64,000 bases of DNA from Candidatus Latescibacterota bacterium. GTDB lineage: Bacteria > Latescibacterota > UBA2968. Where the stretch lies: the NCBI GenBank assembly GCA_965207885.1, contig OZ242311.1:416001-480000 (forward strand), written 5' to 3'. Shown piece after piece: positions 1 to 64,000 of the stretch. The notes beneath the pieces are model-generated. The model was not told the DNA's origin, made no database searches, and worked only from the letters and a program-made list of their open reading frames with translations. Every line of letters starts with the position of its first letter. Positions within the stretch are counted from its first letter, which is position 1. Both the position numbers and the translations under genes were made by a program.

Positions 1-2
1 CG

Positions 3-1193
3 GCTAAGAATTTGCCCGCGTCATGGAGTCTTGAAGAGAATATTATCTGGAAGGCCGAGTTACCTTCGTGGAGCGGGAGTACGCCTGTTATCTGGGAAGA
101 TCGCATTTTTCTGACTTCGCCGTCGCCTGCGCAAAGGCCAGAGGATCAGGAACCGGGGGGACCGGAGATTTTTATTTTGTGTTTGTCGAAGAAAGATGGC
201 AGTGAACTCTGGCGGTATAAGTTGGATGAGGGCAATGTGCTGCGGCGCAAGCACAATACGACGTCGCCGTCGCCTGTTACGGATGGGGCGCATGTGTGGG
301 TGATTACGGGCAATGGGGTTGTGACGTGTCTGGATATGGATGGAAAGGCGGTCTGGTCGCGCGATCTCCAAGAGGATTACGGCAGATTTGGTCTGCTTTT
401 CGGGTATGCGTCTTCGCCGATTCTGTACGATGGGAAGCTCATTCTTCAGGTGCTTCACGGGATGCGTACAGATGATCCTTCGTATGTTGTCGCGTTGGAC
501 GCCAGTAGTGGGAAAGAGGTCTGGCGGAAGGAGCGCCCGACAGATGCTATTCGAGAGTCGCCCGATTCGTACACGACGCCCACGTTGTTGAATCGCGATG
601 GCAAGACTCAGATTGTGATTACGGGTGGGGATTGTGTGACGGGGCACGATCCGGATACGGGGCGTGAGGTCTGGCGGGCAAATGGGTTGAATCCCGGGCG
701 GAGGGGCAATTATCGGATTGTGGCGTCTCCCGTGGTGGTCGGGGATATGATTTATGCGCCGACCCGGCAGCGGCCCTTGCTGGCGCTTGAGGCTGGTGGC
801 ACGGGCGATGTTTCCGGCAATGTGGTGTGGAAGTGGGAGGGGGCTGCTGCGCCGGATGTGCCGACGCCGACGAGTGATGGGAAGTATTTTTATATGGTTG
901 ATGATCGCGGGCGGGCGATGTGTCTGGATGCAAAGACCGGGGCTGTGGTGTGGGGTCCTGAGCGGACGACGCAAGGTATTGTGAGCGCGTCACCCCATCT
1001 GGCGGATGGCAAGTTGTTTTTGCTGAATGAATATGCTGTGACGACTGTTCTGGCTGCTGGTCCCAAATATGAGGTTTTGGGTACGAATGAACTGGATGGT
1101 ACGTACACACTGTCGTCCCCCGTTTCGTCCGGGTCACAGCTTTTTATTCGGACGGCGACGCATTTGTATTGTATTGGGTATAGTGGGGAGTAA
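3..1193 (+). CDS. PQQ-binding-like beta-propeller repeat protein (BamB-like), 5'-partial
   Basis: Repeated SP(V/I)..G..+ and LD..(T/S)GK..W propeller motifs; the frame is open back to the window start. Confidence 0.85.
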   Translation, partial: AKNLPASWSLEENIIWKAELPSWSGSTPVIWEDRIFLTSPSPAQRPEDQEPGGPEIFILCLSKKDGSELWRYKLDEGNVLRRKHNTTSPSPVTDGAHVWVITGNGVVTCLDMDGKAVWSRDLQEDYGRFGLLFGYASSPILYDGKLILQVLHGMRTDDPSYVVALDASSGKEVWRKERPTDAIRESPDSYTTPTLLNRDGKTQIVITGGDCVTGHDPDTGREVWRANGLNPGRRGNYRIVASPVVVGDMIYAPTRQRPLLALEAGGTGDVSGNVVWKWEGAAAPDVPTPTSDGKYFYMVDDRGRAMCLDAKTGAVVWGPERTTQGIVSASPHLADGKLFLLNEYAVTTVLAAGPKYEVLGTNELDGTYTLSSPVSSGSQLFIRTATHLYCIGYSGE

Positions 1194-1214
1194 ACGGAGT
1201 CTGTCCAAAAAGAG

Positions 1215-1249
1215 AACGCCCCAGCATCCGTTTTGCCGGGGCGTTTTTT
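1215..1249 (+). terminator. Rho-independent terminator
   Basis: aacgccccagca-tccgttt-tgccggggcgtt hairpin followed by a T run, after the stop at 1193. Confidence 0.65.
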
Positions 1250-1265
1250 GCGCCGGGTATGTCCA

Positions 1266-1712
1266 ATGTCCAATTATTCACAAATTGAATTGGAAAGTTT
1301 TATGACCGCTGCACTCGTCGAGGGCAGAAGAGCGCTTCCCGAGTGTTTGCCCAATCCGCCGGTCGGATGTGTGCTTGTGCGAGAACGCAAAATTATTGCC
1401 CGGGGATATACCAATCCGCCGGGTCAATTTCACGCAGAGGCGATGGCACTGGCGCAAGTGGCGGGTTCACTGGAAGATGTTACGGCATTCGTCACTCTGG
1501 AGCCGTGTTCTTTTTATGGGCGCACGCCTTCGTGTGCGCAGGCACTTGTTCAGAGAAAAGTCCGGGATGTTTTTGTCGCACTTATCGATCCGCATCCCCA
1601 GAATCGTGGACGGGGTATTCAAATTCTTAAAGACGCGGATATTCCCGTGCAGGTCGGTCTGTTAGAGGAAGAGGCTGAGAAAGACCTGGGTCATTATCTT
1701 TTCAAATGTTAA
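1266..1712 (+). CDS. Stand-alone RibD-type deaminase domain (Zn-dependent deaminase fold)
   Basis: PNPPVGCVLV, HAE and TLEPCSFYGRTPSC motifs; no reductase domain. Confidence 0.85.
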   Translation: MSNYSQIELESFMTAALVEGRRALPECLPNPPVGCVLVRERKIIARGYTNPPGQFHAEAMALAQVAGSLEDVTAFVTLEPCSFYGRTPSCAQALVQRKVRDVFVALIDPHPQNRGRGIQILKDADIPVQVGLLEEEAEKDLGHYLFKC

Positions 1713-1732
1713 TCATTCCCACAGGAGACACT

Positions 1733-2566
1733 ATGAACAACTGGATGGATATTTACGAAGAACGAAACTACGGGGGTATGCCCTATCGCTTGCTCAGACC
1801 CATTGATATCGCAGACCATCCCGATAAAGCGTATCCTCTCATTTTCAGCTTGCACGGTGCGGGAGGTAAAGGTACGGATAATATCAAAAACCTGCGCCAC
1901 TGGAACGAATCGCCACTGGCTGAAGAAACACATCGCCGCAAATATCCCTGTTTTGTTCTTGCACCTCAAACGCCCCTGCGCTGGCTGGTGCCCAATTCCA
2001 TGCCCGAGGTCACACAGGAATATATAGATTCGCTGACCGACATCTGGCAAGCGCGCGTTAAGCGATTGCTGGATCGAGGTGACGATCTCACAGCAGGTGA
2101 TTTGGGCAGAGCCTTTGATCTGCTGGACGCGATATGCGATGCGTTTCCAATTGATCAGGATCGCATCTATGTGCTGGGGCATTCAATGGGTGGATTCGGT
2201 ACCTGGAACGCCGTTTGCGCACAACCCGACCGCTTCGCCGCCGCGATGCCTTCTGCTGGCGGGTGCGAACCGTGGAATGACATCAGCCGCATTGCAGAAG
2301 TTCCCATCTGGACATTTCACGGCGATGCCGATGCAGTCGTGCCCGTTGATTTGACCCAGGATGCCTTTCGCCAGTTGAACGCGCTGAATGCCAATACCAA
2401 ATACACGGAATTGAAAGACGTGGGACACAATGCGAGTGCCTACGGTTTTGCGTACACAGGCGATGACCCGCAACGCGGATTTATCACGCACTTTGCCAGC
2501 GATCAGTGCGACAAAACCGAGAATGTCTGGGACTGGCTATTTGCACAAAAGCAGGGTGAAGTGTGA
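1733..2566 (+). CDS. Alpha/beta hydrolase (predicted peptidase/carboxylesterase)
   Basis: LHGAGG, GHSMGG nucleophile elbow, FHGDAD and GH motifs; SD aggaga before ATG 1733. Confidence 0.85.
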   Translation: MNNWMDIYEERNYGGMPYRLLRPIDIADHPDKAYPLIFSLHGAGGKGTDNIKNLRHWNESPLAEETHRRKYPCFVLAPQTPLRWLVPNSMPEVTQEYIDSLTDIWQARVKRLLDRGDDLTAGDLGRAFDLLDAICDAFPIDQDRIYVLGHSMGGFGTWNAVCAQPDRFAAAMPSAGGCEPWNDISRIAEVPIWTFHGDADAVVPVDLTQDAFRQLNALNANTKYTELKDVGHNASAYGFAYTGDDPQRGFITHFASDQCDKTENVWDWLFAQKQGEV

Positions 2567-2662
2567 AGTAGGAAGTGTGAAGGGTGAAAGGTGAAAAAGC
2601 ACCCGTTTTAGGGTGGTGTTGGGTGGTTTTCTCACTTCTCACTTCTTCCTTCTAACTTCCTA
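2558..2662. repeat. Heptameric tandem repeats (gaagtgt/gaagtag ... ctcactt) forming an imperfect inverted pair between convergent genes
   Basis: gaagtgt gaagtag gaagtgt gaagggt gaaaggt ... tctcact tctcact tcttcct tctaact tcctaa. Confidence 0.7.
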
Positions 2663-3925
2663 AATTGCTGTACCTGAAGGAATGACGGCGTCTTTGGTGA
2701 TGACGACGATGCCGTCGCGGATGGCGTAGGCGTCGCGTTCTGCTTCGCGGATGTTTTTTGCGTTTTGGATGGTGACGTTTTCCCCTATGCGCGCGTTTTT
2801 GTCGATGATTGCATTGTCGATTACGCATCCTGGACCGATGCCTACGTTTGGGATGCCTTTTTGTTTGTTGCGTTTTTTGTCTTCGGGGGTTTCGTAAAAG
2901 TCGGCGCCCATCATGACGGTGTTGGTGAGTTTGACGCGGGGACCAACGATGCTGCGGATGCCGATGACGGCGTGTTCTATTTCTGCGTCTTGTATGTCGG
3001 AGCCGTCGCCGATTTTGCATTGTTTGAGGTGGCATCCATCCAGTTTGGTCGCGGCGAGGTAGCGCGGGCGGGTGTAGATGGGGGCGCCGGGTTGATAAAA
3101 GGTGAAGAGGGGCGCCGGGGTTGTGAGTGCGAGGTTGGCTTCGTAGAAGGCGCGGATGGTGCCGATGTCTTCCCAGTATCCTTCGAATCGGTGGGCATAG
3201 ACGTTGTGGCTGTGAATGGCGGTGGGGATGATGTGTTTGCCAAAGTCGTCGCCGCTGCTTTCCGCGAGGAGTGTTCTCAGTTTTTCTTTTTCAAAGACGT
3301 AGATGCCCATGGAGGCCATGTACGCTTCGTCGGGGTTGCTGCCGGGTGCAGGATCGAGTTTGAGGTCGTCCAGTTCGGCGTCGGTTTGCGGTTTTTCTAC
3401 GAAGTCGATGATGCGTCCGGTGTCATCTACTTTGAGGATGCCGAGGTCGGGCGCGATTTCTCGGGTGACGGGTTTGACGGCGATGGTGAGATCTGCGCCT
3501 TTTTCCCGGTGTTCGGCGATGAAGTCCCGGTAGTTCATGCGGTAGAGGTGGTCGCCAGAGAGGATGAGATATTGATCTATCTGGTAGGACATGAAGTGGC
3601 GGAGTTGCTGACGAACCGCGTCGGCTGTGCCTTGATACCAGTCGAGGCGGTCTTCGGTTTGTTCGGCGGCGAGGATTTCGACAAAGCCGTTTGAAAAGGC
3701 GTCGAAGCGATAGGTTTGGGCGATGTGGCGGTTGAGAGAGGCGGAGTTGAATTGGGTGAGGGCGTAGATGCGTGTGAGGCCCGAGTGCAGGCAGTTGCTG
3801 ATGGGTATGTCGATGAGGCGATATTTGCCGCCGATAGGGACGGCGGGTTTGGAGCGGTATTTGGTCAGTGGATAGAGGCGCGACCCCGCGCCACCGCCTA
3901 AGATGATGCCGATAACGGATTCCAC
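2660..3925 (-). CDS. glgC: Glucose-1-phosphate adenylyltransferase
   Basis: GGGAGSRLYPLTKYRSKPAVPIGGKYRLIDIPISNC, WYQGTADAV, FVEKP, YWEDIGT; hexapeptide C-terminus. Confidence 0.97.
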   Translation of the reverse strand: MESVIGIILGGGAGSRLYPLTKYRSKPAVPIGGKYRLIDIPISNCLHSGLTRIYALTQFNSASLNRHIAQTYRFDAFSNGFVEILAAEQTEDRLDWYQGTADAVRQQLRHFMSYQIDQYLILSGDHLYRMNYRDFIAEHREKGADLTIAVKPVTREIAPDLGILKVDDTGRIIDFVEKPQTDAELDDLKLDPAPGSNPDEAYMASMGIYVFEKEKLRTLLAESSGDDFGKHIIPTAIHSHNVYAHRFEGYWEDIGTIRAFYEANLALTTPAPLFTFYQPGAPIYTRPRYLAATKLDGCHLKQCKIGDGSDIQDAEIEHAVIGIRSIVGPRVKLTNTVMMGADFYETPEDKKRNKQKGIPNVGIGPGCVIDNAIIDKNARIGENVTIQNAKNIREAERDAYAIRDGIVVITKDAVIPSGTAI

Positions 3926-4021
3926 GCAAAACCTCCTTGTGTTGTGAGGGGGTGTGATATAATATAAATATAGGAATGAAGGTCAAATTGGTCGATATGT
4001 TCAGTGAAAGGAGAAATGAGT

Positions 4022-4825
4022 ATGGATCTCGAACTCGGTATTGCCGGATGGGTGCTCAGTGGTGAAATTTTGCGGGAGGAGTCGCTGACTTTGCTGGAGT
4101 TTCCCGAAGTGTGTGCCGCGCATGGCATGGGGACGGTGGAGTTGTGTTCGCGGTTTTTTGCGTCTCAGGATGCGAGGTATTTGAATGAGCTTCGGAATCG
4201 GTTGGCGGACAATGGACTTTCGGTGCGCAATATTGCGGTGGATATGGGCAATATTGCAGGTGCTGATGAGGCTGTGCGGCGCACGGATCTGGAGGCGTTG
4301 AAGCAGTGGTTTTACACGGCGTCGGCTGTGGGTTCCGAGGCGATACGGATTAATACGGGGCACGCGGATGACAATGGGGCGATGAGCCGGGTGATTGCGG
4401 GGTATCGAGAGTTGGTGGCTGTGGGCGAGCAGGCGGGTGTGAAGCTGCTGGTGGAGAATCACGGGGGTGTGTCGTCTTCGTCTGAGAATTTGCAGCGGAT
4501 TCTGGATGGGGTGGATTCCGATTGGTTTGGCACCTGTCCAGATACGGCAAATTTTCCCGATGGCGATTGGGAGGCGGGGATGCGCGTGCTGGCACCGCGT
4601 GCATTTTCATGCCATGTGAAGGTGTTTAATTACAGCGATGACGGGGTGCAGGCGTGGGAGCGAGATGGCAAAGCTATGGGGTATGATTTGAAGACGTGTT
4701 TGGAAATTCTGAATGCGGCAGATTATGCCGGTCCGCTGTGTGTGGAGAAGGGCGCGTCGGATACGACAGAGGCGAGTATCCGCGATACGCTGAGTTATTT
4801 GAAGGATTTGCAGGCGACGGTCTAA
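4022..4825 (+). CDS. Sugar phosphate isomerase/epimerase (xylose isomerase-like TIM barrel)
   Basis: LLVENHGG, CPDTANF, CHVK and LCVE metal-binding motifs. Confidence 0.85.
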   Translation: MDLELGIAGWVLSGEILREESLTLLEFPEVCAAHGMGTVELCSRFFASQDARYLNELRNRLADNGLSVRNIAVDMGNIAGADEAVRRTDLEALKQWFYTASAVGSEAIRINTGHADDNGAMSRVIAGYRELVAVGEQAGVKLLVENHGGVSSSSENLQRILDGVDSDWFGTCPDTANFPDGDWEAGMRVLAPRAFSCHVKVFNYSDDGVQAWERDGKAMGYDLKTCLEILNAADYAGPLCVEKGASDTTEASIRDTLSYLKDLQATV

Positions 4826-4861
4826 GAGCAGTTTTACAACTTGATCAATCGGGAGAACACC

Positions 4862-7228
4862 ATGAAAATTGGATTGCGGTTCTGGATGGTTGTCTGCTGT
4901 GCCTCTTGCATTGCGTTGCCTCTTCTTGCAGAAGAAGATGAAGTACCTCAACAAGACAAGATCGTCCGAAATACGCTGTTTGCCCTGGGTCAACGCCAGA
5001 TTCAAGCGGGTGAAATCAACGAGGCCATGGCCACTCTCCAACGCATTTTGAAACTCTTTCCCGAAGACGCCCATGTGTATTCTCAACTGGGTTATATCTA
5101 TCTCAAACGGAAAGAATACAAAGAAGCTGAAGGCGCCTTCAAAACAGCCAAAAAATTCGACAAAAGCCTCGTCGAAGCCTATGTCGGGCTTGGTCTTACG
5201 TATGCCGAAACACCCACGCGGGGTCTGCAATCTTATTACAATTTCCGTAGAGCCATCCGCGAAGCCAAGCGCGCCACCAAACTCGACCCCAACTACGGTC
5301 CGGCCTATCGCTTGCTCGGCGAAGTCTATGAGCGATTTGAAGAAGATCACACCAGGGCTATGCAGTATTATCAGAAATACGTCGAACTCGAACCCGATAA
5401 TCCCGAGGGCCTTTATTCTTACGGTTTAGCCTGTGTACAGGCCAAAGAGTTTGACACCATTCTCGAACATATTGCCCCCTACCTCTCGGCAAATCCCGAC
5501 ATCGTTCAACTCTTGCCCATTGTTGCACAGGGTCATTTTTACAACGACGAGGCGCAAAAAGCTCTCGAACTCTTCGAGCGCTATCTCGCCAACATCAAAA
5601 GCAGTGAACGCGCATACTACACCGATATTGCCTACATTGCCTCAGATACAGAACTCCAGGAATACCGCGCCGCCATACCGGGACCCGAACAACAGGCATA
5701 TCGCGAGCAATTCTGGGCACGGCGCGACCCAGACATCCTCACCAAACTCAACGAGCGCGTCATCGAACACTACCGCCGCACCTGGTATGCGCGCACCTAT
5801 TTTTCGTCCAATGTCTATCCCTGGGATGAACGGGGTGCTGTTTATATTCGATATGGCGAACCCGACTACCGCTCGCGCTCCAATGATCGCAACTTTGTCC
5901 AGACCGCCGAAGTGGAGCGCGTGCGCACACAGATGGCCGTTGACATCTACGGTCCTGAAGCGGCCACCTACACCTTCACAGGTCCCGTCTTTCCCATTCG
6001 CACCAGCCTCGACATAAGTTTCGATCTCGTTGAGGGCAATCCATTTGAACGCAATCCACTTGAACGCGATGGCACCATCGAAAGCGTCCTCAATGAGCAG
6101 GGAAAACTCAATACCCGCTTGAAATTTGGCCGCTTTTCGCCTGTTACTATTGACAGTGAAATTGATACCGTGCCCTGGGAAACCTGGACCTATATTCAGC
6201 TCAATGGGGGCATAGAGATTACCTTTACCGACGAAATGGGCAATGGACGCTATGACTTTGCCCCACTGCCCGACGCCACAGGCATTGCAGATCCCGAAGC
6301 CATTGCTTATCTCGCCCGCATGACCGAACACATGCCCGCAGTCATCTACCAGCAAGCCGTATCGACTTCGCCCGACTTTTATCGCCCTGGACTTCCCGGC
6401 GATATACTCAATTTCTACTACGATCTGGCGCACTTCCGCGGACCCGACGGACAAACCAATCTCGAGATTTACTACGGCATCCCGCCCGAGCAGGTCGAAA
6501 TAGAGCAAGAAGCCGATTCGAGTTTCATACATGTGCAATTAGCCGTTGCGCTGGCAAATGAAGGTCACACATCCATCTATCGCACAACCGATGAGTTCGC
6601 GTATCGCGGCGCACAGGTACCCAACACAATTGAACAGGGGTCTTTTGTGCCTGAAATCATCAAAACACAGGTACCGCCCGGCAAATACGAACTTCAAGTA
6701 CAAATGAAAGACCTCATCTCTGGACGCACCGGTCTCTACCGGCAAGAACTCGAAGTCAGAGACTATCAGATCCCAGAACTCCAGGTCAGCGAAATTCAAC
6801 TGGCCTCGAACATTGCAGAAGAAGGCGCAACAAAATTCCTAAAAGAAGACGTGTGGATCATTCCCATACCCACGCGCAGTTATGCCGCAACGCAAAATGT
6901 CTATGCCTACTTTGAAATCTACAACCTGACCAAAGATACCTTTGGACAAACCCGTTACAAAACCGAATACCGCATTCGCTCCAGTGCCATGCCCGCCGTT
7001 GGCGTATTTGGCGCAGTGGCCACGGGGTTGCGCACCATCTTTAGAGCCAGCAAACCCCAGGTGGCCATCACCAACGAACTCACGGGACGCGACGCCGACG
7101 AGCGCGAATACGTCGAAATCGTGCTCAACAAAGTCAGACCCGGGGTCAACGCACTCGAGGTCATCGTAACCGATCTAATCAGTGGCAAGAGCATTGAACG
7201 CGAAGTGCGCTTCCGGTATGGAAATTAA
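4862..7228 (+). CDS. Secreted TPR + GWxTD-domain-like protein
   Basis: Signal peptide, several TPR helices, FWARRDPD...NERVIEHYRR...PWDERGAVYIRYGEPD. Confidence 0.8.
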   Translation: MKIGLRFWMVVCCASCIALPLLAEEDEVPQQDKIVRNTLFALGQRQIQAGEINEAMATLQRILKLFPEDAHVYSQLGYIYLKRKEYKEAEGAFKTAKKFDKSLVEAYVGLGLTYAETPTRGLQSYYNFRRAIREAKRATKLDPNYGPAYRLLGEVYERFEEDHTRAMQYYQKYVELEPDNPEGLYSYGLACVQAKEFDTILEHIAPYLSANPDIVQLLPIVAQGHFYNDEAQKALELFERYLANIKSSERAYYTDIAYIASDTELQEYRAAIPGPEQQAYREQFWARRDPDILTKLNERVIEHYRRTWYARTYFSSNVYPWDERGAVYIRYGEPDYRSRSNDRNFVQTAEVERVRTQMAVDIYGPEAATYTFTGPVFPIRTSLDISFDLVEGNPFERNPLERDGTIESVLNEQGKLNTRLKFGRFSPVTIDSEIDTVPWETWTYIQLNGGIEITFTDEMGNGRYDFAPLPDATGIADPEAIAYLARMTEHMPAVIYQQAVSTSPDFYRPGLPGDILNFYYDLAHFRGPDGQTNLEIYYGIPPEQVEIEQEADSSFIHVQLAVALANEGHTSIYRTTDEFAYRGAQVPNTIEQGSFVPEIIKTQVPPGKYELQVQMKDLISGRTGLYRQELEVRDYQIPELQVSEIQLASNIAEEGATKFLKEDVWIIPIPTRSYAATQNVYAYFEIYNLTKDTFGQTRYKTEYRIRSSAMPAVGVFGAVATGLRTIFRASKPQVAITNELTGRDADEREYVEIVLNKVRPGVNALEVIVTDLISGKSIEREVRFRYGN

Positions 7229-7304
7229 ATGGTTGAAAAAATAACTCTAACATCGGCGTATTGATATAGTATTGGTTGATTTTCCGCCTGTCCAGATACG
7301 ATTA

Positions 7305-7478
7305 AGCGCGTCCATTGAGAGATGGGCGCGTTTTGTTTTACAGACGTTAACAAAGGCTTACAATTTCGTACAAAAAATGAGGAACAAGAGAATCAATAAG
7401 TGAGTTTAATAAATATTATAAAGAGTGGGTTCTTTCAACATTGTCCTTGGGGGGGAAAGGAGGACTCTGAAGAAGGGT
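7305..7478 (+). repeat. Copy 1 of a ~170-bp duplicated terminator + leader module (copy 2 at 10298-10472)
   Basis: aagcgcgtccattgaga(g/a)atgggcgcgttttgttttacagac... is shared; similarity extends to an SD-like aaggag. Confidence 0.85.
7337..7372 (+). promoter_or_regulatory. Four direct hexamer boxes at 10-bp periodicity (tttaca, ttaaca, cttaca, cgtaca); probable winged-helix response-regulator site
   Basis: The ACA trimers end at 7342, 7352, 7362 and 7372; the boxes are conserved in copy 2 while the spacers vary. Confidence 0.55.
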
Positions 7479-7540
7479 GAAAATTCCGCGGACTTGTAGG
7501 TGCGCGGAGGCACGCCGGGGCAAATAGGAGGAATCACACG

Positions 7541-10273
7541 ATGCGCAAATTTTTATTGTTTTGTCTAATTCTCATTGGTGTGTTGGGTGTGTCGGAGTTG
7601 TATATGGCGATTGATGCCGACGCGCAGCAGCGCACGCGCCGTCGCACGACCAATCGCGCAAAGCTCTGGGTGTCGTTGCGCAATAATGGCACACTGGGGC
7701 ACTCGCTGGATGGCGGCAGTATCTTTGGTGCAGAAGTGGGCATGTCGTATCCTGGACGGTGGACCTCGACCTATGCGTCGGGCATTGTGGGCCGCGTGAA
7801 CCGACAGGACAATTCGCGGGGCAATGGCGTGTGGGTGATGGCGCGCACAAATGACGGACGCAAGTTTGTATCTCAGGGAGGTCCCCGCCAGCCATCCGCA
7901 GATATTTTCCCGATCCAGCACAATCCGCGCAATAATGTCGAAAGCATTGCTTCGATCTGGCGGTCTGTGTGGCGTGCTGGCACTCGTCCGTTTAATCTGT
8001 TCAATTACGGACAGAATGCAGCACTCTACTGGCCCCGCATGAATAATATGAAAATCACGCACAATTTTGTGAATGGCGAGCCTGTGGAATACCAGTATAG
8101 TAACGGTATCTACGGCGGTCTGGGACAGGCCGCTTTTCCGCCGGGGCCTGAAAAAGTGGAGCCAATGGATTATTACAACTGGGGATATGGGTTTTATCCA
8201 TTGAACAACGAGTCATTCAAGCAGATGTTGGAGTCTTCTTATAGAACGGTTCGCGCCGGGTTGAATCAGATGCGGTCAAATGGCGTCGCGACCAATCACC
8301 CTCGTTTGTCGCCCGAGTTGTTTAGTGAGAATCTGCTGGTGACGGGCTGGACACAGGCTTCGGGCATTACGGTGAAGCGGATGGTGCATGCGTATTCCAC
8401 GCCGGGTACGGATAATGACGCGATGATCCCCGTGCCAACTCCCAATGGCAAGCAGTCTTCGATTATGACCCGGGGTGATTACGATGACTTTTTGCTCACT
8501 GAGATCGAGTTCTGGAATAATGGCGATATAGATGGCGATGGCAGTGCTGATCCCGGATATCCCAAACAACTCGACGAGGTCTATATTGTGGTTAAGAATG
8601 GGTTCATCGCCAGCAAGACCGGTGCCGAGTGGGTGCCTGCTGGTGGATCGAACTCGAATGCGTGGAATTTGGTTCAGCCCTCAACGCAAGACGATTACTG
8701 GCGCTATACACAGGCGGAGAATTACGATTATCCGGAATATGCCTACAATTACAAGGGCGCGCCCATGCATCTGACTTATGTGTATGACGGCGATGCCGTT
8801 GCCCGTTTGTGGAATGACTACGGAGAGCCTTATGCCCGGTCTCGTGCCCAGCATCAGTACGTGTCAACATCCAATTTTAAGGATGGCACATTGCTCTCTC
8901 CGCAGTATATCGGGATGATGCCGATTGCAACGGGCACATCTGATCATCCCTTCAATGCACTGGATAGAAAAGGTGGCTATGTGAAGCCGCAAGGACCACA
9001 GCCCCGCACCGTGTTCAGATGGCGGATGTATTCTTCGGCATTAGGCGATGATCCCCATGGCGGTACGCACGGCGAGAATCAATTGTTTGACATCTACAGC
9101 GATGCTGCCGGTGTGCTTGGAGATCATGAGACCGATCGGATGGTGCAGCACCACGACAATGAGGAATTGGGTGCGTGGATCGATGCACAGGTTTACGGTC
9201 CTTATACTCTGGGTCCTGGCGACAAGGCCAAAGTGGTGATCGCGTATGTGGCGGGTATGGCGTCTAACGCTGCCAAATATCGCATGGATACCGCAAATTA
9301 TGCGCGTCCCTACGAGTGGAACTGGCAGCAGCAGAGCCTGGTTGACGAATTGGAACTGGGTCTCGAAGCGATCTATGCACACGGCAATGAAGCGCAAAAG
9401 CTGTATGATCTGGGCTTTGACGGGCTTAACCAGCCGCCGGATGTGAAGGTCAATGGGGTGACGAACCTGAAAGGTAATATCGAACTGGACTGGTCGGGCA
9501 TTGCCGATACGGCGATTGATCCAGATCTGGGTCGTCCCGATGTGATAGGTTATCGGATCTATCGCTCTGATTTTATGCGGGTTGGTCCGTGGAAATTGCT
9601 GGCGACGATTCCCAAGGCTGTGGGACCCGAAGGCGAACGCCAGTTGCCCTCAGATGCGCCCATAGGTGCTGGTTTTATCAATCAGCCCTGGGTGGAAGGC
9701 CAGGAGGAGCCCGCCGAAGCCGAGGTTGATGGTCCTTTTCGCTGGGGTACCTATACGTTTACTGATCCAGAGCCCAGCCAGGGGTTTATTTACCACTATT
9801 CGGTACGGGCGTTTGATGAGCAGGGTCTGGAAACCGGGCACTCGGATGAGCGCAATCAGTATCTGAATCCCCCCGGGGGCCTTGTGCCGCGTTTGACTTC
9901 TGCCGTGCTCAACCATGAAAATGAGACCATGTCGCTGCTGATCAGGGTGGTGCCCAATCCCTGGGTACAGGGCATGGATGAGCACAGCTATGGGGCACCT
10001 CGCATCCGGTGGATCAATGTGCCGAGCAGGTGTACGCTGTACATTTACACGCTGACGGGCGATCTGGCATGGCGTGATACCTTTGATACACTCGATCCAC
10101 AGCGGGGGCAACCTGTGGCGCAGGGCGAGATCGAGTGGGATACGCATACGGTGGGTTTGAATGCCAATACGCGCGGTCGTCTCAATGCCGGTACGTATAT
10201 CTGGGTGATTGAATCGCACCATCCCGAGAGTTTGGGTCAGACCCAGAAGGGTCTGTTTGTGATTGTCAATTGA
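7541..10273 (+). CDS. Large secreted protein with FN3-like domain and C-terminal Ig/T9SS-CTD-like domain
   Basis: Signal peptide; DIDGDGSAD Ca-binding-like motif; IELDW...GYRIYRS...YHYSVRAFD FN3 pattern; IRVVPNPW...IYTLTGDL...WD...AGTYIWVI C-terminus. Confidence 0.75.
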   Translation: MRKFLLFCLILIGVLGVSELYMAIDADAQQRTRRRTTNRAKLWVSLRNNGTLGHSLDGGSIFGAEVGMSYPGRWTSTYASGIVGRVNRQDNSRGNGVWVMARTNDGRKFVSQGGPRQPSADIFPIQHNPRNNVESIASIWRSVWRAGTRPFNLFNYGQNAALYWPRMNNMKITHNFVNGEPVEYQYSNGIYGGLGQAAFPPGPEKVEPMDYYNWGYGFYPLNNESFKQMLESSYRTVRAGLNQMRSNGVATNHPRLSPELFSENLLVTGWTQASGITVKRMVHAYSTPGTDNDAMIPVPTPNGKQSSIMTRGDYDDFLLTEIEFWNNGDIDGDGSADPGYPKQLDEVYIVVKNGFIASKTGAEWVPAGGSNSNAWNLVQPSTQDDYWRYTQAENYDYPEYAYNYKGAPMHLTYVYDGDAVARLWNDYGEPYARSRAQHQYVSTSNFKDGTLLSPQYIGMMPIATGTSDHPFNALDRKGGYVKPQGPQPRTVFRWRMYSSALGDDPHGGTHGENQLFDIYSDAAGVLGDHETDRMVQHHDNEELGAWIDAQVYGPYTLGPGDKAKVVIAYVAGMASNAAKYRMDTANYARPYEWNWQQQSLVDELELGLEAIYAHGNEAQKLYDLGFDGLNQPPDVKVNGVTNLKGNIELDWSGIADTAIDPDLGRPDVIGYRIYRSDFMRVGPWKLLATIPKAVGPEGERQLPSDAPIGAGFINQPWVEGQEEPAEAEVDGPFRWGTYTFTDPEPSQGFIYHYSVRAFDEQGLETGHSDERNQYLNPPGGLVPRLTSAVLNHENETMSLLIRVVPNPWVQGMDEHSYGAPRIRWINVPSRCTLYIYTLTGDLAWRDTFDTLDPQRGQPVAQGEIEWDTHTVGLNANTRGRLNAGTYIWVIESHHPESLGQTQKGLFVIVN

Positions 10274-10297
10274 TCACTTATTTACAACTTGAACGAT

Positions 10298-10472
10298 AAA
10301 GCGCGTCCATTGAGAAATGGGCGCGTTTTGTTTTACAGACTTTAACAGAGTCTTACAATTTTCGTACAGAACATGGGGAACGGGAAAGTCAATGTGTGAA
10401 TCTAATAAATGTCAGAAGGGAGGTTTTTTAAACTGTCTTTGGGAGGGAGAAGGAGAGACCATGAAGAGGGTT
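10298..10472 (+). repeat. Copy 2 of the duplicated terminator + leader module, running into the TonB receptor start
   Basis: Hairpin gcgcgtccat/atgggcgcgt plus T run; boxes tttaca/ttaaca/cttaca/cgtaca at 10332-10368. Confidence 0.85.
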
Positions 10473-12914
10473 ATGCAGTTGTTTTTGTGCGTTGTATGTG
10501 TTGCCATCAGTACACAGGCGTATGGTCAGGGTGCGGTGCGGGGTACGGTGCGCGATGCTTCCAATGGCGAGACTCTGCCGAATGCCAATGTTGTGATTGA
10601 CAGTTTGCGCATTGGTGTGGCGACAGATAAGGCCGGTTATTTTGTGATTGGGAATCTGTCGCCGGGTTCGCACAGGGTTTCGGCGAGTTATATCGGCTAT
10701 GCGAGCCGGTCTGTTCAGGTCGTGGTTATACAGGGCGAGACGGCGCGGATTGTGATTGAGTTGGAGCCTGCGGAATTGATGGGGGAGGAGATTGAGGCCA
10801 TAGGCGAGCGCGTGGCGCCGACTGAGGTGACGCCGGTGAGTGCGTTTGGCACGCGGGTGACGGAATTGGCGCGCATTCCAACGGTGGGGCAGCCCGATTT
10901 GATGCGCGGGATTCAATTGCTTCCGGGCGTGCAGGCCGCGAGTGAAAATTCCGCGGGTTTGTATGTGCGCGGGGGCACGCCGGGGCAAAATCTGATTCTG
11001 CTTGATGATGTGGTGGTCTATAATCCGAATCATTTGTTTGGTTTTTTTAGCACGTTTAATCCCGATGCGTTGAAGGACGTCACACTGATTAAGGGGACGT
11101 TTCCCGCGCGGTATGGCGACCGCCTGTCGAGTGTGCTGGATATTACAAATTTGGATGGCAACAGGAAGTCTTTTGATGCGCGGGCGTCCATGGATTTGAT
11201 CAGTGCGGGATTGACGGTTGGCGGACCAGTGGGCGATCGCGGTTCGTGGATGTTTTCGGGGCGGCGCACGTATCAAGAGGTTTTAAATTCTCCTCTTTTT
11301 GATCATATCGTGGATGAGATGTTCAGTACGCGCATTGGCACCATTGGCACGGCTCCGGTTACTGGCGGTGGGCCGGGGGGATTGAGGGGCGGTGGCTTTG
11401 GGGGACGACAAGGTGGGGGACGGTTTGGGCAGGCGCGGTTCAATTTTCAGCAGCAGACGAGCGATTTTGGGCAGGATTACGGGTTCTACGATACGAATTT
11501 CAAGCTCAATCTGGATGTGTCTGACAATGATCGGGTTTCGGTGAGTGGATATATGGGCAATGATGCGCTGAATCTGTCGCTGCCGTCTTTTCGGGAGCAA
11601 ACCCGCGATCAGCTCATGGATTGGGGCAATCGGATTGCGCGGTTTAAGTGGTTGCATATTTATACGGATAATTTGATTGGCAATGTGCAGGTTTCGGCGA
11701 GTCGATATCTGTCCAATTTTGATGTTGCGACCAATCAAAACGAGTCTGCCAATAGTGGGCAAACCGGGCAAGGTGGAGGTGGGCGGCGCGGTTTTGCATT
11801 GAATCGCAATAATGAGTTGAACGATTTGACGGCCAAGTTGACGTTTGATCTTTATTCGGGGCCTTTTCACACGACGCGCGTGGGTGCCCAGTTTACATCG
11901 TATGACGCTTTTTACAAGCAGGGCGTGGGAGATTCGACCCGGTCACAGATTAATACGTCGTCTTTTTATCAGACGGGTTTTCTCGAGCATACGATGCGTT
12001 GGGGACGTCTGGAGTTGACGCCTGGGCTGCGCGTGAGTCATTTCCAGAGTGGCAATTATACCCGATGGTCTCCGCGCGTGGCGGGGTTGTTTCAATTGGA
12101 TGACAGGATCGCGTTTAAGGGCGGTTGGGGCATTTATCACCAGTTTGTCAATTTGATTTCGATTGAGGCCAATACTTATACGACCGATATGTGGCTGCCG
12201 GTGGATGAGACTTTGACGCCTGGGAAAGCTGTTCACAATGCGTTTGGTCTTATGTTGACGCCGGGTGAAAGCTGGCAGGTGGATCTGGAGTTTTATCACA
12301 AGGAGATGGACGATCTGGTTGAGTTTCAGTCCCAGGTTCGTCTGAGCGATTCGACGCCGCTGTCTGATTTGTTCGCCACTGGTTCGGGAAGATCTTATGG
12401 TGGGGAGTTTTTGCTTCGGAAGACTGAGGGGCGTTTGAAGGGTTGGGTTGGCTATACGTTGAGTAAGACCGAGCATACTTTTGCCGCTTTGAACCAGGGC
12501 AATCCGTTTCCGCCAAAGTACGACCGGCGACACGATGTTTCTGTTGTGACGGATTATTATCTGGGCAGAGGCTGGAATTTGAATGCCAATTGGGTTTATG
12601 GCACGGGGCAGGCATATACGCTTCCGGAGGCGCGCTATGAGGTGCAGCAGCCAACGGGACAGTCCATTCCCTATGTCCATGTGTCGGAGAAGAATGCCTA
12701 TCGGTTGCCGGCCTATCACCGCATGGATCTGGGTATTACGCGCGATTTCAGGTGGGGTGGCGTTGGGGGGCAGATAGTGTTCAGTGTGTTCAATGTCTAT
12801 AACCGACGCAATGTGTGGTATCGCTCGTTTGATGCGACTGAGCCAGAGATTCAGGTGCAGGATGTGCTTCTTCAGCCGATTTTGCCGAGTGTTGGTTTTC
12901 GTTTTAATATGTGA
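10461..12914 (+). CDS. TonB-dependent receptor with N-terminal carboxypeptidase-regulatory-like domain
   Basis: GETLPNANV, plug LPGV...GLYVRGG..QNLILLD..VYNPNHLFGFFS, C-terminal YHRMDL...FNVYNRRN...GFRFNM. Confidence 0.93.
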   Translation: MKRVMQLFLCVVCVAISTQAYGQGAVRGTVRDASNGETLPNANVVIDSLRIGVATDKAGYFVIGNLSPGSHRVSASYIGYASRSVQVVVIQGETARIVIELEPAELMGEEIEAIGERVAPTEVTPVSAFGTRVTELARIPTVGQPDLMRGIQLLPGVQAASENSAGLYVRGGTPGQNLILLDDVVVYNPNHLFGFFSTFNPDALKDVTLIKGTFPARYGDRLSSVLDITNLDGNRKSFDARASMDLISAGLTVGGPVGDRGSWMFSGRRTYQEVLNSPLFDHIVDEMFSTRIGTIGTAPVTGGGPGGLRGGGFGGRQGGGRFGQARFNFQQQTSDFGQDYGFYDTNFKLNLDVSDNDRVSVSGYMGNDALNLSLPSFREQTRDQLMDWGNRIARFKWLHIYTDNLIGNVQVSASRYLSNFDVATNQNESANSGQTGQGGGGRRGFALNRNNELNDLTAKLTFDLYSGPFHTTRVGAQFTSYDAFYKQGVGDSTRSQINTSSFYQTGFLEHTMRWGRLELTPGLRVSHFQSGNYTRWSPRVAGLFQLDDRIAFKGGWGIYHQFVNLISIEANTYTTDMWLPVDETLTPGKAVHNAFGLMLTPGESWQVDLEFYHKEMDDLVEFQSQVRLSDSTPLSDLFATGSGRSYGGEFLLRKTEGRLKGWVGYTLSKTEHTFAALNQGNPFPPKYDRRHDVSVVTDYYLGRGWNLNANWVYGTGQAYTLPEARYEVQQPTGQSIPYVHVSEKNAYRLPAYHRMDLGITRDFRWGGVGGQIVFSVFNVYNRRNVWYRSFDATEPEIQVQDVLLQPILPSVGFRFNM

Positions 12915-12928
12915 GAGAGGAACCTGGG

Positions 12929-13759
12929 ATGAGAAAAATACAATGGATATTTTGTTTTGTTCTCGGTCTTGGTGCAGGGGGTTGTAGCACGGCGCCGACT
13001 GAGTCGTTGGGGGAGTTTCGAGAGACGGTTTATGTCGAGGGTTATTTGCGGGCGGGGAGTCCTGTGTCCGATTTGTTTGTGGGTACGACGATGCCGCTTT
13101 CCAGTGTGTATGATCGCGATGCGAGTGCGCTGTCCGATGCGCTGGTGACGATTGAGGTGGATGGGGTGTCGTACGAGTTGTCACCTGTGGTGGATAAGCC
13201 GGGTTATTACGAGCAGCCGGATCTGATTGTTGAATCGGGTAAGACCTATTATTTGTCTGTTACGACGGGGTTGGGTACAGCGACGGCGCAGACGACGGTG
13301 CCGGTTGCGCCGCATGTTTCGGGTGCATCTTCGCTGTTGATTGGGAGTGATGCTTATCGGGTTACATGGGAGGGTGAGACAAAGGGTGGGTATGTTACGA
13401 CGCGCAAGTCTGTGGAACTGTTGGAGCAAATTCCGCTGGCGACTCAGTTTGGAAGATTTGGTGGGGGTTTTGGCGGCGGAGTAGATACTACGGGGTTGGG
13501 CGCATTGCGGGATAGTATTGCTCGGGCAGATCAATGGCGTTTTTTGCAGGGGCGCTCGCTGACCTTAAATTCAAGACAGTTTTCGTATTATGGTATATAC
13601 TCATTTCTGGTCTATGCGCTGGATGAGAATTACGGCGATTATTTGATTTCGAGCGCGCAAGATGAAGCGGCGTTGGATGAGCCGCAGTTTCATGTGAAGG
13701 GGGGTATTGGTTTGTTCGCTTCTATGGCCGCGGATTCTGTGGTTTTTCGAGTGGAGTGA
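12929..13759 (+). CDS. DUF4249-like lipoprotein, partner of the TBDR
   Basis: Lipobox GAGGC, VYVEGYL, GKTYYLSV, HVKGGIGLFAS. Confidence 0.75.
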   Translation: MRKIQWIFCFVLGLGAGGCSTAPTESLGEFRETVYVEGYLRAGSPVSDLFVGTTMPLSSVYDRDASALSDALVTIEVDGVSYELSPVVDKPGYYEQPDLIVESGKTYYLSVTTGLGTATAQTTVPVAPHVSGASSLLIGSDAYRVTWEGETKGGYVTTRKSVELLEQIPLATQFGRFGGGFGGGVDTTGLGALRDSIARADQWRFLQGRSLTLNSRQFSYYGIYSFLVYALDENYGDYLISSAQDEAALDEPQFHVKGGIGLFASMAADSVVFRVE

Positions 13760-13776
13760 TCCAGCTTCCCTCATGC

Positions 13777-13808
13777 AAAAGCCGCTCGTTTGAGCGGCTT
13801 TTTTTTTC
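13777..13808. terminator. Bidirectional terminator
   Basis: aaaagccgctc-gttt-gagcggctttttttt between convergent genes. Confidence 0.8.
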
Positions 13809-13817
13809 TGATGGCGT

Positions 13818-14729
13818 TTAAGCTGTCTCTTCAGTCGGGTCAGGTGTTTGGTTTGTGTTGTTCTCTGCAAGGGCAGTCAGTCCACCAATAGCCCCCAGGT
13901 TCATCGACTCCAGAGCAGAACTCGGTACGATTACCAGAGACCCTTTTTCTTTTAGTCCTTCGAAGAGCATGTTCATGCCGCGCAGTTGAAGGGCGACGGG
14001 GTTATTGTGATAGTTTTCGCTGGCCTGGGAGAATTTTTCTGAGATTTCGGTTTCGGCTGTGCCCAGGATGATCCGGGCCTGGCGCTCTCTTTCTGCCTGG
14101 GCTTGCTTGCTCATGGCGTCTGCAAGGTCGGGTGGTATAACGATGTCCTTGATGCCGACACTCTGACAGGTAATACCCCAGGAACTGGTCGTTTCGTCGA
14201 GGGCCTGTTGCAATGCTTCGGCGATCTTTTCTCGATTTTGCAGGAGATCTGCCAATTCGTGTTTGCCGATGATGTCGCGCAGGCCAGTCCGGGAGACGAG
14301 TGAGACGGCGTATTCGTATTCCTGAACTTCGAGGGCGGCTTTTTCAGCATCCCAAACGGTCCAATAGACGACGGCATCGACATTGACCGGGACAGTGTCT
14401 TTTGTCAGGGTAGAGTCAGCTCTAATATCAGTAACCCGGACTCGCTGGTCGATATATTTATCGACCCGGTCGATGATGGGAATGATGAGAAACCAACCCG
14501 GTCCTTTTAATCCAATAAATTTTCCCATACGCAAGACCACGGCTTTTTCCCACTGGTCAGAGATTTTCAATGTGGCGGCAATGAATAGCGTAGCAGCCAG
14601 TCCGATCAGGGCAATGGTTAAAGATATCAGGTCCGTATAGAACAGGATTGCGTTTGCCAGTGTGAGGATGAGGAAAATGAAGATCGAGACGAGATTGATA
14701 TGCTTGTTCAGAGGAATTTTATCGTTCAT
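13818..14729 (-). CDS. SPFH/band 7 stomatin-like (slipin) protein
   Basis: Two TM helices, QWEKAVVLRMG, TKDTVPVNVDAV, QAQAERERQARII. Confidence 0.92.
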   Translation of the reverse strand: MNDKIPLNKHINLVSIFIFLILTLANAILFYTDLISLTIALIGLAATLFIAATLKISDQWEKAVVLRMGKFIGLKGPGWFLIIPIIDRVDKYIDQRVRVTDIRADSTLTKDTVPVNVDAVVYWTVWDAEKAALEVQEYEYAVSLVSRTGLRDIIGKHELADLLQNREKIAEALQQALDETTSSWGITCQSVGIKDIVIPPDLADAMSKQAQAERERQARIILGTAETEISEKFSQASENYHNNPVALQLRGMNMLFEGLKEKGSLVIVPSSALESMNLGAIGGLTALAENNTNQTPDPTEETA

Positions 14730-15102
14730 GGTCTGCTCCTTGTCGTTGTTTCAGTTCTTTGATCAAGTCTGCAAGGTTGAATCCGTAGGCCGCGGCAATG
14801 CTCTGGAATTCATTGCATATACCAGTCAGCTTTTTTTCCTTTTCGTTGGCGGGAATCTCTACTTTTACTGGCGCGATAAATGTTCCTGAACCCTGCTGGG
14901 TTTCCAGAATGTTTTTGATTTCCAGTTCCCGATAGGCTTTGCTGATGGTGTTGAGGTTGACTTTGAGTTCTACGGCCAGCGCGCGAACAGTGGGTAATTG
15001 GTCTCCTACATTCAATTTGCCAGCCGCAATGCCATAACGAATCTGGTCAATGATCTGGCGATAGAAAGGGATACCACTTTTAGGGTCTAATTCAAAATTC
15101 AT
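14719..15102 (-). CDS. GntR family (YtrA-like) transcriptional regulator
   Basis: PFYRQII...GDQLPTVRALAVELKVNLNTISKAYRELE...QGSGTFI. Confidence 0.93.
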   Translation of the reverse strand: MNFELDPKSGIPFYRQIIDQIRYGIAAGKLNVGDQLPTVRALAVELKVNLNTISKAYRELEIKNILETQQGSGTFIAPVKVEIPANEKEKKLTGICNEFQSIAAAYGFNLADLIKELKQRQGADHER

Positions 15103-15149
15103 CTTGGGATTATACCTCACGTTTTAGAATACGCTTGTCATATCGTCTT

Positions 15150-15191
15150 ATTGTCATAGTGAAATATGACAATGTGACAAATAATTGTCAA
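15150..15191 (-). promoter_or_regulatory. Sigma70-like promoter of gntR-SPFH with an overlapping palindromic operator
   Basis: TTGACA-17nt-CATATT on the minus strand; perfect inverted repeat attgtcata-N6-tatgacaat at 15150-15173. Confidence 0.7.
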
Positions 15192-15235
15192 GGGGAATTT
15201 CTACTTTGAAGTATTTCGGATAGGATGATCCAGCG

Positions 15236-16558
15236 TCAGGCGTCTGTTTCCGATGGTGTTTCTTGACGCGCCATGCGGATGCCTTTTTGTTCGTCAACGG
15301 TGCGCAAGAGGAGGCCGCCGACGATGAAGAACAGGCCCACGGTTGCCATGCCGTAGCGCTGGGATCCAGAGGCTTGTGTGATGACGCCCATGAGGAGGGG
15401 GCCGAGAAATGCCGTGGCTTTTCCCGAGAAGGCGTAGAAGCCGTAAAATTCGGTTTCTTTGTTTTTGGGGACAAATCGTCCCATGAGGGACCGGCTGGCT
15501 GATTGGTTGGGACCGGCAAATAGGCCGACGAGGAGGCCCGCGATCCAGAACCAGATTTTTTCCTGGGGTACGACGGCGATGATCGCCGCGATGACGAATC
15601 CGACAAGGGTGATCTGGATGGTGAGTTTGCCGCCCAGGCGGTCGTCCAGGTACCCAAAACACCATGCGCCAATGCCGGCTGCGATGTTGACGATGATGCC
15701 GAAGAAGAGGACTTCTTCAAATGTGAATCCAAATGTGCCTGCCGCATAAATACCGCCAAAGGCAAAGACGGTGATGAGGCCGTCGTTATAGACGAGGCGC
15801 GCGAGCAGTAGTTTGAAGATTTCCCGGTAGCGCTGGAGTTCGCGGAAGGTTTGCAGGATGCGTCGGTAGGATGCAGCCAAACTCAGTTTGCCGCCAGTTT
15901 GTCGCGCAGGTGTTTGGGGTAAATAGAAGAGGGCTGGGATGCTGAAGATGGCAAACCAGATTGCAACGCCGATGTTTGTCGCCCGGATGTGTGCATGGGT
16001 TTCTTTGGTGAGGCCAAACCACGGGGTTTCTGCGGATACAAAGCCGACCATGAGGACGGCCATTGAGAGCAGGCCCCCGAAATATCCCACGCCCCAAGCT
16101 TGTCCCGATATGCGACCGATGCGTTCGGGCGGGGCAATGTCGGGCAAGAAGGCATTGTAAAATACGATGCCCATTTCAAAGCAGATACAGGCGATGATGT
16201 AGAGGGTTAATGCATAGGTAGCTTGCCCCTGTTGCGGGAAATAGAGCAGTGCGGTGAAGATGACGGCGAGGAATGTGAAGAATATTAAAAAGCGTTTGCG
16301 ATACCCGCCCTGATCAGATAGCGCGCCGAGGGGTGGCGATAGCAGTGCGACGACGAGCATGATGATGCCGACGCCGCGAGACCATAAAGCTGTGCCGATA
16401 ATTTCATTTTCAGCGATGACTTTGGTAAAGAACGCCGCGTAGATAAATGTGGTGACGTTGTTGGCAAAGGACGAGTTTGCAAAGTCATACATCATCCACG
16501 AGATGATGGTTTTTCGGTGGGTGGTTTTGGGCATGGGAGAAGTGATAAGAGAAGTCAC
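15236..16558 (-). CDS. MFS transporter (UMF1/Atg22-like); alternative ATG start at 16534
   Basis: WMMYDFANSSF, YNAFLPDIA, QSASRSLM...EFYGFYAFSGK; 12 TM pattern. Confidence 0.92.
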   Translation of the reverse strand: MTSLITSPMPKTTHRKTIISWMMYDFANSSFANNVTTFIYAAFFTKVIAENEIIGTALWSRGVGIIMLVVALLSPPLGALSDQGGYRKRFLIFFTFLAVIFTALLYFPQQGQATYALTLYIIACICFEMGIVFYNAFLPDIAPPERIGRISGQAWGVGYFGGLLSMAVLMVGFVSAETPWFGLTKETHAHIRATNIGVAIWFAIFSIPALFYLPQTPARQTGGKLSLAASYRRILQTFRELQRYREIFKLLLARLVYNDGLITVFAFGGIYAAGTFGFTFEEVLFFGIIVNIAAGIGAWCFGYLDDRLGGKLTIQITLVGFVIAAIIAVVPQEKIWFWIAGLLVGLFAGPNQSASRSLMGRFVPKNKETEFYGFYAFSGKATAFLGPLLMGVITQASGSQRYGMATVGLFFIVGGLLLRTVDEQKGIRMARQETPSETDA

Positions 16559-17670
16559 ATCGACTCTTTGATAAAGGATTTTAACTCAGGTGTAATGTTC
16601 AAGAACACGGTTTCTTGGATGGGTGTTTTGGATTGATAGGAGATTACGAATCTGTACTCTCTTTGGCTGGCAAACTGGGTTCTCTTCAAGAAGAAAATAG
16701 CAGAGTTCGCTTCGACCATAGAAAGCTTCTCGAACATGGGTTCCTTTGGCTCGTCACTGTAGATGACCGGCCCATGGAAGACTTGGATAACCCCTTTGAG
16801 TGGCGGTCTCGCAGACTTGAGTTTTTCTCTATAAAGGGAATCTAATTCTGGATATTCCCTGAAGAGGTTATCTGTTTTGAAGAAGTCCTCGTCTGAAACA
16901 TCAACGACTTGTCTTGCGAATTCGATTCCTAGATGTTTTGCGAATTTTGCAGGATTAAGGATGACCGAGGCAGCGTCATACCCTTGGGGCATTTCAGATC
17001 CTTGTAGGGCTGTACAGTAGATGAATGAGTCGCTCTGTACCTCGTATGTAGTCTCTATTTTTCCAAGGTGCAGGTCGGGAGGTTCTACGAAAGAGATTCC
17101 ATGCCTCGTGAAAAACTCATTGAAGAACTCGTTGAAGTATTCTACGAAATTTGGAAAGACTTTGATTGGTCCGTCATTTATGTTTCCTATAACTTCCATT
17201 TCCATTAAGCGAGGGTCGCATAGAGGTGTGGATAAATTGTTTATAGGAATGTTATGTCTCGTGTAGAACTCCTCAAGTGTTGATTTTACCTTGAAGGTTC
17301 CCTCCCAAGAGTCTCCTATTCCTTCGAGCTCTTGGAAGTTTTTTCGATAGTGGTGGAGAGTTCCTAGCTTAAGAGATCTTCCATTGTGTGGAGCATATTT
17401 ACTTTCTGAGTATTTTATCAGACTATTGGGCGGTTTATGTAGAGTTTTCCGGTTTAGAAACTGGGATGAGTAATCTAAGGGGGCGGCGACGACGAGCAGG
17501 TGACGATTAACCAAGACCAGAGCTTCTAATCTTTTTTGTCCTGGGTACAGTTTCTCCCTTACGAAATCCAGAGGTTCAGTGGGAAGTTCAAATACATCTG
17601 GAAGAAGTTCAAGTATCTCCATGACGTCGTACGTTTTTTGGGCTTGGGTCTGGGGATTTTTTTGATGCAT
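16555..17670 (-). CDS. Hypothetical protein (AT-rich orphan)
   Basis: 371-aa ORF with atypical composition; KRTQFASQREYRFVI near the C-terminus; internal repeat. Confidence 0.7.
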   Translation of the reverse strand: MHQKNPQTQAQKTYDVMEILELLPDVFELPTEPLDFVREKLYPGQKRLEALVLVNRHLLVVAAPLDYSSQFLNRKTLHKPPNSLIKYSESKYAPHNGRSLKLGTLHHYRKNFQELEGIGDSWEGTFKVKSTLEEFYTRHNIPINNLSTPLCDPRLMEMEVIGNINDGPIKVFPNFVEYFNEFFNEFFTRHGISFVEPPDLHLGKIETTYEVQSDSFIYCTALQGSEMPQGYDAASVILNPAKFAKHLGIEFARQVVDVSDEDFFKTDNLFREYPELDSLYREKLKSARPPLKGVIQVFHGPVIYSDEPKEPMFEKLSMVEANSAIFFLKRTQFASQREYRFVISYQSKTPIQETVFLNITPELKSFIKESM

Positions 17671-17692
17671 AATTTGAGAACCTGCTGAGGTG

Positions 17693-18061
17693 CTACTTGG
17701 TCGCTAAACTCTGGCTTTGCAAACCTGGTACGTTTTGAAGTTCGGCGTCATTTGTCACCAGAACGGCCTGATGACAAATAGCGGTGGCGGCAATAATTGC
17801 ATCCGGTAACTTGAGTCCCGATTCTCGTCGCAAGCGAATAGCTTCTTTCTTTATATCTTGGTCTATACCGTAAATAGCCAATTTGGCAAGTGTGTCACGG
17901 ATTAAGGTTTCTTCTGTTGAAGTTAATTTCGAAAAAGAAAGTAATTCTATTTCAGTAATTATTGAACATATAATTTCGCCACGAGGCAACAAGTCTGCCA
18001 GACGGTCATTGAAGCGCAGAATGAAAATGTTGGTATCTATCACAAAACGTTCAGAGTTCAT
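17693..18061 (-). CDS. vapC: PIN-domain toxin (VapC-like)
   Basis: IDTNI, ITEIELL, LKLPDAIIAATA, LVTND. Confidence 0.9.
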   Translation of the reverse strand: MNSERFVIDTNIFILRFNDRLADLLPRGEIICSIITEIELLSFSKLTSTEETLIRDTLAKLAIYGIDQDIKKEAIRLRRESGLKLPDAIIAATAICHQAVLVTNDAELQNVPGLQSQSLATK

Positions 18062-18303
18062 TTCTCCCAACCCCGATCCCATTCAGCCCGAAGCTTTCGC
18101 TGAAACGCCACCGGGTCATCAATGTCTCGAAACGCTTGAATTTTGCCATCAAGATCCGATAGGACATCTGCACCTTCTGTTTTTCTTTGTTCGTCTTCCT
18201 GCAGGTAAACGGCAACACGAGCCTTTCGACCAAATGCCTCGCGAAAGTCAGTAGGAAGTTTGCCGTCTTTGGCAATGACGATTTCTTTTTCAATCAATTT
18301 CAT
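18058..18303 (-). CDS. Putative antitoxin of the PIN toxin
   Basis: 81 aa; ATGA overlap with vapC; DPVAFQRKLRAEWD tail typical of VapC partners. Confidence 0.75.
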   Translation of the reverse strand: MKLIEKEIVIAKDGKLPTDFREAFGRKARVAVYLQEDEQRKTEGADVLSDLDGKIQAFRDIDDPVAFQRKLRAEWDRGWEK

Positions 18304-18324
18304 GGTCTTTGTCCTTTCCTCATG

Positions 18325-18377
18325 CAATAAATGTACTGAATCACGCGAAATCGCGCCACCCTGTACATCTATATAGG
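18325..18377 (-). promoter_or_regulatory. Copy A of the triplicated promoter-like motif GGTGGCRCNATYTCGCNTGATTCRSTACATT
   Basis: Matches 35064-35117 and 40172-40204; has a TACATT -10-like hexamer and lies just downstream of the hsdR stop. Confidence 0.7.
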
Positions 18378-18383
18378 CAGACT

Positions 18384-21300
18384 TCAAGCGGCACTTTCGT
18401 AATATGGCGATGGTAATTTGGGATAGGCGCGGTAGATGTGGCGGAATACGTCTTCGGTTTTTGTTTTTATGTCCTTTTCCGTGTATTTGTGAGGCAGGCC
18501 AGTTTCGTCGCTGAAGAGAAAGTCATAGATGGATGTCCGTACGGCGTCTCGGGTCGCTTCTTTTTCACACCATTGGTGGACGCGCAGATTGCTGGCTTTT
18601 AGTTTTTTTAAGAGACTGACGGCCACTTTTTTTATTTGTGTGATTTCGTTTGCGTTCAGATTGGGTTTTTTCAAGAGGTCGAAAATGGCAAGGGATTCTT
18701 CGTCGAGGCCCTCGCGAACAGCCCGGGTCTCTTCTTCATCCAATGCCTGCACCAGTTTGAGTAATGCCTCGAAGGTGCGCTCTATTGTTATCTGGTCTTT
18801 TTCGCGGTTGTACGCTGCTACGATTGCTTCGTAGTGGTGCTGGAAGTCCGTGCGTAATGGGTTTTGCTGCAGTAGGCGTTGCAATTTTTGTTCTACTGCT
18901 TGTCTGAGGTTTTGGACGGTGGTGTTTTTTTCCCGGATACGCACGAATTCTCGCTTCAGACGCTCGAAGTCTATCTGGCTGATGTCGTAAAGGCGCCGAT
19001 CTTCATCAGGATGCGGATTTGCAGGTACATCACTGACTGTGGGTTCAATGGCCGCATCTACTATCCGCTGTAATTCCATTAGAATGTCTGAGATGTCGGC
19101 CTGATTGCGGTCTTGCTGGAGGCTTTTGTACACGATGTCAATGGCGTCGCGGTCTTTGCGATATGTGTGGATGTTCTGGACGTTGACACAGGCTTTGTAT
19201 TTTTTGAATACTTCGCGGCACATGACTTCGAAGCGTTTGCGGGTTTCGTCGTTTTCGTTGACGGCTTCTTTGCAGGCTACGATCGCTGCGTTGCGCTGGA
19301 AGCCCGTTTTTTCAATGATGTCGTCCAGTGGTGCGTTGCGTTTGTCGAGGAAGTCTCGCACCAGGGCGATGGCTTCGGCGAGGTCTGATAGGAGTTCTTC
19401 GTCGGGTTTTGCGGGGTCGGTCGGTGTGCTATCTCCATCCGTTTGCGTGCCAGCGAAGGTTGCGAGTGCCTGGCGCAGGTGGACGAGGACGCCGCAGTAA
19501 TCTACGATCAGGCCGTTGTTTTTGTTTTCGTTTACGCGGTTGGCGCGGGCAATGGCCTGCATGAGGGTGTGGGCTTTGAGTGGTTTGTCGAGGTAGAGCG
19601 TTGATAGGCACGGGACATCGAAACCCGTTAGCCACATGGCGCAGACAATGGCGATGCGGAATGGGTGTTCCTCATCTTTGAAGGCTTCGTCCAAGTCCAT
19701 GCGTTGCTTGTTGCGGTACTGCGGCTTGTTCCTCATGGACTCGGGCAAGTCCATGCCTTCTTTGATGAGCCTGCGGTGCTGGATGATGTCCAGTTCCCAT
19801 TTGTTGAATTTTTCGATTTCGCCCTGTTCTTCGCTGATTACGACTGCTGCGCGGGTCTCGCGCATCCATTCGATCTTCTGATGCAGGTATGTTTTCTCTT
19901 CTTCATCCGTTGTCCGCGATAGCCTTGTTTCCAATTTTTGGATGTGTTCGTGCCAGTAGAACTCAATCAATTTGTGCATTCGCACACAGGTTATTTTGTC
20001 GATGCAGACCAGCATGGCTTTGCCGGTTTCCCAGGCGGTTGAGTAGTGTCGCGTGAAGTCCCGCGCCAGTTGGTCGAGCCGTTTGCCCGCGGTGATGATG
20101 TGGTAGGCGCGTTTGAGTTCTCGTTCGAGGTGCTGTTCCTCGTCGATGTCGCTGATTTCGGCCTCTTCCAATTTTTCGGCGATTTTTTCGTTCAGATCAT
20201 CAATTGCTACGCCGAGTTTGTCGCCGCGCGCGTCGTAGTAGAGGGGGAGCGTGGCGTTGTCTTCTACTGCACGCTGGAAGTCGTAGGTGGAGACGTAGTC
20301 GCCGAAGACGCGGCGTGTGATCTGGTCGTCTTTGAACAGGGGTGTGCCCGTGAAGCCCATGTAGGATGCGTTGGGCAGGGCGGCGCGCATGTTGGCTGCT
20401 AATTCGCCGTATTGGGTGCGGTGCGCTTCGTCGGTGATGACGATGATGTCGTCGCGCTGGGTGTAGCCTTTTTTGGGATCTATGTCCTCCTGGTTGAATT
20501 TCTGGATGAGGGAGAAGATGTGCGATTTGTGTTCTGTCAATAGCTGGTTCAGGTGTGGCCCGTCTGTTGCGCGACAAGGGTCTCGGTCGTTTACAACGCC
20601 GCAGCCAGCGAAGGTTTTGTAGATTTGCGTGTCCAAGTCTGTGCGGTCGGTGAGGATGAGGAAGGTGAAGTTGCCACCGAGTTTGCGGTGTACTTTGCGG
20701 GTGAAGAGTACCATGGAGTAGCTTTTGCCTGCTCCCTGTGTGTGCCAGAAGACGCCGAGTTTGCCCTGGCGTGCTTTGCGGTCGCGCACGGCATCAATGG
20801 CGCGGTTCACGCCGAGGAACTGGTGGTTGCGGGCGAGGATTTTCTTTGTTTCGCCGGATGTTTCGTCAAAGAGGATGAAGTTTTCTATGATGTCCATGAA
20901 GTCGCGTTTGTTGCAGACGCCCTTGAGGAGGGTTTCCATATCGACGACGCCGGGTTCTTCTTCGGACAGGCGTTTCCATTCGTGGAAGTGATCCCACTCG
21001 CTGGTGATAGAGCCGAGTTTTGCTTTTTCGCCGTTGCCAAACATGACGATGGCGTTGTGGTGGAAGATGTGGGGGATGGTGTCGTGGTAGTCCGAGTAGT
21101 TGCCGTTGTACGCGGCTTTGAGATCTCGGTGGATGTTTTTGCATTCGATGAAGAGGAGGGGCAGGCCGTTGACGAAGCCGATGATGTCTGCCCGTCTGCG
21201 GTAGAGGTCGCCCTTTATCCACAATTCGCGCACGCAGAGGAAGTGGTTGTTTTCGGGGGTTTCAAAATCGAAGATTCGGAGGCGTTCCCGCGTCTGCTCG

Positions 21301-21638
21301 CCGTTGGCGTTGCGGAATGTGACGGGTACGCCGTTGCGGATGAAATCGTACTTTTCGCGGTTGGTGGCGACGATGCTCTGCGAAGCAGTGGTGGATGTGA
21401 TTTTCCGGATTGCGTCGTTGTAGGCGTCTTCGGGTAGGCCGGGATTAAGAGTTCGCAGTGCGGTGAGCAGATAGCGTGTGAGCACTACTTCGCGGTCGGA
21501 GGTGCGACCAAGCAGGCTATCCTGTCCGAAGTCCTCGCTGTTATAGGCATAGACAGATTCCCAGCCGAGTTGCTGTTCGAGATACTCGGCTGTGGTCTGC
21601 TGAACGAGGGTGTCTTCAGTGTAAGGGGTTGGGTTCAT
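18384..21638 (-). CDS. hsdR: Type I restriction endonuclease subunit R
   Basis: RADIIGFVNGLPLLFIECK nuclease motif, HTQGAGKS, DEAHRTQYG, FTGTP, MWLTGFD, QAIARANR. Confidence 0.96.
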   Translation of the reverse strand: MNPTPYTEDTLVQQTTAEYLEQQLGWESVYAYNSEDFGQDSLLGRTSDREVVLTRYLLTALRTLNPGLPEDAYNDAIRKITSTTASQSIVATNREKYDFIRNGVPVTFRNANGEQTRERLRIFDFETPENNHFLCVRELWIKGDLYRRRADIIGFVNGLPLLFIECKNIHRDLKAAYNGNYSDYHDTIPHIFHHNAIVMFGNGEKAKLGSITSEWDHFHEWKRLSEEEPGVVDMETLLKGVCNKRDFMDIIENFILFDETSGETKKILARNHQFLGVNRAIDAVRDRKARQGKLGVFWHTQGAGKSYSMVLFTRKVHRKLGGNFTFLILTDRTDLDTQIYKTFAGCGVVNDRDPCRATDGPHLNQLLTEHKSHIFSLIQKFNQEDIDPKKGYTQRDDIIVITDEAHRTQYGELAANMRAALPNASYMGFTGTPLFKDDQITRRVFGDYVSTYDFQRAVEDNATLPLYYDARGDKLGVAIDDLNEKIAEKLEEAEISDIDEEQHLERELKRAYHIITAGKRLDQLARDFTRHYSTAWETGKAMLVCIDKITCVRMHKLIEFYWHEHIQKLETRLSRTTDEEEKTYLHQKIEWMRETRAAVVISEEQGEIEKFNKWELDIIQHRRLIKEGMDLPESMRNKPQYRNKQRMDLDEAFKDEEHPFRIAIVCAMWLTGFDVPCLSTLYLDKPLKAHTLMQAIARANRVNENKNNGLIVDYCGVLVHLRQALATFAGTQTDGDSTPTDPAKPDEELLSDLAEAIALVRDFLDKRNAPLDDIIEKTGFQRNAAIVACKEAVNENDETRKRFEVMCREVFKKYKACVNVQNIHTYRKDRDAIDIVYKSLQQDRNQADISDILMELQRIVDAAIEPTVSDVPANPHPDEDRRLYDISQIDFERLKREFVRIREKNTTVQNLRQAVEQKLQRLLQQNPLRTDFQHHYEAIVAAYNREKDQITIERTFEALLKLVQALDEEETRAVREGLDEESLAIFDLLKKPNLNANEITQIKKVAVSLLKKLKASNLRVHQWCEKEATRDAVRTSIYDFLFSDETGLPHKYTEKDIKTKTEDVFRHIYRAYPKLPSPYYESAA

Positions 21639-23395
21639 TTGGGTGGTCGATCAAAATAAAAACCCAACAGACTTTTAGAGGGATCTTCGTCGGTGAGGGT
21701 CAGCCGAACATGCTTATCGAAGTTAAAGCCATCGCTAAAGTCATCTCGCGGAACCATATCGGAATTTAGAGTACAAATGTACTGTACATTATTTGCACTT
21801 GATACCTTGCTCGCATGCTCAAATGCAAGTGCTCGTTGCCTGGAGTCAACACCGTCATAAAGACCACTGTCATGAATCAAGAAATTGAGTCTATCATTCT
21901 GTTTTGACATGATTTGTAATAGCATCAAATCGAAGCAGAAAATTTTCATCTTCTCAATGCCTTCGCTACCACTTTTGTCTATCTCGACATCGTACTTGAA
22001 CCCTGTTTCATCAATATTAATCACCAAGCGCCCGGGTGCCTCGTAAAGTGCCTGAGAGTTGTCGTTGAAAAGACGGAGTGGAAGGCTCCAAATATCTCTA
22101 CGTTCTTCGTGATCTTGCTCGGCAATCTTAGTCAATTCAGCCTTCGCTATATTTATATTGCGTTTCCGCGTGGTTCTATCCTTTATTTCTTCAAGCCAAG
22201 TAAGTTTCTGTTCTAAATTGCTGCGTATTTCAATGATGCGTTCCTGGAGTTTAGCCAGTTCTTGCAGTGCTCCGTGCGTTTCAAGAATTCTAAGCAAATC
22301 AGCCCTCTCATCAGTTAGTCGTCTAATTTCATCGTTTTGGACCCTGATTTTACGTTCTATGCGCCTGATTTCCGTTTCGAGAAAGACTCGCCTATTCTCG
22401 ATAATTTTCGAATGAAACTCTTTGGCTTCGGTAAGAGTACGACGAACCGAGTCAGAAAAAATCACACCAGTTTCTTCGTAGATATTGTCAATGGCTGTGT
22501 CAGAAGGGGGTGTCTCTGCTTCTACTGACTCTCTGTACCGAGACAAACGTCTTTGATCGACAATGTTCTTGTTGGTCAAATTGTGAATGGTTTCAGTGAT
22601 CTTATCAGCTTCGTTCTGAATTGTTTCGTACTGTGGGTGTACTTTGAATCCTTCTAAAGCATCTGATTCACGTTTGAGTTGACTTTCCAATTGAACGCAT
22701 TCCGCCTCTAACTCGCCAACTGAACCCCTTGCGCCTTCCATAGCACCGGACCTAATCGCTTCATCAATTGCCTTAATGCCCTTTTCTTGATCTTTCAATT
22801 CTTGCCATTTAGACGCATTCTCCCAGTTCATTTCAAGCAAAAGCGCGATGTGAAGTTGCCTGTCCCATGTCGCTTGGTGACGGGTATGACTGAATGGATC
22901 TATGTAAGCGGCGGTGCCGCGTCTTATGAAATATGAGATCAGACTACGGAAAGAAGGCCTGTGCCTGGTGGCATAGTCAGAGTGCAAGCCAAATAAAGCC
23001 CACCCCAAGAGTGCCCGCCAGCGGTCTAATTTGAACCTACCTCCTCTGAGGAGATCGAAACTATCAGGTTGTTCAATCCAACCAGTTGTCGGGCCTTCTA
23101 TATATAGCCAGTTCGGACTTTCAATAGCGCGGGTCACTTTCACACGGTTACCCTCAAGTGTAATTTCCAATGTAAATTCCCAATCTTGCAATGGATCTAT
23201 AGAGAGGCCCTGCCCCTTGCGAACGTTGGAGCCCAAACAAAAGTCAATAATGTCAATTAGAGTAGATTTACCCAGACCGTTTCGCGTGTCCTTTTGAGTA
23301 GATTCCTCAGTGCGGTCTGCTAAAATGACATTCAGTCCCGATGCAAATTCCACTGTATGAAATGAAGATTGGTTAGCAGTAATTCGATGAATCAT
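21635..23395 (-). CDS. lmuB: SMC-like ABC ATPase (DUF2326, ABC-three-component / short Lamassu LmuB)
   Basis: Walker A NGLGKST, coiled coil, signature-like KSGSEG, Walker B LIHDSG, YDGVDSRQ. Confidence 0.85.
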   Translation of the reverse strand: MIHRITANQSSFHTVEFASGLNVILADRTEESTQKDTRNGLGKSTLIDIIDFCLGSNVRKGQGLSIDPLQDWEFTLEITLEGNRVKVTRAIESPNWLYIEGPTTGWIEQPDSFDLLRGGRFKLDRWRALLGWALFGLHSDYATRHRPSFRSLISYFIRRGTAAYIDPFSHTRHQATWDRQLHIALLLEMNWENASKWQELKDQEKGIKAIDEAIRSGAMEGARGSVGELEAECVQLESQLKRESDALEGFKVHPQYETIQNEADKITETIHNLTNKNIVDQRRLSRYRESVEAETPPSDTAIDNIYEETGVIFSDSVRRTLTEAKEFHSKIIENRRVFLETEIRRIERKIRVQNDEIRRLTDERADLLRILETHGALQELAKLQERIIEIRSNLEQKLTWLEEIKDRTTRKRNINIAKAELTKIAEQDHEERRDIWSLPLRLFNDNSQALYEAPGRLVINIDETGFKYDVEIDKSGSEGIEKMKIFCFDLMLLQIMSKQNDRLNFLIHDSGLYDGVDSRQRALAFEHASKVSSANNVQYICTLNSDMVPRDDFSDGFNFDKHVRLTLTDEDPSKSLLGFYFDRPPK

Positions 23396-23619
23396 TGCTT
23401 CACCCTCACAATCAGACTGTTTTCTAGACTTATAGCACCGACGATGTGAAGCATGTCAAGTGCCAGCACAAACCGTTCAAAGGTGCCTATCGCGTCTTCC
23501 TCTCGAACGGTCTCCCACAGGCTGGTCACCGTCTGTGGTTGGTCAATCTCTTTGAGCAGGATGGCACCAACACCGATTAGAGCCTGGTCTTGGGAAATAT
23601 GCTTTGACGGAAGGATCAT
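23392..23619 (-). CDS. lmuC: ABC-3C middle component (MC6-like; Lamassu LmuC)
   Basis: 75 aa MILPSKHI...TVTSLW...FERFVLALDML; translationally coupled on both sides. Confidence 0.8.
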   Translation of the reverse strand: MILPSKHISQDQALIGVGAILLKEIDQPQTVTSLWETVREEDAIGTFERFVLALDMLHIVGAISLENSLIVRVKQ

Positions 23620-24377
23620 CTCTCAAACACCTCGCAGGTCTCAAACAGGTAAACCAGTACCGCTAATCCGGCGGACCGCTTGGCTTGCTCCACGAAGCCT
23701 CGCTGTGCAAATCTACACATTAAATCGAAAAGAACGTCTCCCGAATGCCCGTCTTGCCTCAACCGATAGTACTCTTGTAGAAATCCCACCTTCAAGCGTT
23801 CTGGAAAATCTTGATCCGTCTGCGCCACACTTTCAATAAACGCTCGCACCTCACGCGAAATACTGAGGCCCATTGTAATGATCATTCGAGAGCCGTTTCC
23901 CAATGCGTTTTTATTTATTTTATTTTCAGGCGCGATCACCGAAAAGTCATTGTCAGGGGCAGTCTGTTGTAGATTAATTTGCATGATCCACAGGGTGGCT
24001 TCTTCCAATTCTGGGAATCCAATATCTACGAATGCATCGGCTATTGCATCACGGACCGTTTGTTCGTGTTCACTCTTGATCTTGTGGAGGCGTTCTACGG
24101 GATAGTCGTTCTCACCTTGCGGCATCGCGTCAATTATGGTGTGGCAGGTTCCGCACAGATAGATGAGATTGTTATAATGGTCTCTATTCTTAGGGGGCAT
24201 ATTTTTATCATAACGAGCTGATCCAGGATTTTTACCAGCGATATGTGCTGCTTCTCCTACGTTGATAGGATCACCGCTTTCACTGTCTGGTGACAAATTC
24301 TGTCCACAACCGGGCAAAGCACATATGTCTCCACTTCGGTAGGCCAAGAGGATTTTAGTTCGGTTGGATACGCTCAC
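23616..24377 (-). CDS. lmuA: HNH endonuclease effector with ABC-3C C-terminal domain (Lamassu LmuA-HNH)
   Basis: CALPGC...EAAHI...NLIYLCGTCHTIID HNH/Zn motif; VLVYLFETCEVFER tail. Confidence 0.82.
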   Translation of the reverse strand: MSVSNRTKILLAYRSGDICALPGCGQNLSPDSESGDPINVGEAAHIAGKNPGSARYDKNMPPKNRDHYNNLIYLCGTCHTIIDAMPQGENDYPVERLHKIKSEHEQTVRDAIADAFVDIGFPELEEATLWIMQINLQQTAPDNDFSVIAPENKINKNALGNGSRMIITMGLSISREVRAFIESVAQTDQDFPERLKVGFLQEYYRLRQDGHSGDVLFDLMCRFAQRGFVEQAKRSAGLAVLVYLFETCEVFER

Positions 24378-24643
24378 ACCGCCACCTCCCCATTCATCAA
24401 CTGCAGTAGGAGCACGTCGCGGGTCTGGGTGAGTTGTTCATTCGACTGATGGAGTTTCTCAATTTGAAGAACAATCGGAATGATCTGCTCCATAAATATA
24501 TCAGCGGTCCTGTCATATACCTGCAAAAACGTAACTCCCTGAAAGTCTAATTGCGACAAAAAATAGCTCCTGAACCTAAAGAACTAATTTTTTAGAGGAT
24601 AAAAAAGGAAATTCTGTTGGCCTGCGAGTGACCGAATGGCTGC
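24374..24643 (-). pseudogene. hsdS: Degenerate 3' part of a second hsdS (different TRD2 plus conserved tail)
   Basis: AAIRSLAGQQNFLFYPLKN* ... GSGAIF (frameshifted) ... LTQTRDVLLLQLMNGEVAV*; the last 61 nt are ~80% identical to 31775-31835. Confidence 0.8.
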
Positions 24644-24688
24644 GTTCATCAAGTGTGGACAAGAGACAGTGCGGACCATAGTTTGCCC

Positions 24689-27600
24689 TTAAATTTGGTA
24701 AGCGGAATCACTCCGACGGCGCGGGATAGATTGTAGCTGTGGCTCGCTCCCGCCGAGATTTGCCAACCGTCGGGCACTTTCTCGTTCAATCAGTTTTTGG
24801 TTCCGAAGCATTCTCATTTTCGCGTCATGTTCGGCAACATTTACTTCCGCTTCTCGATCATATCCCTCTGCTAATTTTCGGAGTGTAACAGCAAAGCGGT
24901 GATAGCCTGCATTTTCAACGTCTTCGGCTTTTTGTCTGTATTTTTCGGCAAGCTCTTGTTCTGGTTTTCCCGTTGGGTCAACTGTGTGAACCCCGCGAGA
25001 GTTGTACATTCCAGAACGGAAACTATTCCTCATTTCTTCTTCATCCGTCGCATTGAGCGCAGAGGCGACTGTTCGGTGTATCCACAACCCTTCTGGATCA
25101 GGTGGCGCATGAATGAGAACATTTCCTATATGCATAAGAGCGGCCTCAAGATGTCCGGATTCATTACACGCTTCTTTTGTTTTCTTAAGCCACTTCTCGA
25201 ATTGGTCAGGTAAAAATTGACCATCTGATTGCTTACCCGGCGGAGTTTTCCATTTATCAAGGAGTTCGTATGCGTTATCAGCAATGGCTTTATCCTGTTC
25301 GCTAAGTTCTTTTGGAGATTTCATTTCATTTTTTGATCGATAGATAAGGCGTATTAGTTCGCAGAAAAAATCCGGGTCAGAAGATAGGCGATTTTCTAAT
25401 GATTTCGGTGATGTATCAGCATAATAAGGTTCATTCAGCAATTTCAGGTAGGCCCATTCAATTTGAAAAAGAGCATCAGGATCGGTGTCTGGGTCGTCCT
25501 GTAAAGCCTTTATGATTTCGATGATGCTATGCAGATCCACCACATGTGAAGGTTCTTTAGAAGAAATCGCAGCCATGAGAGCTTTTACACTTCGGGTTTT
25601 GTCCAATGGCTGTTTACTGTGTATCATTTTATGCAGACAGGCGATAGCCGCATGGGGTCTGTCATACTCTATCAGTTTGTCTATGGCAATGCTGAGGTCG
25701 CCATCAGTGTGATCTTGGTATGGGTTTGCACTGGTTTTGTTCCAGTACCCCTTTTCGGACTCGCCCAGCCAATCTGTTGCGCGATGCCAGGTCTCCTTTG
25801 TAAAGGGTAGATAGGATAGGAACTGACCTGTTTGTGCTGCTGACCAGTTTGAGGTGTTAAAGCTATCAACCCATTCCCATCCATTGACATTTTGGCGACA
25901 ACTGACATAAGCACTTGTAAGCAGCGCGAGTTTGGTGTTATCTGTTTCCAGCAATGCAGGAAGGATGTGTTTGTCAGTTTCCTCCTGTGCTATAGTACCC
26001 AGAGAACGTCCAACAAACCAGGGTGCCTCAACACTTTCGGCGAATTGAAATACCATATCCATCCCACCATCAGCCAGAATCTCTTTTATCGCTTGCTGAC
26101 GGCGTTGATCGAGTTTTTGGCGGTGTTGATCAAGTTTTTCCTTTTGCTGTGGGTCTCCCCAGGTTCCTTCATAGAGAGCCAAATCATTGTGACCAAATAA
26201 TCTGCGATGAAGATGAAATGGATTTTGAGGCGCGAGTTTTGCGGCAACATCCTCGATTTTGGAAAGGATTTTATCGCTTAAAGCCCATTCTGCGTCAGAA
26301 AAGCGTCTGTGTTTTGAGGCAAGCTTAGTTAGTTGAGACCAGATTTTTAGACGCTGATCTTCAGATTTGCCGCATATCTCTTCTGATGATAGATACTCGA
26401 GCAATTTGTCAAAAGAAGGCTTTGGTAAGTTATCAAGATCACCAATCAACTCGGTTAATTTATCAATATCATTGCTTGCCATCGAAACCGCTATTTCAGC
26501 ATAAGAGGTAATTTGCTTCCAGTACTCCTCTTGAATAACACGATCTTCCCAATCATCGGGAATGGTATTTCGCCACGCAGGTTTGTGAGTGCCGGAGGAC
26601 ATCTGATGCTGATTTGGCAACAGATTGATCAATAGGTTCCATGCCACATCTGGGACTGTATTTATCAGCGTTTTTACAGCAACTTCGCGCTTCTCTATGG
26701 GTGCAATAGTCTGCGGATGCCACGGGAGTATAATTTCTGTCAGCGAATTGGCTGGGCGGTTCGCCCAATTCCCACCGGGATCATGTTCCGCAAGATCACC
26801 GAGAATTACGCACACTCGGACGAGATACTCAGCATCCCAGGCAAGGGTTTCCAATGCCCAGAGTAGGCCAACGAGGTAATTTCTACCCCCCACACCTCCG
26901 CGTTCCTGTGAAAACAATTCGTCAAATGGGCAAGGAGATTGGTCCAACGCATTTTCTACCGCGTTCAAAAAATCATTTGGGGCTGCTTCTGCCAGCACAG
27001 GGAGAAGATCATTTAGACTACCCCACAATACCCAATCAGCATTCTTAAGAATTTCGCGAACAACACGACTGGCTGTGTCTTTTGGCTTCCAACCTTGATG
27101 TTGTGGCGAAAAGTTCTTCAAAGCATCGGGATTAGTGCTGAGAAGTGCCAGCGTTTCAGCTAATCCTTTCCGAAGACCGTTTGAGTATTTTGGTACCTTG
27201 TCGTAAATATTGGCGGCATAGCGTTCATCAGCAGGTAAGTCAAACTGAGGATTGCGCTCGGACAATACTGTAACCGCACACTGTTTCAGGACTTTCAGCG
27301 TGTCATCAAAAACACGTCCGCCTAATGCCTGCCACATTCCTTTTCGATCAATGACTTGCCATCTCCCGTTTATAAACGTCACAGGGCTTATGGCTTGTTG
27401 TAACATCTCCCTCAGTTTGGGAATCCATTTTGTGTAATCCTCTTCATTGACAAGCTGACGCACAATTTCTAGATCGGCTTCGTTTAGCTCATTCCACGCG
27501 CCAAGAAGGTTGGCAATCGCCAGGTCAGAAGCGTATTCGTGCTGATTCCAGTCTGAATGGGTTTGTTGTTCGTCAGAAGACTGCAATCGAATTGTCTCAA

Positions 27601-28033
27601 TTTCTCGCAAACTGAGCGCGCCGAGGGACTCGCCATTGCGTCCATACCAATGTCCTTTCCAGGCAGTTGGAATGCCTTGCATGGCGGGCGGAATTTTGAA
27701 CATGACAACGCGGCCACCTGGGTGATTGAGCACATAGATTTCATCGAATGTGAGGTTATCAGTTTCATTGGCAATTTCCTGTTTCAAGCTGTCAAGGTGC
27801 GCTGGATTTTCGCGGAACTGACTGCCGCAAACCGAATGATCATTTTTTACACCGAATATCAACCAACCACACGCTTGCTTTTTCAAGTTGGCTTCGTTGG
27901 ATAGCGCAGAGAAATACTTGCCCAACTTCTCGAAGTCATACTGATTTTGAGCTTCTTTGAACTCGAGCCATTCTGTCTCGTGCGGAAGTTCACACAGACG
28001 GTCGAGTTCCTGACGAAGTTCAGATTGGTTCAT
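24689..28033 (-). CDS. Schlafen/AlbA_2 N-terminal domain fused to a large alpha-helical domain
   Basis: ETEWLEFKEA...YFSALSN...GWLIFGVKND...WYGRNGES; then LAEAAP...GLLWALETLAW...DPGGNWANRP...PWHPQT; SD gggaga and TGnTAGAAT upstream of ATG 28033. Confidence 0.85.
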   Translation of the reverse strand: MNQSELRQELDRLCELPHETEWLEFKEAQNQYDFEKLGKYFSALSNEANLKKQACGWLIFGVKNDHSVCGSQFRENPAHLDSLKQEIANETDNLTFDEIYVLNHPGGRVVMFKIPPAMQGIPTAWKGHWYGRNGESLGALSLREIETIRLQSSDEQQTHSDWNQHEYASDLAIANLLGAWNELNEADLEIVRQLVNEEDYTKWIPKLREMLQQAISPVTFINGRWQVIDRKGMWQALGGRVFDDTLKVLKQCAVTVLSERNPQFDLPADERYAANIYDKVPKYSNGLRKGLAETLALLSTNPDALKNFSPQHQGWKPKDTASRVVREILKNADWVLWGSLNDLLPVLAEAAPNDFLNAVENALDQSPCPFDELFSQERGGVGGRNYLVGLLWALETLAWDAEYLVRVCVILGDLAEHDPGGNWANRPANSLTEIILPWHPQTIAPIEKREVAVKTLINTVPDVAWNLLINLLPNQHQMSSGTHKPAWRNTIPDDWEDRVIQEEYWKQITSYAEIAVSMASNDIDKLTELIGDLDNLPKPSFDKLLEYLSSEEICGKSEDQRLKIWSQLTKLASKHRRFSDAEWALSDKILSKIEDVAAKLAPQNPFHLHRRLFGHNDLALYEGTWGDPQQKEKLDQHRQKLDQRRQQAIKEILADGGMDMVFQFAESVEAPWFVGRSLGTIAQEETDKHILPALLETDNTKLALLTSAYVSCRQNVNGWEWVDSFNTSNWSAAQTGQFLSYLPFTKETWHRATDWLGESEKGYWNKTSANPYQDHTDGDLSIAIDKLIEYDRPHAAIACLHKMIHSKQPLDKTRSVKALMAAISSKEPSHVVDLHSIIEIIKALQDDPDTDPDALFQIEWAYLKLLNEPYYADTSPKSLENRLSSDPDFFCELIRLIYRSKNEMKSPKELSEQDKAIADNAYELLDKWKTPPGKQSDGQFLPDQFEKWLKKTKEACNESGHLEAALMHIGNVLIHAPPDPEGLWIHRTVASALNATDEEEMRNSFRSGMYNSRGVHTVDPTGKPEQELAEKYRQKAEDVENAGYHRFAVTLRKLAEGYDREAEVNVAEHDAKMRMLRNQKLIERESARRLANLGGSEPQLQSIPRRRSDSAYQI

Positions 28034-28190
28034 ACTGAAATCTCCCATTCTGATTCTACCATAAGATTGGGTATGCATCAGACAGGCGGCAGTTTCGAAT
28101 ATATTACTTCAAATTTTCCACCGTGTTCTTGTTGCAACTTCGCTTCTTTTATATTTTGGTCTCTTGGCAATGTTTCCGCACAGTCCAAAC

Positions 28191-29147
28191 TTAGACAGAG
28201 ACCCGGTCAAATGCCTCTGTAAAAGTAATGCTCCCATTCTGCATTTCACGTCTGATGTTAAGAATATCTGATGGAGTCGGCAGGCCATCAATTTGCAATT
28301 TGCAAGAAATATTAAGACGTTCAAAAAGAGAGTTGATTTCCTTGACGATATGATCTCTTAATACAGCCAGTGCCCAGTGAAAATTAACCAATCTATGGAA
28401 AACGAAAAACTCTGTTGATCGTTTTTCGGACAAATCTCTTCGATTCCACCCCCATTTTTTGGTAACTTGTCCGCAGTATATATCAGCCATTCTTACATAC
28501 TCTTGAAAATCAAAATTACTGTCTTGCAAGCCTTTTGCTAAATCTTGACTCCAAAAATTTGGAGGCAAACTTTCATATTGTCCCAGGTTCTTTATCATAG
28601 CTTTATATCCCTTTCGTCCACCTAACATCGGGGGCATCTCGAAGTACCAAATGCGCTTTGATGGGACCAAGACAAAGTTCTTTTCCCACAGGTCTCGGTC
28701 CCTTTTGGGAACCAGTTGCAGAAAGTAGCCGGGAAGACGTAATAATCTTCTTGATGTGAAACCATAGAGATGGGCAATATTGTTGTCATCAAATATTATT
28801 TCGTGTACTGAGCATCCTTCATGGGAAAGGTGTCTTACTATATTTTCAATAACATCACAGACTACTCTATTTAGATCATGTCGTCTGATTAGATCATGTT
28901 GGTCATTCGGATTATATCCATATTGCATTTCTCTAATAAGTTGTCTTGCCTTTTCACACTCCCTCTCATCTCCATCCATGCTAACAGAAAACGCTTTCTG
29001 TTTCGTTGTATGACCTCCAATTGGCATTATTGCCAAATATATATCTTCGGTGAACATATGTATGTTCAGGTTGTTATCTGTTTCGTTTGAAAGGCTGGGA
29101 AAATGTCTGGCGACTGTCGGCTGTACTATGTCGTGATACCCCATCAT
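28191..29147 (-). CDS. Hypothetical protein
   Basis: 318-aa AT-rich ORF with ATGA overlap to the upstream membrane gene. Confidence 0.75.
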   Translation of the reverse strand: MMGYHDIVQPTVARHFPSLSNETDNNLNIHMFTEDIYLAIMPIGGHTTKQKAFSVSMDGDERECEKARQLIREMQYGYNPNDQHDLIRRHDLNRVVCDVIENIVRHLSHEGCSVHEIIFDDNNIAHLYGFTSRRLLRLPGYFLQLVPKRDRDLWEKNFVLVPSKRIWYFEMPPMLGGRKGYKAMIKNLGQYESLPPNFWSQDLAKGLQDSNFDFQEYVRMADIYCGQVTKKWGWNRRDLSEKRSTEFFVFHRLVNFHWALAVLRDHIVKEINSLFERLNISCKLQIDGLPTPSDILNIRREMQNGSITFTEAFDRVSV

Positions 29148-31681
29148 TCTTCACCTCCATCATTACGAAGAATGTCTTGATATCTTCGTTTCGCCCTTTG
29201 CAAAGCATTGGGGAAATGCTGTCGGTTACGTCCAAAATCTAAACTTTCTCCATCCTCGCAATTCCGCAGATAGAAGTTGATGAAGACGTCAATTCCGTCA
29301 TAACGACTTAGATGACGTTCACCGACAAATATGCGGACTAATACATCTTCATGATCAATTTCTATATCCGACGTTATTGCTTCAATTCCATCAACCTCAC
29401 GGCGAGGAACATTCCTTAACACATTCATTATTTTTTGTTTCCAACTGGTGCGTAGAACTGAACGATGTGGTATTATTCCAAATGCACTTTCTGTAAAGGC
29501 AACTGCTCCAGCCAATAGAGGTAATGGCGATTGCTCACGTTCTCGGTTTAAGTATTTGTCCCAGGCCTGTGTCACTGTCTCCCATAACAACACATTTTCA
29601 TGGTAATCAGCCATCAATTTTGCATACCCGCTGATATCTATAAGATCCAATAATGGTGCCGCAGCTATCTTAAAATCCTGTTGAGCATGCCAATCTGTAA
29701 TTGATGTTGTTGGTTTGAGTTTATCAAACTTCAATAGAGCACCATGTAAATACGGTTTAAAGACATTTTTTAGTAAGGCGGTGTCATTCTTTAATAGAGC
29801 ATCAAATGCAACTTCGCCTGAAGTGTGAAGAAACTGCCCTGCATAATCTGGATAATTCTCCGGACGGTTAATAAGAGCAAGTAATATATTTTGTTTTGAC
29901 ATCTGTGACAGCAATTCATTTTGTCTGGCATCGCTCTTGGAACGTAGTTCTTCAAGGTCTAACTGGGACCAGGGCAAACCATCTATGTATCGCTCACTGG
30001 TCAGTTCATCCCAGACCTTCGGCCAGATATTATTGAGTTGATCGCTTACCTTATGCCAGTACTCCCACTCCCGACTCATTATGGCCGCTGCCAGCCATGG
30101 TCGACTACAGTCAGTTGCTTTTTTAATACTGGTTTTAAATAAATCTGCACTTTTGATAATCAATGTCTCGGCACTGGCAACAAATTGCTTTGCCTCTACT
30201 TGGCGCACAAGCTCTGTAAGATACCAAAGAGGTGAAACTACATGTCCTTCTACTGTTTTTTCAAACACGAGCCGCGGTTTCAACCACTCAACTCGTGAAA
30301 GACAATGTTTTGAAAATCCCTGACGGTAGATACTGGCCTCTTTGGTCCAGCGTACTGAGGAGACCATGTTTTTTATAGTCTGAGAGCTAATACTCTCCAT
30401 AGTTTCTCGGTAGGTCAAAGCTACAGATATAGTAAGAGCAGATAATCGTTCTACCAGTCCTAATTTCTCCAGAGTTCCTTGTAAATTGCTATCGGTTTGT
30501 TTAGTGAATTGGTCTAAAACTGTTTCCATCAAATTCTCTACCAAAACAAAGGCTCTATCCACGCTCCCTTCACGCGCAAGTTTTTTTATGTAAACCCCTG
30601 TATAATCAAATAGACCAAATAGATCGGTATAACGTCCGTTCACTAAATTGACCTCAATACATCTCTTGACAATTGGAATGCACCTTTCCTCAATCCATTC
30701 ATTATTGGTTGTTATTTCTGGCTGAATCATTGTGCTTGTCTGGTGAGCAAGGTCCACAGCCGTATCGCCTGTTCGATACCAGTCTCGGTGTTGGTATTGC
30801 TGCTGATACCAAACACTTTCAGTAGGTATTTTACGTTTCGCATCTTCATAAACAATTAAAAACTTCAGAACATTTTTGGATAATTCTATGAAAGGTTTGC
30901 CATTTAAATGTGGCTCTTTCGATGTGATGTCTGACAGTGTTTTAAGTGTGTCCAGTGTTGCTGAAGCCTTTTTGTGGGCATGATTTTGGAATGATTGATC
31001 CTGCCATCTGAATCCGCCTATAACTACCATGCTCAGCCAGCGATGAAGCTCCTTAAAGAGATGATGTGATAGCGCAGTGGGGTCAAAAAAATAGAAAGCC
31101 CGTTGCCCAAGTTTCACGAATGAAATAATCCCTATTCCTGCCAATATTGTTACCAGTGGTATCGCGAAATGCACTTTGGGAAATCCCATTTCACGGAAGG
31201 CAATTAAGATCAAGCCGAGAAATGTCAAAAAGGCGAGAAAGCCCATATAGACATTTCCAAATCTCTCATGTGCCAACAGATCTCTAATATTATTTGGTAC
31301 TCTCGCATATGTGGTGCTACCCACCATGCTAAGACCTGCATAATACAGACCGATGAAAACTCCTCCAATACCGCTGATCGTTGCCAACAACGTCACATAA
31401 TCACTATCGTCGGGAATTGCAATACCAATGCTCCCATAGTATGAGTATAAATAGGAGTCAATCGTTTGAATCAGTGCAGCAATCACAATACAGATTAATA
31501 GCAGCGCCCAGGTGATCCTGAAGAGGTGTCTAAATGATTGGTAATTAGCTCTCTCTTCATTAAGCCTGTATCGAACACTATATATACGTGCGCCCAACCA
31601 AAAAAAAATATTTCTCAGGATACTACGTAGTAACCAAAAGCCCCGTGATTGATATAGTTGTAAAAGGAATCTGTTCTTCAT
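29144..31681 (-). CDS. Hypothetical membrane protein (4 N-terminal TM helices, DUF2254-like topology, large helical C-terminus)
   Basis: 845-aa ORF with hydrophobic segments at about aa 53-72, 95-118, 143-161 and 172-190. Confidence 0.8.
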   Translation of the reverse strand: MKNRFLLQLYQSRGFWLLRSILRNIFFWLGARIYSVRYRLNEERANYQSFRHLFRITWALLLICIVIAALIQTIDSYLYSYYGSIGIAIPDDSDYVTLLATISGIGGVFIGLYYAGLSMVGSTTYARVPNNIRDLLAHERFGNVYMGFLAFLTFLGLILIAFREMGFPKVHFAIPLVTILAGIGIISFVKLGQRAFYFFDPTALSHHLFKELHRWLSMVVIGGFRWQDQSFQNHAHKKASATLDTLKTLSDITSKEPHLNGKPFIELSKNVLKFLIVYEDAKRKIPTESVWYQQQYQHRDWYRTGDTAVDLAHQTSTMIQPEITTNNEWIEERCIPIVKRCIEVNLVNGRYTDLFGLFDYTGVYIKKLAREGSVDRAFVLVENLMETVLDQFTKQTDSNLQGTLEKLGLVERLSALTISVALTYRETMESISSQTIKNMVSSVRWTKEASIYRQGFSKHCLSRVEWLKPRLVFEKTVEGHVVSPLWYLTELVRQVEAKQFVASAETLIIKSADLFKTSIKKATDCSRPWLAAAIMSREWEYWHKVSDQLNNIWPKVWDELTSERYIDGLPWSQLDLEELRSKSDARQNELLSQMSKQNILLALINRPENYPDYAGQFLHTSGEVAFDALLKNDTALLKNVFKPYLHGALLKFDKLKPTTSITDWHAQQDFKIAAAPLLDLIDISGYAKLMADYHENVLLWETVTQAWDKYLNREREQSPLPLLAGAVAFTESAFGIIPHRSVLRTSWKQKIMNVLRNVPRREVDGIEAITSDIEIDHEDVLVRIFVGERHLSRYDGIDVFINFYLRNCEDGESLDFGRNRQHFPNALQRAKRRYQDILRNDGGEE

Positions 31682-31774
31682 GATAAGTGAAGCTCACAAT
31701 AAGATGAGGTATGTATAATCCGATGCGTCGCCATTTAAGACAACAGGCGTGGCGTTCTTATTCTTGTTCGATGC

Positions 31775-32905
31775 TCAAACCGCCATCTCCCCACTCATCA
31801 ACCGCGGCAGAAGCAGGTCTCGGGCTTGGGTGAGTCTGCGTATTTCGGTAGAAAGTATGTCAATTTGTCGAAGGATCGGCGATATAATGCCTGTAAACTT
31901 GTCAATTAAACTGGTTTCAGGAACTACAAAAGGAATGAGCTTAAAGGTGTTTCGGATAATCGCATCGAAGATTGCGCCAACTGCTCGACTGCGAAATTGT
32001 TCAACGTTTTCTACCATGGCGAAGTAGAGAAATTGCTGATTCAGTGGTAGCTTGGCTACCAGAGCATAACAGGACTGATTCATCGCCATGTCAGTTTGGG
32101 CAAGATTAATTTTGCCGACTGTTCCGCGTGCGGTGATGAAAACGGTATCTTTTGGATATAGCCTACTGCTACAATTACGCAGTCCTTCTTCCGTAAGCGT
32201 TCGTTCTGTACTAAAAATGTATGCGTAATCCGTAGTATCCTTTGACGTGAAGAACGGAATCTCACCGTTCCAATAATCGGGCACACTCGTCTTAGGTGTC
32301 CCTCCGCTCAGGACATCCATTACATCGAGAGCATTTTTCTTTTCCCACCCTTCCGGCACGCCATCTGTGATGGTGACGTGTTCATGGCCGGGGAAACGGA
32401 GGTGGACGAACCACTTCTTGTAGAGTAGCTGCGCCGACTGTTCCAGCAATTGAATCCGCCGCCGGTTGTTTTCGATCAGGTCGTCGTAGGTGGAGACGAT
32501 AGAGGCAATGCGGTCTTGTTGGCTGAAAGATGGGATAGATACCATAAGTCGCAAAGCATTGTTGCGGTTCAGCCCTGGAACAGCAGCATCTGTGTTCATT
32601 TTTTGAAGCGGCAATGTCTTCAACAAGTAATAGGCGTATTGAAGCCTGATTCTCCCTTTAAGGACAACATAAAAGGTGGTATCAATTGGGAAGAAATCCT
32701 CTTGGCTCCAATGAACAGCACCAATAGTGCCTTTTCTACCAATGATGACACCCGGCCCTTTAATTAGTGGCGTTTCATGAAAATCTACAACACCTGCTGA
32801 TCCATACACAGGAAACCGGCCTTTTTTGCGTTGCCGCGCAGGGAGACCTTTACCGTATGCAAAGTCGATAAACTCACTCAATGGTTTTTTTCTCCCTTTA
32901 CTCAT
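31775..32905 (-). CDS. hsdS: Type I R-M specificity subunit
   Basis: Two TRDs; conserved QQDRIASIVSTYDDLIENNRRRIQLLE, VPEGWEK and RDLLLPRLMSGE. Confidence 0.95.
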   Translation of the reverse strand: MSKGRKKPLSEFIDFAYGKGLPARQRKKGRFPVYGSAGVVDFHETPLIKGPGVIIGRKGTIGAVHWSQEDFFPIDTTFYVVLKGRIRLQYAYYLLKTLPLQKMNTDAAVPGLNRNNALRLMVSIPSFSQQDRIASIVSTYDDLIENNRRRIQLLEQSAQLLYKKWFVHLRFPGHEHVTITDGVPEGWEKKNALDVMDVLSGGTPKTSVPDYWNGEIPFFTSKDTTDYAYIFSTERTLTEEGLRNCSSRLYPKDTVFITARGTVGKINLAQTDMAMNQSCYALVAKLPLNQQFLYFAMVENVEQFRSRAVGAIFDAIIRNTFKLIPFVVPETSLIDKFTGIISPILRQIDILSTEIRRLTQARDLLLPRLMSGEMAV

Positions 32906-32931
32906 ATTCCCAATCCTCTAAAATTCTTCAT
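32902..32931 (-). pseudogene. Relic 3' tail of an hsdM allele (MKNFRGLGI*) overlapping the hsdS start
   Basis: aag aat ttt aga gga ttg gga ata tga resembles the hsdM end IKRNFEALI* and keeps an ATGA overlap with hsdS. Confidence 0.55.
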
Positions 32932-32944
32932 TGTCTTCACACTT

Positions 32945-32998
32945 CTACCCCAAGTGCTCAATTTCAACATTCCTCCAGTATTCCTGGAGGTACTCAGC
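32945..32998 (-). repeat. 54-bp relic of the DUF488 gene tail (direct repeat of 33984-34037)
   Basis: 48/54 identical by eye; encodes AEYLQEYWRNVEIEHLG* versus AEDLREYWGNVEIEHLG*. Confidence 0.85.
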
Positions 32999-33015
32999 AA
33001 AGGGATTACAGGTTC

Positions 33016-33288
33016 TCACATCACATCCAATATCGCTTGCGGGTTTTTGTCTGCGACCATCAATAGTGTCCGAGCAGCACCTGATGGACGACGGCGGCCT
33101 TGCTCCCAATCTTGCAATGTGCGAACAGATACACCCATCAATTGGGCAAACTGAGTTTGAGAAAGACCCACTTTCGCTCTCGTTTGGGCAATGTCAGGTA
33201 CTGTGATGATACGACCGTGTTCGCCGCGCTTGATTTCCTGTAGGCCAGATAGAATCTCTTGACCAATATCTCTATTTTTTTCATTCAT
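33016..33288 (-). CDS. XRE/HTH antitoxin (NadS/HigA-like), orphaned
   Basis: GLSQTQFAQLMGVSVRTLQDWEQGRRRPSGAARTLL. Confidence 0.9.
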   Translation of the reverse strand: MNEKNRDIGQEILSGLQEIKRGEHGRIITVPDIAQTRAKVGLSQTQFAQLMGVSVRTLQDWEQGRRRPSGAARTLLMVADKNPQAILDVM

Positions 33289-33436
33289 TTTCAATTGCTG
33301 CTAATGAAAGGGAGCTGGCTGCATATACTATGGGCATGCCTTTGTGATTCCAGCGTCCACCATATCGCCGTGCCCCTTCACCCGTAAAAGCTGAAGCTAT
33401 GCGATGTGCCTGTACAATTCGCCAGGCTGTCAGCAT
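33281..33436 (-). pseudogene. Truncated RES-domain toxin (ParT/MbcT-like), 51 aa
   Basis: MLTAWRIV...AFTGEGARRYGGRWNHKGMPIVYAASSLSLAAIENE*; not in the ORF track, translated by hand. Confidence 0.88.
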
Positions 33437-33930
33437 CATGAAAATACCCCGTACTCAATTCGTCCCAGAAGGTCTTCAACTTCTCGAGCACCTAATTCGG
33501 TATCTGCATAATCCAGTGGAGAAACGCTACCAAGAGCAGTTAATGGCGTTGCAAACCATTGACGGGCAACTTCCTGTCCTCCCAGAACCTCGACAGCCCG
33601 ATCATACAACAGACCAATACGCAGCAGTCGTTCCGATTCATCGATATGCAACCGTCCCTCTTTTTTTTGATGTGTCAGTGTATGTACCGCAATTTTAGTC
33701 ACAGAAGCCAGAGCTTGTTCAGAAATGCCCATAGCGTTTTTTAATGCGTCAAATGTCGCTACTGGTAATCCTTCTTTTATTGCTGCAATCATTTCAGATC
33801 GGTTTTCAAAACGCCACCCCGCCGATGTCGCATAAGTCGTGGTCTGTCCTTCTGCGATAAGTGAAGCACCATCTGCTGTTCGAAATCCTGTGGGTGTCCA
33901 CCTCCAGACTTTCAATTGTTGAGTTTTCAT
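33436..33930 (-). CDS. Xre/MbcA/ParS antitoxin
   Basis: IKEGLP...ESERLLRI...AVEVLG...WF..P..ALG...PLD...GAREVEDLLGRIEYGVFS. Confidence 0.9.
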   Translation of the reverse strand: MKTQQLKVWRWTPTGFRTADGASLIAEGQTTTYATSAGWRFENRSEMIAAIKEGLPVATFDALKNAMGISEQALASVTKIAVHTLTHQKKEGRLHIDESERLLRIGLLYDRAVEVLGGQEVARQWFATPLTALGSVSPLDYADTELGAREVEDLLGRIEYGVFS

Positions 33931-33983
33931 GTATCCTCCTTTTTCCACGAGGCAATAATGCTGCCAGTGACTGCTTCTCCCTC

Positions 33984-34420
33984 CTACCCCAGATGCTCAA
34001 TTTCAACATTCCCCCAGTATTCCCGGAGGTCCTCGGCTACCAGACGTCTGTGGCAGTAATGGGGTTTGTCCTCGCTGCACAGCAGGCATGCATCTTCAAG
34101 GGTTTCTTGCTCAATCTCGTTTTCTATTTTCCGGGCGGCCATGAGATCGATAAAGTCGCGTTCATAAGTCTCCCAACTGCCGCGCTTTTTCTTGTAGGCG
34201 TCCAGTATGTCCTTTGTCGGTGCCAAGCTCGGCAGATGCGTGTAATCCATGCCGCAAATTTGTTTTAGAAAGTAGGCAAGGTCATTTTTTTCGCAAATCC
34301 CGACAACTGGGACACGTTATTGAGTCGCACATCAACGACCCGCTTGACGCCTGCTGTTTGCAAGTTGTCGAAGAACTGTTCTGCGCTCTTTTTGGTGAAG
34401 CCAATGGTGAAAATTTTCAT
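33984..34420 (-). pseudogene. DUF488 family protein frameshifted in a poly-A tract
   Basis: MKIFTIGFTKKSAEQFF...DVRLNNVSQLSGFAKK, then A7 at 34285-34291; A8 would restore NDLAYFLKQICGMDY...CLLCSEDKPHYCHRRL. Confidence 0.85.
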
Positions 34421-35013
34421 TGTGTAGCCTCCGCATCAACATACGCAATGCGCTGTTCCTGTGCCGCGTATGCCCGGTCTTCCAATTCATCAGGGGTGAG
34501 AAATAGATCCTGTGCTGGCAATCGCAGTTGCTCAGACAGGCGTTTCATCGCCTCGTCGTGTGGCTCCAGTGATCCATCCTCAAGAATGTGTGTGACATTC
34601 AGGCCGCTTGCCACCAATTCGCGAGCGACGAGAATTGTCCGGTGACAGTCCAGAGGGTCCTTCTCTGCACACATCAAGGCAATGCGTCTGTGTCTGCTCC
34701 CATCTCGGACGCGCTTTATTCCGGATTGAAACAGTGGGGTTTCGGCGAGCGCGCGATACTGCACCCGGCCGTTTTCGTAACATTGTGGATCGTCACTGCG
34801 TGCGCCGAGTTCCTTCCCGAGAAAAACATAGGCAATACCCCGGGCTTTCAGGGCTTCTACCAGATTTTCTCGATTGAATTGCGGTTGCCAACGGCTATAT
34901 GGAACCGACCGTACGTCTGCAACAGCATCCACGCCATGTTGTTTCAGGAGGGAGACGAAATCCTCAAACTCATGCGTCGAGTGTCCCACGGTGAATATTC
35001 TCGTTTTTGTCAT
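34417..35013 (-). CDS. DUF488 family protein
   Basis: IFTVGHS, DVRSVPYS, LGAR, ALMCAEKDPLDCHR. Confidence 0.92.
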   Translation of the reverse strand: MTKTRIFTVGHSTHEFEDFVSLLKQHGVDAVADVRSVPYSRWQPQFNRENLVEALKARGIAYVFLGKELGARSDDPQCYENGRVQYRALAETPLFQSGIKRVRDGSRHRRIALMCAEKDPLDCHRTILVARELVASGLNVTHILEDGSLEPHDEAMKRLSEQLRLPAQDLFLTPDELEDRAYAAQEQRIAYVDAEATQ

Positions 35014-35063
35014 CGCGGTTGCCGACCTTATTGGTCCGAAGATTTCGTTGAAACACCATTATA

Positions 35064-35117
35064 CAATAAATGTAGCGAATCATGCGAAATAGTGCCACCT
35101 TTGCACATCTATATTGG
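35064..35117 (-). promoter_or_regulatory. Copy B of the triplicated promoter-like motif
   Basis: caataaatgtagcgaatcatgcgaaatagtgccacctttgcacatctatat aligns to 18325-18377. Confidence 0.7.
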
Positions 35118-35170
35118 TACAGGTTTGGTGCGCGATTAGATGTGCGCGTTTGGCTGCTCGTACAAGTGCG
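35114..35170 (-). repeat. 57-bp relic of the small gene at 35669-35863 (direct repeat of 35739-35795)
   Basis: 49/57 identical; ALVRAAKRAHLIAHQTCT versus ALIRAAKRAHLIAHQTGT. Confidence 0.85.
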
Positions 35171-35320
35171 AAAGCAAAAGATAACTCAATGCTGTTACAC
35201 AAGCAACATCGCGGCGAAAAAATGGGCAAGCAGTACATATCTTTCACATGACCGCCCATTCATCGCTCAAAATGTACAGAGATTGTTCTGCGCCAAACAC
35301 GCAATCCACAAATTCAGGTT

Positions 35321-35650
35321 GTGAACAAGGGGGCAATACAGCATATTGAAGGCATAATTTTTGAAATTATTATGAAGGAGGGTCTCATGGATCTCATCCG
35401 CGAATCATCTCTTATCCAATACTTTAAGCGAGAAGGCAGAGAGGAAGGTTTTGAGCAAGGGGAAAGAAAAAGCACGATCGAAGATATCCTTGAAGTGTTG
35501 GAGATTCGCTTTGGTCTGAGCGAGACGCATCCCTTATCTGCTCGTATTTCGGCTATTGACAATGTGCAGCACCTTAAGCAGTTGCACCGTGCGGCGATAC
35601 AGGTGTCCAATCTCGATGACTTTGAGGGCATGTTAGATGCAACGGCGTGA
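35321..35650 (+). pseudogene. C-terminal fragment of an Rpn/DUF4351-like protein
   Basis: IRESS...EGREEGFEQG...ILEVLEIRFG...LKQLHRAAI; N-terminal domain absent; the only + strand ORF in the island. Confidence 0.55.
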
Positions 35651-35668
35651 CGCGATTGCCCAATAAAC

Positions 35669-35863
35669 TCAAATGTCGTTGTACATCTCCGGGTCCGGGT
35701 CAATTTCCACGACTTTGCCGTCGCGCATGACCACAACTTTGGTGCCGGTCTGGTGCGCGATCAGGTGTGCGCGTTTGGCGGCTCGTATAAGCGCGGTAGG
35801 TGCCGCTTGCATGTCGGGATCGTCCAGTTTGGACACAGGGATTTGATGTTTTTCTTTTTTCAT
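35669..35863 (-). CDS. Small partner protein of the zeta-like ATPase
   Basis: 64 aa; ATGA overlap; ALIRAAKRA...VVVMRDGKVVEI pattern. Confidence 0.75.
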   Translation of the reverse strand: MKKEKHQIPVSKLDDPDMQAAPTALIRAAKRAHLIAHQTGTKVVVMRDGKVVEIDPDPEMYNDI

Positions 35864-36384
35864 TTCTTGTTCTCTCCTTCCTCTTCCAAAACAAGCGTAT
35901 CGCCGCTATTGTTAAATTTTTGCCAATGGTTGACGCAATGGCGATAGATGTCGTAGAAATTTTTTAGACCGGCGTGAAAACGACGGCGTATAACGGCTTC
36001 TGGAACATCATGTCCGCCCTGGTTTACACGCGATTTTACGCGCGTGATCGCTTCTTCGGGCGTTGCAAGAGACAGAAATATGAGCTTTACTGTGTAACCA
36101 TCAGCGCGCCATTGACTGATTCTTCTCACATAGCCCCGGCCGGATAGCGTCGTTTCAATGGCGAAGTTCCTGCCTACACGGGCGTGGTTGTCAATTTCCT
36201 CCAGCATCAGCCGCCCGGCGCGGATGGCCGCGTCAGCAGGGCGAAAGGGAGATAGTCCCGCTGCTATCAGGTCGGCATTGACGAAAATAGGACAATCCGC
36301 TTCGTTGGGCAAATACTCCTGTCCAAAGGTTGTTTTGCCGGCTCCGTTTGGTCCCGCGATGATAATGATTTTCTTAGCCTTCAT
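35860..36384 (-). CDS. Zeta-toxin-like P-loop ATPase/kinase (COG4185-like)
   Basis: IAGPNGAGKTT, FVNADLIA, FAIETTLSG, RV.QGGHDVP. Confidence 0.9.
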   Translation of the reverse strand: MKAKKIIIIAGPNGAGKTTFGQEYLPNEADCPIFVNADLIAAGLSPFRPADAAIRAGRLMLEEIDNHARVGRNFAIETTLSGRGYVRRISQWRADGYTVKLIFLSLATPEEAITRVKSRVNQGGHDVPEAVIRRRFHAGLKNFYDIYRHCVNHWQKFNNSGDTLVLEEEGENKK

Positions 36385-36641
36385 GTATCTCCCCAGCGCC
36401 GTTTAGTTCCTGCTCAATCTCTTCAATGATCGGCAGCGATTCGACCAAATAATTTGTGCAAGTACCTCTTGCACAATTTGGCGATCGTCTCAGGCGACAG
36501 CACACTTCACACATTCGCGGCAGGGATGCCGTTCCAATGGCGGAAATTTCACCCTTTACCCTTCAAAGCATCGTCAGGATGGCGCATCAAACAGTGATAC
36601 CAGGGGAATTGTGCAACGGTGCGTTGCACAATTTGGCGGTC
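36385..36641 (-). pseudogene. Collapsed relics of YhcG/DUF1016 (PD-(D/E)XK) genes
   Basis: Minus-strand DRQIVQRTVAQFPWYH and DRQIVQEVLAQIIW, then LVESLP-IIEEIEQEL tail; two TTGTGCAA-N7-TTGCACAA palindromes. Confidence 0.7.
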
Positions 36642-36689
36642 ATCACATACGGTAGCACCTTTCACACTTCACACTTCCTACTTCCCACT

Positions 36690-38762
36690 TCAAATCAGTG
36701 CTTCAAAATTTCGCTTAATCGTCGCTGCCAATGATACGGCCTCGTCATTGAGTTCTTCTATTTCGTCGTGTATCTCGCGCAGGGTCTCGGCAAAGTCGAA
36801 ATTTTCGTCTTCTTCTTCGGGTGCAACGCCGACGTAGCGGCCGGGGGTCAGGCTCCAGTCATTGGCTTCGATTTCGGCGCGATCTACCAGTTTGACCAGT
36901 CCTTCTACGTCGCAGAGTTTCGCTTCGGGAAAACGCTCGGTGAGCCAGCGTGCCTGCTGGTAGAAGTAGTTTATCTGTTTGAGTTGTTCGATTGCGATCT
37001 TCCGTGCCTCATCTGCGGTTCTGCGGGCGCGAGTGATGTCGGTCCTGTTATTGATTGTGCTCGAGGTTTCGCAGATATCTGTTATGCGGATGGCGAGTTT
37101 GTAGAGGCTGTCTGTGCGTTCGGATAGGTCGCGACTAATTTCGATCAGAGAGGCGAATTCTGCCACCTGTTTGTTCGGGTCGGTGCTGGTATTGGGTGCG
37201 GTTTCTGTGATGGCGGTGCGGAACTGTTCAATAGCCTCGGGGAGTGATGTTCGCGCTTTGTCGTATTCGGCGAGGGTTTCGGCATGCTGTCCGTTTTTCA
37301 GCAGGGTTTTCAGGGATGGTGCGAACAGGTCGTGCAATTGGGTGAGTGCGTTGACGAAGTCGGGTAAAGGGTGGATGGTTTCGCCGTCTTTGATCACGAA
37401 GCACGCATGGCTTTCTTTCAAAATGCGTTGCAGGTAGTTGGATATCAGGTCGCGGAATCGCTCGGTTTCGTCGCGATAGAGGTGGATAATGGCGAGGATG
37501 TTTTGCTGTTGCTCGGGGCTGAAGTCGTATATTTTGCGCGTGACCTGGCGATAGATGTTGCGGGCGTCGATCATCAGTACTTTGTCGCGGTGGGCTTCGG
37601 GTTTGGCGCGGTTGAGAAACCACAATTCGCAGGGGACGGTGCGGGTGTAGAAAAAGTTGGAGCGAATGGCGATCATGGCTTCTACATCGCCGATTTCTAC
37701 CAGTTTTTGGCGCACTTCGGCTTCGCTGCTGCCAGCACTCGATGCTTGAGAGGACATGACAAAGCCTGCCCTGCCCGTTTCGTTCAGGTAGCTGTAGAAG
37801 TAGCTGATCCAGACGTAGTTGCCGCTGCTGACTTTGTTATTTTGATTGACACCGGGCAAGCCAAAGGGCAGGCGAGGGTCGGTTTTGACTTTGTCGGCGT
37901 CGATTTCATCGACATTGAAGGGTGGATTGGCCATTACGTAGTCGGCTTTGCCGAGCAATTCGTGCGGGTCTTCGTAGTAGGTGATGGCCTGACGGATGTC
38001 GCCTTCAAGGCCATGTACTGCGAGGTTCATCCTGGCAAGGCGGATGGTGGTGCCGTTTTTTTCTATGCCGCGGAAGGTGAGTTGTTCGGTGGGATGTTGC
38101 CCCTGTTCTTCGACCGTGCGCGCACTTTGCACGAACATGCCGCCAGACCCGCAGGCCGGGTCGAGTACTGTGCCGCTGTTGGGTTCGAGCACATGGGCGA
38201 TCAGGGAAACGAGTGAGACGGGGGTGAAGAATTCGCCGTCGTCGTGTGCTTTCTCGTCGGCGAATTGCGTGAGAAAGTATTCGTAGATGCGCCCGAAGAC
38301 ATCGCCAGAGACTTGTTTCAGTTCGTCGGGGTTGAGCGTGCGGAGGAGTTGGCCGAGTACGTCGTTGTCCAGTTCCTGGTATTCGCTTTTGGGTAATGCA
38401 CCCCGCAGGCTTTCGTAGTCATCCTCAATGGAGTCCATTGCTTCGATGACGGCTTTGATGCGGTCCTCGCTGTCGGGCAGGGCGACGAGGTAATCGAACT
38501 GCGCGTTGGGTCGGAGGTAGATGGCGTTTTTCTGGGAGAAGTCCTCTTTGGTGAGTGCTCGTTTTTTACCGCCGCGGGTGGGCAGGTTGGCTTCAATGTC
38601 GTCCTTTACAGATAGGTATCGGCTGTACGCATAGCGCAGGAATACCAGGCCCATGACCGGGAGAAAGTATTCGTTGCTGGCATAAGGGGAGTTGGCCCGC
38701 AGAGTATCGGCTGCTCCCCACAGGCGCCTTTCAATGGCTTCGATGTGTTCGAGTTGTGGCAA
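36690..38762 (-). CDS. hsdM: Type I R-M N6-adenine methyltransferase subunit
   Basis: LWGAADTLRAN, GEFFTP, DPACGSGGM, NPPF, WSLTPGRYVG. Confidence 0.96.
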   Translation of the reverse strand: MPQLEHIEAIERRLWGAADTLRANSPYASNEYFLPVMGLVFLRYAYSRYLSVKDDIEANLPTRGGKKRALTKEDFSQKNAIYLRPNAQFDYLVALPDSEDRIKAVIEAMDSIEDDYESLRGALPKSEYQELDNDVLGQLLRTLNPDELKQVSGDVFGRIYEYFLTQFADEKAHDDGEFFTPVSLVSLIAHVLEPNSGTVLDPACGSGGMFVQSARTVEEQGQHPTEQLTFRGIEKNGTTIRLARMNLAVHGLEGDIRQAITYYEDPHELLGKADYVMANPPFNVDEIDADKVKTDPRLPFGLPGVNQNNKVSSGNYVWISYFYSYLNETGRAGFVMSSQASSAGSSEAEVRQKLVEIGDVEAMIAIRSNFFYTRTVPCELWFLNRAKPEAHRDKVLMIDARNIYRQVTRKIYDFSPEQQQNILAIIHLYRDETERFRDLISNYLQRILKESHACFVIKDGETIHPLPDFVNALTQLHDLFAPSLKTLLKNGQHAETLAEYDKARTSLPEAIEQFRTAITETAPNTSTDPNKQVAEFASLIEISRDLSERTDSLYKLAIRITDICETSSTINNRTDITRARRTADEARKIAIEQLKQINYFYQQARWLTERFPEAKLCDVEGLVKLVDRAEIEANDWSLTPGRYVGVAPEEEDENFDFAETLREIHDEIEELNDEAVSLAATIKRNFEALI

Positions 38763-39025
38763 GGGTCATTTCCTTTTGTTTAAATTTTACTGTTTTCACA
38801 TCTTCTATTCACACTTCAGATATATGCTTGTTTCTCACACCGGTGGTGCGAGTTTTTCAGAAGATAAGGCATTGCAAAAGGCCATCAATCAAAACCATTG
38901 CACAGCGCGCGAGTCCGTTTCGCAGAGAACATCCTTATGGCATCCCGACTATGAAGGCTCTTGTAGGGCGTATTACCACAAGAACGATTTGCGCTGTGCC
39001 AGCCCCTCGGCGTTTGAGAGCGGCA

Positions 39026-39075
39026 TTTTTTGCCTCCTTTTTTTTGCTGCTGAAAAAAAGGAGGTCGCCGAAGGC
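39026..39075. repeat. Hairpin / REP-like intergenic element
   Basis: cctccttttttt(t)-gctgctg-aaaaaaaggagg inverted repeat between fic and hsdM. Confidence 0.5.
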
Positions 39076-39145
39076 AGAACAAAAAAAAAGATGGAATTAT
39101 CCAACACTTTCGACAAGCAACGCAGGTCTTCTTAAATCTTGACGC

Positions 39146-40129
39146 TTATTGCATTCCCCTTCCGCGTGTGGTGAGGCGATATTTCTGGTTTCTCGCGGTG
39201 GGTGCTTCAGGGCGTGTCATTTCCACGAGTCCTGCGGACAGTGCCGGGCGAATGTAGTTTTCGCGGAATGTGGGACGATGTGAGAGGCCCAGTTCTGCCA
39301 TGAGTTCGGCGGCGGTTTTTGGACCTGTTCGCAAGGCGGCGAGTAGCCGAGCTACTTGGTCGGTTACTTGGTCGGTTACTTGGTCGGTTCCCTGGAGTGC
39401 ATCCAGAATAATCTCCAGCATGAATGTAATGAATGGCGTGCTCTCGCCCTCTGATGAACTCTGTCTGATGGCTTTGTAATAGTCGCTTTGTCGGGCATGG
39501 ACCAGGCTTTCTACGGGGATGTGGGCGAACAGGGGTTTCCAGCGGGTCAGTATCAGGGTTTGCCAGAGTCGTCCCATCCGTCCGTTGCCATCTTCAAAGG
39601 GGTGAATGAACTCAAATTCGTAGTGGAAGACCGAACTGGCGATTAGTGGATGCTCATCGGTGCTACCCAGCCATGCCAGCAAGTTTGCCATGAGTTGCGG
39701 TACGCGTCCGGGAGGCGGGCCTATGTGATGGACTTCGCCTCCGCCCATAACGCCAATGTCTTTGTGACGATATTGTCCGGGCGCATCCAATAGACCGATC
39801 ATCAGGATTTCGTGAGCGCGCAACAGGTCGGCTTCGCTGGCGGGGTTCCACTGCTGGTATTGGTCGTAGGCTTTGATGGCGTTGCGGGCTTCCTGTATGT
39901 CTCTGAGTGGCGCAATAACGGGCTTGCCGTCGAGTATTGTGGAGACTTGTTCTTCGCTGAGGATATTGCCTTCAATGGCGAGAGATCCGCGAATCGTGAG
40001 GATGCGGTTGATTCGTCGCAGGCGCAAGTCCTGCGAGATGCCCGTCGCACGACCAATCGCTTCACCGATTTCTTCAATGCGAAAGAGAATGTCCGGCGTG
40101 ATTGTGTATGGTGGTTTTTCGATTTTCAT
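39146..40129 (-). CDS. Fic family protein (class II-like) with C-terminal HTH
   Basis: HPFEDGNGRMGR; N-terminal inhibitory SLAIEGN; TDQV tandem linker. Confidence 0.93.
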   Translation of the reverse strand: MKIEKPPYTITPDILFRIEEIGEAIGRATGISQDLRLRRINRILTIRGSLAIEGNILSEEQVSTILDGKPVIAPLRDIQEARNAIKAYDQYQQWNPASEADLLRAHEILMIGLLDAPGQYRHKDIGVMGGGEVHHIGPPPGRVPQLMANLLAWLGSTDEHPLIASSVFHYEFEFIHPFEDGNGRMGRLWQTLILTRWKPLFAHIPVESLVHARQSDYYKAIRQSSSEGESTPFITFMLEIILDALQGTDQVTDQVTDQVARLLAALRTGPKTAAELMAELGLSHRPTFRENYIRPALSAGLVEMTRPEAPTARNQKYRLTTRGRGMQ

Positions 40130-40171
40130 TGTTTATATAGGGTGGTCGATATTGCACAGGAGGCATGTATC

Positions 40172-40204
40172 AATGTACTGAATCAGGCGAGATTGCGCCA
40201 CCCT
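40172..40204 (-). promoter_or_regulatory. Copy C of the triplicated promoter-like motif, upstream of fic
   Basis: aatgtactgaatcaggcgagattgcgccaccct versus aatgtactgaatcacgcgaaatcgcgccaccct (30/33). Confidence 0.7.
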
Positions 40205-40415
40205 TCATATTGTGATTTAGCGGTTAAAACCATGTGGATCGCGGCTCAACATCATGCCGCGATGACGAGAGCCTTTCACTTCACACTTCTCACCTCACAG
40301 TGAACTGGTCTGAACTGCGACCAGTTGTACATCGTTTCTCACTTCCCTTCGTGTTGGCAATCGCGTATGTTGGGGGCGAGATCGCGTAATTTTATGTGAA
40401 GCAAAGGAGCGTTTT

Positions 40416-41312
40416 ATGGAATGGAATTTTGAACAGGTGGCGGGTCCGTTTGGTTTTACCGAGGGTCCGGTTTGGGTGGGCGATGCGCTGTTGTTTACAG
40501 ATATGCCGGGGGATCGCGCGATGCGCTACGATCACAGGTCGGGTGTTTGCGATGTGTGGCGCACGGGTACGAATCGAGCGAATGGTCTGACTACTGATGC
40601 AGAGGGTCGGGTCTATGGCGCAGAGGGTACTTTTGATCCGAGTGGTGACGGGTTTGTGGATGGTCCCGGGCGTCGCATTGCGCGTTATGAAAGCGATGGT
40701 TCGACGACGGTGATTTCCGATAATTTTGAGGGCAACCGTTTTAACAGTCCCAATGACCTCGTGGTTGATGCAAAGGGCCGGGTCTGGTTTACAGATCCGA
40801 GATATGGCGATGATAAGTCATGTATGGATATCGGTCACGAGTCGGTGTATCGGGCAGATCCCCAGGACGATGGTTCGTACGCGACTGTGCGGGTGACTTT
40901 TGATACGACAAAGCCCAATGGTCTGATTGTTACGCCCGATATGAAGACCCTGTATGTGGCGCAGAGCGATTATCTTCCCGGGACTGCCCGGGAATTGCGC
41001 GCGTATCCGATTGAAGAAGATGGGTCGCTGGGCGCTTGTGAGGTGCTGCACGATTTTGGTGCCCATCGGGGTATAGACGGTATGAGGCTGGATGAGGATC
41101 TCAATATTGTCGCGAGTGCGGGTTGGCCGGATGGTGGTCCCGGTCCGATGATTTACGTTTTTGCGCCCGACGGAGAGGTGCTCGAAGCACATCCTTTTCC
41201 GATTAATCCGACCAATTGCGCCTTTGGCGATGAAGATTTGCAGTCGCTCTATGTCACGGCTATCGATGGGTATTTGTACCGCGCGCGCACGCATCGAAAG
41301 GGGTTGGGATAG
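40416..41312 (+). CDS. SMP-30/gluconolactonase family protein
   Basis: FTEGPVW, FNSPND, WFTDP, PNG, DGM, PTNCAFG. Confidence 0.93.
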   Translation: MEWNFEQVAGPFGFTEGPVWVGDALLFTDMPGDRAMRYDHRSGVCDVWRTGTNRANGLTTDAEGRVYGAEGTFDPSGDGFVDGPGRRIARYESDGSTTVISDNFEGNRFNSPNDLVVDAKGRVWFTDPRYGDDKSCMDIGHESVYRADPQDDGSYATVRVTFDTTKPNGLIVTPDMKTLYVAQSDYLPGTARELRAYPIEEDGSLGACEVLHDFGAHRGIDGMRLDEDLNIVASAGWPDGGPGPMIYVFAPDGEVLEAHPFPINPTNCAFGDEDLQSLYVTAIDGYLYRARTHRKGLG

Positions 41313-41313
41313 G

Positions 41314-42279
41314 CTAGTACCACTTTGATTTATCCACGACATTGGTCAGTTCTTCGCCTGCGAGAAAGCGGCGGGCGTTGTCGATGAGTATTTCGTAGCG
41401 TCGCGCGTTTATGTTGCCGGCGTCTCGTACGGCAATGTGGGGGGTCATCAGTACGTTGGGTAAGCCCCACAGCTTGTGGTCGGAGGGCAGTGGCTCTTGT
41501 TCGAATACGTCCAGTCCGGCACCGGCTATTGTGCCGGATTCGATGGCGTTGGCGAGGTCGTCTATTTTGCACACTTTGCCGCGGCCGATGTTGATGAAGT
41601 ACGCCGAGGGTTTCATCAGGGCGAAGCGTCGCGCGTCGAACATGCCTTCGGTTTCGGGTGTGTGTGGGACGGTTGTGATCACAAAGTCCGCGAGTGGCAG
41701 AAGTGTGTCGAGTTCGTCCGGGGTGTGGAATTCGACGTAGGGCAGTTCGTATTCGGGCCGGGGTTCGATGCCGATGACGGTCATTCCCAGTTCGTTGCAC
41801 AGGCGCGCTGTCTCGTGTCCGATGCCGCCCACGCCGTTGATGAGGGCTGTTGCGTCAGCGAGGTCTATGTACGGGGATTTGCGCGCGTTTTTGTCCCATA
41901 TTCTGCGCCGCTGTGCGTCCATGTACCACGGTAGCCCGCGCGCCAATGCGAGCAGGAACATGAGGATGTGGTGGGATATGTGGTCGAAGTATATGCCGCG
42001 GGGATTTGTGATGGTTAGCGGGTGTTGGATCAGTTCTTTGTAGTAGTATCCGAAGAAGGGTCCGGCGTCCGGGTTGTGCAGCCAGGCGAGTTTTTCGGCA
42101 GCGGCGAGTGCATCGGGCGGTATCCAGCCGAATGCGGCGTCGGCGTCGCGTATTGCATCTATGGCTTCTTCGTCGGTTTCGGGCGATAGGATGTCGTATT
42201 CGGGGAGTTCGTCCGACAGGCGGGTGGCGAATGCGCGCTTGAGGTCGTCCTGCGGCGGCATGAATACAAATTTTGGCAT
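41314..42279 (-). CDS. D-2-hydroxyacid dehydrogenase (NAD-binding)
   Basis: GVGGIG, PHTPET, INIGRG, AGLDVFEQEPL, MTPHIA. Confidence 0.93.
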   Translation of the reverse strand: MPKFVFMPPQDDLKRAFATRLSDELPEYDILSPETDEEAIDAIRDADAAFGWIPPDALAAAEKLAWLHNPDAGPFFGYYYKELIQHPLTITNPRGIYFDHISHHILMFLLALARGLPWYMDAQRRRIWDKNARKSPYIDLADATALINGVGGIGHETARLCNELGMTVIGIEPRPEYELPYVEFHTPDELDTLLPLADFVITTVPHTPETEGMFDARRFALMKPSAYFINIGRGKVCKIDDLANAIESGTIAGAGLDVFEQEPLPSDHKLWGLPNVLMTPHIAVRDAGNINARRYEILIDNARRFLAGEELTNVVDKSKWY

Positions 42280-42280
42280 T

Positions 42281-42946
42281 TTAATTCTCCAATCTTGCAG
42301 CCCATTTGATACATCCCGTGATGTGCGCGTGGAACCAGTCTTCGTGCCACAGGGCATCGGGGTGTCCCAGGGCGGTGTACATGACGCGGCCTTTGCCGTA
42401 TTCGTGGCACCAGCCCATGGCGTAGTCGTTATCTTCGCGGTTGCCTTTTTCCAGATCTACGGTTTCGTTGTCGATCCGCATTAAGACATGTGTCTTGTTG
42501 CGGTCGTAATTTTTAAAGGTGTAGATTTCATCTGTTACTCGAAAATAGTCGCCCAGCATTTTTGTCGCGGGGTGATTGGTGTCTTCGACGATGATCCCCA
42601 CTTCATGGTGCCATGGATGGCCGTTGAACCATCCGCCGAGCATTTCGCCGTATTCGGGCCAGTCATAGCAGGTGTCGGTTGCGTTGTGTATGCCGAAGAA
42701 TGATTTGCCGTTGCGGACAAAGTTCAGGATCGCGGTTTTTTGTTCGTCGGTAAAGGGCAGGTTCCCGGTGGTCGCAAATGCGAGGATGTCAAATTTTTCC
42801 AAATTCTCAGCGGAAATGCGGTCCAACCGATGCGTGGTTAAGACACGCCATCCGTTCTCTTTGCCGATTTCTTTCAGAGCCACTTCTGCATCGGGCAAAT
42901 AGCTGTGTTCAAATCCCGCTGAATGCCGCAGGAATAAGATGTTCAT
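42281..42946 (-). CDS. ThuA-like domain protein
   Basis: GFEH, GIHNATD, GGWFNGHP, DEIY, GRVMYTALGH. Confidence 0.9.
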   Translation of the reverse strand: MNILFLRHSAGFEHSYLPDAEVALKEIGKENGWRVLTTHRLDRISAENLEKFDILAFATTGNLPFTDEQKTAILNFVRNGKSFFGIHNATDTCYDWPEYGEMLGGWFNGHPWHHEVGIIVEDTNHPATKMLGDYFRVTDEIYTFKNYDRNKTHVLMRIDNETVDLEKGNREDNDYAMGWCHEYGKGRVMYTALGHPDALWHEDWFHAHITGCIKWAARLEN

Positions 42947-42961
42947 GTTTTTCCTTTCTGT

Positions 42962-43720
42962 TTAATAGAGACTCAACAATCCCTCGGCGCCGGGGACGCG
43001 GCGTTTTTCGTATTCTTCAGATATCCATCGCGCATTTGACGGCAGGCCGGGATTGCGATAGGCATATACCACGCACCACCGCGTGTCACTGCTCGGCTGT
43101 CGTGGGTTTACGCCGTGAGCGGCAAATGTCCACATGGCGATTACGGTTCCAGGTGGCATAGAGGGCGCGTGTATCTGGAGGGGTTCACCCGTTATCGGGT
43201 GGGTTTTTCCGCTGAGCCATTGTTCTTGTAATGCTTTGTCTGAGTCAATACGCCCGATTTTTTTGCGGAATAGATGGCTGCCGGGTACGACTTTTAATCC
43301 GCCGTCGTCGGGTTCAAATCCGTTGACATAAAAGAAGATGCGAACAAATCCCAGACTGGGGTCTTCTTCTCCATACCCATGTGTGTGCCAGTGTGTTCCG
43401 CGGTTGCCCCCGGGGCGGTTCAGGCTGACGCAGTGATCATACCGAATATTTTCGCCCAGAATATCTCGCGCCAGTCTGAGCATTTGGGGATGGCCGATTA
43501 AGCTTTCGAGATACCAGTCAAATTCAGCGGCGAACCGATTGGGTTCATGGCCTTCTTCTGCCCGCGGTCTGAGTGACTCAATATAGGATAGGGATTCTGT
43601 CAATTTTTCCTGTGCGTCGTCTTTCAGCAGTCCCGGAAAGGCAATGTGTCCTTCGCGATCCATTTCTTCCCGTTCGGGTTCGCCGAATGTGAAATCGTGA
43701 AAAATGGGTTCCCATTCCAT
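42962..43720 (-). CDS. PhyH-like dioxygenase
   Basis: WHTH, GGLKVVPGSH, HGVNP, R. Confidence 0.85.
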   Translation of the reverse strand: MEWEPIFHDFTFGEPEREEMDREGHIAFPGLLKDDAQEKLTESLSYIESLRPRAEEGHEPNRFAAEFDWYLESLIGHPQMLRLARDILGENIRYDHCVSLNRPGGNRGTHWHTHGYGEEDPSLGFVRIFFYVNGFEPDDGGLKVVPGSHLFRKKIGRIDSDKALQEQWLSGKTHPITGEPLQIHAPSMPPGTVIAMWTFAAHGVNPRQPSSDTRWCVVYAYRNPGLPSNARWISEEYEKRRVPGAEGLLSLY

Positions 43721-43735
43721 GATCCGATCCTCATA

Positions 43736-44581
43736 CTATGCTATGGCTTCTTCGCCCAGGTGTTCAGATAGCCATCCACGCAGGGGTACGTCTTCGTCAG
43801 TGGGAGAGGTGAATCCATATCCGCCGGTTGGCGCGTTGCCAAATAATTGTTTGCGGATGGGATCCAATCGGTCCCACCAGTGATCCATCGTTACGTCATC
43901 GCGGGGACGGAACCAGCGATAGCTATATCCGTAAAAGAGTGCCCGACGCGCTTCTGTCCAGTAATTTGCGCTTACCGAGTGCCAGAGTCTGCGATCAAAA
44001 AATACGGCTGTTCCCGGCTTGACGAGCACGGGTATTGCATCTTTGGGTTCAGATGTGCGGTCGCCGTTGGGAAAGTCGTAGTCGTTGATCAAATGGCTGC
44101 CTGGTATAATGTAAAAGTTGCCCCGGCCATCTTCACTGCAGTCCGTTAAAAAGTATGCTACTTTGATTGAGATGCGGGGGCGAGGGTCTGTTTCTAATTC
44201 CTGATTGAGCAGGGCACTGTCTTGATGCCAGCGCAGATTCTTTCCACCACTTCCGTTTGATACCGGGGGGGTGACGTTGAGGTGCGAGTGATAGATTTGC
44301 AAGTTCCAGCTCAAGATATCCCACACTTTTGCGATGGTCCTGGGCCAATCTACCAGTTCGACAAATTCCCAGTCGAGGCCGATGAAGTCTCTGACGCTCA
44401 AGCGCCCGAGTTTATCTATGCCTTGTTTGGGACGCATTTCGGCATCTATGCGATCGATCACGGCGCACAGGCGCGCGACGTGGTCGGGATCGAGAGCATT
44501 TTCGATAATTAAATATCCATCGCGGTCAAACTGCAATCGCTCTTCTTCTGTCAGGCTATGCGATAGACATGAAGCATCCAT
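43736..44581 (-). CDS. PhyH-like dioxygenase
   Basis: FDRDGYLII, WHQD, IIPGSH, FDRRLWH. Confidence 0.9.
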   Translation of the reverse strand: MDASCLSHSLTEEERLQFDRDGYLIIENALDPDHVARLCAVIDRIDAEMRPKQGIDKLGRLSVRDFIGLDWEFVELVDWPRTIAKVWDILSWNLQIYHSHLNVTPPVSNGSGGKNLRWHQDSALLNQELETDPRPRISIKVAYFLTDCSEDGRGNFYIIPGSHLINDYDFPNGDRTSEPKDAIPVLVKPGTAVFFDRRLWHSVSANYWTEARRALFYGYSYRWFRPRDDVTMDHWWDRLDPIRKQLFGNAPTGGYGFTSPTDEDVPLRGWLSEHLGEEAIA

Positions 44582-44594
44582 GGTCGTCTCCTTT

Positions 44595-45986
44595 TTAAAA
44601 CGCTTCCCAAAATGTTTTTCCCCATTCGCTTTTCGCATCGTCCCAGTCGTCGCGCCATTTAAAAAGCACTTCTCGCAGGTCAGCTACTTTGCTGGCGTGT
44701 GCTTTATCGTCTGCGAGATTGTGCAGCTCCAGTGGGTCGTTTTCCAGATCGAATAGCTGTGTTGTGCGGCGTCCATTTACGGCGTATTCGATGAGTTTAA
44801 ATCGATTGTCTTTTACCATGCGTTGCCACTCGCGATACGCAGAGAAGAGGGTGTCGCGCACCTGTTCATCGCCGTTGTTGAGTGCGGATACCAGGCTGGT
44901 TCCTTCCACGGAGTCCGGTGTGTTGGTGCCGATTAAGTCGCACAGGGTTGGGAATATATCGTGCAAATACACATAGGCAGATCGTTTTTGTCCCGCGGTT
45001 ACGCCCGGTCCGGAAAATATCAGGGGTACGCGCACGCTGTGTTCGTACATATTCTGTTTGCCGAAAAGCCCGTGCTGTCCTACGGCGAGTCCATTGTCCC
45101 CGGCAAAGACGACGATGGTGTTATCCGCCATTCCGCACGCGCTTATTGTGTCGAGTACGCGTCCCATCTGTGCGTCTAAGTGGGTGATCATGGCATAGTA
45201 TTCGGCAATGTGTTGTCGCACTTTGTAGGGGTCGCGGGGAAAGTCTTCGAGGACTTCATCGCGCACTTTCAAGTCGCCATTGTCAAATGGATGTCCGCCC
45301 ATAAAGTTCTCGGGAAGTGGGGTGTCTTCGGGGTCGTACATGTCGAGATATTTTTGCGGCATTGTGCGCGGGTCGTGGGGCGCCATAAATGAGATGTACA
45401 TAAAGAATGGGTTGTCGGTGTCGTATTTTTCCAGCCAGTCAATTGCGCCTTCGGCAAATAATTCACTGGAGTGTTTGCCCGCGGTTACGTGGTCGCCTCT
45501 TCGTATTTTCAAGGCGTTTGATTGATTGGGGGTCGGACACTGCAGGAGTACGGAGTCGTATTTGCCGGTGGGGTCATGATTAAATGCGGGCACGTTCCAG
45601 TGGTCGTCCATGCCCCCGAAAAAGATCTCTGCGCCGTCTGAAAAGCTGCGCGCAAAAGAAGCGGGTCCATTGTGCCATTTGCCCGTGCCCCAGGTGCGAT
45701 AGCCGTTGGCTTGCAGATGTTCGCCCAGCATTACGTGGTCGTTGGGAATGCCCTGGCCCGCGCCGTCGAGGTGAAAGAGTGTGCGTCCCGTGTGCAACAT
45801 GGCGCGGCTGGGCATGCATATTGCGCCCGATGTTCCGCCGGGTATGTGCGCGTGTGTAAATGTCGTGCCTTCTGCCACGAGGCGATCCAGTACGGGTGTT
45901 TGCACATCTGTATTGCCCAGCGCGCGAATGGTGTCAAATCGCTGGTCGTCGGTGAAAAAGAAGAGGATGTTGGGTTTTTTGCTCAT
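44595..45986 (-). CDS. Sulfatase (formylglycine-dependent, choline-sulfatase-like)
   Basis: PNILFFFTDDQ, CMPSRAMLHTG, GKWH, PHDP, GKQNMYE. Confidence 0.93.
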   Translation of the reverse strand: MSKKPNILFFFTDDQRFDTIRALGNTDVQTPVLDRLVAEGTTFTHAHIPGGTSGAICMPSRAMLHTGRTLFHLDGAGQGIPNDHVMLGEHLQANGYRTWGTGKWHNGPASFARSFSDGAEIFFGGMDDHWNVPAFNHDPTGKYDSVLLQCPTPNQSNALKIRRGDHVTAGKHSSELFAEGAIDWLEKYDTDNPFFMYISFMAPHDPRTMPQKYLDMYDPEDTPLPENFMGGHPFDNGDLKVRDEVLEDFPRDPYKVRQHIAEYYAMITHLDAQMGRVLDTISACGMADNTIVVFAGDNGLAVGQHGLFGKQNMYEHSVRVPLIFSGPGVTAGQKRSAYVYLHDIFPTLCDLIGTNTPDSVEGTSLVSALNNGDEQVRDTLFSAYREWQRMVKDNRFKLIEYAVNGRRTTQLFDLENDPLELHNLADDKAHASKVADLREVLFKWRDDWDDAKSEWGKTFWEAF

Positions 45987-46004
45987 ATTTTCTCCTTAAA
46001 GGCG

Positions 46005-46076
46005 GTGAGATGTGAAAGGTGAGACGTGAGAGGGGGTAGGGCGGTCCTTTCACCTCTTACGACTCACCTCTTACGT
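46005..46076. repeat. Heptameric repeat inverted pair
   Basis: gtgagat gtgaaag gtgagac gtgagag ... tcacctc ttacgac tcacctc ttacg. Confidence 0.6.
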
Positions 46077-46228
46077 GTATCAACTGAGCAATAAACGCTT
46101 CTCTTGCCGCAAAGTCAAGCCTGCAAAATGGTGTCTCCCTTTCTACTTTCTATTCGCCTAATCCAATGCTATATTGTGACAATAACTACCAATTTTAGGG
46201 ACCAGGGGCTGGGGACTGGTTGGGTGGG

Positions 46229-46257
46229 CCCCGTATAAAAGCACTACGGGGCAGGCT
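46229..46257 (+). repeat. ~29-bp palindromic mini-element (7-bp stem, 9-nt loop, caggct tail)
   Basis: ccccgta-taaaagcac-tacgggg-caggct; same architecture as 50396-50424. Confidence 0.55.
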
Positions 46258-46295
46258 CTCTTCCATCTTACGTCTCACCTTTTGGAGGTGTGTCC

Positions 46296-47390
46296 ATGAA
46301 AACAATTTTTTTTGTTCTCTTTGTCATGTTAACGGGCAGTTTGTTTGCCCAACAATCCAATAGAAAGGATTCCAGTATGAAGTATCACATGTACGTCGCT
46401 GTATCTAAAGACAAGAAGCTCTTGCGCTATGATATGGACCCCGATACCGGCGACCTCACGCTTGTTGAAGAACTTCCCGCCAAAGGCGGCATTGGTCCGC
46501 TTTGCACGGATCCGCGACAAAAATATCTCTATGCGGCTTTGCGCCAGTCTAAAGAACTCGTTACCTACAGTATTGATCCCGAAACCGGCGCGCTCGAGCA
46601 TATTGCCACTGCGCCTTTTGATGGTGGCTCTTGTTATATCAGTACGGACAAAACCGGGCGGTATCTTTTTTCTGCGTATTACGGCGAGGGCGCGGTCGCT
46701 ATCAATGCGATTGACAAAGATGGGTCAGTGCTTGCACCACATCGACAGTGGATTCCCACGGATGAACACGCGCATTGTTTTTTTTCCGATCCCTCCAATC
46801 GATACCTGTTTGTACCGCATACGATGCCGGTCAATGCTATTTATCAATTTACCTTTGATGAGACCACAGGTGAGTTGGCGCCTAATGAGGTGGTGAAAGT
46901 CGATGCGGTTTATGGGGAGGGTCCTCGGCATTACGAGTTTCACCCGACTTTAGATGTGGTTTATGTTGCGAATGAAAATGGGTCCAGTGTTACGGTGTAT
47001 GATTTTAACCCGGATAATGGAACGCTTGCGCCCCGCCAAACGCTTTCAACACTGCCAGAGGGGTTTACAGAGCGCAATACCTGCGCCCAAATTCACATTC
47101 ATCCTTCGGGTAATTTTCTGTATATCTCCAATCGCGGGCACAATAGCATCGCGGGCTATGCTGTGCAGGATGATGGTTCTCTCACGTCACTGGGACAAAC
47201 GCCTACGGAACCTATTCCCCGTCCTTTCAATCTCGATCCCGAAGGCAATTTCCTCTTTGCAGCGGGTCAACAGTCAGACAAGATGGCCGGGTATCGGATT
47301 GACACGGAGACGGGCGATCTCACGCCGCTCAAAGTTTATGATGTGGGCGAACAACCGATGTGGATTATGATTCTCAAGCTCGAAAATTAA
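46296..47390 (+). CDS. Lactonase family (6-phosphogluconolactonase-like) beta-propeller
   Basis: HAH, GEGPRH, YVANE, SNRGHNSI, PRPF. Confidence 0.92.
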   Translation: MKTIFFVLFVMLTGSLFAQQSNRKDSSMKYHMYVAVSKDKKLLRYDMDPDTGDLTLVEELPAKGGIGPLCTDPRQKYLYAALRQSKELVTYSIDPETGALEHIATAPFDGGSCYISTDKTGRYLFSAYYGEGAVAINAIDKDGSVLAPHRQWIPTDEHAHCFFSDPSNRYLFVPHTMPVNAIYQFTFDETTGELAPNEVVKVDAVYGEGPRHYEFHPTLDVVYVANENGSSVTVYDFNPDNGTLAPRQTLSTLPEGFTERNTCAQIHIHPSGNFLYISNRGHNSIAGYAVQDDGSLTSLGQTPTEPIPRPFNLDPEGNFLFAAGQQSDKMAGYRIDTETGDLTPLKVYDVGEQPMWIMILKLEN

Positions 47391-47409
47391 AAGGGGGCGC
47401 GAAGCGAGC

Positions 47410-47471
47410 GGGACGGCACAGGGGCGTCCTACGGTGGTGTTATTTGTAGGGGCGACCCCCTGTGGTCGCCC
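47410..47471. repeat. GTAG-family REP doublet
   Basis: gggacggcacaggggcgtcctac and gtaggggcgaccccctgtggtcgccc in inverted orientation. Confidence 0.7.
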
Positions 47472-47484
47472 GGTCGAGGCTGTT

Positions 47485-48867
47485 ATGGAATCGAAATCCT
47501 TCGACAAAATTCTCATTGTTGACGATGACCGCGATGTTCTGGTGGTCGCGCAACTCTTGCTCAAGCAGTATGCCGAACGCGTTGATACCGAGGCGGATCC
47601 CAACCGCATTCCCGGTCTGCTGCAAAATGATACTTATGACGTGATTTTGCTCGATATGAATTTTGAACAGGATGCGACATCGGGCAAAGAGGGGTTTCAC
47701 TGGCTGAGTCGCATTCTGGAGATTGATTCTTCGGCGGTGGTGATTCTCATTACGGCTTATGGCGACGTTGAAACGGCTGTGCAAGCGATCAAAGAGGGTG
47801 CGACAGATTTTGTGCTCAAGCCGTGGCAAAATGAAAAGTTGCTCGCGACCCTTTCTTCTGCTGTGCGGTTGCGGCGGTCGCGGCTCGAAGTCAATCAGTT
47901 GCGCGCCGAACAAGAACAGCTTCGGGCAGATCTCGACGGTCAATTTCCCGATATGGTGGGTACATCGCGGGCCATGAGCGAGGTCTTTGATACGATTCAA
48001 AAAGTGGGGGCTACGGACGCCAATGTGCTCATTTTGGGCGAGAATGGAACCGGGAAAGATGCTGTTGCCCGCGCCCTGCACCGTCGATCTCGGCGTGCGT
48101 CAGAGGCGTTTATCCGCGTTGATCTCGGCGCTGTTTCAGAAAGCCTTTTTGAAAGCGAGCTTTTTGGGCACAAAAAAGGTGCTTTTACAGATGCGAGAGA
48201 AGACCGCGCCGGGCGTTTTGAAATCGCGTCGGGTGGCACGCTTTTTTTGGATGAGATTGGCAATCTCTCATTGCCGCTCCAGGCAAAGCTGCTGACGGCA
48301 CTTGAAAACCGCACGGTTATTCGCCTGGGTACCAACCGACCCATTGATATTGATGTGCGGCTGATCTGCGCGACCAATATGCCGATTCACGATATGGTGG
48401 CCCGCAATGATTTTCGGCAAGATCTTCTGTATCGCATCAATACTGTCGAACTCCATCTGCCGCCTCTGCGCGACCGCCTTGACGATATTCCCCTGCTGGT
48501 TGAGGTGTTTCTCGAGACGTACGGTCAGAAGTACAATAAACCGGGTATTGCCATTCAATCAGCAGCACTTGAGCATCTCAAAAATTACACATGGCCGGGC
48601 AATATCCGCGAATTGCAGCACGCGATTGAGCGGGCTGTGATTATGAACGAAAATGGCATTCTTCAACCGCTGGACTTTCCTCTCAGTGTTTCCGAACCCG
48701 CCGCAGGTGACGATATTCATTTTGACGATTTCAATCTCGAATACGTGGAGAAAACCGTTATTCGCAAAGCGATTGAGAAGCACCGCGGCAATATCAGTCA
48801 CGCAGCGCGTGAACTCGGTCTCACGCGTAGCGCGCTTTACCGCAGGCTCGAAAAGCATGGTTTATAA
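47485..48867 (+). CDS. Sigma54-dependent response regulator (NtrC family)
   Basis: Receiver VDDD/LLDM/KP, GENGTGK, GAFTDA, FLDEIG, WPGNIREL, Fis HTH. Confidence 0.95.
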   Translation: MESKSFDKILIVDDDRDVLVVAQLLLKQYAERVDTEADPNRIPGLLQNDTYDVILLDMNFEQDATSGKEGFHWLSRILEIDSSAVVILITAYGDVETAVQAIKEGATDFVLKPWQNEKLLATLSSAVRLRRSRLEVNQLRAEQEQLRADLDGQFPDMVGTSRAMSEVFDTIQKVGATDANVLILGENGTGKDAVARALHRRSRRASEAFIRVDLGAVSESLFESELFGHKKGAFTDAREDRAGRFEIASGGTLFLDEIGNLSLPLQAKLLTALENRTVIRLGTNRPIDIDVRLICATNMPIHDMVARNDFRQDLLYRINTVELHLPPLRDRLDDIPLLVEVFLETYGQKYNKPGIAIQSAALEHLKNYTWPGNIRELQHAIERAVIMNENGILQPLDFPLSVSEPAAGDDIHFDDFNLEYVEKTVIRKAIEKHRGNISHAARELGLTRSALYRRLEKHGL

Positions 48868-50200
48868 ACACTTTCGCCTGATATGTATTTTGCGCGTGGC
48901 CCTTCTGTGCGTTACCACCTGTCTTTTCTTTTATTGTCTTTTTTTTAGTGAATACTACGCCACGCTTGCTATTATTGGTGCGTGTGTGCTCTATCAGACC
49001 TGGGCACTCATACACTATGTGGAGCGCACGCAGCGCGATCTCACGCGTTTTTTGCAGGCGATTCGCTATGAGGATTTTTCCCAATCTTTTACGGGTGCCG
49101 GGTTGGGGTCGGCGTATAACAATCTCAAGGATGCGTTTAACGAGGTGCTCGAGGCTTTTCGCAAGACGCGCGCAGAGAGAGAAGAGAATTTTCAGTATCT
49201 CCAGACCGTTGTCCAGCATGTGGGCATTGGTCTGATTTGCTATACGCCCGAAGGTCGTATTGAATTGATGAATACGGCGGCGCAACGGCTGCTTCGCAAG
49301 CCCCATATGCGCGATGTGCGCGAATTGGAGGCGGTCAGCAAGGCGTTTTCAGAGGCGCTGCTCAAGCTCCGATCGGGCGATAAAACGCTGGTCAAAATTC
49401 AGGATGAGGACGAACTGCTCCAGATTATCGTCTATGCGACTGAACTGCGGATGCGGGGCGAGTCTTTTATTTTGGCGTCTATTCAAAATATCCAGAGCGA
49501 GCTCGAAGAACAGGAGATGGAGGCGTGGCAAAAGCTGATTCGGGTACTAACTCATGAGATCATGAATTCCATTACGCCCATTTCTTCTCTCACTTCCATC
49601 GTGCGCGATCTTTTGCCCGATTCTGCGCACGCTTCATCGCTTGATCCCGATACGCTACCCGATGTTCACACGGCTCTGGAAACGATTCAGTCGCGCAGCG
49701 AAGGTCTGCTCCATTTTGTCGAGGCTTATCGCCAACTTACACACATATCGCGTCCCGATTTTCAAATTTTTCAGATTTCCGAACTTTTTGCCCGCGTTGT
49801 GTTTCTGATGCAGGGTGAGTGCGATAAGAATAATATTGCTTTGCACACGGGGATTGATCCCAGGACGCTCGAACTTACCGCGGATCCCGATTTCATCGAA
49901 CAGGTGTTGATCAATTTGATGCGGAATGCCGTGCAAGCGCTCGCAGGTCGTTCCAATGCCCGCATGCATCTCTCGGCACAACTCGATGGGCGAGGCCGGG
50001 TTGTTATCCGCGTGCAAGACAATGGGCCAGGTATTTTAGAGGATGTGCAGGAACGGATTTTCATTCCTTTTTTTACTACCAAACGCGATGGGTCGGGTAT
50101 TGGTCTCGCGCTTTCCCGGCAAATTATGCGCGTTCATCGCGGTACGATTAGTGTTCAGTCCAAGCCGGAAGAAGAGACGGCTTTTACTCTGCGGTTTTGA
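48857..50200 (+). CDS. Sensor histidine kinase (PAS + HATPase)
   Basis: LTHEIMNS, QVLINL, DNGPG, FFTTK.GSGIGL; two TM helices. Confidence 0.95.
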   Translation: MVYKHFRLICILRVALLCVTTCLFFYCLFFSEYYATLAIIGACVLYQTWALIHYVERTQRDLTRFLQAIRYEDFSQSFTGAGLGSAYNNLKDAFNEVLEAFRKTRAEREENFQYLQTVVQHVGIGLICYTPEGRIELMNTAAQRLLRKPHMRDVRELEAVSKAFSEALLKLRSGDKTLVKIQDEDELLQIIVYATELRMRGESFILASIQNIQSELEEQEMEAWQKLIRVLTHEIMNSITPISSLTSIVRDLLPDSAHASSLDPDTLPDVHTALETIQSRSEGLLHFVEAYRQLTHISRPDFQIFQISELFARVVFLMQGECDKNNIALHTGIDPRTLELTADPDFIEQVLINLMRNAVQALAGRSNARMHLSAQLDGRGRVVIRVQDNGPGILEDVQERIFIPFFTTKRDGSGIGLALSRQIMRVHRGTISVQSKPEEETAFTLRF

Positions 50201-50213
50201 AGGAAAAATTAAT

Positions 50214-50495
50214 ATGCGTTTTCAAGGGAAAGTTTATAAGGATGGAAATTTTTGGCTTGCGGAAATCCCAATGCTCGACGCTATGACTCAGGGATATACA
50301 AAAAAAGAAGCATATGTTATGGTCAAAGATCTGATAGAAACGCTGGTCAATCGTCCAGAATTTTCAGTCGAAGTTCATCCTGTAAAACACGGTGATCCCG
50401 CATTAAATCATTGCGGGACATGCTTTGAAGTCAGTTCCTCAGATACACGCGCAATGATTAGTCTTATGCTCCGCCGACAGCGCGAAAAGATGTGA
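50214..50495 (+). pseudogene. HicB-like antitoxin, C-terminally truncated, with an in-frame palindromic insertion
   Basis: WLAEIPMLDAMTQG..KEA; ends LRRQREKM* where an HTH would be expected; DPALNHCGTC is encoded by hairpin 50396-50424. Confidence 0.65.
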
Positions 50496-50589
50496 TGTGC
50501 CAGACGCAGTAAGATTTGAGCGATGCACATAAATAAAGAAGCCGATGTCATTTAGACATCGGCTTTGCTGTTTTTCGTTGCAGAATATA

Positions 50590-50832
50590 CTACGATTCAG
50601 CAGAAATAGCTGTGGTGTCGTACACTTTCCTTTTTTCACGCAATGGAAGGAGATCGTTTCCCTCACATGTTATAAGGGCATAGGTGTGGCCATCTTGTGC
50701 TACAAATTCGACTTCATAGCCGTCATCAGGATGACATTCTACGACCGTGCCTATTTCGCCACGTACCAACTTGTGTTCCAGCTTATCGATTGTTAATGCC
50801 ACCACATCCAATAGGCGAATATCATTGGTCAT
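50590..50832 (-). CDS. DUF4926 domain protein
   Basis: LLDVVAL...LVRGEIGTVVE...YEVEF...G.TYAL. Confidence 0.85.
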   Translation of the reverse strand: MTNDIRLLDVVALTIDKLEHKLVRGEIGTVVECHPDDGYEVEFVAQDGHTYALITCEGNDLLPLREKRKVYDTTAISAES

Positions 50833-50854
50833 CTTTCGCTCTTCTTCAAAATTT

Positions 50855-51100
50855 TTATGCCAGTGACGCAATAGCTTCTGGCTCAATTTCAACGCGCAGA
50901 ACATCCAGACCCAGAGACTTCACATCGGCTATTGCTGATCGAATTGCACTATCCATTGTTACCGCTTCTCGATGAAAATGAATTTGAGGAATATCGGCGA
51001 TGGTGGCAAGTGTCCCATCGTCAATAATGCCGTAGAGTTTATCCGCTTCTTCTTCAGTCGGATCGAGTGCGATAATCAGAGTGAATTTTTGAACTTTCAT
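50855..51100 (-). CDS. Small acidic protein, putative antitoxin
   Basis: FHREA...AIRSAIADV pattern; downstream of the HicA-like gene. Confidence 0.65.
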   Translation of the reverse strand: MKVQKFTLIIALDPTEEEADKLYGIIDDGTLATIADIPQIHFHREAVTMDSAIRSAIADVKSLGLDVLRVEIEPEAIASLA

Positions 51101-51114
51101 ATTTAATTTACCCT

Positions 51115-51339
51115 TTAGATATGGGGACAACGATTGACAATACGACGAACATCTCGTGCATGTGCTTCAGGATTCTTTGGGGTTGACATGATGCGAACAC
51201 GACATCCTGTTCGATCGCTATGTGGACACCAAACGGTACCCCAGATGTGGGCACGGGCACTTGCTTTAAGGAGCCGCCATCCTTTGCGTTCTGCGTATCT
51301 TATCGCTTCGCGAATATGTTTATTGGGATGAATGGGCAC
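51115..51339 (-). CDS. HicA-like small basic protein, putative toxin
   Basis: HPNKHIREAIRYAERKGW...AHIWG...STPKNPEAHA. Confidence 0.7.
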   Translation of the reverse strand: MPIHPNKHIREAIRYAERKGWRLLKASARAHIWGTVWCPHSDRTGCRVRIMSTPKNPEAHARDVRRIVNRCPHI

Positions 51340-51502
51340 TCCTTAGCTCACAGATTTATACTTTTTAATTGAATGAAAAATATACCACAATCAATATGGC
51401 GGGTCAATGTGGGACTGCATTTCGTTCTTGTATTCATTCTTTGTGCCGATTATTATGTCAACGCTACTTGAATGATCACCAAAAGCTGTGGGTTTATTTT
51501 TT

Positions 51503-53887
51503 ATGAGAGTTATTCACGCCCAACCGCGCATTGCGCCATTTCCAATTCATAACAAGCGCGTTGATCGCAATCCGCCGCCTTTGCTCTGGCCCGCTGAGAG
51601 GGGTGAGGATGTGCGATATGCGGTTCGTCTGTCTCAAGATTCCGGTTTTCCAGAATGCAGTACTATCGCAGAAGAGGATTTTCCCTGGGCGATGTTCAAT
51701 CCGCATCGAGAACTTGCGTTCGGGGTATGGTATTGGCAATACGGTACGTCGATAGGTGGTGGTCCTTATCGCTGGTCTGATAGATATGATTTTGAGATTA
51801 CTGGTTCGGTTCGGTGCATGGAGACTCTGTCGGCTACTGATGTGATTGCGGCTTGTCCTAAGACGCATCCCCGTCTCTGGGTGTTGCCAGATGACATCGG
51901 TGATCTCAAAGGCCATATCAAGCAGTTCACGTCGCGTGCGGATCAGTTTCTCGATGCGCCGCTGAAAGACGATACTATGCCGCCGGATAAGGGGGAAGAC
52001 GCGTATCAGGTTTTCAAATTTCACAGGTGGGGTAGTAAAGCGCTTGCGGGTAGTATGGCTTCGGCGGTGCAATGGCTTATTCCGGCTTATTTGCTTTCGG
52101 GTGATGAATGCTATGCCCGCGAAGCGATACGCCGCGGGCTTCATGTGGCGAATTGGGATGCGGATGGGTACACCAATCCCGTTATTAGCGATTTTGCCGA
52201 TGGTTCTTGTATGCGGGTTATGGCGGGTGTTTACGATTCTTGCTTTGATCTGCTTACGGAATCCCAGCGCGCGTGCCTGCGTGCGGCAATGGTTGTGCGG
52301 GCAGAGCGTTTTTTCAAGGAGGAGACGAATAAGATTGAGACGCTGGTTTTTCGCAGCCATTTCTGGCAACATTTGCTTATCGAATTTTCCGAAGTTGCTT
52401 TTGCACTTTTGCACGCGTATCCCGATGCGGCACAGTGGGTGCGCTTTGTGTACGAGCTCTGGATTGCCCGCTTTCCCCTTATGGGAGGTGCAGATGGAGG
52501 CTGGGCAAATGGCAATTCTTATTTTGGGACGAATGTCGAGACGCTGCTCGTTCTCCCTTCGCGCATTGGAGAACTCAGCGGTGTCGATCTTTTTCAGGAT
52601 GCATGGTATAAAAATAGTGCCAGTTTTTTGCTTTATACATGGCCGCCCCATTCGCGATCGGATGGATTTGGCGATGGTACGGAACTGAAGGCGCATCCGA
52701 CGAGTAATCATCTCGATTTTGTAGAGGATATGGCTGTTCGGTTTGACGATCCTTATGCAGCGTGGTATGTGCAGCAGTGGCGGGAAGAGGCAGAAGAGGA
52801 GGGTAATCCATTACTCATCTGGCACAAGCTCAAAGATCAAAAGGCAAGACCGCGCCCGCGTTCGCCCAGATCATTGCCGCAGGGCAGGTGTTTTGCCGAT
52901 GTTGGTATTGTGTCGCTGCATACGGATCTCGCAAATACCCGACGAGATCTCATGGTGGGCATGCGGTCCAGTCCCTATGGCTCGCTTCTCCATTCTCACG
53001 AGTGTCAGAATGGGTTCAATATTTTTTATGGGGGGGAGCCTCTTTTCAGGAATTCGGGGTATTACACGTCTGCGGGTGACGATCATTCAAAGCAATGGTA
53101 TAGAGCTACGCGCGGACACAATTCGGTTCTCATAGATGGCAAGGGTCAGCCCCGGGGTGCTGAGAGTTATGGTGTAATTTCCAGGTTTCTCAATGGTGAA
53201 CACATGGCTTACGCGCTCGGGGATGCGTCCCATGCGTATGGGGATGCGGGTCTCGGGCGTTTTCGCCGGCATCTGGTGCTTTTGAGGCCAGATGTTCTGG
53301 TGATTTACGATGATCTGGAAGCCGATCACGACGCTTGCTGGCAATGGCTCGTCCACGGGGACCGGGAAATTACTGCTGATGTTTGTCACCAGCGGTTGTA
53401 CACGCAGACTCGTGTTGCGCGCGGTCAGGTGAATATTTTTGGGTCGCAAAAATTGCATATTGATATCGATACGGTTTTTGATCCGCCCGCGGTCAACTGG
53501 GGGGGTAATAAGACTTTTCTGGGAAAAAATATGGCGGTTTTTCCCGATCAGTGGCACGTTACAGTCTCGCCTGAGAGGGCGTGCAATATTATGCGTTTTC
53601 TCGCTGTTTTTCAGGTGCGTGACCGGGAGGATGACGCGCGGTTTCAAGACCCTGTTCAGAGAGATGGGTGGATTTGTTTGGGCGATTGGATTATTCGGGG
53701 GGAGTTAAATCCCGATCGTGGTCCCGCGCTCGAGATTCGCCATGAGGACAGGGGTATCGCTCTCGGTGTGGATGTCCCATTGCTTGCGGTAGGCGAGAGA
53801 CGGTATCGCGGGTCCGATGCCACGGTGCTTGTTGAACCATCAGGTGTTCAAAGGACGACGGATTCCTTGCCCCAGGCGGCGAGATGA
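51503..53887 (+). CDS. DUF4962 + heparinase II/III-like polysaccharide lyase
   Basis: HPRLW, SHFWQ, DGGWANGNSYF, GFGDG, RSSPYGSLLHSH..QN, HNSVLIDGKGQ. Confidence 0.88.
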   Translation: MRVIHAQPRIAPFPIHNKRVDRNPPPLLWPAERGEDVRYAVRLSQDSGFPECSTIAEEDFPWAMFNPHRELAFGVWYWQYGTSIGGGPYRWSDRYDFEITGSVRCMETLSATDVIAACPKTHPRLWVLPDDIGDLKGHIKQFTSRADQFLDAPLKDDTMPPDKGEDAYQVFKFHRWGSKALAGSMASAVQWLIPAYLLSGDECYAREAIRRGLHVANWDADGYTNPVISDFADGSCMRVMAGVYDSCFDLLTESQRACLRAAMVVRAERFFKEETNKIETLVFRSHFWQHLLIEFSEVAFALLHAYPDAAQWVRFVYELWIARFPLMGGADGGWANGNSYFGTNVETLLVLPSRIGELSGVDLFQDAWYKNSASFLLYTWPPHSRSDGFGDGTELKAHPTSNHLDFVEDMAVRFDDPYAAWYVQQWREEAEEEGNPLLIWHKLKDQKARPRPRSPRSLPQGRCFADVGIVSLHTDLANTRRDLMVGMRSSPYGSLLHSHECQNGFNIFYGGEPLFRNSGYYTSAGDDHSKQWYRATRGHNSVLIDGKGQPRGAESYGVISRFLNGEHMAYALGDASHAYGDAGLGRFRRHLVLLRPDVLVIYDDLEADHDACWQWLVHGDREITADVCHQRLYTQTRVARGQVNIFGSQKLHIDIDTVFDPPAVNWGGNKTFLGKNMAVFPDQWHVTVSPERACNIMRFLAVFQVRDREDDARFQDPVQRDGWICLGDWIIRGELNPDRGPALEIRHEDRGIALGVDVPLLAVGERRYRGSDATVLVEPSGVQRTTDSLPQAAR

Positions 53888-55353
53888 ATCACAGGAGAAA
53901 AATGATGAAGGTGCTGTTCATTGGTTTTTACATGTTGGCTCTGTTTGCCAATAGCTATGGTAGCGGTCCCTATCAGGCTACGGGGATTAAAATTTGCGAG
54001 GTGGATCAGACCAGTGCGATTGTCTGGGCGCGTTTGAGCAAGGATCCCCAGCGGATAGATAAAAGCCATCCCAGGCCCACTGTGCGCTATCGAAATCCCG
54101 AGACGGGCGAATTGGAACGGCGCCAGGGCCGACGCACTATGAAACCCGTTGTTCTGTTTCCCGATGGTTCCGATATCTATACGATTGAGGGGGCGGTTCC
54201 CGGTACGTTGGGGGATGTGCGCGTGCGGTATGCTGTTGAAATGTCCGATGACTGGAAGAGTACGCCTTGGCGTGCTGTGGATCCCAATCGCGATTTTACG
54301 CGGCAGATCAAGCTGACGGATCTAAAGCCGGGTACGCGGTATCAAATCGAGGTGCAGTCTCGCGCTGAGACAGATGGACAAATGGTCTCTGGGCGTTTTC
54401 GCACGGCACCTTCTGTAGATCAATCCGCCCGTGTTGTTTTTCACGTTTCTACTTGTCAGGCTTATGGCGATCAAGACGCACCTGAGGGGGGCTATCGCAT
54501 TTACGCGAGTATATTAAAGCGCGATCCCGATTTTTTTGTGCATGCAGGGGATATTGTCTATTACGACAGCCGGGCAAAGAATCTGTCTCTGGCGCGGTGG
54601 CACTGGGCGCGGATGTACAGCCTGCCTACCAATGTCGCATTTCACCGGGAGGTTGCCAGTTATTTTATTAAAGATGATCACGATACATGGATGAACGATT
54701 GTTGGCCGGGTCAACAGACGGTATTTATGGGTGAATTTACTTTTGAGCAGGGTCTGGCTGTTTTTCGGGAGCAGGTTGGGATGGGTGCTCGCACGTATCG
54801 AACGGTGCGCTGGGGTAAAGATTTGCAGATCTGGATGGTTGAAGGCCGCGATTTTCGGAGTCCAAATACGATGGCAGATGGTCCTGAAAAGACGATCTGG
54901 GGAAAGGAGCAAAAGGCCTGGTTTAAAGATACTGTGCGGGCTTCCGATGCCACGTTCCGCATTCTCATCAGTCCCACGCCAGTGGTTGGTCCTGACCGCT
55001 CGGGGAAGAAGGACAACCACGCCAACAAGGTGTTTTCTCATGAGGGGGATGAATTGCGCCAGTTTATCGCGGGACAAAAGAATATGGTCGTTGTTTGCGG
55101 TGACCGGCACTGGCAATACGTCTCTGTTGATGAGAAAACAGGTGTGCGAGAGTATTCCTGTGGTCCTGCCAGCGATGAACACGCCGGTGGATGGTCTAAT
55201 GATAAGCGGCTGCCCGAGCACCGCTATCTCAATGTTATTGGTGGTTTTCTGGAGGGTGTGGTGGATCGCGAGAACAATATTCCCGTTCTCATTTTCCGCC
55301 ATTTTGGGGTGGATGGCAATTTGCTCAATGAAGACCGCCTCGTGGCTCAATAA
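53884..55353 (+). CDS. PhoD-like metallophosphatase
   Basis: GDIVYYD, DDHD, GRDFRS, GDRH; N-terminal FN3-like domain and signal peptide. Confidence 0.88.
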   Translation: MNHRRKMMKVLFIGFYMLALFANSYGSGPYQATGIKICEVDQTSAIVWARLSKDPQRIDKSHPRPTVRYRNPETGELERRQGRRTMKPVVLFPDGSDIYTIEGAVPGTLGDVRVRYAVEMSDDWKSTPWRAVDPNRDFTRQIKLTDLKPGTRYQIEVQSRAETDGQMVSGRFRTAPSVDQSARVVFHVSTCQAYGDQDAPEGGYRIYASILKRDPDFFVHAGDIVYYDSRAKNLSLARWHWARMYSLPTNVAFHREVASYFIKDDHDTWMNDCWPGQQTVFMGEFTFEQGLAVFREQVGMGARTYRTVRWGKDLQIWMVEGRDFRSPNTMADGPEKTIWGKEQKAWFKDTVRASDATFRILISPTPVVGPDRSGKKDNHANKVFSHEGDELRQFIAGQKNMVVVCGDRHWQYVSVDEKTGVREYSCGPASDEHAGGWSNDKRLPEHRYLNVIGGFLEGVVDRENNIPVLIFRHFGVDGNLLNEDRLVAQ

Positions 55354-55361
55354 TAGTGCTT

Positions 55362-56666
55362 ATGAAACCCAATATTCTCTTTATACACGTCGATCAAATG
55401 CACGCCGATGCGATCTCTGCGCTCGGCTGCGAATACGTACACACACCTGCTATTGACGAGCTCGTGCGCGAAGGCTATACCTTTATCAATGCCTATTGCG
55501 CCATGCCCCAGTGCTGTCCTTCGCGGGCGTGTTGGTACACGGGGCGCATGTCCAAAGAACACGGCGTTGTCGTCAATTCCTATCCTATGGATCCCAATAT
55601 TCCAGACCTGGGCCAGTGGCTGCGCCGCGAAAATTACGAGTGTGTGTACACGGGCAAATGGCACGTCACGGGACGCGATTTGCACGCGAGCTTTGATGTG
55701 TTGCAACCCCAGCACGGCATGGGCGAACTCAACGACGGCAATGTCGCCCGATCAGCCGTTGCCTATCTGAAAAATCGCGCGTCTGATAAACCCTTCTTTT
55801 TGAGCGTTGGATTTCTCAACCCGCACGATTGCTGCTTTCCCGCGATGTCCCACGGCGGCCCGGGCAAATACGGTTTTGCATCGAAAATTGAGGGCGATCT
55901 CCCGCCTCTTCCGGGCAATTTTGACGACGAATACGCCCGGCGCGGTCGGCCCAGTACTCGCCAGTGGTCGCGCCGCGATTGGCAGTATTACATCTATCAG
56001 TATTACCGCATGGTCGAGATGGTTGACGCCGAAGTTGGTCGCGTTATGCACGCCCTTCGCGCATCGCCTTATGCTGACAACACCCTCGTCATCTTTGCCT
56101 CTGACCACGGCGATGGCCTCGGCTTTCACAGCAATACCAGCAAGGGTTTTCTCGAGGAAGAAGCGTTTCGCGTTCCCACCATTGCGTGGTGGCCCGGGCG
56201 TATTCCCGAAGGCGTGCGGGATGCCGAGCACCTCATCTCTGGCGTCGATATTCCCGCTACGATATGCGACTATGCCGGCGCACCGCCCTTGCCCAAGACC
56301 ACTGTTGCGCGTTCATGGCGTCCCATTTTTGAACGGCGCGATGTCCCGTGGCGCACCTATGTCATCGGCGAAACTTCTATTGGTCGGCTATCGGTTGCCG
56401 TGCGCGATGCGCGCTATAAAAGCATTATTGAACGGGATAACACGCGCCTCTACGACCTTCAAAACGATCCGCTCGAAACGCAAGACCTCGCCGATGAAGC
56501 GCACTGTACAGATATTGTCGCGCGCCATCGGGCACATTTTCGCGAGTACATATCCCAAATTGAAATGTATCCCGAACCAGAAGAAATTGATCTCGACAGG
56601 CTGAAGCGCGGCAATGTCTATCGCGACTATATCGACTGGTATCTTTCCGTTCTCAACGAGGCCTGA
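55362..56666 (+). CDS. Sulfatase
   Basis: PNILFIHVDQ, CCPSRA, GKWH, NPHD, SDHGD. Confidence 0.93.
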   Translation: MKPNILFIHVDQMHADAISALGCEYVHTPAIDELVREGYTFINAYCAMPQCCPSRACWYTGRMSKEHGVVVNSYPMDPNIPDLGQWLRRENYECVYTGKWHVTGRDLHASFDVLQPQHGMGELNDGNVARSAVAYLKNRASDKPFFLSVGFLNPHDCCFPAMSHGGPGKYGFASKIEGDLPPLPGNFDDEYARRGRPSTRQWSRRDWQYYIYQYYRMVEMVDAEVGRVMHALRASPYADNTLVIFASDHGDGLGFHSNTSKGFLEEEAFRVPTIAWWPGRIPEGVRDAEHLISGVDIPATICDYAGAPPLPKTTVARSWRPIFERRDVPWRTYVIGETSIGRLSVAVRDARYKSIIERDNTRLYDLQNDPLETQDLADEAHCTDIVARHRAHFREYISQIEMYPEPEEIDLDRLKRGNVYRDYIDWYLSVLNEA

Positions 56667-56670
56667 TCCC

Positions 56671-57375
56671 ATGGCGATTGACACTATTGGTCCCTATGCC
56701 GTTCAACCCATCCGCGATTTTCTCTCGGGTTTCACGCCGGTCCAGAAGTCTGTCGTGGATGCCGATTGCGCCACGCTTACTTACGATATTCTCAACTGGT
56801 CCTTTGCGCCCGCGCAACCGCCGCCTTGTCCCAACAGCGTGTATGGTTCGCTGACTATTGGGCGCGAACATGGCGGCGCGTATCGCATCCGCCAGCAGAC
56901 CCACATTGCCGGCGAACCGACTATTTTTGAGGCGGATGTGATCTGCAACTCCGACGATACCCTCAAATCCTGGACGCTGTACACTTATCGCGCCGATGCC
57001 GAGGGCGAGCCGGTTCCGATTTCTGAACTGCGCGAAAGCTGGGAAAATAACAATGGTCATATCCAGTCGCGAGATGGTGCATATAAATACCGCGCGACGC
57101 GTCCGGTTTTCAGCCATTGGACACTCCCCCACATTTTGCTATGTGGAGGGCACTCCTTGCCAATGGAATTTGATCTGATTCAAGATCTGTCCCTTTTGCG
57201 CCCCAATCACAAGCTCGTTTCCGACGGGTCAGTTGAACTCTCTGTCGGCGCTTACGAAACTTTTGTTCAATCTGGCGAAGGCATCTTGCCCGTTCACTAT
57301 TTGCTGGATAAAGACCGCCGCCCACAGCTCATTACTTTCGGTCTCATTGCCTGGGCACTCACCGATATTTCATGA
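56671..57375 (+). CDS. Hypothetical protein
   Basis: 234-aa ORF co-oriented in the operon, overlapping coaD. Confidence 0.7.
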   Translation: MAIDTIGPYAVQPIRDFLSGFTPVQKSVVDADCATLTYDILNWSFAPAQPPPCPNSVYGSLTIGREHGGAYRIRQQTHIAGEPTIFEADVICNSDDTLKSWTLYTYRADAEGEPVPISELRESWENNNGHIQSRDGAYKYRATRPVFSHWTLPHILLCGGHSLPMEFDLIQDLSLLRPNHKLVSDGSVELSVGAYETFVQSGEGILPVHYLLDKDRRPQLITFGLIAWALTDIS

Positions 57376-57383
57376 GGAAAACG

Positions 57384-57875
57384 ATGAAAAAAGCCGTTTA
57401 TGCCGCCAGCTTTGATCCCGTTACCCACGGCCATCTGTGGGTTATTCAGGAGGCTGCAGAGCTTTTCGATCAGCTCGTTGTCGCTATTGGGATCAATCCG
57501 GATAAAGACTATACGTTTTCACTGGAGGATCGGCTCGGTCTGCTTTATGAAACCACGTCGCAGTTCGATAATGTCGCGGTGGCCAGTTACGAAAATCAAT
57601 TCCTGGTCAATTACGCACGCGGTATTGGCGCAGGTTATATTGTGCGGGGTATTCGCACGCAGAGCGACTATGAGTTTGAACGCAGGATGCGCTATATTAA
57701 CAGCGATCTGGACGATACGATTACGACTATTTTTTTGATGCCCCCGCGAGAGATTGCCGAGATTAGTTCCAGTTTTATCAAAGGGCTGGTGGGTCCCGAT
57801 GGCTGGCAAGATGTTGTGAGACGCTATGTTCCGGAACCCGTTTTTGAGAAATTTGTGGAGTATTTTGAGGGGTGA
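57384..57875 (+). CDS. coaD: Pantetheine-phosphate adenylyltransferase
   Basis: YAASFDPVTHGH, IVRGIR...DYEFE, ISSSFIK. Confidence 0.95.
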   Translation: MKKAVYAASFDPVTHGHLWVIQEAAELFDQLVVAIGINPDKDYTFSLEDRLGLLYETTSQFDNVAVASYENQFLVNYARGIGAGYIVRGIRTQSDYEFERRMRYINSDLDDTITTIFLMPPREIAEISSSFIKGLVGPDGWQDVVRRYVPEPVFEKFVEYFEG

Positions 57876-57882
57876 AAAGAAA

Positions 57883-60285
57883 TCAATTCACACTGAACAC
57901 CTCAGCCATTGGCTTGCGGGGACGTTTCATGAGGGCGGTTTCCAGTACCTGATCCATGTGCGATGCAAATACCAGTCTTATGTCTTTGCGCGCTGTGTCG
58001 GGTATTTCGCGTGCGTCTTTGCGGTTGTCTTCGGGTAAGATTACGGTTTTTACACCTGCGCGGTGTGCTGATAGGACTTTATCGCGTACGCCGCCGATGG
58101 GCAGTACTTTGCCGCGCAGTGTAATTTCGCCTGTCATTGCCACGTCTTTGCGGATGGGCCGATTGGTAAATACCGATGCGAGGACTGTGGCCATGGTAAT
58201 GCCTGCCGAGGGGCCGTCTTTGGGTACGGCACCTGCGGGTACGTGGACGTGTACATCCTGGTTTTTGTTAAACTGCGCGTTTAGCTCCAGTTCATGCCAG
58301 CGTGACCGCACATAGGTCATGGCTGCATGCGCGGATTCCTTCATTACGTCGCCGACCTGTCCGGTCAGATTTAACTCGCCTTTACCGGGTATGACTGTTG
58401 CTTCGACAAAGAGGACATCACCACCGGTAGATGTTACGGCCAGGCCAGCGGCGACGCCCACCTCGTGATCTTCTTCGGCTACTTCGTGGCGGAATTTTTG
58501 CGGTCCCAGATATTCGACGATGTTTTTTTGATGGATGTGTACGCGCCGTTTGCGGCCCTGGGCAAATTTGCGGGCTACTTTGCGCGCTACGGTTGCGATT
58601 TCGCGCTCCAGATTTCGCACCCCGGCCTCGCGGGTGTAGTGCTGGATGACTTCTTGCAGGGCGGCTTTGTCGAAGGATGCTTTTTGGGGGGTCAATCCGT
58701 GTTCTGAGATCTGGCGTTTGACCAGGTACCGGCGCGCAATTTCCATTTTTTCGGCTTCGGTATATCCCGATACTTCCAGTACTTCCATCCGGTCCATCAG
58801 TGCGGGTGGAATTGTGTGGAGTGAGTTGGCAGTGGCGAGGAATAAGACTTCTGAGAGGTCAAAGGCGACGTCGAGGTAGTGATCCACAAAGGTGTTGTTT
58901 TGTGCCGGGTCCAGGACCTCCAGCAGTGCTGCGGAGGGGTCGCCGCGAAAATCCGCGCCGAGTTTGTCGATTTCATCCAGCATAAATACGGGGTTTTTTG
59001 TGCCTGCGCGTCGCAGTCCCTGGATGATGCGTCCGGGCAGTGCGCCGATGTAGGTGCGGCGGTGCCCTCGAATTTCCGATTCGTCGCGGATGCCGCCCAA
59101 TGACATTCTGACAAATTCGCGGTTGAGTGCGCGTGCGACGGATTTGCCCAGTGATGTTTTTCCCGTGCCCGGGGGTCCGACCAGTAACAAGATAGGCCCT
59201 CGCATGTCGTCTTTTAATTGGCGGACGGAGAGGTACTCCAGGATGCGTTCTTTGGGTTTTTCCAATCCATAGTGGTCTGCGTTTAAGATGCGCTCGGCTT
59301 TTTTGATGTCTAATTGATCGCTTGTCTTTTTGTTCCAGGGGAGTTCGACGAGCCAGTCCAGATAGGTGCGCGATACGGTGTATTCGGCGGAGGCTTCGGG
59401 CATGCGTGCCATGCGTTTTAGTTCGCGCTCGGCTTCTGTTTTTGCTTCTGCGGACATGCCAGCGGCTTTGATCTTTTCGCGCAGTTCTTCGATTTCGGCG
59501 CCGATGTCCTCTCCTTCGCCCAGTTCATCTTGAATTGCCCGCAGTTGCTGGCGCAAAAAGTATTCTTTTTGTGCATCTTCCATGGATCCCGCAGCTTCTG
59601 AACTGATTTTTTCCCGCAGTTCCAGTATTTCAACTTCGCGATTTAGAAATTGATTGATGGCTTCCAATCGTCGGTACAGATTGCGCTCGGTTAGTATTTT
59701 TTGTTGGTCTTCAAATCCCACGTTGAGTTGTGAGGCGATGAAGTCTGCCTTGTGGGTTATTTCTGAGAGGGCGTCTAAGGCTTCCCCGACTTCTCGAGGT
59801 ACATTGGGGGCGAGTGCTACTGCTTTTTTGAACTGGCCGAATATATTGCGCGCGAGCGCTTCCAATTCTGTGTTGTGTTCTATGTCTGATGCTATTTTTT
59901 CGACTTGCGCTATGGGATGAGGTTGCGATTGCAATACATCTATGAGCGATAGTCGCGCCATGCCCTGTACGAGTACTTGCATGCGGCCGTCGGGCATTTC
60001 CGCTGATCGCGCAATGTAGATTGCCGTGCCTACGGGATATAGAGACTCCCGGCGGATGTCTTCTTCGGTATCGCTTTCTTCCAGTTCTCCAAAGATGGCG
60101 AGTACCTTGTGCCCGGCGTCTATTGCCGCTTGCGCGGCTTTGACTGCGCGTTCGTCTTCCAATAGCAAGGGGGCGGCCATGAGGGGATAGATCACCACTT
60201 CAGATGTTACCAGCATGGGCAATTCAGATGGGATGCTATACGCTTCGATTGCGTTTACGCTTGTGAGAGGGTTGTCGTTTGACAT
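57883..60285 (-). CDS. lon: ATP-dependent Lon protease
   Basis: LON N-domain, GPPGTGKTS, RGHRRTYIGALPG, PKDGPSAG, PIGGVRDK. Confidence 0.97.
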   Translation of the reverse strand: MSNDNPLTSVNAIEAYSIPSELPMLVTSEVVIYPLMAAPLLLEDERAVKAAQAAIDAGHKVLAIFGELEESDTEEDIRRESLYPVGTAIYIARSAEMPDGRMQVLVQGMARLSLIDVLQSQPHPIAQVEKIASDIEHNTELEALARNIFGQFKKAVALAPNVPREVGEALDALSEITHKADFIASQLNVGFEDQQKILTERNLYRRLEAINQFLNREVEILELREKISSEAAGSMEDAQKEYFLRQQLRAIQDELGEGEDIGAEIEELREKIKAAGMSAEAKTEAERELKRMARMPEASAEYTVSRTYLDWLVELPWNKKTSDQLDIKKAERILNADHYGLEKPKERILEYLSVRQLKDDMRGPILLLVGPPGTGKTSLGKSVARALNREFVRMSLGGIRDESEIRGHRRTYIGALPGRIIQGLRRAGTKNPVFMLDEIDKLGADFRGDPSAALLEVLDPAQNNTFVDHYLDVAFDLSEVLFLATANSLHTIPPALMDRMEVLEVSGYTEAEKMEIARRYLVKRQISEHGLTPQKASFDKAALQEVIQHYTREAGVRNLEREIATVARKVARKFAQGRKRRVHIHQKNIVEYLGPQKFRHEVAEEDHEVGVAAGLAVTSTGGDVLFVEATVIPGKGELNLTGQVGDVMKESAHAAMTYVRSRWHELELNAQFNKNQDVHVHVPAGAVPKDGPSAGITMATVLASVFTNRPIRKDVAMTGEITLRGKVLPIGGVRDKVLSAHRAGVKTVILPEDNRKDAREIPDTARKDIRLVFASHMDQVLETALMKRPRKPMAEVFSVN

Positions 60286-60421
60286 GATCAGATGCTCCTT
60301 GGAATGATTAGATATCAGCCATCAGCTATCAGCAAATCAGGTGCTGTACTTGAAAGCCGCGATCCAGAAGGTTTTTTCTGACTGATGACCGCTTTGGTAT
60401 ATCAAACTTTACTATTTTTTA

Positions 60422-60437
60422 AGCAATATCCGTGCCT
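60422..60437 (-). promoter_or_regulatory. Sigma54 -24/-12 promoter of lon
   Basis: Minus strand AGGCACG-GATA-TTGCT (GG-N10-GC), with an AT-rich tract immediately upstream. Confidence 0.7.
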
Positions 60438-60576
60438 GAAATTTTAAATTTAGCTAATTACTTTATTTACAACTAAATACTAATTTTTGTTCCAATATTT
60501 AATCTGAGAAGTGCCGATTTTGCTACCCGATTTCAGTCAGAATGGCAGTTTTTACGACTATTGAGACAGATCTTTT

Positions 60577-60694
60577 GTGGATGTGCGCGTGGTTGTAGCG
60601 ACGAACAGAAGGGAACCAGGTCCGCGCGGCCGCGCTTCTGGGGATCTCGAGAATGGTCTTGAGATATAGGATAAAAAAGTGCGGATTGGATTGA
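60577..60694 (+). pseudogene. Collapsed relic of a sigma54 enhancer-binding protein gene
   Basis: VDVRVVVATNR joined out of frame to GNQVRAAALLGISRMVLRYRIKKCGLD* (Fis HTH). Confidence 0.75.
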
Positions 60695-60700
60695 TAGGGA

Positions 60701-60760
60701 ACCACAGATGAACGCAGATGAACACAAGATGAAAAGCGGGGAAAGCAACCACAGAAAAAA
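60701..60760. repeat. Short tandem repeat (acagatgaac-type)
   Basis: accacagatgaac gcagatgaac acaagatgaaa. Confidence 0.5.
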
Positions 60761-61011
60761 CGCGAATGAGTGGGGTACAACTGGCAATAGCCAGTTCATT
60801 TGAGTGTTTTACGCAGATGAAAGGGAAGCAACAATGGATCAGCCTTCAAGTTCAGCAATACAGAGACCCCTTGATGCCGTATAGAATCATTACGGTGCAT
60901 GCTTTGACGGTCTCGTTCAATTTTGAAGTCACACATCGCGTTGGTTTGAATCAGAAACAGCCTCTCTTTTGATGCCATGAATTTTCAGCGATGGCGGATT
61001 AACTTTGCACA

Positions 61012-61395
61012 TTATGTTGTGTCAGTCTGTCGTGCTACAGAGGATGCAATCAGCGGTTCTATCTCCCGCTCAATTTGGCGACGTACCGTGTGCTCGGCGA
61101 CATCGAGATCGTAGCGGGTCTGAAGATTGATCCAGAACTCAGGCGTCATGCCAAAGTAGTGACCAAGGCGTAGCGCGGTATCGATTGTAATTCCATTAAT
61201 TCCATTCACGATAGTGTCTAAGTCCTTTTCCGAAACCTTGATCCCTTGAGCAAGGCGATCCACACTGAGATTCATCGGAATAAGGAACTCATCGCGCAGG
61301 ATCTCGCCAGGATGTACCGGAGACAGTAGCTGTCCGGTTGTGACTTCCGAGAAGTCAACTTTTCGCCGGTCCAGTTCTTCGCGTTTAATGGTTAT
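61012..61395 (-). CDS. higA: HigA antitoxin (HTH); apparent ATA start at 61395 (ORF track starts at 61275)
   Basis: In-frame upstream extension ITIKREELD...PVHPGEILRDEFL; SD GAGGAG 7 nt before ATA; ALRLGHYFGMTPEFWINLQ. Confidence 0.85.
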   Translation of the reverse strand: MTIKREELDRRKVDFSEVTTGQLLSPVHPGEILRDEFLIPMNLSVDRLAQGIKVSEKDLDTIVNGINGITIDTALRLGHYFGMTPEFWINLQTRYDLDVAEHTVRRQIEREIEPLIASSVARQTDTT

Positions 61396-61406
61396 CTTTT
61401 ATCTCC

Positions 61407-61688
61407 TCAATGATAATCAACGATCTCGACTTCCCATGATTCACCATCGCGCCAAACGAAGCAGATGCGCCATCGGTCATTGACGCGAATACTATATTGC
61501 CCTCTACGATCAGCTCGCAAAGCCTCGAGACGATTGCCAGGTGGAGTAAGCAGGTCGTTGAGCCGATTAGCAGCATCAATTGCCAGCAGCTTCGCCCGCG
61601 CTCGTTGCTGGAGTTGCAGAGGCAGGCCGCGAACAGCATGTCCCGCAAAGATAGCTGCGGTGCGCTTGTCTGCAAAACTCTTGATCAT
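61407..61688 (-). CDS. higB: HigB/RelE-family toxin
   Basis: MIKSFADK...PPGNRLEAL..DR.GQYSIRVNDRWRICF.W...EVEIVDYH. Confidence 0.93.
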   Translation of the reverse strand: MIKSFADKRTAAIFAGHAVRGLPLQLQQRARAKLLAIDAANRLNDLLTPPGNRLEALRADRRGQYSIRVNDRWRICFVWRDGESWEVEIVDYH

Positions 61689-62039
61689 GCGTTAACGTAA
61701 TGATAAATGGCTGGCGAGTGACATCTATTCCCTGCTTCCAAAATGAATTTGGGGATCAACCGCAATCCTGCCTCGATAATTTCCATTGTCCATATCGCTT
61801 AGACTCCAATTTAACGATGCACAATGAATAATATTTCAATAACGGTGCGAACGCAATCAGCCCGATGTGCCCGGCATTAAGGATGCGTTGTCCAGCCAGT
61901 TCACTCAGGAAAGTACCGCATAAAAAGAAAAAAGTCAATGCGCCAAGCAGTACTCGGTACCGATGAGGCTCCGTTCAACCCAGGAATGACCTCCGCAACA
62001 AGGCACTGAACGTACGTAACCGAGTAGTCTGACCCGCGG

Positions 62040-63170
62040 TCATTTTTTCTGTCCAGTCGCCAGCAGCGAGTCCCAAGAGACCGACGTTTCCTTGCCGGTC
62101 ACCCTCAATTTGTATGTTTCCCAGTACTCGGTATCGCCATTGTCCAGGTTAAATTTCGCCTCGAAGTTTATGTCGACCTCGTAAGCCAACCCCGAGGTCT
62201 CGCCCTCGTCAATGATCACCCGGGCCACTTTGGCCAGCGCAAATGCTCTTTCGATGTTGGCCATCGCCTGCATTCCTTCCTCGCCCACATTCGTTTCGAA
62301 GTACCGCCAACGACCGAATGTGTGTCTTGCCCTCTTCAATTCGTCCTCAATCTCGGCGAAGTCCGCCTTCAATCTCGTTTTGCTGTCTTCCGGCAGGTCC
62401 TTGTACAGTTCCAGAAGGTCGTGAGTCTTTCTCGCTTCGTCCAGGCGCGTGATCAGGATCGCCTTCAGTGCCAGCTCGCAGGCGAACGCCGCAGTCATTC
62501 CCGCCGTCATGAGCAAACCCATTCTCTGCATCAGCACCTGCTCCGACAATTTTTGGGACTTACCCACGGTCTTTCCCGACACGCGCATTTCGGAAAGATC
62601 ATCCGCCACATCGACGTCTGAAATGTGTGGCTTCTGGAAGTCATAATCCGATATTCGGACTAACGACATTTCACGGGGAAGGCTCTCTATCCCGGCCATA
62701 AACGCACTGGCCTGAAGATAAAGGTATCCGGCCTCTCCCTTTGGGAAATCATGCCGACTTAGCCTGTTTTTTTTGCGTCCTTCTGCCATCTTCGCAGCGA
62801 CGCGCCTGTTGAAATATGCCTTATCGCGCTCCATGTCCGGCAGAACCTTGAGCACGAATTTCGCATCCTCGCGGTACTTCGCGGGCAGGCCCCGTCGCAC
62901 CTTCGGCAGATTATCGACTATCTCTCGACGCATTCTTTCCATCTCGTGATTCGCCTCTTCGCCCTTGACGGATCTCCCGCATATCTGACATTCGATGCTG
63001 GTCCACCTGATGTTTCCGTCTAGCTGTCCGACCAGTCGCCCCCAGCAATTTGTGCATCTTCCTTTTATAGCAGCCGCGGCCGCCTCGCCTGCGGAGTGCT
63101 CGTCGAAGTCCACCCACCAATCTATTTTGACGGTTGCTTCGTTTGTTGTCTTTTTTATAACTTCCTCCAA
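62040..63170 (-). CDS. Hypothetical protein with N-terminal Zn ribbon and C-terminal HEPN-like domain
   Basis: CTNC...CQIC; AFACELALKAIL...KTHDLLELY...WRY. Confidence 0.65.
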   Translation of the reverse strand: MEEVIKKTTNEATVKIDWWVDFDEHSAGEAAAAAIKGRCTNCWGRLVGQLDGNIRWTSIECQICGRSVKGEEANHEMERMRREIVDNLPKVRRGLPAKYREDAKFVLKVLPDMERDKAYFNRRVAAKMAEGRKKNRLSRHDFPKGEAGYLYLQASAFMAGIESLPREMSLVRISDYDFQKPHISDVDVADDLSEMRVSGKTVGKSQKLSEQVLMQRMGLLMTAGMTAAFACELALKAILITRLDEARKTHDLLELYKDLPEDSKTRLKADFAEIEDELKRARHTFGRWRYFETNVGEEGMQAMANIERAFALAKVARVIIDEGETSGLAYEVDINFEAKFNLDNGDTEYWETYKLRVTGKETSVSWDSLLATGQKK

Positions 63171-63213
63171 ACCTTCGTTTGTCCACTTTATGCGCGGCGT
63201 CTGTTTTTCGCGT

Positions 63214-63245
63214 CCATCTTGACGGCTCCTGCGCCGTCAAGATGG
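63214..63245. other. Perfect 13-bp hairpin upstream of the HEPN-like gene
   Basis: ccatcttgacggc-tcctgc-gccgtcaagatgg. Confidence 0.7.
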
Positions 63246-63445
63246 TGTTACCTTACCGCTCTTATCCTATGCGATATCAATTGCGGTCGGTCTCCGAAGG
63301 AAAGAATAATTCCGCCATCATACGCAAGCCAATTTGGAGCCGAAGAGAAAACATCCTCTGATGATTTTGGCATCGTACAAATTATCGGTAGAGTTATCTT
63401 ACCTACAGGATTTTTAATTTCCTTATTTTTCATTAATTTTTTTAA

Positions 63446-64000
63446 AGTACACGACAAAAAATAAAAGACCTGTGCAAAACGTGAAAAAGAGTTAGGTTTG
63501 AATGTGTGAAAACGAACCTTCTCATCTCAACAAGGCACAGGTCTATGTCTCGTCAAGTTATACAACTTCACCATGTATTGCAAGGCCATTTTGGGTGGCA
63601 TAAAGCACGCATCACTTTCACAGCGGCCTTCATCTTGTCTTTGGTCAAGCTGAGCAGGGTCAACTTCGCCAAATTGGCTAATGCGCTAAATGGACAGGTC
63701 AAACCGCAATCAAATTACCGCAGGATACAGCGTTTTTTCGCTGAGTTTGACATTCCTTATGAAGCCGTGACGCGACTGATCTTGCACTTATTACCTATAA
63801 AGACCGATTTTGCAGTCTCAATAGATCGCACTAATTGGAAGTTAGGCAAATTCAATATCAACATCCTAACCGCAGGCATTATCTATGAAGGGGTCGCCTT
63901 TCCTATGTGTTGGCACTTGTTAAAAAAACGAGGCAATTCCAATAGTGATGAGCGTATCAATTTGATGAAACAGGTGCTTACGCGCATTCCCAAGTCTCAT
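63446..64000 (+). mobile_element. IS4-family insertion sequence (ISPepr1-like), left part
   Basis: Putative left end gtacacgacaaaaa at 63447-63460, followed by a transposase. Confidence 0.75.
63545..64000 (+). CDS. IS4-family DDE transposase, 3'-partial
   Basis: Hand translation MSRQVIQLHH...VNFAKLA...SNYRRIQRFF...SIDRTNWKLGKFNINIL...KRGNSNSDER runs off the window end. Confidence 0.9.
   Translation, partial: MSRQVIQLHHVLQGHFGWHKARITFTAAFILSLVKLSRVNFAKLANALNGQVKPQSNYRRIQRFFAEFDIPYEAVTRLILHLLPIKTDFAVSIDRTNWKLGKFNINILTAGIIYEGVAFPMCWHLLKKRGNSNSDERINLMKQVLTRIPKSH

Follow-up and report, generated by a model that had tools for sequence, protein, structure and literature searches.

Gene fragments between exchangeable defence modules at a variable chromosomal locus of one Latescibacterota genus

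A type I restriction-modification (R-M) locus of an uncultured organism, Candidatus Latescibacterota bacterium (assembly GCA_965207885.1), carries defence cargo and short pieces of genes, and it raises the question of how such cargo is exchanged where no integrase is found. The window analysed is the 64,000-nt stretch at positions 416,001–480,000 of contig OZ242311.1, and this genome is called G000 below. Two core genes flank the island, one for an Atg22-like MFS transporter (MFS) and the other an SMP-30/gluconolactonase-like gene (SGL). A type I R-M operon forms its backbone and reads hsdM, hsdS, hsdR along the minus strand, and the gaps among these genes (3.8 kb and 10 kb) are filled with exchangeable defence and toxin–antitoxin modules (Table 1). 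An earlier note had reported that the island is free of integrases and transposases. In agreement with this, family searches detected none among the 30 ORFs and the fragments and unknowns scanned in the G000 island, and no tRNA is present in the window. The island is a well-documented example of an already known type, not a new system. Taken as a whole, the explanation that we regard as probable is a chromosomal defence-island hotspot of one Latescibacterota genus, in which cargo turnover, serial displacement and erosion are combined.

Table 1. Features of the G000 island in window coordinates; the last column counts the same-genus relatives, out of 13, that hold the feature.
Feature	Position	Strand	Evidence or state	Relatives
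D1c, copy of a locus-specific ~40–60-nt intergenic element, upstream of Fic	40164..40204	minus	repeat searches	
Fic/DOC protein with Fic-like_C domain, PADLOC SoFic-like	39146..40129	minus	Pfam, PADLOC; conserved right-hand island member	13 (first ~244 aa)
hsdM, type I methyltransferase, 690 aa	36690..38762	minus	full length; Pfam; PADLOC MTase_I PDLC03035 end to end	
YhcG (DUF1016) relic	36385..36668	minus	tail 36385–36436; internal motif twice (36444–36512, 36598–36668)	
Zeta-toxin/AAA_33-like kinase gene	35860..36384	minus	Pfam	
small64, 64-aa gene overlapping stop of zeta-like gene	35669..35863	minus	presumed partner of the kinase gene	13 (35671–35796)
Rpn-like ~300-aa gene, C-terminal third	35321..35650	plus	alignment; N-terminal two thirds deleted	
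small64b, second small64-like copy, shortened	35098..35259	minus	small64 homology 35114–35170; 3' end intact in G019	
D1b, upstream of DUF488a	35061..35117	minus	repeat searches	
DUF488a	34417..35013	minus	PADLOC candidate PDC-M45B	
DUF488b, second DUF488 gene	33984..34420	minus	1-nt deletion in A-run breaks frame	
Xre/MbcA/ParS-type antitoxin	33436..33948	minus	Pfam, NCBIfam; now without toxin	
RES toxin head	33296..33439	minus	about 47 of 154 codons	
HTH_3/MqsA-like antitoxin (HTH3)	33016..33294	minus	without toxin	
DUF488 tail relic	32945..32998	minus	17 codons and stop, then heptamer repeat 32935–32945	
hsdM tail relic	32902..32931	minus	stop overlaps hsdS ATG	
hsdS	31775..32905	minus	intact, two target-recognition domains	
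Two genes of no known family, 845 aa and 318 aa	28191..31681	minus		1 (G004)
HipA_C-like gene, 5'UTR and head relic	28044..28111	minus		
hsdS tail relic, ~20 nt	28030..28050	minus	overlaps Schlafen ATG; GAATGGG common with HipA head	
Schlafen/AlbA_2-domain protein	24689..28033	minus	likely start 28033; longest ORF begins 28078	6
hsdS 3' relic	24374..24643	minus	open frame 24374–24583; stop overlaps start of first ABC-3C gene	
ABC-3C three-gene system: HNH/CTD10, MC6, DUF2326 ATPase	21635..24377	minus	PADLOC PDC-M68	2
hsdR, 1084 aa	18384..21638	minus		10
D1a, between hsdR stop and vapB	18322..18377	minus	repeat searches	
vapB-like gene (18058–18303) and PIN/VapC gene (17693–18082)	17693..18303	minus		
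371-aa gene, no known family	16555..17670	minus		0

Repeats were sought by blastn of positions 14000–43000 against themselves and by a repeat finder. Four repeat pairs were detected: 32935–32998 with 33974–34037 (86% over 64 nt, E = 1.9e-14), 35114–35170 with 35739–35795 (86% over 57 nt, E = 2.8e-12), 24372–24434 with 31773–31835 (83% over 63 nt, E = 3.4e-11) and 36469–36512 with 36624–36667 (80% over 44 nt, E = 1e-3). Six of the seven relics listed in the earlier note are real, namely the hsdM tail, the DUF488 tail, the small-gene midsection, the hsdS 3' end, the YhcG pieces and the RES head. The hsdM tail encodes MKNFRGLGI and a stop, with an ATGA overlap onto hsdS. The intact hsdM of locus L040 terminates in ...ATIKKNFEELGI and a stop, with the same ATGA overlap. 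The RES head matches positions 2–47 of the 157 positions of Pfam RES (E = 4e-14), and full-length RES (154 aa) is present in G017 and G008. The YhcG fragments are not recognized by Pfam. A full YhcG gene is located at the corresponding spot in G009 and G002; according to blastn against it, 36385–36436 is its tail and 36444–36502 is its interior. The hsdS relic had been called a 3' half, but it aligns to intact hsdS over only 56–58 codons, the last ~15% of the gene; homology to the longer relics of relatives extends to 24643. The seventh candidate, a VapB tail fused to the Schlafen gene at 28044–28111, was rejected, as this segment is the 5'UTR and ~17 codons of a HipA_C-like gene. This head is joined at GAATGGG to an hsdS tail of ~20 nt that overlaps the Schlafen ATG. 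The statement that nearly every junction holds a relic was too strong: about 9 of 16 do by our own tally. A relic of about 50 bp per event is not borne out either, as the sizes range from ~20 to ~270 nt.

The locus was compared with the 13 same-genus genomes that carry MFS and SGL on one contig. Both flanks are present in all of them, with 87–96% nucleotide identity. The MFS–SGL interval is 6.5–32 kb long in the relatives and 23.9 kb in G000, and the cargo within it is shuffled. In line with the earlier note, the locus is a hotspot; its content varies, and the core genes on either side are conserved. Its bounds are, however, the core genes and not the R-M genes, since the hotspot is kept in three of the 13 relatives without hsdMSR. 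In the alignments, cargo sharing does not follow flank similarity: G003, G008 and G010, whose flanks are nearest, lack hsdMSR, whereas G006, the most distant by flanks, shares ABC-3C at 90% against a flank identity of 87–88%. The identities of the modules to those of the relatives (82–96%) resemble those of the flanks, and therefore no recent transfer is evident from them. In hsdS, the first target-recognition domain (TRD1) is common to three of the 13 relatives, TRD2 to another four and a 165-nt core to ten. This pattern suggests that short conserved pieces act as crossover points. IS elements are located inside the hotspot of three relatives (G017, G014 and G006), and transposition may thus contribute to the hotspot.

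When cargo boundaries were followed across the relatives, the relics fell at synteny breakpoints, as the earlier note had anticipated. Of the seven relic junctions, five also occur in 1–6 other species. They are therefore older events that travel with the modules, inherited or transferred, and do not record one event per relic in the G000 lineage.

Part of this record would also result if one large ancestral island, by whatever means it came together, had only decayed, the relics being deletion scars and the genome differences differential losses. Deletion is the simplest reading of the YhcG scar. The same reading suits the 83-nt deletion in small64b, the ~730-nt deletion in the Rpn-like gene, whose kept part would match an RpnS-type intragenic antitoxin, and the frameshift in DUF488b, which is a single intact ORF in G009, G010, G002 and G012. 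A block of SIR2-TPR, AlbA_2, symporter and PLD genes, carried by relatives between Fic and hsdM, is absent from G000, again most simply by deletion, and decay of toxin–antitoxin systems to remnants is described in the available part of a Photorhabdus study (PMC13617665). However, the sum of all cargo is held by no genome compared. The slot after hsdS is occupied in 11 genomes by five different genes (Schlafen in 5, OLD in 2, a 415-aa gene in 1, a 1488-aa gene in 1 and the 845-aa gene in 2). The TRDs of hsdS are reassorted, and the three serial hsdS tails belong to different alleles. The GC content is about 0.40 in the 845/318-aa region against 0.51 in the genome, and the 371-aa gene has no counterpart in the 13 relatives. 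Erosion as the only process is thus unlikely.

Displacement is indicated by the hsdS ends. G000 has three hsdS 3' ends in series, at 31775, 28030–28050 and 24374–24643. An hsdS–Schlafen unit with an ATGA overlap is intact in five relatives. ABC-3C was found at 29 loci elsewhere, and six long ORFs upstream of it were put through Pfam; three are HsdS (L048, L067 and, partial, L051) and one is the C-terminal part of HsdR (L050). Intact hsdS–ABC-3C units are present in L048 and L067. These donor-type units and the nested hsdS ends therefore support serial displacement of hsdS-linked cargo.

The anatomy of the island, its variability, its junction sequences and the occurrence of donor-type units are established; beyond these, we infer a recombination pathway with two routes. 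In the first, homologous recombination with DNA of related lineages would be anchored in conserved segments, namely the flanking genes, hsdR, hsdM, Fic, the core and 3' end of hsdS, and brief stretches in common such as D1 and the DUF488 tail. In the second, illegitimate joints would form at short microhomology. Cargo downstream of hsdS would enter as an hsdS–cargo unit, the cargo start overlapping the hsdS stop. The incoming unit would replace the 5' part of the hsdS already in place, and the old cargo would be pushed downstream with its hsdS tail. ABC-3C would have entered first, followed by Schlafen and then by the 845/318-aa pair. We infer this direction and order from the nesting only, no event having been caught in progress. 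The leftover fragments between the cargo sets would record the displacement of earlier cargo. Further scars come from deletions and one frameshift that wear down the modules, and worn toxin–antitoxin modules retain the antitoxin part. A RelE-like partner is present upstream of the HTH_3/MqsA-like antitoxin in G004.

The joints comparable with parental forms show 3–8 nt of apparent microhomology, and the stretches of 3–6 nt are short and may be inflated by BLAST extension. The joint between the HipA head and the hsdS tail has GAATGGG(G), that between RES and HTH3 has about 4–6 nt (TGAA), and the small64b deletion has ACC.A. At the first two, deletion from a longer ancestor would give the same joint as insertion. 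The proposed combination of a homologous anchor with a microhomology joint fits the nested hsdS tails and the donor-type units, but several scars, those in YhcG, small64b, the Rpn-like gene and DUF488b, are no more than deletions or frameshifts.

The D1 element could alternatively be a site of recombination, comparable to attC of integrons or to a Xer site, at which a recombinase encoded elsewhere acts. All three D1 copies of G000 are located in the island, against 0.02 expected. D1 is found in 16 of 20 congeners and in none of 20 genomes of other genera, and every match listed lies in or beside the MFS–SGL interval in those genomes that have it on one contig. The next gene varies among DUF488a, DuOB, HTH3, vapB, a PIN fragment with Xre, and Fic. 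On the other hand, the island ORFs and fragments scanned contain no recombinase, a reading of the aligned copies gave no conserved inverted repeat, and an Rfam search gave no match. The 5' edge differs among copies, and in several genomes the 3' edge grades into the 5'UTR and initial codons of a vapB gene. This edge pattern is consistent with duplication of the region upstream of vapBC. D1 is lacking at most cargo boundaries (the hsdS-linked ones and the hsdR start). A dedicated cassette system is therefore very unlikely.

The repeats and odd junctions might also be an assembly artefact in which co-occurring strains were fused, which the earlier note had named as an objection. The same runs do hold related variants, with extra depth at 32.9–36.7 kb and alternative joints. 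However, the Logan contigs from two public runs, X19 and X21, match 21500–33147, 33235–35006 and 34977–35347 with 0 differences, and they bridge exactly both relic junctions unique to G000. These two runs are one sample, possibly the source sample, and thus provide a second assembly but no further sample. Genomes that were assembled independently contain most of the other junctions as well. The artefact is excluded on these grounds, and we assign it hardly any probability.

The island is similar to the immigration control region of E. coli, to defence genes found within R-M operons and to the orphan arrays of Rhs/T6SS loci. Cassette-like variation of the immigration control region was reportedly described by Sibley and Raleigh in 2004. 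As far as the available text goes, this region (hotspot 36 of Enterobacteriaceae) has conserved anchor genes, between which restriction systems, type I R-M among them, are swapped cassette-like from strain to strain, and its anchors, unlike those of hotspot 37, are without a mobilising integrase (PMC12707154). An rpn gene (rpnD/yjiP) adjoins it and, in the part of the report available, promoted RecA-independent recombination encompassing the island (PMC5350276). The Latescibacterota hotspot is likewise an anchor-bounded defence island with type I R-M, in G000 without an integrase, and it holds an Rpn-like gene in G004, G006, G017 and G019. It differs in phylum, in anchor genes, in the cargo of 3.8 kb and 10 kb that splits the hsd genes, and in the nested gene fragments documented here.

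The accessible parts of two reports describe type I R-M operons that enclose defence genes such as PrrC, TgvAB and PDC candidates (10.1101/2024.01.29.577857, PMC11411939). There too the cargo lies between hsd genes on the same strand, and two G000 cargo sets match the PADLOC models PDC-M68 and PDC-M45. According to its available text, the survey of such genes left out systems with pseudogenes, and 'recombination', 'remnant' and 'hotspot' have 0 occurrences in its main text. The G000 fragments, unlike that survey, offer a proposed entry route. In orphan arrays of Rhs, CDI and T6SS effector–immunity genes, the available account has the conserved upstream part as homologous anchor; the resident 3' part gives way to incoming units, and former 3' ends accumulate downstream together with immunity genes. 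The mechanism proposed there is homology-facilitated illegitimate recombination (PMC5361080). The homologous anchor, the displaced resident gene and the old ends piled downstream would correspond to G000. In G000, however, the displaced gene is hsdS and not a toxin gene, the retained cargo consists of whole defence systems, and the 'immunity' parts that remain are antitoxins whose toxin–antitoxin pairs have eroded. Photorhabdus toxin–antitoxin systems, in the same partial source as above, occupy small core-gene-bounded spots without mobile elements, having integrated via recombination at flanking core genes and later left truncated genes or DNA remnants (PMC13617665). Core-gene bounds and decay to remnants are common to both, whereas the R-M backbone of the Latescibacterota island is not described in that part for Photorhabdus.

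Finally, a foreign allele under selection had been proposed from the 57-nt pair, with 8 nt differences and 2 amino-acid changes. The count is right (6 synonymous and 2 non-synonymous differences), and the pair is significant (pN/pS 0.13, binomial P = 0.008). This holds for that single pair: two other relic pairs gave no significant result, nor did the hsdS relic orthologues involving G000 (pN/pS 0.69–0.87). The DUF488 tail relic is nearer to the intact allele of G002 than to G000's own copy, and we count this apparent foreign-allele signal in support of the explanation regarded as probable above.

The genes of the island were identified with Pfam, PADLOC and NCBIfam, and they are listed in the table in 5' to 3' order on the minus strand, on which every island gene lies. 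As the earlier note had claimed, no integrase or transposase family was matched in the island by Pfam, and no tRNA is present within the window. The GC content drops to 0.40-0.47 at 22-33 kb, compared with 0.51 for the genome.

Coordinates of the island genes, their flanks and the repeated elements (positions in the window unless a locus of another genome is named)
Feature	Coordinates	Strand	Remarks
Atg22-like MFS gene	15236-16558		flank
Fic	39146-40129	-	1st in island order
hsdM	36690-38762	-	2nd
zeta/AAA-like gene	35860-36384	-	3rd, overlapped by small64
small64 (64 aa)	35669-35863	-	overlaps zeta/AAA-like gene
DUF488	34417-35013	-	4th
second DUF488	33984-34420	-	5th, split over two frames
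Xre/MbcA antitoxin	33436-33948	-	6th
RES head	33281-33439	-	7th, 52-codon ORF; Pfam RES positions 2-47 of 157
HTH_3/MqsA-like antitoxin	33016-33294	-	8th
hsdS	31775-32905	-	9th
845-aa and 318-aa genes	28191-31681	-	10th, no known family
Schlafen/AlbA_2 protein	24689-28033/28078	-	11th
ABC-3C three-gene system	21635-24377	-	12th, matches PDC-M68
hsdR	18384-21638	-	13th
vapB-like gene and PIN	17693-18303	-	14th
371-aa gene	16555-17670	-	15th, no known family
SGL gene	40416-41312		flank
D1 element, three copies	18322-18377; 35061-35117; 40164-40204		from self-blastn; not in the earlier note
Heptamer-type repeat	2558-2645; 32935-32945; 36660-36691; 38807-38817; 40279-40289		GAAGTGT/GAAGTAG units
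Rpn-like gene, full length (~300 aa)	L028:13025-13924; L032:13753-14676; L034:12536-13459; L013:15828-16739		loci in other genomes

The transporter (MFS) protein is present in all 41 genomes searched, and the genus has the SMP-30/gluconolactonase-like (SGL) gene in 17 of its 21 genomes, the source genome G000 counted. The interval between them is 6.5-32 kb in the 13 relatives with both genes on one contig, and 23.9 kb in G000. Both flanks are found in 13/13 relatives and the interior is variable, as in a core-gene-bounded hotspot of the immigration control region (ICR) type; also as in that type, the G000 boundaries carry neither an integrase nor a tRNA nor any other machinery of mobile elements. 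According to the protein and nucleotide maps, modules recur among the relatives in differing orders and combinations. Further cargo of the relatives comprises an OLD-family ATPase, a HipA-like kinase with its partner gene, DuOB, SIR2-TPR, AlbA_2-HATPase_c_4, a PLD nuclease, a DEAD helicase and a Na/Ala symporter, and three relatives (G017, G014 and G006) carry IS transposases within the hotspot. G003, G008 and G010 are without hsdM, hsdS and hsdR, and carry Fic, small64 and toxin-antitoxin pieces. Therefore, the core genes, not the restriction-modification (R-M) system, define the hotspot. Cargo sharing is discordant with flank similarity: the genomes nearest by their flanks are without R-M genes or have other cargo, and the flank-distant G006 carries ABC-3C at 90% identity to that of G000. 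Passages of published accounts describe integrase-free defence islands between core genes with type I R-M (PMC12707154) and defence genes embedded within R-M operons (10.1101/2024.01.29.577857, PMC11411939). Like the E. coli ICR, the island is a hotspot of the integrase-free type, here in an uncultured phylum. It is well supported that the locus is a further example of an already known locus type.

The HsdR protein contains HSDR_N, SWI2_SNF2, ResIII, T1R_D3-like and T1RH-like_C domains by Pfam, corresponding to the nuclease, the SF2 motor and the C-terminal part, and it matches PADLOC REase_I (E 2.4e-162). HsdM has N6_Mtase and HsdM_N, and HsdS has two target-recognition domains (TRDs; Methylase_S in two stretches). 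The locus thus carries the genes of a type I R-M system, with predicted methylation and restriction activity. TRD1 of the hsdS is common to G004, G012 and G015, TRD2 is common to G002, G015, G017 and G019, and the 165-nt core between them is common to 10 of the 13 relatives. As the TRDs are common to different sets of relatives around this core, crossovers do occur at short conserved pieces. A phase-variable hsdS shufflon, which would have inverted silent hsdS copies and a recombinase nearby, was considered and rejected; the hsdS pieces all share one orientation, as direct repeats on the same strand, and there is no recombinase. The hsdM is internally deleted in G009 (L017; residues 1-189 and 362-689 left) and in G002 (L026; residues 1-86 and 566-689 left), the two genomes that retain an intact YhcG.

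The 845-, 318- and 371-aa genes have no significant match in Pfam, PADLOC or NCBIfam. Among them, only the 371-aa protein has a PHROGs match, which is a weak one (phrog_13198, E 1e-4). The 845- and 318-aa genes have a GC content of ~0.40 and are common to G004 only, and the 371-aa gene is present in G000 alone when compared with the 13 relatives. Residues 182-1079 of the Schlafen-domain protein (24689-28078, 1129 aa) match phrog_18693, a phage family of unknown function (E 2.8e-118). Because of their position, these four proteins are defence candidates.

Self-blastn of the region gave six significant pairs. Two are D1 pairs, and the other four involve the DUF488 tail, the midsection of the small gene, the hsdS tail and a 44-nt internal repeat at 36.5 kb. 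Pfam gave nothing useful on the short fragments (the YhcG pieces, the hsdS relic and the region upstream of Schlafen), and these were identified through the relatives instead. In the hsdS relic, 56-58 codons align to the end of the intact hsdS, and the relic's stop and the start codon of the first ABC-3C gene overlap. A full YhcG gene (DUF1016_N and YhcG_C) lies between hsdM and the zeta-like gene in G009 and G002; positions 36385-36436 of G000 map to the tail of the relatives' gene, and 36444-36502 to its interior. The 30 nt before hsdS encode MKNFRGLGI and a stop, with an ATGA overlap. In locus L040, an intact hsdM ends with ATIKKNFEELGI and a stop at the same ATGA overlap, and the neighbouring hsdS is 65% identical. 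RES is complete in G017 and G008 (154 aa). The piece described in the earlier note as a VapB tail fused to Schlafen was misidentified. Positions 28044-28111 correspond to a HipA_C-like gene found in G012 and G009, namely to its 5'UTR and its initial ~17 codons. This head is joined via GAATGGG to an hsdS tail of ~20 nt. The corresponding hsdS tail leads straight into the Schlafen ATG in five relatives. Two further remnants had not been listed. The second DUF488 is broken by a 1-nt deletion; of five relatives aligned, four have it as a single intact ORF. On the plus strand, ORF 35321-35650 represents the C-terminal third of an Rpn-like gene of ~300 aa, which is whole in G004, G006, G017 and G019.

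It had been proposed that these relics are scars of cargo exchange, and in the related genomes they do fall at synteny breaks. The YhcG tail/motif junction is the same in 6 of the 13 relatives, the DUF488 tail/HTH3 junction in 3 and the hsdS relic/ABC-3C junction in 2. The hsdM tail/hsdS and HipA head/Schlafen junctions each recur in 1/13, and the adjacent hsdM-tail/DUF488-tail edge in 2/13. The RES/HTH3 junction and the junction of the D1 copy D1b with the small64 relic were found in 0/13, as were the two edges of the 371-aa gene and the joint between Fic and hsdM. As most junctions are common to relatives, the scar array is real, and it was largely inherited or moved with modules. The repeats are not assembly chimeras. 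Contigs of the public sequencing runs X19 and X21 cover 21500-33147, 33235-35006 and 34977-35347 with zero differences, and they bridge both relic junctions unique to G000. These runs come from one sample and contain 97-99% of the sampled words; thus it may be the source sample. Alternative joints resembling those of the relatives are present in X1 and X23, two runs from other studies; these two cover parts of the stretch only, at 90-99% likeness, and uncovered parts were not counted as evidence.

In the 57-nt relic of the small gene, the differences had been counted correctly: six are synonymous and two non-synonymous (P 0.008). These counts support divergence as a working gene with truncation later, and in G019 and G006 a second small64-like copy is the orthologue of the relic. 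When the other relics were compared with the intact copies, neither the DUF488 pair, with three differences of each kind (P 0.09), nor the hsdS pair (pN/pS 0.6-0.8) gave a significant result for selection. Among aligned orthologues of the hsdS relic, the pN/pS of pairs involving G000 is 0.69-0.87, which is consistent with near-neutral drift.

D1, an intergenic element of ~40-60 nt, is limited to the island locus, with three copies in G000 and matches in 16 of 20 congeners; none was found in 20 genomes of other genera. D1 follows small64 or hsdR, or precedes Fic, and its downstream neighbour is variable. Rfam gave no match at E<=1 on 16000-41000, a scan for sigma-70 and terminator consensus flagged no copy, and D1 has no palindrome. 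In several genomes D1 continues into the 5'UTR and first codons of vapB. The simplest reading is that D1 is a duplicated vapBC upstream region that is now shared homology. Cassettes of the integron-like or Xer-module kind were rejected, as there is no recombinase and D1 is located at three boundaries only, with no conserved palindrome. The GAAGTGTGAAG heptamer motif was also rejected as an island-specific junction signal. The repeat is found at several island junctions and is a genome-wide intergenic repeat: 112 exact copies (11-mers) are present against ~3 expected, mostly intergenic and concentrated at 0.4-0.9 Mb of the genome. It often adjoins two other dispersed hairpin-like repeats.

Three hsdS 3' ends stand in series in the same orientation (31775, 28030-28050 and 24374-24643), each directly before a cargo block, that is, as the nested 3' fragments expected from serial displacement. 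An intact hsdS-Schlafen unit with overlapping stop and start is found in five relatives, and the post-hsdS slot holds five different genes over 11 genomes. Among 29 ABC-3C loci in other taxa, L048 and L067 have an intact HsdS immediately upstream, L051 has a partial one, and L050 has the end of an HsdR at this place. The nested ends, intact units and variable slot favour serial displacement downstream of hsdS as the probable route. Displacement arrays formed via homology-facilitated illegitimate recombination are treated in part of PMC5361080. Putative microhomology spans 7-8 nt at the HipA/hsdS tail joint and 3-6 nt at two other joints. Crossover at short conserved pieces also fits the DUF488 tail relic, which, together with the heptamer and the hsdM tail that follow it, is almost identical to the intact gene end of G002. 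The YhcG pieces, the second small64 copy (83 nt absent relative to G019), the Rpn-like gene and the DUF488 frameshift are best read as deletion scars. Three eroded toxin-antitoxin-type modules (RES/Xre, RelE/HTH3, and the Rpn-like long form with its C-terminal domain) have lost the toxin part and retained the antitoxin part. Selection against antitoxin-first loss would yield this pattern; erosion of such systems down to remnants is described in a section of PMC13617665.

The Rpn-like family has nine full-length paralogues in G000. At E<=0.001 it has 1744 homologues, and none of the 120 listed among these carries a Pfam domain or informative name. The protein matches TIGR01784 at E 4e-4 with 20 bits, under the cut-off of 52, and its Atlas neighbours carry the Rpn family name (score 0.97). 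Four full-length proteins had no Pfam match of any kind at E<=1, and so none to a PD-(D/E)XK domain of the Transposase_31 type, and a PDB sequence search gave chance-level matches only. The AF2 model is poor (pLDDT 56); its N-terminal fold matches reach only Z ~5, and the fold search returned mostly generic helical bundles. In the alignment A1 of the four full-length copies and the G000 remnant, length differences of 8 and 4 residues lie in the EEGI/EQGI run. The gene thus has the C-terminal helical domain with variable four-residue repeats of Rpn proteins, and length variation in four-residue steps is given as their hallmark in a passage of PMC10400941. According to part of PMC5350276, Rpn proteins increase RecA-independent recombination, and rpnD adjoins the E. 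coli ICR. The rpnD parallel is notable, yet the Rpn family is itself also a defence toxin-antitoxin system.

We regard it as possible, though rather unlikely, that the hsdS 3' end, with its overlapping stop and start, is a general docking point for stacking hsdS-cargo units, with the island Rpn-family nuclease supplying breaks. Type I R-M operons would then gain defence systems in the form of hsdS-cargo units, which would accumulate by serial displacement, and the breaks for microhomology joints would come from the resident nuclease, a role also proposed for rpnD next to the E. coli ICR. If so, the origin of embedded defence genes across bacteria would be explained, and hsdS-tail relics would be predicted before embedded systems generally. 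The consulted parts of the surveys place many defence genes within R-M operons and do not state the route of entry. By their titles and abstract openings, the papers matched in a search on truncated, remnant or orphan hsdS deal mainly with phase-variable systems and methylome surveys, and none of these titles and openings presents hsdS tails as displacement scars. The comparison with the 13 congeners and the 29 ABC-3C loci gives a concrete, checkable trace of cargo entry: nested hsdS tails before successive cargo, putative microhomology joints, and orphan antitoxins after toxin removal. The locus thereby contributes a testable suggestion on how cargo enters R-M operons.

The Fic gene shows variation of its own. 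Its Fic and C-terminal domains are separated by a stretch with three repeats of a 12-nt unit that encodes TDQV (39291-39427). An X1 contig has one additional unit at 39352; therefore, the copy number is variable. A breakpoint recurs within Fic at about residue 244 (39398-39406), and the C-terminal part differs in 8 of the 13 relatives. The Fic-like_C domain also terminates the AlbA_2-HATPase_c_4 genes of relatives, and a Fic-like_C fragment precedes hsdS in G012.

Follow-up and report, generated by a model that had tools for sequence, protein, structure and literature searches.

Organization of the locus

The window is a stretch of 64,000 nucleotides of contig OZ242311.1 (Candidatus Latescibacterota bacterium). 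On its minus strand it carries a gene for a protein in which an N-terminal Schlafen domain is joined to a long alpha-solenoid (Table 1). The gene was found between hsdS and hsdR of a type I restriction-modification (R-M) operon, with an 845-aa/318-aa cassette separating it from hsdS. Type I R-M genes, PDC-M68A/B and TA genes are all present within 10 kb of it. It lies in a low-GC island and is present as a single copy in its 6.23-Mb genome. The candidate hsdM grouped by BLAST with genes of 355-763 aa located upstream of hsdS in related loci, a cluster that was labelled hsdM by position and size.

Table 1 Features of the Schlafen-solenoid gene and of the surrounding operon (positions are those of the window)
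Feature	Position	Strand	Basis
Whole gene, Schlafen-solenoid protein, 1114 aa (stop codon 24689-24691)	24689..28033	minus	ORF list and translation
Schlafen/AlbA_2 nuclease domain, aa 1-152	27578..28033	minus	Pfam PF04326 and fold match
Catalytic motif E19-TEWL-E24-F-K26 (Ex4ExK)	27956..27979	minus	Conservation; motif definition of PMC13056530
D65 in GVKND, candidate third acidic residue	27839..27841	minus	Conservation
Linker and small helix/strand element, aa 153-232, first part of the conserved module	27338..27577	minus	DSSP on model
Alpha-solenoid (HEAT/ARM-like) body, aa 233-1044	24902..27337	minus	Predicted structure
Long terminal helix, aa 1045-1092, and disordered basic tail	24692..24901	minus	DSSP, pLDDT, pI
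Upstream signals: hsdS 3' remnant, SD and TGgTAGAAT match	28034..28061	minus	Sequence; alignment to hsdS ends
hsdS of the type I R-M operon	31775..32905	minus	Pfam Methylase_S (E 3e-30); PADLOC Specificity_I (E 9e-107)
hsdR of the type I R-M operon	18384..21638	minus	Pfam HSDR_N, SWI2_SNF2 and T1RH-like_C; PADLOC REase_I (E 2e-162)
Candidate hsdM, 690 aa	36690..38762	minus	ORF, named by reading the translation only

The open reading frame extends over 24689..28078, and the ATG at 28033-28031 was chosen as the start (MNQSEL...). This choice is backed by the relatives, which align from residue 1, and by two related loci (L001 and L003) in which the start of the gene overlaps the stop of hsdS. 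The first-pass annotation had credited the gene with an extended -10 element and an SD of its own. Both were located: an SD (GGGAGA, 28045-28040) at the correct spacing to the ATG and a TGgTAGAAT match at 28061-28053 on the minus strand. A promoter belonging to the gene is nevertheless unproven, because a consensus scan of the minus strand upstream of the gene found no two-hexamer promoter and because some 17 nt directly in front of the ATG (about 28034-28050), which include the SD, are the remnant of an old hsdS 3' end, as seen in alignments to the hsdS ends of L001 and L003 and to L002.

The ancestral 4-bp coupling to hsdS has thus been lost in the window, and likewise in L002. Such a loss would be expected if the gene were decaying cargo, an inactive relic left after the cassette broke the junction between hsdS and the gene. 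We find this hardly credible, as the frame of 1114 codons is intact, the SD has kept its spacing, the protein retains every catalytic residue and almost every invariant residue of the module, and L002 preserves the same arrangement at 75 % protein identity.

The N-terminal Schlafen domain

PF04326 was the sole Pfam family detected in the protein (aa 19-136; E-value 2.8e-12; score 47.6 bits, cut-off 25.3). When aa 1-152 of the AF2 model were searched with VIA-align, the fold matches included DIP2311 and SLFN11-14, among them 3lmm_C (Z 9.9, rmsd 3.1, 122 aligned), SLFN14 9jr9_A (Z 7.6, rmsd 2.4, 97 aligned, chain 209-325) and SLFN13 5yd0 (Z 6.7, rmsd 2.5, 98 aligned). Residues E19, E24 and K26 are conserved in all 30 Schlafen-form relatives compared, and 28 of these also have an aspartate at position 65, which, by the active sites of SLFN13 and SLFN11, we presume to be a candidate for the third acidic active-site residue. 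The three invariant residues agree with Ex4(E/D)xK, defined as the catalytic motif of Slfn domains in the available text of PMC13056530. The AlbA_2 motifs that had been read from the N-terminus are therefore real, and the structure prediction proposed as a check on them returned the Schlafen fold. Judged by profile, predicted fold and motif, the N-terminus is a Schlafen domain with an intact catalytic motif.

A further 68 cluster representatives with both a Schlafen domain and the solenoid were found in other assemblies. Thus, the fusion is not unique to this assembly and is not an assembly artefact.

The solenoid body

Between the Schlafen domain and the solenoid, DSSP assigned helices to residues 168-177, 185-194 and 200-211 and strands to residues 218-221 and 224-227, an element that in the model may resemble a winged helix. 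The alignments of relatives with other N-termini begin at about aa 140-170. From about aa 230 to aa 1092 the model is all-helical (pLDDT 79.2 for the full model; pLDDT 92.7 and pTM 0.86 for the C-terminal half alone), ending in the helix of residues 1045-1092. Residues 1095-1114 have pLDDT values below 50, and the pI of the terminal segment is 10.1. The Trp-rich character noted earlier for the region behind the linker holds (34 Trp in the protein, 3.05 %), and the quoted motifs (LAEAAP, GLLWALETLAW and DPGGNWANRP) were all found in it.

The same was true of the proposal that the C-terminal module of ~950 aa lacks an NTPase. No Walker A motif was found in the protein, and Pfam, NCBIfam and PADLOC detected no NTPase family in it. 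We also searched for a P-loop across the solenoid family. Regular-expression matches were obtained in 47 of 270 proteins and were rejected as ATDWLGKS- or AAxxYGKT-type strings within solenoid helices.

The fold searches with the full model and with the C-terminal half gave solely generic HEAT/ARM/TOG or long-helix matches among those listed. The best of these (8ezj_B, Z 7.6, rmsd 5.4, 252 aligned; 5nr4_B, Z 7.1, rmsd 6.6, 126 aligned) fall short of the scores that carry meaning for helical repeats. Comparison with PDB chains by sequence, using the single protein and profile A1, returned chance matches only (E > 0.2), and the ESM Atlas search returned only unnamed 'hypothetical protein' clusters.

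A widespread module with exchangeable N-termini

When 1.84 billion cluster representatives were searched, the solenoid module was found in 5579 at E ≤ 0.001 and in 2836 at E ≤ 1e-30, with matches covering query positions 2-900. Membership was defined as a full-length match to the ~890-aa module with the LLWALETLAW and DPGGxWxNRP motifs, so that the query is a member by construction. The module had no match in Pfam, NCBIfam or PADLOC 2.0. We found no description of it in the literature, including the available passages of the S. thermophilus preprint, and no published bench experiment on any family member.

The N-termini joined to the solenoid include Schlafen, TIR, SIR2 (P0121 and P0127), PNP (PNP_UDP_1), metallophosphatase (Metallophos), FRG, SMEK (SMEK_N)/REase, Abi_C, DUF4062 and GT4-conflict domains as well as unknown classes. 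Schlafen is a rare form, seen in two of 150 representatives. Several N-termini match PADLOC effector models, namely pAgo-associated SIR2/TIR/REase, PDC-S15 and 'Effector, PN-superfamily', the last of which we read as a CBASS-type effector. In four loci (L030, L034, L035 and L079) the protein is split over two genes of about 320 aa and about 863 aa. The suggestion of a swapped effector is therefore correct, because in the profile search this module followed no fewer than ten further N-terminal domains that occur in defence effectors.

Hosts of the module cover a wide range, archaea included, and its identity is 40-60 % across phyla and domains. It was found at 17 viral-contig loci and in 24 plasmid records, and the setting of the gene is non-syntenic, with TA genes, transposases, integrases or a DUF499/HEPN gene nearby at other loci. 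Of the 24 plasmid records, 10 list a distant member (25-29 % identity, about 94 % of the module covered) as an HTH regulator, and in one of these proteins an HTH_3 domain spans aa 35-82. Distant members have an Xre-type HTH in the place of the effector, which hints at non-killing outputs.

These distant members could also be taken to mean that the solenoid is a scaffold or regulator of a host nucleic-acid process and that the Schlafen domain binds or processes nucleic acids in a housekeeping or regulatory capacity. The high conservation of the module would agree with such a non-immune role, and according to PMC13056530, 30.4 % of pSlfn genes lie away from defence genes. Against it stand the patchy, mobile distribution on plasmids, viral contigs and islands, the low-GC island in which the window gene lies, its single-copy, non-syntenic setting, and alternative N-termini that are NADases, nucleases and other killing domains. 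We consider a non-immune role very improbable.

Association with type I R-M operons

The position of the gene in the window recurs among its relatives. In 21 of 81 loci, from both bacteria and archaea and irrespective of the N-terminal effector, the genes follow each other on a single strand as hsdM-(x)-hsdS-gene-(x)-hsdR. This embedding of a quarter of the relatives was not seen in the first-pass annotation and bears on its description of the gene as a single-gene system.

An arrangement of this kind would be expected if the solenoid were a PrrC-like guardian that binds or monitors the Hsd complex and stays silent until a phage anti-restriction protein disables the enzyme, whereupon the effector (here a Schlafen tRNase) would be released. 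The junctions themselves speak for such a role. Among the 55 upstream neighbours on the same strand that were scanned, 14 are an hsdS directly preceding the gene, with L067 added by BLAST cluster, and in eight of 15 junctions, across bacterial and archaeal phyla, the stop of hsdS and the start of the gene overlap by 4 bp. In L028, L044 and L071 the gene overlaps or abuts the downstream hsdR, while in L015 an orphan hsdS travels with it. The hsdS remnant at the start codon of the window gene belongs to the same pattern, and a conserved host partner would fit the high conservation of the solenoid. According to PMC12707154, prrC also lies inside a restriction locus, of type IC, and inhibition of the enzyme triggers its activation.

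Against a guardian role, no hsd gene is present within the DNA examined in the remaining 60 of the 81 loci. HSDR_N was matched in 25 of 30 genomes with a non-embedded gene, which is not clearly above the eight of 14 control genomes, and was not matched in the other five; several more had partial matches only. One of these five (G004) carries its solenoid gene (L062) on a 5.2-Mb record titled 'chromosome: 1'. A type I R-M system as an obligatory partner was rejected on these five genomes; since they show no HsdR nuclease domain, a restriction enzyme does not seem, from sequence, to be obligatory for the solenoid gene. Embedding is also scattered on the module tree, with 16 state changes compared with 18.7 ± 1.4 for shuffled labels, so an hsd-specific clade was ruled out. 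Fusions of the solenoid to Hsd subunits were seen neither in 270 relatives nor in proteins of > 1950 aa, the latter being weak evidence. Finally, the same operons also hold RhuM, Fic, YhcG and Abi_C, and because many unrelated cargo genes occupy them, the insertion site is a general cargo slot.

On balance, we think it unlikely that the window gene is a guardian of its restriction enzyme. Slightly less likely still is the broader proposal that the solenoid serves as a general restriction-guardian module on the type I methyltransferase/restriction complex, firing any effector upon phage anti-restriction attack. If true, PrrC-type second-line immunity would no longer be a single E. coli curiosity but a modular principle that is widespread and has thousands of members. 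The placement between hsdS and hsdR means that the module either watches the restriction enzyme, as in PrrC, or rides in the operon, and either answer would clarify why accessory genes gather in type I R-M operons.

Proposed function

The explanation that we favor, with somewhat better than even confidence, is that the gene encodes an autonomous anti-phage sensor-effector in a single polypeptide. The alpha-solenoid of ~950 aa would be its sensing and autoinhibitory part. Upon binding of a cue by the solenoid, the N-terminal Schlafen domain would act as the output, and its site (E19/E24/K26, with D65) would cleave tRNA or another RNA, causing translation to stall. We infer that the gene functions in phage defence. 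The cue would presumably be made by the phage and bind the solenoid directly, by analogy with DSR2-like or pSlfn5-like logic, and the substrate of the Schlafen domain is probably tRNA. The frequent position between hsdS and hsdR we take to reflect joint expression and inheritance of a second defence layer with restriction, without any need for the restriction enzyme itself.

An autonomous sensor-effector is consistent with the profile, fold and motif of the Schlafen domain, the swapping of effectors, the defence-rich context, the mobile and wide spread of the module and the number of loci without hsd genes. Several observations do not fit it well. For a sensor of phage proteins, which evolve fast, the solenoid is conserved to an unusual degree, and no specific structural relative was found among the fold matches listed. 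The placement next to hsdS is tight, fixed in position and translationally coupled, which is more than a loose island neighbourhood would give. Distant members, moreover, have an Xre-type HTH instead of an effector.

If this explanation is true, the module, with > 5000 clusters at 50 % identity and still no name, would rank among the largest sensor modules in the immunity of prokaryotes. The Schlafen form would then offer tRNA cleavage as an easy read-out for finding what the module senses.

Comparison with known systems

The prrC gene is positioned between the specificity and restriction genes of a type I R-M locus, and PrrC and RloC combine an ABC-ATPase-like N domain with a PrrC-type nuclease C domain. 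The window gene shares the position within the operon and a putative tRNA-directed nuclease output. However, neither an ABC-ATPase-like N domain nor a PrrC-type nuclease was detected in its product by Pfam, NCBIfam or PADLOC, and most solenoid relatives are located outside R-M operons.

DSR1 and DSR2 are single-gene systems in which SIR2 is followed by a long helical C-terminal sensor without an NTPase. The likeness lies in an N-terminal killing domain on a large helical-repeat body without an NTPase, encoded by one gene, and the solenoid family has SIR2 members of its own; the N-terminus of the query, however, is Schlafen and not SIR2. The PADLOC DSR model matched neither the query, in which no family was found at E ≤ 0.01, nor the two SIR2-bearing members, which match pAgo-associated SIR2. 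The fold matches listed contain generic solenoids only and no DSR2 chain.

Like Avs/STAND proteins, the family combines swappable N-terminal effectors with a conserved sensor that contains repeats. Weak fold matches included the Avs4 sensor region (8dgf_B, Z 5.7, rmsd 6.5, 228 aligned), within helical-repeat noise, and the faint PADLOC match of P0121 to PD-Lambda-4_A (E 0.0025) is likewise within noise. The query differs from Avs/STAND proteins in having no P-loop STAND NTPase, consistent with the missing Walker A motif and the all-helical model.

A similar domain layout is seen in the pSlfn fusions, described as phage-activated tRNases, for example RorSlfn5 (Slfn-Ig-like) and EcoSlfn7 (DUF262-Slfn) (Perez Taboada et al. 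2026, PMC13056530). That Schlafens act in phage defence as tRNases fused to varied sensors is published, in line with the first-pass annotation. As in pSlfn proteins, an N-terminal Slfn nuclease with Ex4(E/D)xK is fused to a putative sensor in a single polypeptide adjoining defence genes, and the query has both a further domain beside Slfn and known defence genes within 10 kb, which we took as the marks of the pSlfn phage-defence systems. Its architecture may be among the 558 'unannotated fusion' clusters of PMC13056530. The solenoid motifs had no match in 12 of the 17 supplement files of that study (cells up to 400 characters), and a word search of all 17 files gave no HEAT/ARM class and a TPR class of genes of about 350-530 aa only. 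The partners named in the available text are HisKinase, HTH, DUF5929, Ig-like, DUF262, TBP-like and TPR, whereas that of the query is a solenoid of ~950 aa. A second difference from pSlfn is that conservation in the query family centres on the sensor and not on the Slfn domain.

Schlafen domain and helical solenoid

When the 1114-aa protein was searched, SLFN_AlbA_2 (PF04326) was the sole Pfam family found (aa 19-136; E 2.8e-12; score 47.6 bits, cut-off 25.3), and there was no match in PADLOC, NCBIfam or a PDB sequence search. The string E19-TEWL-E24-F-K26 conforms to Ex4(E/D)xK, the Schlafen active-site motif as defined by Perez Taboada et al. (excerpts of PMC13056530). All 30 Schlafen-form relatives compared retain E19, E24 and K26, and 28 of the 30 retain D65. 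That the gene is decaying is most improbable, since its frame and residues are intact.

An AlphaFold2 model was built with a 54-row alignment (whole protein: mean pLDDT 79.2, pTM 0.70). Using VIA-align, aa 1-152 were recognized as a Schlafen fold, matching DIP2311 (3lmm_C; Z 9.9, rmsd 3.1, 122 aligned), the human SLFN14 nuclease lobe (9jr9_A; Z 7.6, rmsd 2.4, 97 aligned) and SLFN13, SLFN11 and SLFN12 (Z 6.7 to 7.1). Profile, fold and motif all place the protein in the Schlafen/AlbA_2 family, as the first-pass annotation had stated. That annotation would have been abandoned if the N-terminus did not model as Schlafen; because aa 1-152 do so, with these VIA-align matches, it stands.

Behind this domain, approximately aa 230-1092 were modelled as an all-helical solenoid ending in a single long helix (1045-1092), which is followed by a disordered basic tail. 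The C-terminal half (aa 600-1114), modelled separately, reached a pLDDT of 92.7 and a pTM of 0.86. Foldseek and an all-against-representatives VIA search returned generic HEAT/ARM/TOG or long-helix matches only (Z ≤ 7.6, which is noise for helical repeats), and the family profile found no relative by sequence among solved structures. The all-helical model, the 34 Trp residues (3.05 %) and the absence of a Walker A motif from the protein bear out the earlier description of a Trp-rich helical module lacking an NTPase.

Family size and exchange of N-terminal domains

A word-indexed search gave 2534 relatives (E ≤ 0.001) among 8000 scored candidates. The first-pass annotation had proposed a swapped effector and a profile search to list alternative N-terminal domains. 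When aa 170-1114 were run in an exhaustive phmmer search against 1.84 billion cluster representatives, 5579 matched at E ≤ 0.001 and 2836 at E ≤ 1e-30, covering almost the whole module, and the N-terminal part ahead of the module was excised from 270 relatives and clustered. The same module stands behind many alternative N-terminal domains, as proposed.

Among the best 150 of the 5579 phmmer representatives, with Pfam labels based on 16 + 22 representatives, the largest class (70) has an N-terminus of about 290 aa without a Pfam family, and 29 belong to a class of about 380 aa (Metallophos in the relative P0149). SIR2_2 was found in four, Schlafen in two, SMEK_N in two and TIR_2 in two separate singletons, while PNP_UDP_1, GT4-conflict, FRG, Abi_C and DUF4062 occurred once each. 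Small unknown classes account for seven, and in 29 the N-terminus is absent or short only. The PADLOC effector models matched by the N-termini were pAgo-associated SIR2, TIR and REase, PDC-S15 and 'Effector, PN-superfamily', the last of which we read as a CBASS-type effector. The solenoid itself has no PADLOC model, its sole trace being a faint PD-Lambda-4_A row (E 0.0025) in one relative.

In four loci (L030, L034, L035 and L079) the N-terminal part (~320 aa) and the module (~863 aa) are separate adjacent genes, and in two others (L074 and L075) a 214-aa gene precedes a module without an N-terminus. The fusion of Schlafen and solenoid was found again in 68 cluster representatives of other assemblies and is therefore not an assembly artefact.

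The family also occurs in 24 plasmid records and 17 viral-contig loci. Distant plasmid members share 25-29 % identity across ~94 % of the module, and 10 of the 24 plasmid records are annotated with an Xre-type HTH (HTH_3 at aa 35-82 in one). These members are the sole hint of a non-immune regulatory role, which we consider very unlikely. The ten, including a Rhizobium plasmid (L082, 4585-8700), carry the HTH at the N-terminus, and their annotations read transcriptional regulator or HigA antitoxin; downstream of the solenoid gene in L082 lie two unknown genes (1281 and 415 aa).

Gene start and surrounding operon

The ORF frame spans 24689-28078. The start taken in the first-pass annotation, the ATG at 28033-28031 (N-terminus MNQSEL), is backed by relatives whose alignments begin at residue 1 and by an overlap of the start with the preceding gene's stop in two close loci. 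The first-pass annotation had given the gene its own extended -10 and SD. Both strings are present (TGgTAGAAT at 28061-28053; GGGAGA 6 nt 5' of the ATG), but a consensus scan of the upstream region found no two-hexamer promoter. The SD is part of an old hsdS end, because the ~17 nt immediately preceding the start codon agree with the hsdS 3' end in L001 and L003, two related loci; upstream of these the window sequence is common to a third locus, L002, only. The gene is single copy in its 6.23-Mb genome, and the GC content where it lies is low (0.40-0.47) compared with the flanks (0.53).

The setting is one of defence, a passenger-rich type I R-M operon with all genes on one strand.

Genes of the type I R-M operon in the window
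Feature	Position	Strand	Remark
hsdR	18384-21638	minus	
PDC-M68 candidate system	21635-24377	minus	between Schlafen-solenoid gene and hsdR
Schlafen-solenoid gene	24689-28033	minus	1114 aa
318-aa gene	28191-29147	minus	between hsdS and Schlafen-solenoid gene
845-aa gene	29144-31681	minus	between hsdS and Schlafen-solenoid gene
hsdS	31775-32905	minus	
Small passengers	33016-36384	minus	between hsdS and hsdM; names from translations read
hsdM	36690-38762	minus	candidate; translation read and BLAST clustering

PDC-M68A (HNH-type, 253 aa) and PDC-M68B (an SMC/LmuB-like ATPase with DUF2326, 586 aa) also occur as a pair in L001. The 845-aa and 318-aa genes overlap, and the same pair at the same place in L002 interrupts the hsdS/gene junction there as in the window. 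Neither protein matched Pfam, PADLOC or NCBIfam; for the 845-aa protein, 316 relatives were found, which hardly differ in length and are all labelled 'hypothetical'. The pair is a candidate for an undescribed two-gene defence cassette. As read from their translations, the small passengers comprise a HigA-like HTH gene, an Xre/DUF2384-like gene preceded by a short RES-like fragment, and three DUF488-like pieces, of which one has 198 aa and the other two, both short, resemble a second copy that has been broken. They also include a P-loop (AAA-kinase-like) gene of 174 aa with a 64-aa partner.

Position in type I R-M operons and possible dependence on the restriction enzyme

One genome per species was scanned, giving 587 relatives, of which the best 80 loci were retained; ORFs were called and clustered across these and the window (81 loci). 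The nearest relatives are from Latescibacterota (83 % identity), and other hosts include Chloroflexota, Planctomycetota, Bacillota, Cyanobacteria, Pseudomonadota and several archaea. On a single strand, hsdM-(x)-hsdS-gene-(x)-hsdR was the gene order in 21 of the 81 loci including the window, regardless of the N-terminal domain. Methylase_S was found by Pfam in 14 of the 55 same-strand immediate upstream neighbours scanned (one more, in L067, by BLAST cluster), and HsdR in 6 of 48 immediate downstream neighbours scanned. The hsdS/gene junction is a 4-base stop/start overlap in 8 of 15 loci, with overlaps of 11 and 20 bases in two more. RhuM, Fic or Abi_C genes lie between the gene and hsdR in other loci. 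Among 14 complete flanking HsdR, 12 have T1RH-like_C, one EcoR124_C and one neither (raw counts).

A second Schlafen type (AlbA_2 + HATPase_c_4 + Fic-like_C, 471 aa; L007, 12769-14181) recurs within or adjoining the same operons, by BLAST cluster c6 alone in L003 (572-2140), L037 (15210-16862), L056 (3904-5616) and L071 (578-2002). In L015 (8825-13120), hsdS lies immediately ahead of the Schlafen-solenoid gene, and hsdM and hsdR were not recognised within the 23 kb of the locus; of the two upstream ORFs scanned (398 and 104 aa, the nearest ORF not among them), the first was assigned to an MFS transporter and the second to no family. In L018 (13843-17673), the N-terminal nuclease and motor domains of a 1277-aa HsdR are separated by a DUF559/MTES_1575 endonuclease-like insert (aa 288-393).

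With this position goes the main competing reading, a PrrC-like guardian that would monitor the condition of the type I enzyme. The prrC gene also lies within a type IC locus, and its activation follows inhibition of the enzyme by T4 Stp (parts of PMC12707154). Three findings argue that the link is not obligatory. No hsd genes were found near the module in 60 of 81 loci (locus DNA, some contigs being short). The HSDR_N profile had no match in 5 of 30 genomes with a copy outside such operons and matched 25, several only partially, against 8 of 14 control genomes; in one of the five (G004) the gene (L062) is on a 5.2-Mb record that bears the title 'chromosome: 1'. When the 81 modules were placed on a FastTree tree, the embedding state changed 16 times against 18.7 ± 1.4 in 1000 label shuffles (6.4 % of shuffles are no higher), and the embedded modules therefore form no clade of their own. 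Neither the 270 relatives nor, as a weak check, proteins > 1950 aa showed a fused Hsd subunit. The three findings weigh against the guardian as a general rule, but not for the embedded members; we regard it as rather unlikely.

Proposed mode of action

An autonomous single-protein sensor-effector is the best-supported reading, and we lean slightly towards it. The solenoid would keep the Schlafen nuclease inactive and bind a cue produced during infection, presumably a phage product contacted directly. The freed or assembled nuclease would then cleave tRNA, its probable substrate, and translation would stop, giving a putative role in defence. Published Slfn-sensor fusions operate by the same scheme, as described in parts of PMC13056530. 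Against the sensor-effector reading stand the conservation of the module, high for a phage-protein sensor (40-60 % identity across phyla), and its tight coupling to hsdS.

Comparison with known systems

No description of the solenoid family was found in searches of the literature, including part of the supplements of PMC13056530, where it may be hidden among 558 'unannotated fusion' clusters; a position-fixed link of the family to type I R-M was not found in print either. In architecture and neighbourhood, the window protein corresponds to the class of prokaryotic Schlafen defence fusions described in print. DSR2-type proteins combine a killing domain with a helical sensor without an NTPase. 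The window protein would share this working scheme; it is not a DSR member, as neither the query nor its relatives with SIR2 were matched by any PADLOC DSR profile. Nor is it a STAND/Avs protein, because the NTPase present in those is absent here. Gene position is the only likeness to PrrC, which is otherwise unrelated. The principle is already known; the putative sensor family is unnamed and very large.
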